A stretch of DNA of 37,569 nucleotides, from positions 1 through 37,569 of the forward strand of contig MEDY01000467.1 of the NCBI GenBank assembly GCA_001724265.1, given 5' to 3'. The position numbers were made by a program, and so were the translations under genes. Under the pieces are notes generated by a model. That model had not been told where the DNA came from and searched no databases. It was given only the letters and a program-made list of their open reading frames with translations. Positions 1-37,569 of the stretch are shown here, piece by piece. The stretch comes from Rhizaria sp. SCN 62-66. Its lineage: Eukaryota. Each line of letters starts with the position of its first letter. Position 1 is the first letter of the stretch.

Positions 1-690
1 ACCGACGTCAGCAGCCTTGGTGTAGATACCGCCACCGACACGGCCGAAGAGGGCCATGGCGGAGCCACCGAGACCGTAGCCGGCAACGGCCTCGAAGAGA
101 CGGTGGGAGGTTTCGACGGAGGTCGACCAGGAGGAGAAGTGGGCGGCAGCGATGTTGACAAGGATGTAGAGAACGATGAGGCCAAGACCGACGAGGCCGA
201 ACGCCATGACCATGCCGGCCTTAAAGGCGGTGTTGAAGGCGACCTCGTAGCCGAAGCGGGCGTTGATGGCAGTGCGGGAGTTGGCAGAGACGGCAATGCG
301 CATGCCGATGAAGCCAGAGATAATGGAGGTGATGGCGCCAAGGATGAAGGAAAGCGTGGCAAAGGCGGCGACAGACCAGTCAGCGCCAATGCCGAGGATG
401 AAGAAGAGCGCGATGGCGAACAAGACGCCGAAGACAGCCATGTAGCGGTACTCAGCGAAGAGGAAGGCATCGGCACCAGTGGCGATGAAGCCGGAGATGG
501 CCTTGATGCGCTCGTACATGTGCGCGGACTCGTTGCTGCTGTCAGAGTTGACAAGAGCAGAGTGCTCCTCGCGGTGGGAAGCAGGGGCGGCGATAGGGAT
601 GCTGGTGATCTTGATGGCGTGGTACAGAGCCACGGCGCCGCAGATGGCGCACGACAAAAGGATCACGAGCGTGACGACGAAATCCTTCAT
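1..690 (-). CDS. hppA: Membrane H+-translocating inorganic pyrophosphatase (V-PPase), 5' part; continues beyond the left edge
   Basis: Not in the ORF track because it runs off the edge. Minus strand from ATG 690 reads MKDFVVTLVILLSCAICGAVALYH...IATGADAFLFAEYRYM...SGFIGMRIAVSANSRTA...AFKAGMVMAFGL...LFEAVAGYGLGGSAMALFGRVGGGIYTKAADVG. The end is the start of the GGGIYTKAADVGADLVGK signature. A pyrimidine tract plus CAG lies at 699-697. Confidence 0.97.
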   Translation of the reverse strand, partial: MKDFVVTLVILLSCAICGAVALYHAIKITSIPIAAPASHREEHSALVNSDSSNESAHMYERIKAISGFIATGADAFLFAEYRYMAVFGVLFAIALFFILGIGADWSVAAFATLSFILGAITSIISGFIGMRIAVSANSRTAINARFGYEVAFNTAFKAGMVMAFGLVGLGLIVLYILVNIAAAHFSSWSTSVETSHRLFEAVAGYGLGGSAMALFGRVGGGIYTKAADVG

Positions 691-1571
691 TTGTCGCTGT
701 GAAAACAAAAGAATAAGGAAGATCACATAGGGTACAAGGTAAGTTACATAATGTTGTTTGAAATAAGGCAGCTTAGATGTAGTTTCCATCGATGAGTCTG
801 GCAAAGTCCCACGGTGACGTTGGATGGCGCCAAACCACCTTCGCTGTGAGTCGAAATGGATGTCATAAAGTCAGTAGACCCCCGTTGAAAAGAAAAGAAA
901 TTGGTTACTAACTCATACGCGCACACTTGCAAATTGTTCACACACCGAGATCGCACTGCTGCAGAGCACCACAAGGTGGCGAACTCAGACCTTGTGCGGC
1001 AAAATCGATTTTTTTCCCTCGGTCAGCTGCAGTCGCCCAGCATGTGTTCCTAAAAATTCGAGGATCAGCAACTGTGCCCGCAGAGTTGTTTTCGCAACGT
1101 CTCCCAAGCCTGTCTTTGAACGACAATCGGGACATGGACATCGGGCGGTTATGTTTACGCTTGTGTTGTTTCTATTCGTGTTTTTAAAAGTTGCTTACGC
1201 GGATATGCTAGGCGTCTGTGAGGTCTCGGCGACGCGTGTTCAAGGTCTTGTGGCGAATCGGCATCGTTGCAATCGCGACGCTCTCCCTGTCACTCTATTT
1301 TCCTTTTTGGCTGTTATCCTTCTTTATGAACTTTCAGTTCATTCATTTCTATTTATTTTTAATGCCGATGTTCCTTGCACACGTGACTCTGTTTCAGGCT
1401 AGCAACTTTAGTCGTTGCGTTGTGGCATGCTGGATCAGTTCGGACTGTCTAAGGTGTTATCCTTTCATGCGTTTTCACGTTCAAATTAACCCAGAGCTCT
1501 TTAAAACCTCGACTCACATCATCATCTTACCGCGAATATTTACGTGCTCCCATATATAGTTCCACAGACCG

Positions 1572-3204
1572 ATGTCTCAGGACGCCAAGACGGCTCTGAA
1601 GCAGCGTCTCCTGGCGGCTCTTGCCGCTGGTGAGACTGTGTCTTCCTTCGACTTCGTTAACAAGGACGTGACGGCGCACCTCGATCTTGTCGGTGTCATG
1701 AAGTCCCTTCTTGCCACCCAGTGCGTGGCCGCCGACGTCATCGACCTCGTGTCCTTTGAGCTCACGGCCGAGGGCGAGGGCTTCCGCCAGTCGGGCTCGA
1801 TCGAGGCGCAGTACTTCGCCGCGATCCCCGCCGAAGGCAGCACGCGCGAGGCCATGGCTGCGCAGCTGGGCCCCGCCATCGCCGGGCTTGGCATCGGCAT
1901 CTGCATGCGCAACAAGTGGATCTCGCAGTCCAAGGAGGGCGTCATCACGAAGCTGGTGCCCGAGATCGTGGACCAGACCAAGCTGGACCTGGAGGCAGTG
2001 TACAACAAGACGGCCGATAGCAAGCTCATCGACGCACTCAAGAAGCGCAAGCTCGTCGTGCAGTCCGCCTTCAAGGTCTACACCATCACCAAGGGCCCGC
2101 AGTTCACCACCGAGGACCGCGAGCTGCTCCGCGACCTCGACACCGAGGCCCTGCGCAACGGCAAGTGGTCCTCGGTGCCCTTCAAGGACTACAACTTCGA
2201 GGCCGAGGGCGAGGCGGCCCCCATGGGCGCCGTCCACCCGCTCGGCAAGGTCCGCGCCGAGATGCGCAAGATCCTCACCGGCATGGGTTTCCAGGAGATG
2301 CCCACCAACACCTTCGTCGAGTCGTCGTTCTGGAACTTCGACTCACTCTTCCAGCCCCAGCAGCACCCCGCGCGCGACGCGCACGACACCTTCTTCCTCG
2401 ACGTGCCCGCCACCGCCGACCAGGTACGACGTTTGACAACTGTTTATTGCTCAATGCTGTTATTGCGTTTATTGTTGATCACAAATATCCTCAAACACAA
2501 CAATCTGTGCCCACATTTTGTTGCTCTATTCCCATTTTGTTTCTTTTCAGGCGACTGTCGCTGACCCTGCTTACTTCGAGCGCGTCAAGACGATGCACGA
2601 GGAGGGCGGCACGGGTTCTATCGGCTACCGCTACGACTGGAAGGCGCAGGAGGCGCTCAAGAACATTCTCCGCACTCACACCACTGCGTCGTCGTCTAAG
2701 ATGCTCTTTAAGGTCGCCGAGGAGTACAAGCGCACGGGCGTCTTCACCCCCGCGCGCTTCTTCTCCATCGACCGCGTCTTCCGCAACGAGTCGCTGGACG
2801 CGACGCACCTGGCCGAGTTCCAGCAGGTCGAGGGCTTCATCGTCGACCGCGGCCTCACTCTCGGCCACCTCATCGGCACCTTCAAGGAGTTCTTCACTAA
2901 GATCGGCATCAAGGACTTCTCGTTCAAGCCCGCGTACAACCCATATACGGAGCCCTCGATGGAGATCTTTGGCTACATGCCCGCGTTGGGCCGGCTCGTC
3001 GAGATCGGCAACTCTGGCATGTTCCGCCCCGAGATGCTCGCGCCCATGGGCTTCCCCGAGGACGTGCGCGTCATCGCCTGGGGCCTCTCGCTCGAGCGCC
3101 CCACCATGATCAAGTTCGGCTTCGACAACATCCGCGACATGGTCGGGCCCAAGATGCAGCTCAAGGTCATCCAGCGCTCCCCCATCGTCCGCTACGACGT
3201 CTAA
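1572..3204 (+). CDS. FARSA: Cytosolic phenylalanyl-tRNA synthetase alpha subunit (2 exons, 501 aa)
   Basis: Exons 1572-2423 and 2551-3204; phase-0 intron 2424-2550 (GTACGA...TTTCAG). Motifs [90 protein letters not shown] and [12 protein letters not shown]. Confidence 0.98.
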
Positions 3205-3804
3205 GCGAGCGCTATCAAGTCATGTGTACCTTAAAGTTACATTTGGAGTGGGGGTCTGAGTGAGGATGAGTGATTGAGTGTGAGTGTCTGTGTGAGCGGG
3301 TGAGTGGTACGGAATAATAATTAGAGGAGAGGCTGGCGGTCTGTAGTATGGACGAATCTGAACGCTCAAGAAACAATAGTAATAAGTACAGTAGTCGTTG
3401 TAGAACATATGACGAAGGCAGACTGAGTTACAACTGAATTGATGTTGTTTCCTCGTTTGTTTTCTTCAACATATATTTTGTTATTTTATCTTTTTATTTT
3501 ATAGTATTCAATACAAAACTAAACATTTCAAACTCCCATCAAGCCCATCAAGTGTTTCATTTGTTCTTGACTATGACGCGTTAATGATGCGTGCTTTGAT
3601 TGACTGTGAATCGTGAGATACCGTGAAAGTAGATGTAGATCTAAATATGCAGTTGTGTATTCAATTAATATCAAACAAAAAAACCCATTCCGTTCTCGCT
3701 CACATTCGTACATGCGTAAGCTCGCGAAGCCAGACTAGTTCGCATCACACATCACTTATTACCTCAGTACTAGTGCCAGTATCTTTGCTCTAATGTACAT
3801 CCAT

Positions 3805-5056
3805 TTACTGGGCAGCAGCGGCAGCCTCCGCCTCCTTGGCCTTAGCGGCCTTGGCCTCGTTGAGCGCGCGCACAACCATGGCGATGGCGCCGGCCTGGGT
3901 CTTGTGTCCGCCGGTGAAGCCGGAGTGGTGGACGAAGGTCGCGCCGGGCTCAACGCCCGTGAGCTCGTCCAGCTGCGAGTCGCGCATGCCGAACCAGGCC
4001 GAGGGCACGCGGAGACGCTGCTCGAACGACGAGGGGGTCAGCGGCACAGACTGCAGAAGAGAGACAGCGCAAATACGAAACAGTTTGAAACACAAAGCAC
4101 AAATGAAGTGAGATTTATATGAGCTGATTCAACAAGATATTTGAAGCACGACATTGATCAACAATGTAGAGCTTAATTAGCACACGTTACACCAATAAAG
4201 TCTTACAATGAATGATATATGCGTCATTTAGCAAGTCTGTTTGTAATCGTACCTGGTAGCGCCAGGAACCGTCCTCGGAGGGGTAGATGACGAAAGAGCA
4301 GTTCTTGAGCGACTTGGCCGCCTCAGTGCCCTCAGCCTCGGCCTCCTCCATCTCGAAGAAGACGCTCTTCCAGGGCGCGAACTGCTCGAGCACGAAGTAC
4401 TCGCCGGTGGCGCCGTTGTCGAAGCGGCGCGCGAGCGCGGCAGCGACGATGGAGCGCGCGGGAAGCCAGGAGAAGGCGCAGCCCTTGACGTGGTCCTCGA
4501 ACTCGGCGCCCGTCATCGCAATGGCGCGCTCAAAGCGGGCAAAGAGCTCGTCGTCGGTCAGCTTCTCGTTCCACCGCGGGTTGAGGCGCGAGACGCGCGC
4601 GCCCAGGTCCGTGGAGCTGCGGTAGCGGGGGATCGCAGTGGCGGGGTACTGGTTCACGCCGTTGTCGATGGCGTCAAGCGCCTCGACGAACGACTCGTAA
4701 ATGTGCTCGTATACAGCGTCGAGGTCGACGCCGGACATTGAGGTGAGGTTGGCGATGACCTCCTTGCCGAAGTGCTTGTACACGAGGCCCGCGGAGGAGA
4801 GGCGGATGTCGTGCTTGGGGGAGAAAGTCTCGGTGAAGGAACGCTGGTGGTGGTCGAAGCGGTAGCGCTCGGGGTCGTACTCGCTGCCGACGTCAACAAG
4901 GCAGTCGAGCGTCTCCAGCAGGGCAGGGTCGCGGGAGCGGATGATTTTGGCGCCCTTAAAGCGGTCCAGCGTCTGGAGCATGAAGCAGGCCAGAGCCTCG
5001 TCACAGTGGAACGTGCCACTGTGCGTGCCAATGGTCTTGAAGATGCGGGCAGACAT
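3805..5056 (-). CDS. MYG1: MYG1 family exonuclease / metal-dependent hydrolase (2 exons, 349 aa)
   Basis: Exons 5056-4253 and 4050-3805; phase-0 intron 4252-4051 (GTACGA...CTGCAG). Motifs IGTHSGTFHCDEALAC, DVGSEYDPERYRFDHHQRSF, LSSAGLVYKHFG, DAIDNGV, SWLPAR and FVHHSGFTGG. Confidence 0.96.
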
Positions 5057-5331
5057 GCTGAGGTAGTACAAAGCCACGAGGGCAATAGAGGCAAATGGGG
5101 AAGAGTGGCGGCGGTGAGCGAGGCAAGCACAGGTAGGGAGATGCGCAGAACTTGTTTGTGGTGCGCGTAATGCGAGAGCTTTGTGGTCGAAAGTGTCTAA
5201 GAGCGTTAGAGTCGATCATGACATATTGAGAAAGTGGCATTTAGTGGAAATATGTAAAAACAACTTAAATTATTATATCACTTTTTGGATTCTCACTCTG
5301 ACGTTTGGAACACTGATTTTTCTTGACAGGG

Positions 5332-8300
5332 ATGTCTGCACTGCGCCGGCTGATGCCCCAGTCTTTCGAGGACGAAGGCAGTCTCCCCGCGACCTCAAGC
5401 CTCACACCTGCGACTGCGCCTGCCACTGGCGACGTCTTCGCGTTTCTTGATGACGACTCTGCCGACACCGCGGCCTCTGACGCCGCCGCGCTCTCGCTCG
5501 CAGCCGCCGTGGACTCGTTCTCAGCCGCCGAGTTTGCCTCGACCTTTCACTCGGCCAAGGAGCTCACCCTCAAGCTGCTCCGTGAGCTTACTTCCGCACA
5601 GTCCGCCGCCGCGGCGCGCTCTGCTACTGCTGCAGACGACGCTGCAGCCGCTGCCGCGAGCTCAGGCCCCGCGCGCCCGCCCGTTCGCCGCGCACGCACT
5701 CAGGCTCAGCAGTCTGGCGCTCGTGACAACGACGATGACTCCGTCTCCGACTCTGACCTCCGCCCGACCTCGTCCTCGTCATCTTCCAGCAGTGCCCGCG
5801 TGGGATCCGGTTTCACCACCGGCGAGCTGGACGCGCGCGCCGACGTGCTGCGCTGCACGCAGAGCAACTTCGACCAGCAGGCCGAGCGGCGCCGGCGCTT
5901 CGGACACAACCCCGCTGCCGGCGGCGACGCGTCGCAGAACCCGCGCATGGCGCGCCGCAACGCTAACGCGCGCGACAACCGGCACATGTCGCGCGTGTCG
6001 ACGCGCCGCGGCATGACCGACCGCTCGTCGGCGCTCGAGGAACGCATCAACCGGCTGCGCGCGCGGTCTGGCTACCGCCGCGTGGTGCCGCGCAACCCGA
6101 CGTGGACGCTGCCGGGCCGCGCGCTCTTCTCGCTCGTGCGCGTGCCCATCGACGTGCTGGCGCGCGCTGTGCACATCCACCCGCGTGAGCGCGCCGAGTG
6201 CGCGTTTTTCCGTTTCGTGGTGTCTGACGAGTACATCGTCAAGCACCAGGAGTACTTAGACGCGGTGCAGACGTTCGACCCCAACGAGCTGGTGCACTTC
6301 ACGCGCGCGCACCCGGACCACCCCGAGGGGCTGCTGCAGCTCTCGCACCTGTCTGAGAGCATGGGCGAGTTTGCGCCCGCGGGCGAGCTCACGCAGCGCG
6401 CGCTCGCCGTGCTCGAGTCATGCTTCCCGGCAGACTTCTCGCTCACGTCGGGCAACTGCCGCATCCTGCTGCTGCCCAACCCGCATCTGGGGCTGGACCC
6501 CGAGACCGCGGCCGCGCACCACACGGACCCGATGTGGGAGTACTCGGCTTCGCTTGGCCTCACGCTCTTCAGGGCCCTCGCGCGCCACGCCCAGGTACGA
6601 CAAACTCTCTTATCTTCACGCTTGTTGTCTAGTATACCTTGGAAATTTTGAATGAAGCCTTATTTTTAGCGTTAAAGTATATTTTTAAACTGCATAATTT
6701 ATTTGTGGGACCCAAAATGCATGTTCTAATGAGTTGTATTTTCTGTTAATGTTGTTTCTCTTTTCGCCCATTCCAGGTTCTCGCCAAGGCCGCTGCCCCG
6801 CGCACGGCTCTGGAGTTCGCCAAGGCGGCCCTGTCTCTGTCCCCGATGCCGGCCCCCGAGTTCGCGCATGAGGCCGCCAAGGGCTCCTCGTTCGACCCCG
6901 TGTGCAGCCTGCAGACGCTAGACTACTACGCGCTGCGCTCGGCGCAATGGGGTTGGCTCGCGCGGTTTGCCCGCAACATCAACCCCGTGATCGGCGCAAA
7001 GGGCAACGGCAGCGAGTTCGTCTTCGGCCCCGCGCCCCCCGCGCCCGGCACGGCCGCCCCCGGCGCCGGCCACGGCGGCATCGCGACACTTGACTCTGTC
7101 GGCCGCGCCGACTCCGCGAACGGCGCGGCAAGCGGGACTGTGAGCGGGCTCGGCCCCGACGGCAAGCCGACGCAGACGAGCTTTGGCTGGGTGCGCCCCG
7201 CGTTTGCGCCCAACTGGTGCTTCTCACTCGCACTGGCGCAGCGCCGCCGCGAGCTCGCCGTGGTTGCCGCCGAGGAGGCCGCGGCCGGCGCGGCGGCGGC
7301 GCTGGCCGCGGCCAACGGCCCCGAGGGTGCTGACGGGAAGGGCGCTGCCGGGAAGAAGAGCAGCACTATCGGCGACGACGACGACAATGACGAGGACGTT
7401 AACGCCGGCAACAACGGTGACGACGATGAAGAGGAGGAGCAGCCTGTATTCCCCTTCTTGCCTAAGGCCCGTTCTGCTGTTAGGACTACGAGCAACAACA
7501 GCAACAGCGGCAACAGCGCGAATGCCACCGCGTGCGCGAAGAAGAAGTCTGCGAGCGCGGCCGCGGCCGAGGTCGACGTGAACCTCACCGAGGACGGCTC
7601 TTCCCAGGCCGACACCGCCGCCGTGATGCGGCTTAACTTGTCCGGCTGGAGGGCCGAAAACGCCTCGTGCCCCGTCGACACGCGGCTGTGGCCGCCGCAC
7701 ACGCAACCGCAGCGCGCGGACCCGTCGTCGGCGTATTACCTGCAGCGCGCGCTGTGTCTGTACCCCGAGGTGCTGTCCGAGATGCTGCCGCTGCTGGGCG
7801 CGGCGCTGCCGTCGCGCAAGGTCTGGGCCGAGGTGCTCGAAGTGACGGCGACGTGGTACACCAAGTCTGACGCCATCGCGCGCCTCAGTTCTGTGTACGC
7901 GGCGCGCTGCGCGGGGTTGTGGAAGGGCGACGTGACGGAAGACATGCTGCTGCTGGCGGCGCAGGCCGTGGTGCGCAAGTGGCGCGAGGGCAAGTGGACC
8001 GTGGCGCCCGTGCAGCGCCTGCGTGACACGCTCTTCCCGCCGCGCGCACTGCTGCCGCACGCCGTGCGCATGCTGCAGCGCGCCGACTTCACCGACGAGA
8101 CGCCCTCGCTGCCCGAGGAGCTGCGCCGCGGCGCGTTTAACCAGATGCAGGACGACGCCATCCTCGGCAACAGCGGCGGCCGCGCCGCCCGCGGGCGCCG
8201 GGCGCGGCGCGATGAGGACTGGGCCATCGACATCGGCGCCGCGGGGACGACCCCGCTGGACCCCAACAGCGGGCTGCTGTCGGGCCTGGTCCGCTCGCTG

Positions 8301-8753
8301 CTGCCATGGGTGTCAGCGCCCGACGGGAGCCTGTCTGAGCAGCGGCTGGGCGAGGTCGACGACGTCGTGCGGCAGATGCTGCGCCAGAACATGCCCGAGC
8401 AGGCCGCCGCCGCCGACGCCGACGCAGGCGCTGACGCCGCTGCTGGTGACGCCGCTGCTGGTGCTGCTGGTGTCGGCGCGGGCGCAGGTCTCAATGTGGG
8501 TCGCGGCGCGCGCGAGGTGTTTGAGGCGCTGGTGCAGGGTGTGGCCAACCCGGTTCGCGCGGCGCTGCGCGTCCTGGCCCAGCGCGCCGCGGCCGGCGGC
8601 GGCCCCGACCCGGGCGCTGGCGCTGGCGCTGGTGGGAACCGGAGTGCAAATGCCAGTGACAGTGCGTATGTGGGCGATGGCGACGACGAAGATGAGGACG
8701 AGGATGAGGATGAGCAGCAGTGGCCTGACATCAACCCCGAAGATCTCAGTTGA
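5332..8753 (+). CDS. TCF25: TCF25/Rqc1/Nulp1 ribosome quality-control protein (2 exons, about 1079 aa, with low-complexity inserts)
   Basis: Exons 5332-6594 and 6777-8753; phase-0 intron 6595-6776 (GTACGA...TTCCAG). Features are the MSALRRL N-terminus, AVQTFDPNELVHF..HPDHPEGLLQLS, and across the junction PRTALEFAKAALSL...DPVCSLQTLDYYALRSAQWGWL, followed by APNWCFSLALA and LQRALCLYPEVL. Confidence 0.88.
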
Positions 8754-9246
8754 GTGAGATGCGAGATGATTACTGTGACTTTTCGTGACATGATATTTTT
8801 TTTTTGCTCTTTTATCATTTGTTCATGGACATGTTCAATGTCGTTAAATAACCAATTTTTAAGATTGTTTGTTTTGAAATATGTGTAAATACATCAATTT
8901 TCGTGTGTATTAACGTTCATAGAGTGTCTCATTATGTTGTGCAAGCATAGGCTTACGATATTGTGTGCTCATGGAGAGAGGAAGAACGCGTCAAAATAGA
9001 TAGTAGGTTCATTGATAAAGTAACGAAGATCAGAAAGACTAGGTAACAAACGCAGACGCAGCACAAAGCAAAACTTACTTGCTTTTGACGCATCCACTGA
9101 TGGCATTCACAATAAAGTTTAATTGCAACGCACAACAAAAAGACACAACATGAAATGGGACTCTACTGAGCGTGGCTGCACCACACTACAGGAAGCTAAA
9201 CAGCAGCGCACTGCATTGCAAAAACACAAGATGGTATTCCACTCAC

Positions 9247-10881
9247 TCACATGTCCTGCGTGCGCCACTCGTACTTCCTCTGCTTAAGCTCGGCCTGCTT
9301 GGCCGCGTGCGTAACGACCTTGTGCTCCCAGCCCGTGGAGCGGTCGACGCCATCCCAGCGGTACCCGGGCAGGATCCCGAACCGGTTAAACCACGGCTCG
9401 CCCTGGTACACCGGCCGCGAGCCCAACACACTCACAGAAGCATTCGCGTCAGTACTGAGGGCGTTGACGTTGTTTGCTTCCATGTTGCTCTTGGACTTCA
9501 TACTGTTCTCGTACTTGGCCAGCTCTTTCTCCCGCATGCGCTTCTTGCGCTCCTCAATCTCGGCAGCCACGCGCTCAAACTCGGCCTGCCCGCCGCGCGC
9601 GCGCGCCTCGTGCAGCATCTCGGCGATCTTGGCCTCGCGCTTCGCGGCCTTGCTCGCCTCCTTCTCGGCCTCCTTGCGCAGCCGCTTCTCCTCCTTGCGC
9701 GCGGCTTCGGCGCGCTTCATCGCCGCAAACGGGTCGCCCGCGCGCGCGGCCTCGCTCGCACTCATGCCGCCGCTGCTGTACGAGCTCCTGGCGCCGGCGC
9801 CGGCGCCGACCGCGGCGAGCAGAGCCTCGGCCGCGGCCCCGGCGGCCGCGCGCTGTGCGAGTCCGCCGCCGTGGGCCAACGCGCGGTGGTCGGGCCGCCC
9901 GTCGTCAAACCGCGGCCTGCGCTTGTCCCCGTCCCTGCCCCCGTCGCCGCCGCGGCCGCCGTCCTTGTCGCGGCCCGCGCGGCCCGAGGCGGCGGCGGCC
10001 GACGCGGCCAGCGCGGCCACTTCCTCTGCGTTGAGGGCACGGCCCGTCGAGTCGCGCAACACCGTGGCCGCGCGGGCGGAGCCGTCGGCTGCGCCGCTCG
10101 CGGGGCCGGCACTCGCGGGCGCGCTCTCGGTCGCGGTCGCGGTTGCAGTGGTCGCAGTGGTCGCAGAAGAAGTGTCAGCCATACCGTTTCTATCGCTGTT
10201 GTTGATGGTATGTGCGCTTGTGTTGGGCTCTGTCTTGACAATCATGTCCGGAATAGCGCTCAAAATAGCTTCTGTTTTCACGGTCACGGTGTCACTCATC
10301 GGCGGCCGTTGCTGCTGTTGCTGTTGCTGTTTCGAGGGTGACGGTGACGGTGAACGTGAGTCGTGGCGGCGGCGGCGCACCGGCGACCGCGACCGCGACT
10401 GTGAGTCGCGGCGACGACGACGGGGCGGCGACAGCGAGCGCCGCGGGGACCGTGACCGCGCGCTCTGCGGGGACTGTGAGTCGTGCCGGCGACGGCGCGG
10501 CGGAGACAGGTCGGCGTCGCTTCTTCCAGCGGCAGTTGTTGCAGTCGCAGCGGTGGAGATCGGGCTGGGAGTGCGCGAGACAACGCGGCGACGGCGCGGG
10601 GGAGAGAGATCCGCGTTGGCAGCAGCAGCTGCGGGAGCGGGAACCCTGACATTGTCTTCCTCGTCGCTGTCGCTACGCGTGCGAGTGCGGGCGCGGGGCG
10701 AAAGAGAGGGTGAGAGTGAGCGCTGGCGGCGGCGACGCACGGGGGAGAGATCGCGTGGAGAACGCACAGGACTGCGCGAGCGGGAGCGCGAAAAGGCGTG
10801 CCGCGCGCGACTGCGGGGCTGGTCGATGGCGTCTCCATTGGAGGCCTGTGAAGGCGAGGTTGGTGACAAACCTCGCTTCAT
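9247..10881 (-). CDS. BUD13: Pre-mRNA retention and splicing (RES) complex subunit BUD13/CWC26 (single exon, 544 aa)
   Basis: The N-terminus has RS-rich DLSPPRRRR repeats. The C-terminus has the BUD13 signature RPVYQGEPWFNRFGILPGYRWDGVDRSTGWE...YEWRTQDM*, plus GDPFAAM. Confidence 0.95.
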   Translation of the reverse strand: MKRGLSPTSPSQASNGDAIDQPRSRARHAFSRSRSRSPVRSPRDLSPVRRRRQRSLSPSLSPRARTRTRSDSDEEDNVRVPAPAAAAANADLSPPRRRRVVSRTPSPISTAATATTAAGRSDADLSPPRRRRHDSQSPQSARSRSPRRSLSPPRRRRRDSQSRSRSPVRRRRHDSRSPSPSPSKQQQQQQQRPPMSDTVTVKTEAILSAIPDMIVKTEPNTSAHTINNSDRNGMADTSSATTATTATATATESAPASAGPASGAADGSARAATVLRDSTGRALNAEEVAALAASAAAASGRAGRDKDGGRGGDGGRDGDKRRPRFDDGRPDHRALAHGGGLAQRAAAGAAAEALLAAVGAGAGARSSYSSGGMSASEAARAGDPFAAMKRAEAARKEEKRLRKEAEKEASKAAKREAKIAEMLHEARARGGQAEFERVAAEIEERKKRMREKELAKYENSMKSKSNMEANNVNALSTDANASVSVLGSRPVYQGEPWFNRFGILPGYRWDGVDRSTGWEHKVVTHAAKQAELKQRKYEWRTQDM

Positions 10882-11483
10882 CTCTGCGAAGTGGAAAGAA
10901 GGCGAAAAAAAGTATGCTGGATAATGAGTTTTTGATCGTCAAACAGAAAACGACTAACAAATCCAAACATGAAAATAGTTCGGCATCGTTTCAGTATTAT
11001 GATATTCTATTAGAACGTCTATGTCTATCTCGGAAGTAAGTTTAGTTTTGTACCACCCACACTCGCCTTCCGCGTCTGCGAGCCGTTGCGAAGCATTCTG
11101 CCACAAAACATCTGTCAAACGACATCATGACTAATATATTTGAATATAGGATCAAAAACATAACCAAGGAATAGTGGCATGTGCTATAATAGCATACACT
11201 GCGTTTTATTTCATTCGGAGTGGTTAGTAGCATCCATTCAGCTCAGAAAAAACTTGTAATTCACGGCCTTACTAAACACAAACAAGGCCATATGCACTGC
11301 GTAGTTTTGCTGTTAGCATGCTTACTGTAGCATTTTTTTTTCTCTTACAGTTGCTTAATAGCATAAATGTAAATGGATTCATTTGAAAAATAACAGAGAT
11401 AGTCCTATCAACTCAAAAATATCACTGTGAGCTGCGCGTGATAAACCAGCTTTAAGTTGCCATACATCGCTCATCGCGTCGTC

Positions 11484-13574
11484 TCACCTAACCACGGTCA
11501 CTGAGACAACATTCTTCCCACCGCCGCGCTGGTGCTGCTGTTGCTGCTCAATCCGCAGACTGCCGTTCATCTCAGCATCGCCCGCAGCCGCCTTGGCCTC
11601 GTCGGCCTCGGCCGCCACCTGCCGCTTGAGCGCGCGGGTGCGCCTGACTCGCCACACCCCGGTCGCAATCACGCCGACGCCGATAAAGGCGTAGATAATC
11701 GCAACAATAATGCCGAACGCGCCACTGCCAGGCTTGGTGAGCGTGATGGATGAGATGAGGATGAAGAGCTGCATCCCGAAGAAAATGGCCTTGGTGGGTA
11801 AGTAGTTGTGCAAGTACTCGCCGATCTTGAGCGCGATCACGATCACCGGCGTGATGAGCAGGTACACCAGCCACTCGTCGACCTTAAAAATTCTAAAGTA
11901 GAACCGCGCGCCGAGCATGAAGGGCAGGTTGAGCAGGAAGATCATCGCGCACGTGTCGCGCGCAGTCGTCCCGTCGAGCTGCATGTACGCGACGTACATC
12001 ACGATGGGCGGGCCGTTGATGCCGAACGCGCCGCCGAAGAACCCGGCCGCAATGCCGGTAACAAACCCCAGCGCGGCCTGCGTCTTGTGCTGCTTGAGAT
12101 GCTCCCAGGCCATCGCGGCCGCGAAGTGCACACGGTCACTGACCGTGAGCGCGCCCGCCGCCTCCGCGGCGTCGTACTCGGCCTGCGATGCGACGCGGTT
12201 GCGGGCTCTCTTGGGGGCCTTGCCGTCGGCGTTCCACACCGCGCGCAGGGCGTCGTGGTCAAGCTCCTCCGTGCTCACGGCCAAAATAGGGTTTCCGTTG
12301 CTATCGAGACCGCCAGTCCCGGTCCCAGCAGCCGCGTTGATGTGCCCCGCGTGGCCGTAGCCGTCGTGGTGGTTGTACGAGGCTGCGACCGAGTCGGTGT
12401 TGTCGCTGGCAAGCCCGCCGGACAGCAGCGACGGCGGCGGCGGCACTGAGCCCGCGTCGACCGAGTGATGGTTCTGCGGCGGGGTGCCCAGCGTCTTGGC
12501 GTCGTAGTAGTGCTGCGTGTGCTTGTTAACGCGAGGAGCGCCGTGGTGTGCGCTCTGGTGGCCGCTGTGCGCCGCAATGTCGCTCTCGGAGTTGTTCACG
12601 GGCAGGTCGTACGAAGGCAGGTCGTAGTCGAACACGCCGCCTCTGCCGCTCATCGGACTCGCCGCCAGCGCCCCGCCGCCGTGGCCGCCGCCGCCGCCGC
12701 CGTGGCCGTGGCCGACTTGAGCAGCGGCGGCGCGACCGGGGGCGGCCGCAGCGGTGTCACTGTGGTCGTTGACAAGACCGGTGGAGAGCACGACAACGGC
12801 ACCGTTGCCCTTAGCGCCGCCGGCAGCCGTGTGCTGCGAGTTGGGAAGCGGCGACATCTCGAGTCCTGCCAACGAGGCGCCGCGCGCGCTGTCGGCGCTG
12901 TTCTCGACGGCGCCCGCACTGCTGTCGACGGTGCCCGTGGCGGAGGTAAGTCCCAGGCGCGCGCGCTCTTCGGCGAGCACGGCGGCGTCGTCCTTGCGGC
13001 GTGAGAGAATGTTGCTGGACACGAACTGCCACACTGCGATGACGATGAGGAAACAGCCAAGGATCTTGGTTAGCGCGCCCTGCTTGAGGTCCACCGCGGC
13101 AAGCGTGCCCAGCCACACAATGCCGTTAAGGCCCGGGAAGACGTAGGCGTTGACGTCCTTGCGGTAGAGCTTGCCCTTGAAGATGGTGGGGATCATGGCG
13201 ACGTAGTTGACTGCGGAGGTGACGGCAGCGACGGCCAGAACGCGGCGCGAGGACACTTCCAGACTCCCGCTACCCATGTCGATGTCAAAAAAGTCTTCGC
13301 CAATGCGCCACATGGCTTGGACCAGAATGGCACCGCCAGAACCGGTGATACCGGTTGCCAGCGCGGCCAGCTGTGGGACGTGAACGAAAAGGCCGGCGCG
13401 AACGTTGTGGGTCCGTGAGAAGGAAAGGAAGGTTTATGAGTGAAGGTAGTTATTTTTTGAAGTGAAATCTTCGGAAATAGGAGTGAAAGCAACGAAATTA
13501 TGCTGTGACAAAAGACGTACTGTGACGGCGCCGAAAATAATGCTGCTTTCGGCAGCGCCGGGGAAGTAGACCAT
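11484..13574 (-). CDS. TauE/SafE (TSUP) family membrane transporter (2 exons, 646 aa)
   Basis: Exons 13574-13521 and 13370-11484; phase-0 intron 13520-13371 (GTACGT...CCACAG). Two internally repeated hydrophobic halves, IIFGAVTLAALATGITGSGGAILV and GFVTGIAAGFFGGAFGINGPPIVMY, are separated by a long hydrophilic loop. Confidence 0.85.
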
Positions 13575-15071
13575 CGGCAAATTGCGGAGGAGCGGAAGGT
13601 TTTGTTCAAGCTGTAGGACAGAAGGCAGACACACGTTTCGAGGTAAATAATTGACCCATCAAAGAGAAAATATGTAAGAAAATAGCATTCTAGAGCAACC
13701 AGTTTGGAATGATGATTTATTATCGTAATAATCAAGAGTTCAAATCCGCCGCCAGTCCGCATCGCCTGCGCGTCCCGGTTACGGGAGGGGGCTGTCGCGA
13801 AATCTTCAAAAGTACGTCTTTCATGCTCAATATGAAGAGCATAAGTAGAAACCGACTTATCAATAGAATAGCCGTAACGCACATTTTAATAGGTTGGTAA
13901 TAATTTCTGAGATCAAGTGATATTATGCGTAAAAACCAATAAATATCTTGTGACACCAATGGTGCTTTTAAGTTGCATCTCTGTCACGGAGCAACAAAAG
14001 GCATGCGTACAAGTCAAGGCAAGGGATTTCGGATTTAAACTCTGGTTGATGAACATATACTAGGTTTTGACAATAACTGTACAAAGTTATTCTGATATAC
14101 CTTTGTTCTACATGGTATAAACACAACTTAACACAGGTTGACTGCCCATGAATCTCAGCTTTATGTAGCACACTGTTGACGTTGTTCTCGACATAAGTAC
14201 TTTGTCCCGGCGCAACGTTGCCATATTTTACAGTACAATTATTACAATAGCACACCAGAGAGTAAGCGTTGACGTCATTCCACTTGTTATGGGTCGTAGT
14301 GAGACTTGAAGTTACATAACGACAAGTTTTATTCAAGTGGACACTTGACAGAAAAGGATGGGTATAGCCGTTGGTATAAGCTATATCACGCAAGAATAAT
14401 CCATGAAATTATGATGCAACGCATATCTTTACGTTTTTCCTACCTCGCGTACAAATGAGCTCGCTGTGCGCGTTAGTGTCAACGTGTCTAACCTGTCGAG
14501 GGCAGTTTTTATCAGCTAGATGAAGTAGTCGGTATATTCATCAACATTCTTGGATTTGGCACATGAAACGCAATATTGTTGTTATTAATTAGTTAATTTT
14601 TGCTATAAGGGCGCAAGATTTGCTGGATCTATCAAGAACGCGCTTATGATAGTCATGAGGCGCAAATTGTAGCAAGCTATATCACACGCGTCTATAGACG
14701 GTATAGATGATAGAGTTACACAAAGAAATTAAGATATACTAACATCTAAGTTTTACTCTATAAGATAATTAGCGCAGAGCACATGAAGTTGATGTTATGT
14801 TTCAGTGTGCTTCGTTTTGCGCAAAAAGCGTTCAACAGCGTTTCTCTCTGCGACGCGTAGCTTCTGGCGACGGCTATCGACGGGGAAGGCCGGCCCAGGG
14901 AATAAATCCGAGAAAATATCATGTGTTTCATCGTCAAAGTGACTGTCACTACAATAATCCATGCGCCATGCAATTAAACTCTAGGTTTCTTAATTCTACT
15001 TACGATGTCATGATGTTTGTATTGTCTAATTCGTCTTTTTGCCTGACTCGTTTTACCCACGCAAGCAGCCC

Positions 15072-17233
15072 ATGTCGACCGAGCTCGCGACCGAGACTCC
15101 CGCCGCGGACCCGCGCACTGCGCTGACATCGATCTCTGCCACGCTGGCCAAGACTATTGCCCCGCTCCCTGGCGACGACGGAATTGCTGGCAAGACCTTT
15201 CTCGTTGTCCTGTGCGGTATTCTTCACCGCGTCGACGTCTACAAGCAGGTGCGTCGTTCACAACTCTCTTTATTTCATCTTTATAGGCTTCACAATCGTT
15301 TGCGATCCTTATTTTGTTGATCAACACACGACGACATGTTTGAAAAATATCTGAACTACGACATATCTATTTGGATATCACTCAATATTTGTCGTGGCAT
15401 CTTCCTTTCTCTTGCGCATTGTCTCCTCGATCTCGATTGCTCTTGCTCATTTCTTGTTCCTGTCGGTCATGTTCTTGCTCTATCTCTCATTTTGACAGGC
15501 GCACGCTCTTGGCGCCCGCTTTATTATCCTTGACGAGAAGGTCACCGAGTGGGTCGACCCCTACGTCGCGCACTGGATCATCAACTCCTCCGCCTACAAC
15601 CCCGAAACCGTCGTCGCCACCGTCACTGACTGGCTCGCCGCGCGCCCGGAAGAGCACATCGACGGCGTCATCACGTTCGATGAGTACGCTATTCTTGCCA
15701 CCGGCAAGCTTGTGGACCACTTCAAGCTCCCCGGCACACCTTTTGACACTGTTAAGACTGTCAAGAACAAGTACATGTACGTCATCGAAGCTTCATATGT
15801 ATATTTGCAATTCGAGAGCTTTTTTGTTTGACTTGTTTCAGACTTTTGACTTGAATGAATGAGAATTTTTTAATCGCGATTTATAACTCGCGATTTTACT
15901 TTCGTTATCTCACTTTGACTCCATCTCACTCGCTACGCTCCAACACTGTGTTTCACTGCTACATCAGGCTCCGCAAGCTCACCGCTGCCGCCGGCGTCCT
16001 GGCCCCCCAGGCGCTGCGTTTCTCCGTCCCGGCCCTCTGCTCCGGCGACTTGGACGCGCAGCTGGCGGCGTTCCCCTTCCCCTGCGTGCTGAAGCCGCTC
16101 TCGGGCGCGGGGTCGCACTTCGTGCGCCGCATCGCTAGCGTCGACGTGCTTAAGGCCGTCGTGGCCGAGTACCGCGACGAGGCCGCGTCCACGGGCGAGG
16201 TCGCCGCCTGGGGCGCTGAGAGCGCCGACGAGGCCTTCATGATCGAGGAGATGCTAGTCGGCAAGGAGGTCGACATTGACCTGCTCATCGACAACGTACG
16301 TCAAAATCACAAAGATAACAAACTTCAAACTTAAGTGTCGTTGCCATTTAGTTTCAATTTCTATCTGTTATCATTTTATAATGCAGTATTTTTTTTCGCT
16401 TTGCGCTCAAGAGTGCTTATTTGTGACCAACTGCTCAAAACATCGATTATTCTATGTTTGCTATTGTTGTTACGGAACTTTAGGGTGAGATCAAGTACCT
16501 CACGATCTCTGACAACTTCCCGTCCGCTGGCCCCGCGCACCTGTTCATGGAGTCCGGCGGCGCGCTGCCCTCGACGCTGCCCTCCGAGGCGCAGATGGCG
16601 CTGGCGGCCATGACCAAGCAGGTCGTCGAGACCTTCGGCAAGAACTTGCATGGGTGCTACCACTTCGAGGCCATGTGGACCGACAAGGGTGCCTTTCCCA
16701 TCGAGCTCAACCAGCGCCTGGGCGGCTCCGAAGTCCTGGTGCTCGCGCTCTCGGTCCACGGCGTGAACCTGGGCGTCCAGGCCCTGCGGCTCGCGCTCGG
16801 CCAGTCCGTCGCCCCGGGCCTCCCTACGGTCCCGTCGCTGCCCACCGCGCTCCCGGCGCCCGTCGGCGTCGGTGCCGTCCCGCGCTGCTACTGCGCGTCG
16901 ACCAACTTCCTCGCGCCCGACTCCGGGTACATCACGCGCATCGGCCGCAACGCGTGCGTGGACGCCGACGCGCGCTACATGGGTTCGATGCACCGCGCGC
17001 AGCCGGGGCACCCGCTCAAGGCGCCCCCGCTGGCGTTTGAGTTCCTGGGCTGGATGGTCGCCTCCGGCGACACGGCCCCCGAGGCCAAGGCGAATCTGGA
17101 CCGGCTGTGCGAGGACTTTTACTGCGAGCTCAAGCCCTTTGAGCGCGGCGACCCCAACGGCATCGTTCCCGGCACGGACGTGTACTACAAGGACTGGGAC
17201 GACGCCGCGGGCAAGAAAAAGGAGACCGCATAA
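15072..17233 (+). CDS. ATP-grasp ligase, carnosine synthase / L-amino-acid ligase-like (4 exons, 510 aa)
   Basis: Exons 15072-15248, 15499-15776, 15968-16295 and 16484-17233; donors GTGCGT, GTACGT, GTACGT; the frames join. Motifs IDGVITFDEY, VKNKYMLRK, FPCVLKPLSGAGS, MIEEMLVGKEVDIDL, ISDN, GCYHFEA and PIELNQRLGG. Confidence 0.88.
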
Positions 17234-18751
17234 GCACAAAGAGCTTTATCGCTTCATTTTACAACTATATTGTTGTTGAATGATCTACTCGGCACAGGGA
17301 CGCGTTACGTGTTTGCCTGAGCTCGCATTTTTGTTTTGTGTGATGAGTTAGGTCTGACGTAGTTACTAAAACAAAACGTCGTTACTCCAACTTATTTCTC
17401 ATTCTTCTTCTTACAATCGCACTTTACATTTACATCATTACACGAACTTGTTTCATTCTTAAATTTTTGCTGTTATCTCCCAACGAGTATAACAGATGTA
17501 TTCATGATCTCTTTCACAAGTCAACCCGTCTGTCCGTCAGTCTGTTGTTGTCTTTGTCGGCTTCTTTTGTTTTTCGTTTCACTGTCATTATCACCCAACA
17601 AACAAGTAATATGTCAACGTGTCAAAATCTAAGTGCTGTTGTTTCAAGTGTCATTGTACATTTTTCGCTCCAAATAATGTGTTCCTGTTTGGCGGTATTC
17701 TTGGAAGTCTTTTTAATAATCACCTCTTGTAGTCGATCGTTAATAACTTCAAATGCTTCGCCTGCATTCACACACTGTGATTAGCTCTGTTATGTTTGTG
17801 TTTGCTTCAACCTGAGTCTTTTTGTTCTTGTCTTTGTTACATCTGCTGCTATTGCTGGATGTGTACAGTCCTTGCTACCTTGTCTTTTCACTGTTAATAT
17901 TGTCTGCCTTTTTCACTGCTACACGTACACTAAGTCACCGGCCACACTCTCGCACTGCAGGTACTGCTCTGAAACTGTTTGTTCTGAACTTCTGGTTGAT
18001 GATGAACACGTTCTCGTCTCAGTTGTTTATTCGTTGACCTGGTTGCAACATCATTCCTCGGTTTCGCTCAAAAGCTACCCCCGAATTCTATTACGATGTC
18101 CGACTATCTCTGCTAAGCGTTTCAATCAGGTGGGCTCAATCGGCAGCAAGCGCGATGCTGTTTTATAATATTAACCCCCCCCCACATACACACACTCTCA
18201 CTTCAGACACTGTTTGCTATCCAATAAGCACAACACAATACATCATATCATGTTCTTCTACTTGAGACAAGATATTCACGAGCGTAACATCGCTAGTCAG
18301 TTTATAATGATTTATAATGTTTATGTTTTTATTGAATTGTTTCCGTCGTAGTCATCGTCATTGCCATCACAGTCGCAGTATCACAGTCACCGTAGCTGTC
18401 ATAAGCTCATAGGTGACTGCATCTACTACAACTGATCCACAATAAAAACCGTTGCCATGCCTACGTAAACAAGGATTGCAGTCAACACTGCAATAACTTG
18501 ACAATACGCACAATCAAAGGAATGTACACACACTCTGATAAACGCACTCCGGATCATTCATTTATATATATTGCTGCAGTTAACACATGCTCGCAAGGAA
18601 CAAACAATCAAACTAACAAACAAAGCCACATTGCTTTTTTCCTCTCATTTTTCTCCCTTCCTGACTCTTGTTTTGCTTCTTCACCTCCCCAACTCACTCA
18701 CTTTCCAGCTGCAACCCCAAGCCCAGCCCGGTGCGGCGCCACACCGCGCGC

Positions 18752-19819
18752 TTAGACGTTGCGGGTGTAGACGGCGAGCGAGGAGATGCCGAAGTGCGCG
18801 AGCGAGGCCGCGTCGGTGGTGGTGCCGAATGCGAGCTCGATCTCGCCCGCCGCGCTCGCCGGCACCGTCACGTCGATCTGCGTCGTGAACTTGGTCTCGG
18901 GGAACTTGTCGCTGCCGCAGATGTTGATCGCGCGCGCGCCGTTGCGCAGCTCGTGCGAGTCGGACCACACGTGCGCGCCGTTGAGCTTGAGGTACGCAGT
19001 CTCGCCCTGCCAATCGTCGATGAAGTGCACGGTAGCGGTGATGCGGAGCTGGGCGTGCGGCGCGAGCTTCGAGATGAGCTTCTTGGCTTCGATCTTGCCG
19101 CCGCCGGGCACGGTGACGACGGTGAGCGGGCCGCAGGGCAGCACGGTGGCGGCGTTAGCCCAGCCGCCCAGGTCGGCGGGGGTGTAGATGTCGTCGCTGT
19201 GCAGCTGCCACTGGGGCACGCCGTTGATCTCGAGCTGATGCGTCTGGATCGAGCGGACAATGATGGTCGACGCCGCGACGTGGTCCTTGCCGACGACGAG
19301 GATGTCCTTGTCGTTGGCGGCCAGCCCCGCGGGCGAGTTGGCGGCAGACTGGGTGACGGCGACGGAGAACTGGCCCTGGCTGTTAGCGCCGACCGAGTAG
19401 GACGAGTCGCCACGGCCGAAGTACACGCGGGCGTTCTTGTCGGAGCCAGCCGTGCGAAGGAAAAGCTGGCTCACCTCGAGACCGACCGCAGAAGCGTTAC
19501 CTACGCGCGAGGAGACGAGAGGTAAGGAGAGGAGCAGTGCAAGACAGAGGGGGTGAAGGAGGTGAGAGGAGGGGCAAGTTTATGGAGACAGAGGCAGTTT
19601 GGAGGAGTGCAAGTAAAATTCTAAGGGAGGATACAAAGACGGTGTTTCTAGGGATTTGACGAGAGGGCCATCTCACGGATGTGGGAAGCGTGGGGAAGGG
19701 GAGGAAAGGGACGTACCAGCGACTGTGGAGGTTTGCTGAGCCAGAGAAGGCTCGTTGGCTGCGGCCATAACAGCGGCAGCCAAAATCACCAGGACAAGGG
19801 AAGACACACGACTCAACAT
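18752..19819 (-). CDS. Secreted beta-rich protein of unknown function (2 exons, 283 aa); resembles alveolate secreted PH-like/crystalloid-type proteins
   Basis: Exons 19819-19717 and 19500-18752; phase-1 intron 19716-19501 (GTACGT...GCGTAG). Signal peptide MLSRVSSLVLVILAAAVMA. The C-terminal domain reads INGVPQWQL...PHAQLRITATVHFIDDWQGETAYLKLNGAHVW...INICGS. The gene model is solid; the family call is from memory only. Confidence 0.75.
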
Positions 19820-20754
19820 CGGAGAGTCTCTAATGTTGTAAGTGACGATTAGTCAACCTTCGGCAAAGAAAAGCTTCATCAAACAAGGAGCTGACCTCCC
19901 CCACCCGGCCGAGCAGCCAGCTGCCCCCTTGCTCACGGTCACTTAGAACAGGTTCTGCAGCACATTCGAGTCCATGTCTCTCTTGTACGATTGCAATTCT
20001 GGTTTATTTTAGCTTTTCACACTAATATAGCTTAATTATCATAACATAACCTTAATTTAGCGGCGTTTAGAACGTGTAGTGTGCAGTATCCCTGAAAATG
20101 ATGATGAGGCGACCCCCATAAACTGCTCTTTATCGCCAATATAGGTGACAAGAGCTGTCCCGTTCGCTACATAAATGCATAACAGTATGATAGAGCTAAC
20201 ACTATTCATTGTTGCGTCATCAAACTTTGCAATGGCGCTAGAAAATGCGTCTGTCCATGCCTTCAAAGCGTAGTCAAGGTACACACATCCAGACCCTGCC
20301 GCCTCAATAGACCCACTAAACATGCGGTTTCTTGCACACAGCAAATAAGAAATACCCAAACACACCGCTTAAGCCATTTAACACAAGTTTTAAAGACCTA
20401 CCAGCGTCATGTAAAGCAGATAGCTTCGACCCCAAGTGACTCGGGAACGACAACGACTCGCTCGAGGTGGCTGGGCCGAAAAAAGGTTGCGGGCTGGTTT
20501 TAGCGGTGCGGTTTGTATAATTTTGTTTTCGATCTGTTACGGAGCAGAGACAACGTCAGTGGCTATGTTATATTGCATTTCATAGAGCACACGCATTGGT
20601 GTATACCCACATTTACTGTTTTTGTTATATCAAATTGACTATGACCCGCGGTGAAGGTCGCGCTAACGCCCACCGCACTCTTGTCTGATCCCACACTCAC
20701 TCACTCTGCCTGTTGCGTCTTTCTCAACCCCATTTTGTTCTTTCACATAACCAG

Positions 20755-21378
20755 ATGGCCTCGCTTGTTCGTGCCTGCTCCAGTGGCCTCCGCGGCGTCG
20801 CGGTGCGCCCCATGGTCTCCACCGCTGCCCGCATCGTCGGCTCCGCGACCTCCATCCGCGCCGCTGCCGCTGCCATTCCCGCCGTCTCCGCTCCCGCGGC
20901 CCGTGCGTTCTCTTCTTCTGTCTTCGCGACCCGCTCGATCGCTCCCGCACAGACCATCCTCTCGCGCCCTCTTGCGCCGGTCTTCTCCATCTCGTCCTGC
21001 GCCCCCGCGATCGCCCCCATCACCCTCGACGTGAACTCGATCATCTCGCGCGTCTCGGTCCCCGCCGCCGCGTCCTCGGCCGCTTTCGCCGCGCTCCTCG
21101 CCCCTGCCGGCGTTGCCGCGCTCCCCGCGCGCGCCTTCCACATCAAGCGCAAGGCCAATCCCAACACCAAGGGCAAGAACTACAGGCTCAAGACCCACAA
21201 GGGTACCGACAAGCGTTTCCACGTCACTGGCGCAGGCAAGATCATGCGTTGGCGTTCCGGCCACCGCCACTTGCTGCGCCGCAAGTCCAAGCGCCAGCTT
21301 AAGGACCTCAACAAGCGCGTGCCCATCCCCGAGGTGCTGGTCAAGAAGTACCGCCGCTCCATGCCCTACCGCTTCTGA
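20755..21378 (+). CDS. MRPL35: Mitochondrial ribosomal protein bL35m with long N-terminal presequence (207 aa)
   Basis: C-terminal L35 domain LKTHKGTDKRFHVTGAGKIMRWRSGHRHLLRRKSKRQLKDL. The N-terminus is rich in Ala/Ser/Arg and poor in acidic residues. ATG follows a CAG directly. Confidence 0.9.
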   Translation: MASLVRACSSGLRGVAVRPMVSTAARIVGSATSIRAAAAAIPAVSAPAARAFSSSVFATRSIAPAQTILSRPLAPVFSISSCAPAIAPITLDVNSIISRVSVPAAASSAAFAALLAPAGVAALPARAFHIKRKANPNTKGKNYRLKTHKGTDKRFHVTGAGKIMRWRSGHRHLLRRKSKRQLKDLNKRVPIPEVLVKKYRRSMPYRF

Positions 21379-21403
21379 GGTGGCTAACGACTCGGACTCT
21401 AGA

Positions 21404-21428
21404 ACGCAACTGACGCAACTGACGCAAC
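21404..21428 (+). repeat. 9-nt tandem repeat (ACGCAACTG, about 2.8 copies) in the bL35m 3' UTR
   Basis: acgcaactg-acgcaactg-acgcaac read directly. Confidence 0.8.
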
Positions 21429-22464
21429 CGGTGCAACATAAACGAAGCACTGGAACTGCACAACGACGACAGCAATGGCGACACATGATGCAACAATGCT
21501 TTCTGGCTATGGTGCAACGACGCAGTATGATGAGGTTGAAGTTAATGTCACTTTCTGATGGTTTTGACGTTATTTTGCGCTCGTGACTGCTGCCGTTTGC
21601 AGTGGTGACAGCGATAACGGATAACGGCAACGAATGACGAATGCGTATTATTGTGCGGTGCTAACCAATGCTGAACTGTTTCATACTGTGCAGCGTTGCG
21701 TTGCGCTGTGTATTGTGCGGCTGTGTTTTGTGTCGACGTTTCGCTCCTCGTTTCTTTGTTACTTTTCTTCTTTTTCGTTTTCGTTCTGTTTTTCCTAAAG
21801 CTATCTGTTGGACGAGTGCTATGGGTTTTTATTAGCATTGGTGTTGACACTAGTTGTTTAGGGCTACGTATTTGTCGACGTATGCAATAGGGCCAGGTCA
21901 TCCGTGACTGTTTAGACTACTCTCTCTCTCAAATCATCTCTGTCACTCAGGGGTATGATCTGATACAGGATGCGAGGCGAGATTGTTACGGATGGCTTTA
22001 TTATCTATTGTGTCAGTCGAGTTTATTCACGCTTTTTCATCACCAGTATCAACAAATATTATTGTTATGCTTGATGGTGATGACAGATGACAAACAAAGG
22101 CTAATATCAAAACAAAAGCAAAAACCAACAAGACAAAGCAACAACACTGTTACTTAATCTCCTTAATATTATCAAAAATAAACACTCCAATTGAAACTAC
22201 GAGTCAAGTACATTTTTTTGGTATATATACAGCCTGTACAATCTTATTCAACTCAACATGGACGCTCGAAGGAGGCATTGCATACTGTTTTGCACAAGAA
22301 TTACACGTGAGTATCTAATTAGTTAAAGTCTATGTATTGAGCAATATCATAATAAAAACACATTGCATCTTCAATATTCACACTGTCCCATATTCTAAGT
22401 CACACCTGCACAAAGCGGGTGCGTTACGAAGCGCGCAACTTGCGACACTGTTACGCTCTATGAC

Positions 22465-25400
22465 TCAGGCCTTCTGCACCGGACACACCTGTGTCTTGAG
22501 AACCTCGTAGTCCTGCACCAGTACGGCCAGCGCGCTCTGCAGCGAGGTGAGGTAGTACTGCACTTCGCCGCTGCCCATGTCGCCCTCGGCCGCCAGCGCC
22601 TGCGGGCACTCCGAGACGAAGCGAGACTCTGCCTCCGCCCGGGCCTTGGCCGCTGCGGCGTCTGAGTCAGCGGCCGCAGCGTCGGTCTGCTCCAGCGCCG
22701 CCTGCTGCAGCGTCTGGCGCTTGTTCTGCTCAAACACCTGGCGCGCGTCCTCCTCGTCGTACTCCTCGTCGTCCTCGGCGACCACCCACCCGGCGGCGGC
22801 TTCTGCGGCGTCGGCCTCGGCCGCGGCCGCCACCGCAGCGCCGCTCACACTGGCCTGAACGCGCATCAGCTGCACGCGCGCCGCCAGGTCGGGCGCGCGC
22901 GCGGCCGCCGCGGCGACGACGTGCAGCCAGACGGGGAAGAATGTGTCGGCACCCAGGTCGCTCACGCCGGGCGGCGGCTTGACTTTTCGAGCGAAGTGGA
23001 GTGCGCGGTAGTGCGCCATCGTGGTGTAGACGGACCGTGCGGCGGCCACGGCGCGGCCCAGGTCCTCGCTGGGCGTGGCGCCCGTCGTGGCCAGCAGCGC
23101 GACGGCGTGTGGGAACGGGGACGGCGCCACGGCAGGAGCGACTGAGAGCAGCGAGGCTGGCACACCTACAATCTTTGTCGCAAGAGAGCTTGATGCGGGT
23201 CCTTGCTTTTGCTCCTGTTCGTTTTGCTTTGTCGCGCTGCCGTTGTCGAGATCTAAATCGAGCTCAAGGTCCATATCAGCAGCCTTCTCACCGCCCGCAA
23301 CGCTCGCCTTCTCTGCCGGTGTCGTAGCAGCGGGGAGCGGCGGCAGCGGCAGCACCTCCGGGTCCGCGCCCAGCTGCTCCAGCGGCAGCGCCGAGACCCA
23401 CTCGCCGTGCACCGTCAGCCGCAGCGCAGTGGCCTCGCTCACGGTCACCCCGGGCGGGAACCCGGTCTGCGACAGCGCTGCCGCGGCGGCCTCGGCGGCG
23501 GCAACGGCAGCCTCGGCGGCGGCCTTGGCGGCAGCGAGGGCGGCAGCATCCGTGACAGCCGGGGTCGCGATCATCTTTGACAACGGAACCGACGTGATAG
23601 CGATGTTGTCGGAGAAAAGCGCCTTCGCGGGCGACGCCACAGCGCTCCCCATCCCATCGGCCGCAGCAGCGGCGCCCGCGCCCGCGCCCGGGAGCGAGCC
23701 GCGACGCCCAGTGCCCACGCTGGAGCCCGCGCTCGGTGTGTTGGTGTTGGCGACAACGCCCCAGAGCGGGACCACGAGCGCGGGCCGCAGCAGCACCCAC
23801 ACGGCGCGCTGCAACTCGGCGCGCAGCACGGCGGCCGGCGACAGCGCGTGCGACAGCCACAGCGGCAGCTGCGGCAGCACGCCCACGGCGCCGGCGCTGG
23901 CGCTCGCACTCGAAACGCTCGAGAGTGAGGGAACAAGACTGCTGCTGCTGTTGTTGTTGTTGTTAACGACATTTTTGTAGCCAGCAGTGAAGGCAGAGGC
24001 CCACTCAGCAAGAGCAGGGGGAATAAGCACAAGCTGTCCCTTCGGACCGATAGCAGAAGCCAAGACGCCCGAGTATGAAGCTAAGCCGCCCGACGATGCG
24101 CCATCCGCAGCTATCGCGGCAGCATTGTTCTTGTTGTCTTTCTTTCCCTTCGCAGAAGCTGCAGCTGATTTGTTGTTGCTCTCGCTGAGCTGCTGCGACT
24201 CGAGGAGGCGCTTCCGGCTGTACTTGGCGGCGACCGCGAGCAGCGGCGCGCGCGGCGAGAGCGCGTTGCGGCGGATGAGCGCGTCGCTAACGGTACGCAG
24301 CTCCCCGATCGCGCGCGTGAGCAGTGACGTCAGAAGACCGGTGCCCGCGGCGACCGTGGTGAAGTCAGCGGCGCTGAGCCCGCTGCCCGGCACGCTGTCG
24401 ACGTCGGCGTTGCTGCCAAAGCTGCTGCCGCCGCCGCCGCCGCAGAGAAGGTTCGTCATGTCGTTCGAGCTGACTTCGGCAGCGGCAGTGCTATCACTCG
24501 GGCCAGCACTCGCACTCGTAGTCGAGCCACTACCGTGGCTGCCAGAGTTCGTCGCGTTCTTGTGCACGGTAGCGGGCGGCGGGACGGTGAAGGTGGCGAC
24601 GGAGCTCCTGCGCAGCGCGTGCGTGCGGCCGGCTACAGCGCCGCCGCGCGCGACCGTCTTGGCCAGCCATGTGGCCAGAGACCGGCCCTCCTCGGTGCGC
24701 TCGTCGAACAGCAGGTGCGCCACGACGGACTGCAGGTTGCGGATGAGCGTGGGGAGGTCGGGACCGAAAAACTCGGCGTCGAACACGTCGTGGGTGAGAA
24801 CGTGTGCCGGCCACAGCGGGCACGACAGGCACTGTTGCAGCATGAACCCACTAAATGCAGCAGCGTCGAAGTTGAGGTCACTCGCGCCGTCAGCCTGATT
24901 GCTGTTGCTGTCGTTCTTGCTGTTGTTATTACTGTTGATGTTCTGCTCGTGGTACGCGATGCGCGCCGCAACCGCGGTGTCAGCGGCCTCCGCGAGCGCC
25001 ATCGCAGTCAGCAGCGCCGACAGCGCGGCCGCGCGTCGCTCGCGCGTCACGGCCACGGCGGGCACCACGGGCACTGCGCCGGCGGCCGCGACCGTGGCCG
25101 TGGTGCCGGCCAGCTTGTCGACGCGCTTGACGCGTTTGAGCTCGGCGCCGAACGCGACGGCCTTGGCGACGAGCGCAGGCACGAGCGCGTCCAGTTCCGG
25201 ACCGGCGCCGGCGTCGGAGCGCCAGCCGGCGACGGCGACGGCGCGCGGGGACAGGGCCAGCAGCTGCAGCGTCGCCGGGTCCAGCCGCCGTGGGCGCGGG
25301 GAGCGAAAGTTAAGCCGCCGCTGATTGGGGTCCGCGGGAAGCGCGACGGGGATCGCGGCCACGGTGAAGGCCGCGACATTCCCGCCCGCCGCGCCGGCGC

Positions 25401-26781
25401 CGGCGCTGCCGCTGCTCTTGCCGTCGCCAGGGTTGCTGTGCGCGAGCAGCGAGAGCCCGCCGTTGTTAGTGTAAACGGGGACGTCGCCGCCCAGCTCCTC
25501 GATGGTGGTGGTGACCATGACGAGCTGCGCCTTGACGGCGCCCAGCACGCCGCGCCACAGACGCTGCAGCGCCCCCACGGCGCGCGCGCGCATCGCCGCG
25601 CTCTGCCGCAGCAGGCGCAGCGGCGCCGCCGCGAGCCCGCAGCGCGCGAGCGCCTCGGCGGCCGCCGCGACCTCGGCCGGGTCCAGGTCAAGGCTGGGGG
25701 ACAGACGGGTGAGCGTCGCCGCCGCGGTCGCCGCCGTGGCAGTGAGAGCGGCGTGCTGCGAGTTAAGGTACAGCAACAGTGTCGAGGGTCGCAAGTGGGT
25801 GAGGACAGAGGCCGTGGTGGCCGCGGCATCGGTGTGCGCGATCGAGTGCAGGTCTAAGGGGGCACTTACAACGGAGTTGCGCGCGCTGACGGCGGGCGAG
25901 GACGAGGGCGAGACGGCGACGGAAGATAAGTTGCCGCCGCCGCCGCCGTTGAGGTGCGATGCGGGGCCCGGGGTGAGGCTCGACGACAACAGGGCCGACG
26001 ACGAGGAGGTCAGGAGCAGCGACTCCGCAGAGGCAGCGGGGGCAGTGATCGTAGCTATCACCTTCTTGGCCGGTGTCATCATGTTGCTGTTGCTGCTTGA
26101 GTCAACACCTGCGGCACCACTCAAGCTACTGCTGTTGGTGTTGGTGTTGGCTGGAATGGCGACTGCTGATTCGTCAAAGCAGTCATGCTCCTCCTGCGCC
26201 ACGCCCGTCTGTTGCAGCAGCAGCTCCACCAGGTTGTCGTAGTGCGCCGCGTCGTCCGTCGCCGCCGCATGCAGGACTGAGAAAAGCGTCCAGGGCGGGA
26301 AAGCCGCGGCCTGCGCCGCCAGCGCCTCTGCGCGCGAGAGCCAGGGCGTGTAGGTGCGCGTTGCCGTCGCCGCCGCAGCCGCCGCGGTGATGTTGCCGGT
26401 GCCAGTGCCGCGGCGCGCGCGCGCCTTGGCTGAAGCGGCGACGCGGGAGATGACCATGAGTGGTGACGGCAACATTGACGACGACCCGCCGCTGGCGGCG
26501 CCGCTGCGGGCGCCGCTTGCAGCGCCGGCGCTGCTTGACTCAGGCAGGAGGGGGTCCGACATGCCTTCGGTGATAACCGACTGCAGCGACGCAAACGGGT
26601 TCAGCTGCGACAGAGAGAAGCCCGAGTCGGACTCGCCCTCTTTGCCCTTCGCGGAGCTAGAGCTGGAGCTTGCGCTTGCACTGGCAGTGCTGTTGCTGGA
26701 CGAGACTGGGGCGGGCGAGGGGGCTGTTGACGCTGCTGGCGCCTTCGTGGGGGAGGTCAGGGCGCGGGCAGAGGCAGCAGC

Positions 26782-26814
<33 letters not shown>

Positions 26815-27531
26815 CAGCTGCTGCTGTTGTTGCTGTTGCTGCTTCAGGAGCAGTTGCTGCTCTTTGCGCCGTTTTTGCCGCAGTCTCTGCCGCTGCGCTT
26901 TCTTCAGCGCAGCAGGTGCGGGGCCGTAGAGACGCGAGAATAACGCAAACCCATCAGCCGCAGGCGTCACGGCAGCAAGCAGATCGGTCGACTTTGCATC
27001 ATCTGAGCTCGATGCAGTTGTTGCGGTCACGGGAGCATTATTACCACTACTGTGATTGTTGTAGTTGCTACTGTTCAAGTGCAACAGCGTCGTTGTCGTC
27101 TGCAACTGCAGCGGTGACTTTGACTGTAACTGTGGCTGTGGCTGTTGCAACTGAGAGGCCCAATACGTGTCCCAAGATGTGGTTGTGATGCTCACCACGC
27201 TGCTGCTGCCGCCGCTCGACTGGCGGCGGTGTCCGTGGCTGTGCCCGCGACGAGCACAGTCGCCACTGCTGCCACTGGAGCGGGAGCTTGCGTTAGCGGT
27301 GTTGTTGTTTGCGGGGACACTGGAGTTGTTTGCGGGGATACTGGAGTTGTTTGCGGGGACACTGGAAGAGAGGATATCACTGTGATAGCTTCTGGGGTTC
27401 ACAGTCGCTGACGCAGCGGCACTCGACACGACTGTCGCAGACCCGTTCCCACCATTGATGGAAATAGGGAGTAAAAGATGACTGTTGCTACCACTGCCGC
27501 TGCCACTGGTGGTGCTCATGTCACTCTGCAT
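22465..27531 (-). CDS. Large low-complexity protein with C-terminal VPS9 (Rab5-family GEF) domain (single exon, about 1688 aa)
   Basis: Uninterrupted ORF; ATG 27531 is the first ATG after the pyrimidine/TAG acceptor at 27616-27614. VPS9 motifs PFPHAVALL...TPSEDL, LGADTFFPVWLHVV and GEVQYYLTSLQSAL. PolyQ, polyS and polyA tracts are present. The start is somewhat uncertain. Confidence 0.82.
26782..26845 (-). repeat. CAG/CAA trinucleotide tract encoding polyQ in the VPS9 gene
   Basis: A (tgc/tgt)n run on the plus strand; translates as [21 protein letters not shown]. Confidence 0.9.
27304..27366 (-). repeat. 21-nt coding tandem repeat, 3 copies (S[V/I]PANNS-type unit)
   Basis: gttgtttgcggggacactgga / gttgtttgcggggatactgga / gttgtttgcggggacactgga. 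Confidence 0.9.
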
Positions 27532-28113
27532 TCGTGCCCGCGAGTCGCAGTCGCGAAGCACACGCCTTCGAGTCTCGCGAATGAGCGGAAATGGAGGTGT
27601 TGTTGAGAAGCGCCTAAGAAGGTGTAATGGAAGTAAAACAAACAGGGATAAAATATTGAGCATATACTTTGTCCAGCCAATTCTTGCACGATAAGCAGCG
27701 AATGGGTGTGTCACGTGAGTCTGCAGAAGAGCAAGATCAAAGACTTGGGTCCAAGTGTAACTAGCCTCTCAGATAAAGGGGTTTTTCTGCTCTTCCCCAA
27801 GACTCTAAGCAAATTTATTTCAAAAACAAGTTCTACCAGTGCCTTTAAATATTATATCTCAAAACTAATAAAATTGACGAAGGTTTCAGCCAGCATTTCA
27901 CATGCCAATGTTTGTCCCAAGTCGATCGACTCGAAGCTGACAGAGAATTGATTTGTGGTCGCTGCGATGGTGACTGTGAGAAAAAGCTCTTGTCTGACTG
28001 GGCTAAGTGGACAGCTCCAGGCACTAAGGGCCTGTGTGGAAGGGCAAGATGAAAAATCTTCGAGTGGGATCTGTTTCGAACCTTAACTCCCTAATCCGAG
28101 TTTAATAAGCACC

Positions 28114-29046
28114 ATGGCTGAGGTACGTCGATTGTGCGAGTTCTAATTCATGTCATTTTCTTTTTTGCTGCGTCGCCCTGATGCCTCTTGGGGATGAATC
28201 TTCGGTTGGATATTTCAGAGCAAAACTCCACCATATGCAAGATCCTCCTCTGCTGACAGTTCCGCCTTCTAGCGTGCTCCAATTTAAGTGAATGGTGCTG
28301 TGATGCTAGTAAGCATCTAGATCTGTGGCTTATCTAGTTTGTATTTTAATTTGATCCGACGTGCACTTTGTCTATGGGTGTGATATTGCTTCTCTAGCAC
28401 CTTGCCTGCCTCCCATGCCTAACGTCTCCCTCACCTTGGTTCCCTGTGACCTTTCTCGCTTTCCTCTTCTCTCTGTTCGTCTTGTTCAACCACAGCGCCT
28501 CACTGGTAAGGTCAAGTTCTACCACCGCCGCAAGGGATACGGCTTCATCATCGCCCCCGAGGCTGATGTTGCCACCACCAACGGCATCTTCGTCCACCGC
28601 ACGGCCATCTACCGCCGTGATCTCGTCTTCCCTTCCGAGGGCGAGATCGTGACCTACGAGGTTACCAAGGACGAGAGCGGTACGTTTTCACACATGTCTT
28701 ACTTCGCCCCCTTCTATTTAATTTTTTTTGTCATATTCCCCCTTCTTGCCCTCCTTAGACACCATTTCTCACTCCAACCACGAATCTTCTTTGCTCTCCT
28801 TGTAATACTACAGACCGCCCCAAGGCCATCAACGTCGAGCGCCCCAACGCCGAGACCTACGTGCCCAAGCCCCGTGCCGACCGTGCCCCCCGCGCTCCCC
28901 GCGCTGAGGGCGAGGCCGGTGCCTCTCGTGCTGACGGCGACAAGAAGAAGCGCGTCCCCCGCCGCCGCCCCCGTCGCCCCCGCAAGACCGGCGGCTCCCC
29001 GGCCGCCGGCGCCTCCGGTGCGTCCCCCGCCGCCGCCTCTCAGTAA
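28114..29046 (+). CDS. Cold-shock domain (Y-box-like) nucleic-acid-binding protein (3 exons, 141 aa)
   Basis: Exons 28114-28122 (MAE), 28496-28679 and 28814-29046; both donors GTACGT. Spliced product MAERLTGKVKFYHRRKGYGFI...IFVHRTAI...EGEIVTYEVTKDESDRPKAINV, followed by an Arg-rich tail. Confidence 0.92.
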
Positions 29047-29806
29047 GCGCGCGGACGAGCCGACACCCCGCTCCGATCTCAGAGGGAAGAGCCCCGGGCT
29101 GTCGCGTCCCCCGTGCCCGGCGTCGCGAGCGACTGCTGCCTGTGCAATGCACGGCGGCCGCTGCGCTCCGCGACGACGGGCGTGAAGGGATGAGACGGCA
29201 TGTTGGTTTTGATTAAGAGAGAGAGAAAGAGAGTAAGAGTTGAGTACTAGTATTTATATATTAAGAATCATATCCTTCTTGTTTTTTTTTGTTCCTCTTC
29301 CCTGCCTCAACAACTCACATTCACCACCCCCACCACGCAGCAACTCCTCTGCGCATGTGCAAGCTTGCGGATCTGTTTATACGCCACAGATGCAGCTTGT
29401 AGCTAGTGCGTTTCACGCGTGCAACATACAAACACCCAATTTTAACACATCTATATCCTCTCTGCTGCGTCTGAATTGATCCTGTACCGATATGTTTTGT
29501 TAGTGTTTCGTAGCGACGCTTACACTCGATGCTGTGAGGAGGGACTGGAGAGAAGGCTTGAGAGTGAGGAGTGCATTTGTCGTTTCGTTTCCACTCTAGA
29601 TAAGAGTTTCTCATCGTGACACGTGACTGTTTTTGCCTTTTCCGAATTTGCAAGGAGGTTGTCGTCACTCTTCTATATTTATACAGCATAATTCTGTCGT
29701 TTGGCTTTGCTGCAAGTGATCTTGTGGCGTGCACTTCAAATCCGTTTCTTCGTGGTATCGCGCTCACCAAACACTGCTTCACTGTGCATTCTTCCGCTCA
29801 CCAAAG

Positions 29807-30358
29807 ATGGCGTCCTTTGCCTACGGGTCTGTGCGCCCCAGCTACGCCCGGCCGCAAGCCTCGCCTTCGACCTCCTTTGCCCCAGAGAGCAGCACGGCTC
29901 AATACCCGCAGCAGCAGCAAGGACAGCAGCAGGCGCAATCTTCCCAGGCGTCACAGTCCTCTTCTGCCGCACCCTCCGCGCTCGCCTCCGCCGGCGCCTC
30001 GCAGACCCTGCAGTCGAACATCCGCCGCACGACTCTGCGCGACCCGTTTGCGCCGAACCTCGACAACCCGCTGATGTGTTCTCCCGAGGCGCGTGCGTTC
30101 GCGGAAAAGCAGCGGCTCAAGATCCAGCAGCTGCCGGACCGCTTCATGAACCCAGAGAGCTTCCGCTTCAACTCTGTCAAGCAGCACCCGGCGTACCGCA
30201 CGTCGTCCAACACCTACGGCTCGCGCGAGCCCGTTGACATCGAGATGCCGCTGGCATACTTCTCCGTCGACAGCTCCTTCACCGGCAGTCTCGGCAGCAG
30301 CCACTACCGGAACCAGAGCCTCGCGGTGGGCAAGCCCAAGCGCCCCATCGGCTACTGA
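29807..30358 (+). CDS. PIERCE1: PIERCE1/PIERCE2 (FAP182, DUF4490)-like ciliary microtubule inner protein (183 aa)
   Basis: LPDRFMNPESFR...HPAYRTSSNTYGSREPVDIEMPLAYFSVDSSFTGSLGSSHYRNQSL matches the PIERCE pattern LPxRFxNPxxF...YRTSxxxYGSRxPxxxEMP...FS...RNxxL. Confidence 0.85.
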   Translation: MASFAYGSVRPSYARPQASPSTSFAPESSTAQYPQQQQGQQQAQSSQASQSSSAAPSALASAGASQTLQSNIRRTTLRDPFAPNLDNPLMCSPEARAFAEKQRLKIQQLPDRFMNPESFRFNSVKQHPAYRTSSNTYGSREPVDIEMPLAYFSVDSSFTGSLGSSHYRNQSLAVGKPKRPIGY

Positions 30359-30968
30359 GCGCCGCGCGCTGCGCTCCATGTGCAGAGTTGCGGACTAAAG
30401 GCTGTGTAAAAGCAACTGGCAGACTGGTTGAATGGTTGACTCGGGTCTGTGGCCAGAGGCTACTCATTTGTTGTCCGGTTGAGTCGTGACAAAGCGTGCA
30501 CTGCAGCAGCAGCAGCAGCAGTAACAACAGAGACGTCTTGGATGATGGCGTGCTGTGGATGCTGTTGTCATTGTTGCGCGATGCGTACTATCTCGAGTTA
30601 TTTTACTTTTAGACAAAGAATACAAAGATGAATTTGAAACAATTCCACCAAACTGAAACAGTGTTTTTGCGCATGTTCGATCGTATACGAGAGAGCTTTA
30701 TTTGGCTGAACATGTTAGCTACACTTCTTGCCTACGTATGGTTATAAATAAAAAGAAAGAAAGAAAGTTAATAACACTGCAAAACCCAATAAAATCATAG
30801 CTAAACACGTTTGATAGAATACAAATAAGCACAAAGATATCGACCTTACTTGACTGATGCACACAAAACCCAATAACATCAAGCAAGCCGAGTAAAAAAG
30901 CTCGTAGTACAGACACACAGTCTGAGCGCATCGCTGCGTCTTCAAGTCCTTTAATCAGCACAGCGACA

Positions 30969-31323
30969 TCACTTGCGTCCGTTGACGCTCTTGACCGCGT
31001 TCGCCAGCACCTGACTGAACGAGCTGTTGCCATTCACGTCAGCGTTCGCAGTCGCGATCGTGTTGGTGTTGCTCGAGAGCAGCTTGAGCCTCTGCTCGGC
31101 GGCGGCGACCTTGCTGTCGACGTCGCGCCTAAAGGCCGCCACCTTGTCGTCCTCGGCCTCGGCATCGCGCGCCCGGGCCGCCGCGGCTGCGTCGCCGCCC
31201 GCGGCCCGCGCGCGCGCAGCGAGCCGGTCGGGCGAGCCCAGCGGAGAGCGCAGCAGCGCCGCGGGGCCCAGCGGCAGCGCGGGCGCGCGGGTCGCGCTAG
31301 ACAGGGCGTCGAGAGCGCCGAAA

Positions 31324-31354
<31 letters not shown>

Positions 31355-34044
31355 ACGATGCAATGATGTTGGTATTGGTGTTGACGTTGGCGTTGCGGAG
31401 CGGCGTTGTCGGGGCAAAAATAGGACTGTTGTCGTTAATCCCAGCGCGGGCGGTGTAAGCGCCAGTGTTCCCAGCGTTGGCGCCAGTGGGTCCGTAAACA
31501 CCGGTGGCATTGGACGCGTTGTTGGTCTCAATGCCGTTGTTCGAAAAGCCCTGCTGCAGCTGCTGCCACGGCACTTGCTGCTGCTGCTGCTGCTGCTGCT
31601 GTTGCTGCTGCTGTTGGGCGCGCGCGAGCTGCTGCTCCTCCTGCTGCCGTAGCGCCTGCAGCATGAGAAGCTCCTGCTGGCGCGCATGCTCGCTGGCGCC
31701 GTGCCGGACCCGCTCCCGCAGCGCCGCCTGCTCGCGGAGCGCTGCGCCCTCGGCCTCGGCGGCGGCCAGCAGGTCGGCCGCGGCCGCCGCGGCGGCCTCG
31801 GAGCGCGCGCGGTCCACCTCGGCCTCGGCCTGGGCCACAAGTTCCGACTCCCTGTGTGAGGGGGCAACAAATCGATCGAAGAGGTTTGTGAGTCGTTGAA
31901 ACAAAAATAATCGAAAATAGATAATTCAATATGTGGATGTTGATACGGACAAGTGACAGTGCTAACGAATATATTGCCATGTTTTTCTGAGTGTAGTCAG
32001 TGCACAGAACACGTACCGGGCGGCCCACGCGGCGTCCCGCGCGGCCAGCTCCCTCTCCACGGCGGCGACGCGGGCCCTGAGCGCGTCGGCTTCGTTGCCG
32101 GCCCGCCCGGCGCGCTGCTCGGCTTCGCCCAGCGCCCGCTCAGCCGCGCCCGCGCGCTTCTCGAGCCCGCCCGCCGCGTCGGCGAGGTCGCGCAGCTCGC
32201 TGACCGCCGCGCGCAGACGCTCGCACTCGCGCTCACTCTCACGCACGCGGTCCTCGGCCGCGCGCTGCGCCCGCAGCGCTGCCTCGGCCGTCGCAGCCGC
32301 CGCAGTTGCGGGCCCGGCGGCGGCGGCGACCTGCGCCTCGAGGGCCCGCACCGTGGCCTGCGCCGTCGCCAGCTCCTGCTGCAAAGCCTGTGTGATGTCG
32401 CAGTTGCAAGAGGGACAAAAGCAAGATGTGCAACGAAGAAAGAGTGTCAGCAGAATGTTAAATAATACAGCTTGTTGAAACAAAAATAGACATGACAATG
32501 GATCGTAGAGGGGATAGTTAACATACCGTAGCGTGCGCCTTGACCCTGGCGAGCTCCCTCGCGTGCTCAGCGCCCGCCTCTGCGCGCTCCTCGTGCACCC
32601 GCGCCTCGGCCCTGCCGCGCGCGCGCCGCTCGACCGCGGCCTCGGCCTCGCGCTCGGCCAGCGCCATGCGCGTCTCCTGCAGCGCGCGCTCGGCCTCGCG
32701 CAGACGAGCTGTCAGGTCGCCCTCGCGCGTGCCTGCCGCCGCGCCAGCACCGCGCAGCAGCCGCGCCTCGGCGCCGCGCTCCGCCGACTCCTGCTCCGCG
32801 GCGCGCGCGCGCTGCTCAGCGGCCTCGGCGCGCGCGCGGAGCTCGCGGTTCGTGGCGTCGGCCGCCGCCAGCACGGCCACGCGGTCGCTCAGCACCGCGT
32901 TCTCGGCGCGCAGGCTCGTCGCGTCCGCGGCCGCGGCGGCGAAGTTGGCCTCGGCGGCCTCGGCCGCGGCCGCTGCGCGTGCGAGCACGGCGGCGTGCTG
33001 CGTCTGCTGCGCCTGGACCTCGGCCTCGAGCTCGCGCAGATAACGCGCCTGACCCTCGCGCGCGTCGAGGCTGCCCTTGGCGAGCACCCGGAGCTCCGCG
33101 ATGCGCGCCTGCTCCTGCTCCAGCGCCGCGCGGGCCGTGGCCAGATCGGTGTGCAGCGCGGCGACCGCGCGCGCGAGGTCCGCGGCCGCCTGCTGCTGCA
33201 GCGCCATGCGCGCCGCGCGCTCCTCGGCCAGCAGCGCCTCCAGCTCGCCGACGCGGCTCGTCGCCAATGCGGCGGCCGCCAGGGACGCGGCGGCCGTGTG
33301 CGGCGCGGGGGACAGCGACGAATCCGTGCCGCCGCTGCCGTTGGCGTTGCCGTGCAGGGAGGCCGCAGTGAAGGCAGCGGGATCGTACTGACTCTGATTC
33401 TGGTACTGGCTCTGGTTGTGCTGTTGCTGCTGGTCGGAGTCAGCCTGGGGGTAGACGGAGGACAGCGGGAGCAGCGGGCCTCTCTGCTGAGCAGCTGAGG
33501 CATTCGTGTTGTTGTTATTGGCCGCAGCAGCAGCCGGACTCGGGTAGTACGGCGTGTAGCCGCCACTAGTCCTGTTGTTGTTACCGTACTGCGACGTGTT
33601 ATTGTTGTTGCTAGAGGGACGTGAGGGGGAAAGAAGGCGCGCGGCGTCGCGGGCGGTGCGGTCCAGCGCCTCCTGCTGCTGCTTCAGACGCACCATGTCG
33701 TCGTGCAGCCGCCCCAGATGGTCCTGCGACAGCGTGCCCCCGCCCGCGGGGTGCGCGCGGAGGCCGGACGACGGGCGTGGCAGCGCGCGCAGGTGGCTGT
33801 GGCTGTGTGCGGGCGCGGGGGAAGAGAGGTGCGAGATGTGGAGCTCATCGGTGAGCTTCGCGGTCAGCGTCTCAACATCGTGGCGGAGGTCCGCGAGGGT
33901 CTTCTTGGCCTCGCCACCATAGGCGTTGTGAGGCGCAAAGCGGCCCGAAGAGGGGAGGTACGACGCGCTCGTGTTGAGGCCGCCGCCGCCACTACCAGAG
34001 AAACGGGCACCGGCAGTAGACCGGTTAAAGCGGGACGATGACAT
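30969..34044 (-). CDS. Long coiled-coil protein of unknown function (3 exons, about 923 aa)
   Basis: Exons 34044-32527, 32387-32017 and 31851-30969; donors GTATGT and GTACGT, CAG acceptors; the frames join (phase 0, then phase 2). Extended A/E/R/Q/L heptad-like segments plus polyQ and polyS. No catalytic motif recognised. Confidence 0.8.
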
Positions 34045-34814
34045 GAGTCAGTCCAATGCAACCAACGGCTGCTGGTTTGGAGTCGTTCGTGAAGAGAGGT
34101 GGAGAGTTGACTTGTTTGATGCTGTGGCTGAGACCGACAGAGGCTCACCAGAGTTAAAAGTGAGACCCTTGTTGTTGCAATCACAAACAGATGCGCACTC
34201 CAAGTACCCGCTACAGCGTATAACAAAGCTGTAAGAACACGGAACAAGCAAGGCAGACGTCAAGGAAGAAGGAGGAGCAGTGAGTTGCTAAGGGATGTGC
34301 GTTTCGGAAGCGAACGGAGTGTGTAGCCCAGGTAAACTGGGTCAATAAGAGTAGTGAAAGTAAAATTGTACCCAAATAACATAAACAGCGCACCCGTTCA
34401 AAAAGAAACACCATTAACGGATAACTGATGTCCCTGCACCATGTCAAAGTTATCCCCTCTGTTGTCGAAGTCTCTGCCCACAGTCACACCAGTCGGTCAC
34501 AGTCGGTCTCAATTGACTTGGCGGCTTGACTTTCGTCCTCCAGAGCGATGGTCTCCTTCCCAGAGTTAATCTCCAAATCGGGTTTTGAGGCTACAGACGA
34601 GCTCGAGTGACACTTTAATTTATCAATCGCGGAGTTTTTGTCTTGTGATATTCTGTTGCGCGCTGCTCAGTGCGTCCATGGACTCTGTGTGCCCGATATG
34701 ACCCTTTGCTACGTCCCCTTTGCCCCATTCTTCTCACCTGCCTCTGCCCTTTCCGCCGCTCTTGCTGCCTCCCTGTGTTCATGTTATCGTCTTTGTTCTC
34801 TACCTACAGGTGTA

Positions 34815-37301
34815 ATGTTCAAGCACAAAGTTGCAGCAATGCTTGCTGCAGTGATGTGTTTGATCCTCTTCACCATGGCCTCGGCCATGGTGCCTGAGGG
34901 ACCTCAAGCCACCTATGAGGTCAGCAACAACCTTGTCGCCTCTGCCGAGGCCGACTCGGACGTCCTCTACTCCGAGGCCGACGTCGCCTACGACGGCGAC
35001 TTCTCGATGGTTGAGATGGACGCTGAGGTTGACGCCGAGGTGGACGCTGACAGCGAGGTTGATGCCGAGATTGACCGTCCCGTCGCCCGTGCTGCTGCGG
35101 CTGCTCGTGCTGCCCCGGCTCCTCGCGCTGCTGCTCCGCGCCCCGCTGCCCGCGCCGCCGCCCGCCGCATGCCCGCCAACCGCGCCGTCCGTGGTGCTGG
35201 TCCCCGCCGCATTGGCAAGGCCCGTCGCGCTGCTCGCCGCGTCGCCCGCAAGGCCCGCCGCGCCGCTCGCCGTGCTGCCCGGAAGGCTCGCCGTGCTGCT
35301 CGCCGCGCCGGCCGTAAGGCCCGTCGTGCTGGCCGCAAGGCTCGCCGCGGCGCCCGCAAGGCTGGCCGTAAGGGCAAGAAGATCGCCCGCAAGGGCCGCA
35401 AGCTTGGTCGCAAACTTCGCCGCAAGATTGGTCGCAAGGGCAAGAAGATTGGTCGCAAGGGCAAGAAGTTCGTCCGCAAGGGCAAGAAGTTCGTCCGCAA
35501 GGGCAAGAAGTTCGTCCGCAAGGCCGGCAACAAGCTCCGCAAGCTCGTCAAGGGTAAGACTACCGGCCCTGTCCGCAAGGTTCCCCCGAAGCCCACCCGT
35601 TCGCAGCGCGTCGCGGCCCGCAAGTTCGCCGTCAAGACCAACAAGGCGCGCCTCGACATGCTGGGCACCAAGGCGCTGCAGGCGGCCGAGGAGAAGGTGC
35701 GCAAGGACGCCCTCAAGGCGCGCACCAACGCCGACGCGGCCACGCGCCGCAAGTACTCCACGCGCAAGTACCCCAAGCCCGACGGCGGCGTCAATTGGCA
35801 CCCGCTGGATAACCTGAACGAGAGCCAGCTCATGGCCGAGGCGCGCAAGCTCCGCACGCAGCTCGCCAACAAGCGCGAGGCGCTCCGCAAGAAGCGCGCT
35901 GCTGATATCGCGCGTGTGACGCGCAAGGTCAACTCACACCATATCACCCCTCTGAAGCGCGTGCCCAAGTACAAGGGCTCGATCCGCATCGGCCATTACA
36001 TGACCGGCGGCCCCATCTCCAAGCCCTCCAAGACGCCCCGCACGTGGCTGCAGAAGTTCCAGGCGACGGTGATGAAGCGTGACGCCAAGCGCTCCCCGGC
36101 TGTCGCGCAGCGCCGCAAGGCCATCATCGACAAGATGGACCGCCTCTACGCGACCGCCAAGCCGACGGAGAACACGTTCGTCCTCGAGTTCCTCCAGGCG
36201 CGCGGGCAGAAGATCCCCGCCGCGCTCGCGCTCAAGGAGTGGGCCGCGGCCAAGAAGTGGTTCTACGCCCAGCGCGTGCGCGAGATCAAGGAGGAGAAGC
36301 GCGACGCCAAGATCCTCAAGCAGGCCGAGGGCCCCGAGTCGCGCGCCGAGAAGGAGGTCTCGAACGACCTTGCCAAGATCGAGAAGGAGTTCTCCGCGCC
36401 CAACTCGAAGCAGATCGACAAGATGGCGACCCAGGAGGAGCAGCTGCGCACCACGCTGTGGAAGTCGGTCTACCCCGCCACGCCCACGGGCAAGGACGGC
36501 GCCGACAACTGGTGGGGCTGCATTGATTGCGCCCAGGAGCCCTCTGCTCCCGTCAAGAAGGCCAGTGGCAAGAAGCCCGCTGCCAAGAAGTCTGCTGCCA
36601 AGAAGGCTGGTCCCAAGAAGGCTGGTCCCAAGAAGATCGGTGGCAAGGCTGGTGTTCGCAAGATTGGCGGCAAGAAGGGCAAGAAGCCCGCTGCGCCCAA
36701 GATCGCGGTCGACCTCACGTTCAACAACGTCGCCCTGCTGGCGCACTACCTCAACCGCTTCCGCATGCGCAACGACGTCGAGCTTGTCAAGGAGGCCCAG
36801 AAGGACGTCATTGACCGCCTCAAGAAGCGCATCGTTGAGAAGACGCTGACTCAGGCCGAGCGCAACGAGATCACCATGGCCAAGGTTGAGGAGCTCGAGA
36901 AGACTGTTGCCTACAACGCTGGCGCTGTCAACATGGTCAAGCGTGGTGTCATTAAGGGCGTCAAGCCCCGCCGCAACCGCTTCCCCGACCCCGACCCGCC
37001 GAAGAGCACCAACTTCGTCAACTATGAGCGCGAGGCCGACATTCAGTTCGCGCGCGGCTTCCTCCAGCCCTCGTTCCGCACGGACCGCGACTCGCTGGAC
37101 ATTGCCTCACTGGAGGACCGCGTCTCGCGCGACTTCCACGACGACATCGTCAAGCAGCACAACATCATCCGCAAGGACATCGTGTGGAAGATGTTCGATG
37201 GCCCTGGCGACTCGACGCAGATCCGCAGCGAGGAGGTCAACCGCCACCGCAAGCGCCACCCTAACGTCCCCATGCCCGACGGCTCCTCGCCCTGGTTCTA
37301 A
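34815..37301 (+). CDS. Secreted orphan protein: signal peptide, acidic pro-like region, K/R-rich heptad repeats, basic C-terminal region (828 aa, single exon)
   Basis: ATG 34815 lies 5 nt after a CAG acceptor. Signal peptide MFKHKVAAMLAAVMCLILFTMASA; acidic DFSMVEMDAEVDAEVDADSEVDAEID; repeats RKARRAA/RKGKKIG/RKGKKFV. Strong C/G-ending codon bias supports real expression. Confidence 0.85.
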   Translation: MFKHKVAAMLAAVMCLILFTMASAMVPEGPQATYEVSNNLVASAEADSDVLYSEADVAYDGDFSMVEMDAEVDAEVDADSEVDAEIDRPVARAAAAARAAPAPRAAAPRPAARAAARRMPANRAVRGAGPRRIGKARRAARRVARKARRAARRAARKARRAARRAGRKARRAGRKARRGARKAGRKGKKIARKGRKLGRKLRRKIGRKGKKIGRKGKKFVRKGKKFVRKGKKFVRKAGNKLRKLVKGKTTGPVRKVPPKPTRSQRVAARKFAVKTNKARLDMLGTKALQAAEEKVRKDALKARTNADAATRRKYSTRKYPKPDGGVNWHPLDNLNESQLMAEARKLRTQLANKREALRKKRAADIARVTRKVNSHHITPLKRVPKYKGSIRIGHYMTGGPISKPSKTPRTWLQKFQATVMKRDAKRSPAVAQRRKAIIDKMDRLYATAKPTENTFVLEFLQARGQKIPAALALKEWAAAKKWFYAQRVREIKEEKRDAKILKQAEGPESRAEKEVSNDLAKIEKEFSAPNSKQIDKMATQEEQLRTTLWKSVYPATPTGKDGADNWWGCIDCAQEPSAPVKKASGKKPAAKKSAAKKAGPKKAGPKKIGGKAGVRKIGGKKGKKPAAPKIAVDLTFNNVALLAHYLNRFRMRNDVELVKEAQKDVIDRLKKRIVEKTLTQAERNEITMAKVEELEKTVAYNAGAVNMVKRGVIKGVKPRRNRFPDPDPPKSTNFVNYEREADIQFARGFLQPSFRTDRDSLDIASLEDRVSRDFHDDIVKQHNIIRKDIVWKMFDGPGDSTQIRSEEVNRHRKRHPNVPMPDGSSPWF
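35454..35516 (+). repeat. Exact 21-nt tandem repeat, 3 copies (RKGKKFV), inside a larger degenerate heptad array at about 35205-35553
   Basis: cgcaagggcaagaagttcgtc occurs three times in a row. Confidence 0.92.
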
Positions 37302-37504
37302 GCGACGTGTGAGTGCGAGTGCAAGTGTTTTGAGGAAGAGGATGAAAGCGAGGACGGCGTGAGCTCGTGCCTCGATTTCAGAAGAAATTAGATATTGCTT
37401 TAGTAATACAATTCATGACTATAATCAAAAAATAGCTTTTTAAACTTGCTCTCTTTTTTGACTTTTCCAATTAACCCCTATGTAGCGTCAACTAAAAAAC
37501 GCGA

Positions 37505-37532
37505 TTTCGCGCTTTTTTTGCGACTTTGGCGC
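37505..37532 (+). promoter_or_regulatory. Pair of E2F-consensus sites (TTTCGCGC, TTTGGCGC), possibly the promoter of the next gene
   Basis: Two exact TTTSSCGC matches at 37505-37512 and 37525-37532, in AT-rich DNA downstream of the last gene. Confidence 0.4.
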
Positions 37533-37569
37533 ACTTTCGTAGAAGTTATCAAACTACGTGGTTTATTTA

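Follow-up and report, generated by a model that had tools for sequence, protein, structure and literature searches.

Analysis of a 37,569-nt stretch of DNA (the whole of which is referred to here as the window) suggests, with a probability of about 70%, that the organism from which it derives joins a spliced leader (SL) to its mRNAs by trans-splicing. Acceptor-type sites resembling the 3' ends of the organism's own cis introns are present in front of its start codons and are unaccompanied by cis donors, and in one relative a leader that is not encoded near the gene is spliced to a site of this type. The combination of donor-less acceptors at ATGs with mRNAs of relatives bearing a foreign leader at such a site indicates that the organism probably trans-splices a shared leader. 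The window's own mRNAs would then carry this leader, different genes would have it in common, and an SL RNA would exist. The first-pass annotation had proposed that most mRNAs are trans-spliced; the genomic hallmark of such a system is borne out in the window and a leader at such a site is found on the V-PPase mRNAs of relatives, while a leader of the organism itself is what we infer from the two.

The hallmark of an acceptor without a donor close to the ATG is statistically robust in the window. Its attribution to essentially every start codon was an overstatement, as the signature, in its looser reading (an AG-free tract and an AG before the ATG), is found at about 10 of the 14 genes and is absent from four (secreted protein, VPS9, cold-shock (CSD) and coiled-coil genes). 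The pyrimidine-tract AGs located 0-6 nt (36 nt for TauE) before these approximately 10 start codons are likely to be trans-splice acceptors. The sites are as follows, with scores in bits from an acceptor matrix trained on the 12 coding introns of the window:

697..771, minus strand: PPase; ATG at 690, AG at 697-698 (6 nt upstream), 73-nt AG-free pyrimidine-rich tract, 10.2 bits
1497..1567, plus strand: FARSA; ATG at 1572, AGs at 1558-1559 (12 nt upstream) and 1566-1567 (4 nt upstream), 61-nt AG-free tract
5058..5150, minus strand: MYG1; ATG at 5056, AG at 5058-5059 (1 nt upstream), 91-nt AG-free tract, 15.7 bits
5245..5329, plus strand: TCF25; ATG at 5332, AG at 5328-5329 (2 nt upstream), 83-nt AG-free tract
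10882..10916, minus strand: BUD13; ATG at 10881, AGAG at 10882-10885 (0 and 2 nt upstream), followed farther upstream by AGs at 35 and 72 nt, 13.5 bits
13611..13689, minus strand: TauE; ATG at 13574, AG at 13611-13612 (36 nt upstream, no intervening ATG), 77-nt AG-free tract
14985..15068, plus strand: ATP-grasp/ligase gene; ATG at 15072, AGCAG at 15064-15068 (6 and 3 nt upstream), 79-nt AG-free tract containing three upstream ATGs
20657..20754, plus strand: bL35m; ATG at 20755, AG at 20753-20754 (0 nt upstream), 96-nt AG-free tract, 10.4 bits
29717..29806, plus strand: PIERCE; ATG at 29807, AG at 29805-29806 (0 nt upstream), 88-nt AG-free tract
34671..34809, plus strand: basic protein; ATG at 34815, AG at 34808-34809 (5 nt upstream), 137-nt AG-free tract, 12.7 bits
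19828..19831, minus strand: secreted protein; ATG at 19819, AGAG (8 and 10 nt upstream), pyrimidine tract absent, weak and probably not used
27524..27527, minus strand: long ORF called VPS9; ATG at 27519, AGAG (4 and 6 nt upstream), tract absent, weak
28108..28109, plus strand: cold-shock gene; ATG at 28114, AG (4 nt upstream), tract absent, weak
34069..34074, minus strand: coiled-coil gene; ATG at 34044, CAGCAG (24 and 27 nt upstream), weak

Recomputing the AG-to-ATG distances reproduced 13 of the 14 values given previously, the exception being the 82 nt assigned to VPS9, whose nearest AGs (at 4 and 6 nt) are without a pyrimidine tract and whose tract-type AG stands at 94 nt. As for the gene names, Pfam agreed with those of PPase, TCF25, BUD13, TauE, L35 and PIERCE, and MYG1 and the cold-shock domain correspond to PF03690 and PF00313, respectively; the ATP-grasp gene contains an amino-acid-ligase C-terminal domain scoring under the curated cut-off, and the VPS9 ORF, the secreted protein and the basic protein gave no match.

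An AG of whatever kind within 10 nt precedes 12 of the 14 starts vs. a fraction of 0.49 among 40,000 random intergenic positions (P=0.005). The combined signature, an AG within 10 nt preceded by at least 60 AG-free nt, is found at 7 of the 14 starts vs. 0.020 of random intergenic positions (P=4e-9) and 0.016 of 375 intergenic ATGs, and matrix scores of at least 10 bits occur at 5 of the 14 starts vs. 1.2% of 20,000 random positions. Tracts ending in an AG are not confined to gene starts: the window contains 83 such sites, comprising 9 of the 12 intron acceptors, 9 sites before an ATG, 20 other intergenic sites (approximately 12 of them, by reading of the list, in sense-strand 3' regions) and 45 sites inside genes. 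This abundance, the 49% chance level for a nearby AG and the small number of genes (only 14) are what would speak for a mere coincidence of AGs near ATGs with pyrimidine runs of no function; given the excess of the combined signature over the 2% expected and its recurrence at all three genes of a relative's genomic locus (see below), we regard such a coincidence as extremely improbable.

The organism's own cis introns provide the standard against which these sites can be judged:

2424..2550, plus strand: cis intron of FARSA (reference intron)
4051-4252, minus strand: cis intron
6595-6776, plus strand: cis intron
13371-13520, minus strand: cis intron
15249-15498, plus strand: cis intron
15777-15967, plus strand: cis intron
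16296-16483, plus strand: cis intron
19501-19716, minus strand: cis intron
28123-28495, plus strand: cis intron
28680-28813, plus strand: cis intron
31852-32016, minus strand: cis intron
32388-32526, minus strand: cis intron

Reading frames close across all 12 coding introns, and three of them (19501-19716, 28680-28813 and 32388-32526) are backed by joints in RNA contigs. They are 127-373 nt long, and their 3' ends (n=12), which are free of AG for 41-210 nt and consist of 65-71% pyrimidines in the final 100 nt, resemble the start-codon sites in tract length and in the YAG ending. CTCAC-like words recur both in the introns and in the tracts, as a raw occurrence taken without composition control. 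At their 5' ends, 10 of the 12 introns have the GTACG donor that had been described for them (the remaining two have GTGCG and GTATG), and the literature on a GTACGT donor indicated no lineage.

Donors of this kind are missing where a cis-spliced leader exon would need them. The earlier observation that no GTACG occurs on the coding strand within 350 nt upstream of any of the acceptors was confirmed, the nearest ones lying at ~399 nt (TauE), 770 nt (bL35m) and 1260 nt (ATP-grasp). More generally, no organism-type donor (GTACG, GTGCG or GTATG context, at least 9.6 bits) was found on the same strand within intron range upstream in any of the 14 regions. The donors of the 12 coding introns score 9.6-15.2 bits, and the best donor-like site upstream reaches 0.3-8.5 bits in 13 of the 14 regions vs. 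0.6-8.9 bits in 3' intergenic controls; the exception is ATP-grasp, the only gene with a canonical upstream donor (GTACGT at 13812, 12.0 bits). These numbers bear on an alternative in which the AGs serve as acceptors of ordinary 5'-UTR introns, spliced in cis, whose non-coding exons and donors are located farther upstream or whose donors are atypical. It could draw on weak donor-like sites of 5-8.5 bits (e.g., GTAAGT 833 nt before FARSA and GTAGGT 582 nt before the secreted gene) as well as on the three more remote GTACG sites just mentioned. Nevertheless, the real donors are very uniform, the upstream regions score no higher than the 3' controls, and most candidate donors lie much farther off than the length of any coding intron. 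In the divergent pair MYG1 and TCF25, the acceptors, on opposite strands, are only ~270 nt apart, leaving no space for two cis leader exons with their introns, and the best upstream donors score 0.3 and 2.0 bits, respectively. Together with the evidence from relatives described below, this makes the cis-spliced alternative quite unlikely.

The composition of the tracts themselves is in keeping with a segment preceding a splice acceptor. In the 80 nt before the proximal AG, AG is depleted (23 observed vs. 36.8 +/- 4.8 in shuffles, P=0.0012) and GA is not (40 vs. 37.0), as exemplified by TCF25 with 0 AG and 5 GA over this distance. ATGs are likewise undepleted in the 100 nt before the AG (11 vs. 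11.4 expected; three before PPase, as before ATP-grasp), and the stretch from the AG to the start codon contains none, so that the tract is unlike a retained 5' UTR.

RNA evidence for the window consists of assembled Logan contigs. Among those considered none carries a leader, the comparison being too coarse to reveal a short one, including at the 10 strong sites. At two of the weak sites the contigs count against a leader. A contig of run X6, spliced and hence RNA-derived, is colinear to 19838, extending 19 nt beyond the ATG of the secreted gene and overrunning its AG by 7 nt (depth 2.4; the 7-nt overrun falls under the 31-letter bridging rule). Contig 13 of run X3 (27947-28265) runs colinearly across the weak cold-shock site and into the unspliced intron 1, and may represent pre-mRNA, DNA or an antisense transcript. 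At the same gene, run X1 has an exon depth of 894 and leaves the bin upstream of exon 2 uncovered, its contig 6 beginning at 28495; missing cover of this kind is not counted as evidence. The joint 28128/28491 in run X8 was set aside as it looks like the intron of a divergent strain, and so were the loose contig ends among the 24 considered out of 732 (a further 966 contig pieces lie outside this set), which sit in GC-rich repeats and come from other organisms. A further point against comes from a relative's cold-shock transcript, P0123, which has intron 2 removed, yet keeps at least 36 codons of upstream sequence; a first metagenome scan with P0123 found no relative.

A pyrimidine patch followed by a start site at a pyrimidine-A step is a common core-promoter feature. 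The sites might accordingly not be splice sites at all, the tract reflecting core-promoter or 5'-UTR composition and the AG being incidental, with transcription starting at the C-A of CAG (near-leaderless mRNAs) or a CT-rich 5' UTR being retained. Besides this promoter feature, the AG-poor tracts of similar kind in sense-strand 3' regions and the X6 and X3 contigs extending upstream of the secreted and cold-shock ATGs would fit such an explanation. Against it stand a depletion specific to AG and not GA, the agreement of tract length and YAG ending with cis-intron 3' ends, the tolerance of upstream ATGs within the tract, and the 19-21 unencoded nt that a relative's mRNA has at this position in place of a start at CAG. 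We consider it unlikely.

Evidence for an actual leader comes from relatives and concerns one gene (V-PPase) in three species, with the boundary verified in one of them. The transcript-like sequence L003 consists of a 21-nt leader, a 746-aa V-PPase ORF and an A-run near the 3' end. From the AG before the ATG onwards it is 99.886% identical over 874 nt to the genomic locus L004, and upstream of that AG it has a 19-21 nt AT-rich leader, the first 19 nt of which are absent from the 4355 nt upstream in L004 even with three mismatches allowed. At this junction, L004 has a pyrimidine tract and an AG ending an AG-free tract of >200 nt. Its 4.3-kb upstream span contains two other genes, in which an AG, likewise at the end of a long AG-free tract, precedes the ATG by 1 nt and 59 nt, respectively, bringing the acceptor signature in L004 to three of three genes. 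Two further transcript-like sequences, L001 and L005, have T-rich leaders that likewise end in TTTAAG; they begin 22 and 36 nt, respectively, ahead of the V-PPase start codon. In pairwise comparison the three leaders show modest similarity, the observed scores being attained in 36, 92 and 117 of 2000 shuffles. In principle, the L003 leader could come from a remote cis exon; its absence from 4.3 kb upstream and the occurrence of similar leaders before the same gene in three species, which would be unusual for a 5'-UTR exon, argue against such an origin.

The relationship of these sequences to the window rests on a single-gene (V-PPase) tree, in which L001 is sister (SH-aLRT 91) to the window's protein together with P0125, and L003 and L005 fall in an adjoining Guttulinopsis subclade, all within a 14-row clade (support 95) whose only named member is the cercozoan Guttulinopsis. 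Judged by sequence, the window's organism thus probably belongs to the same phylum as Paulinella (Cercozoa), and its lineage looks heterotrophic and compact. Other proteins added little to this placement: named matches of MYG1 span fungi, red algae, amoebozoans and Paulinella, and the protein atlas returned archaeal and bacterial clusters only. The more distant V-PPase relatives L006 and L008 have an AG with a long AG-free tract at no more than 1 of 12 long-ORF starts; these starts being putative, the result is neither for nor against SL trans-splicing. Reading 5' UTRs from N-terminal extensions of the relatives' predicted proteins was abandoned as uninformative, all of them beginning at Met.

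Searches for an SL RNA gene in the 37.6-kb window yielded no SL family (and no family at gathering score) in Rfam, no site combining a T-run, AAG and GT with SL RNA features, and no match to L001's leader followed by GT, a negative of little weight for so short a part of a genome. Two weaker candidates were rejected because no donor stands behind either: positions 1344-1362, with 15 of 19 identities to L001's leader (equalled by 35 of 300 shuffled leaders), and the motif TATTTNNNTTTAAG, with two matches at one mismatch vs. 0.15 expected. Leader scans of viral contigs gave 0, 4 and 1 matches (the four in one homologous viral stretch) and those of genome contigs gave nine, in bacterial records; none is followed by GT, and all look like chance matches.

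Under SL trans-splicing, transcription of each gene would begin in AT-rich intergenic DNA, and a pyrimidine-rich, AG-free 5' segment (outron) of ~80-150 nt would be discarded when the spliceosome attaches a short capped leader to the first AG. The donor of this leader would be an SL RNA whose gene lies elsewhere in the genome. The leader would form nearly the whole 5' UTR, and the four genes lacking the signature may retain short 5' UTRs of their own. Annotators of protist genomes of this sort, assembled from metagenomes, would have to take acceptors into account for gene models and 5' UTRs, and the leader could serve as a handle to fish the full-length mRNAs of this group from metatranscriptomes.

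SL trans-splicing has a patchy distribution among eukaryotes and an unsettled number of origins, and the system proposed here, if real, would add a further data point on repeated origin vs. ancient ancestry. One parallel in architecture is nematode SL1, where a donor-less acceptor stands a few nt before the AUG, a short, T-rich leader ending in AG supplies the 5' UTR, and most (but not all) genes are affected. The window shares with it the donor-less acceptor close to the start, a feature of most but not all of its genes, and the leaders of the relatives are similarly T-rich and AG-ending. Unlike nematodes, the lineage is an unrelated one, the window has no sign of operons (same-strand neighbour genes are 600-760 nt apart), and an SL RNA was not found in the window. 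Cis-spliced 5'-UTR introns likewise place a 3' splice site near the start codon; they differ from the present case in the organism-type donors missing upstream here and in the leader missing from 4.3 kb in L004. In cryptomonads and Perkinsozoa, SL trans-splicing is reported to have been inferred by setting the 5' ends of transcripts against genomic sequence (PMC5619915, PMC9399869). Those organisms belong to other supergroups, and the leader was reportedly shown on many genes of one organism, as opposed to one gene (V-PPase) in relatives here.

Among rhizarians, two papers (PMC6053224, PMC9311404) present photosynthetic Paulinella, a cercozoan, as the only one known to have SL trans-splicing, and among the top-ranked literature matches none ties spliced leaders to other Cercozoa or to helkesid amoebae. 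In Paulinella calmodulin, the outron begins 136-151 nt ahead of the start codon, and its AG is preceded by a region rich in pyrimidines (PMC6053224), much like the pyrimidine-rich, AG-ended outron-type segments near ATGs in the window. A further resemblance is that the Paulinella leader has a U-run and a 3' G (PMC6053224); it is also joined at internal acceptors (PMC9311404). The leaders nevertheless differ in sequence: those of the relatives are AT-rich and end in TTTAAG, and the conserved Paulinella core (PMC9311404) has no match in 35 loci and none in the window with one mismatch allowed. The same papers describe SL RNA genes as apparently absent from the heterotrophic sister species P. ovalis and tie SL trans-splicing in Paulinella to the integration of transferred genes (PMC6053224, PMC9311404). 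The lack of the Paulinella core, the lack of SL reports from other rhizarians and the seeming lack of SL RNA genes in P. ovalis would point to a separate or a much older system. We lean slightly towards an SL system peculiar to a clade of heterotrophic Cercozoa that comprises the organism of the window, L001 as its sister and the organisms of L003 and L005, which are related to Guttulinopsis; its AT-rich leader ending in TTTAAG would be unrelated in sequence to that of Paulinella. This would be a second rhizarian SL system, either independent or descended from an SL older or wider in Cercozoa than the Paulinella papers concluded, and, with an unrelated leader and in Guttulinopsis relatives that are free-living heterotrophs, it would make a tie between SL trans-splicing and endosymbiosis less compelling.

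The AG dinucleotides that precede start codons in the window are most likely trans-splice acceptors, a reading to which we give a probability of about 0.7. The window is compact eukaryotic DNA with GC-rich coding regions and AT-rich spacers, and the reading frames of its 14 gene models close over 12 introns. The first-pass annotation had placed acceptor-like AGs in front of essentially every start codon; we find the signature in about ten genes, but not in the secreted-protein, VPS9, cold-shock and coiled-coil genes. Its AG-to-ATG distances were reproduced identically for 13 of the 14 genes, the exception being VPS9, where the tract-type AG lies 94 rather than 82 nt off and nearer AGs at 4 and 6 nt lack a tract. 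The pattern is sharper than originally described: in the roughly ten genes, an AG 0–6 nt before the ATG (36 nt in TauE) closes a long pyrimidine-rich stretch devoid of AG, and the following AG upstream is at 81, 75, 94, 87, 35/72, 115, 87, 98, 90 and 144 nt. The 12 cis introns have the same type of 3' end, with AG-free lengths of 41–210 nt.

An AG within 10 nt of the ATG is present at 12 of 14 starts (vs. 0.49 expected, P=0.005), and such an AG preceded by at least 60 AG-free nt at 7 of 14 (vs. 0.020 expected, P=4e-9; fraction among 375 intergenic ATGs, 0.016). With an intron-derived acceptor matrix, 5 of 14 starts score 10 bits or more, vs. 1.2% of random positions. Over the 80 nt leading up to the proximal AG, AG is depleted (23 vs. 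36.8 +/- 4.8, P=0.0012) and GA is not (40 vs. 37.0). The tract-plus-AG feature is not exclusive to start codons: the 83 sites in the window comprise 9 intron acceptors, 9 pre-ATG sites, 45 sites within genes and 20 other intergenic sites, many of these last in sense-strand 3' regions. A main rival explanation, a promoter or 5'-UTR composition effect, appears unlikely. The 100 nt that precede the AG show no avoidance of upstream ATGs (11 vs. 11.4 expected), and the interval from the AG to the start codon contains none, which makes the tract unlike a retained 5' UTR.

Five tract-plus-AG sites lie in the 1.5-kb convergent spacer behind the ligase gene (17233–18751), which is pyrimidine-rich on the plus strand and may correspond to an extended 3' UTR or to a transcript missing from the annotation; a contig from an RNA library (run X3, contig 8) covers at least 315 nt of it, and in run X8 a C-run/CA microsatellite at 18171–18190 differs in length by 18 nt.

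The other main rival, 5'-UTR introns spliced in cis from distant or atypical donors, we judge slightly less likely still. As previously noted, GTACG donors occur in 10 of 12 coding introns, and no GTACG precedes any of the acceptors by 350 nt or less (nearest, ~399 nt). On a donor matrix that gives the 12 real donors 9.6–15.2 bits, the best upstream donor (coding strand, each region extended to the neighbouring gene) reaches 0.3–8.5 bits in 13 of 14 regions, much as in 3' intergenic controls (0.6–8.9). The single exception, a 12.0-bit GTACGT, precedes the ligase gene by 1260 nt, whereas cis introns measure just 127–373 nt. In the divergent MYG1/TCF25 pair, with acceptors ~270 nt apart, the best donors score 0.3 and 2.0 bits. 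Splice signals are unusually uniform overall (GTACG(T/A) donors in 10 of 12; AG-free zones mostly ~70–120 nt, range 41–210, which is very long), a pattern suggesting that branch points are distant or that the first AG is reached by scanning.

Trans-splicing is further addressed by relatives of the organism. Metagenome contigs scanned with a V-PPase N-terminal alignment gave 21 loci, three of them transcript-sized.

Transcript-sized V-PPase loci
L001: 22 nt, 741-aa ORF, 79 nt
L003: 21 nt, 746-aa ORF, end near an A-run
L005: 36 nt, 747-aa ORF, 110 nt

L004, a contig of genomic type from the L003 organism, carries three genes. L003 and L004 share 99.886% identity over 874 nt, from the AG directly before the ATG onward; upstream of this AG, a long pyrimidine tract free of AG in L004 gives way in L003 to an AT-rich leader, the first 19 nt of which have no match in the 4355 upstream nt of L004 with 3 mismatches allowed. 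This pair thus shows the window's genomic signature together with a non-colinear leader whose junction is precisely that AG. Of the other two L004 genes, one has AGs at 1 and then at 81 nt, and the second a single AG within 217 nt, at 59 nt. Putative leaders of L001 and L005, with presumed boundaries, are T-rich and likewise end in TTTAAG, at 3 and 8 nt from the ATG. Likeness among the three leaders is only modest (36–117 of 2000 shuffles equal the observed scores). No clear signature was seen at the predicted ORF starts of two more distant relatives, L006 and L008. A T-rich segment between PPase and FARSA (1344–1362, plus strand) has 15/19 identities to the L001 leader, a likeness probably due to chance, as 35 of 300 shuffled leaders match equally.

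Taxonomic placement is by one gene, V-PPase (MYG1 homologues gave no taxonomic signal), which places the window protein in a 17-row clade with full support; the cercozoan Guttulinopsis vulgaris is the one named representative of this clade, and Paulinella and chlorarachniophytes adjoin it with weak support. In the tree including relatives, L001 is sister to the window V-PPase plus P0125 (SH-aLRT 91), and L003 and L005 belong to the Guttulinopsis subclade, all inside a 14-row clade (support 95); the window organism is thus bracketed, in this gene tree, by organisms with such a leader on V-PPase mRNA. P0125, a V-PPase on a separate 34.7 kb contig, shares 91% identity with that of the window over its full length and 74% over the first 230 aa; it represents a very close relative or else a second copy. 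Base composition varies widely inside the clade: L004 (1–5229) has 37% G+C, near the 37.7% of the Rosculus vilicus genome (PMC10770858), and the window ~58%.

The libraries containing the window sequence are from wastewater and activated sludge. Pfam confirms PPase, TCF25, BUD13, TauE, L35 and PIERCE, precomputed Pfam hits back MYG1 and the cold-shock domain, and the ligase gene has an amino-acid-ligase C-terminal domain scoring under the curated cut-off. Pfam gave no hit for the secreted protein, the basic protein or the 'VPS9' ORF (1684 aa, 22465–27519, minus strand; E<=0.01), whose CAG/GCN repeats recruit unrelated organisms' contigs in read placement.

RNA libraries were compared as assembled contigs over 14950–34949, where contig joints back 3 of the 12 introns and no common loose end appears among the matches listed, a short leader being undetectable in such contigs. 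A spliced X6 contig is colinear up to 19838, 7 nt past the secreted-gene AG (the weakest site of the first-pass annotation), at depth 2.4 and too short to count as bridging. X3 contig 13 (27947–28265), colinear over the weak cold-shock site and on into unspliced intron 1, may derive from pre-mRNA, DNA or antisense transcription. The cold-shock gene has an apparent 9-nt first coding exon (28114–28122, ATGGCTGAG) and a 373-nt intron 1 (28123–28495) whose donor is a canonical GTACGT; at a depth of 894, X1 contig 6 begins at 28495, the G of its acceptor AG, with no loose end, and the AG ending there is contained in both exon-1-spliced and unspliced forms. The cold-shock gene of a 77%-identical relative (window counterpart 28496–29047) is represented by a genomic-type ORF reading through intron 2 (P0122) and by a transcript-type ORF (P0123) with intron 2 removed, yet at least 36 codons kept upstream of exon 2. 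Rfam detected no SL RNA family within the window.

According to PMC6053224, no rhizarian other than Paulinella was known to use SL trans-splicing. Literature searches, one of them covering the best 20 of 873 papers, found no report of spliced leaders in these amoebae; the Rosculus vilicus genome is described as the first for Sainouroidea, the wider group of Guttulinopsis, and has no transcriptome (PMC10770858). PMC9311404 quotes a conserved Paulinella leader, the core of which occurs neither in the window nor in any of the 35 loci, and reports that SL RNA genes seem to be missing in heterotrophic P. ovalis. The Paulinella micropora leader (PMC6053224) has a U-run and a 3' G, and the calmodulin outron of this species begins 136–151 nt before the ATG, with a pyrimidine-rich region ahead of the AG.
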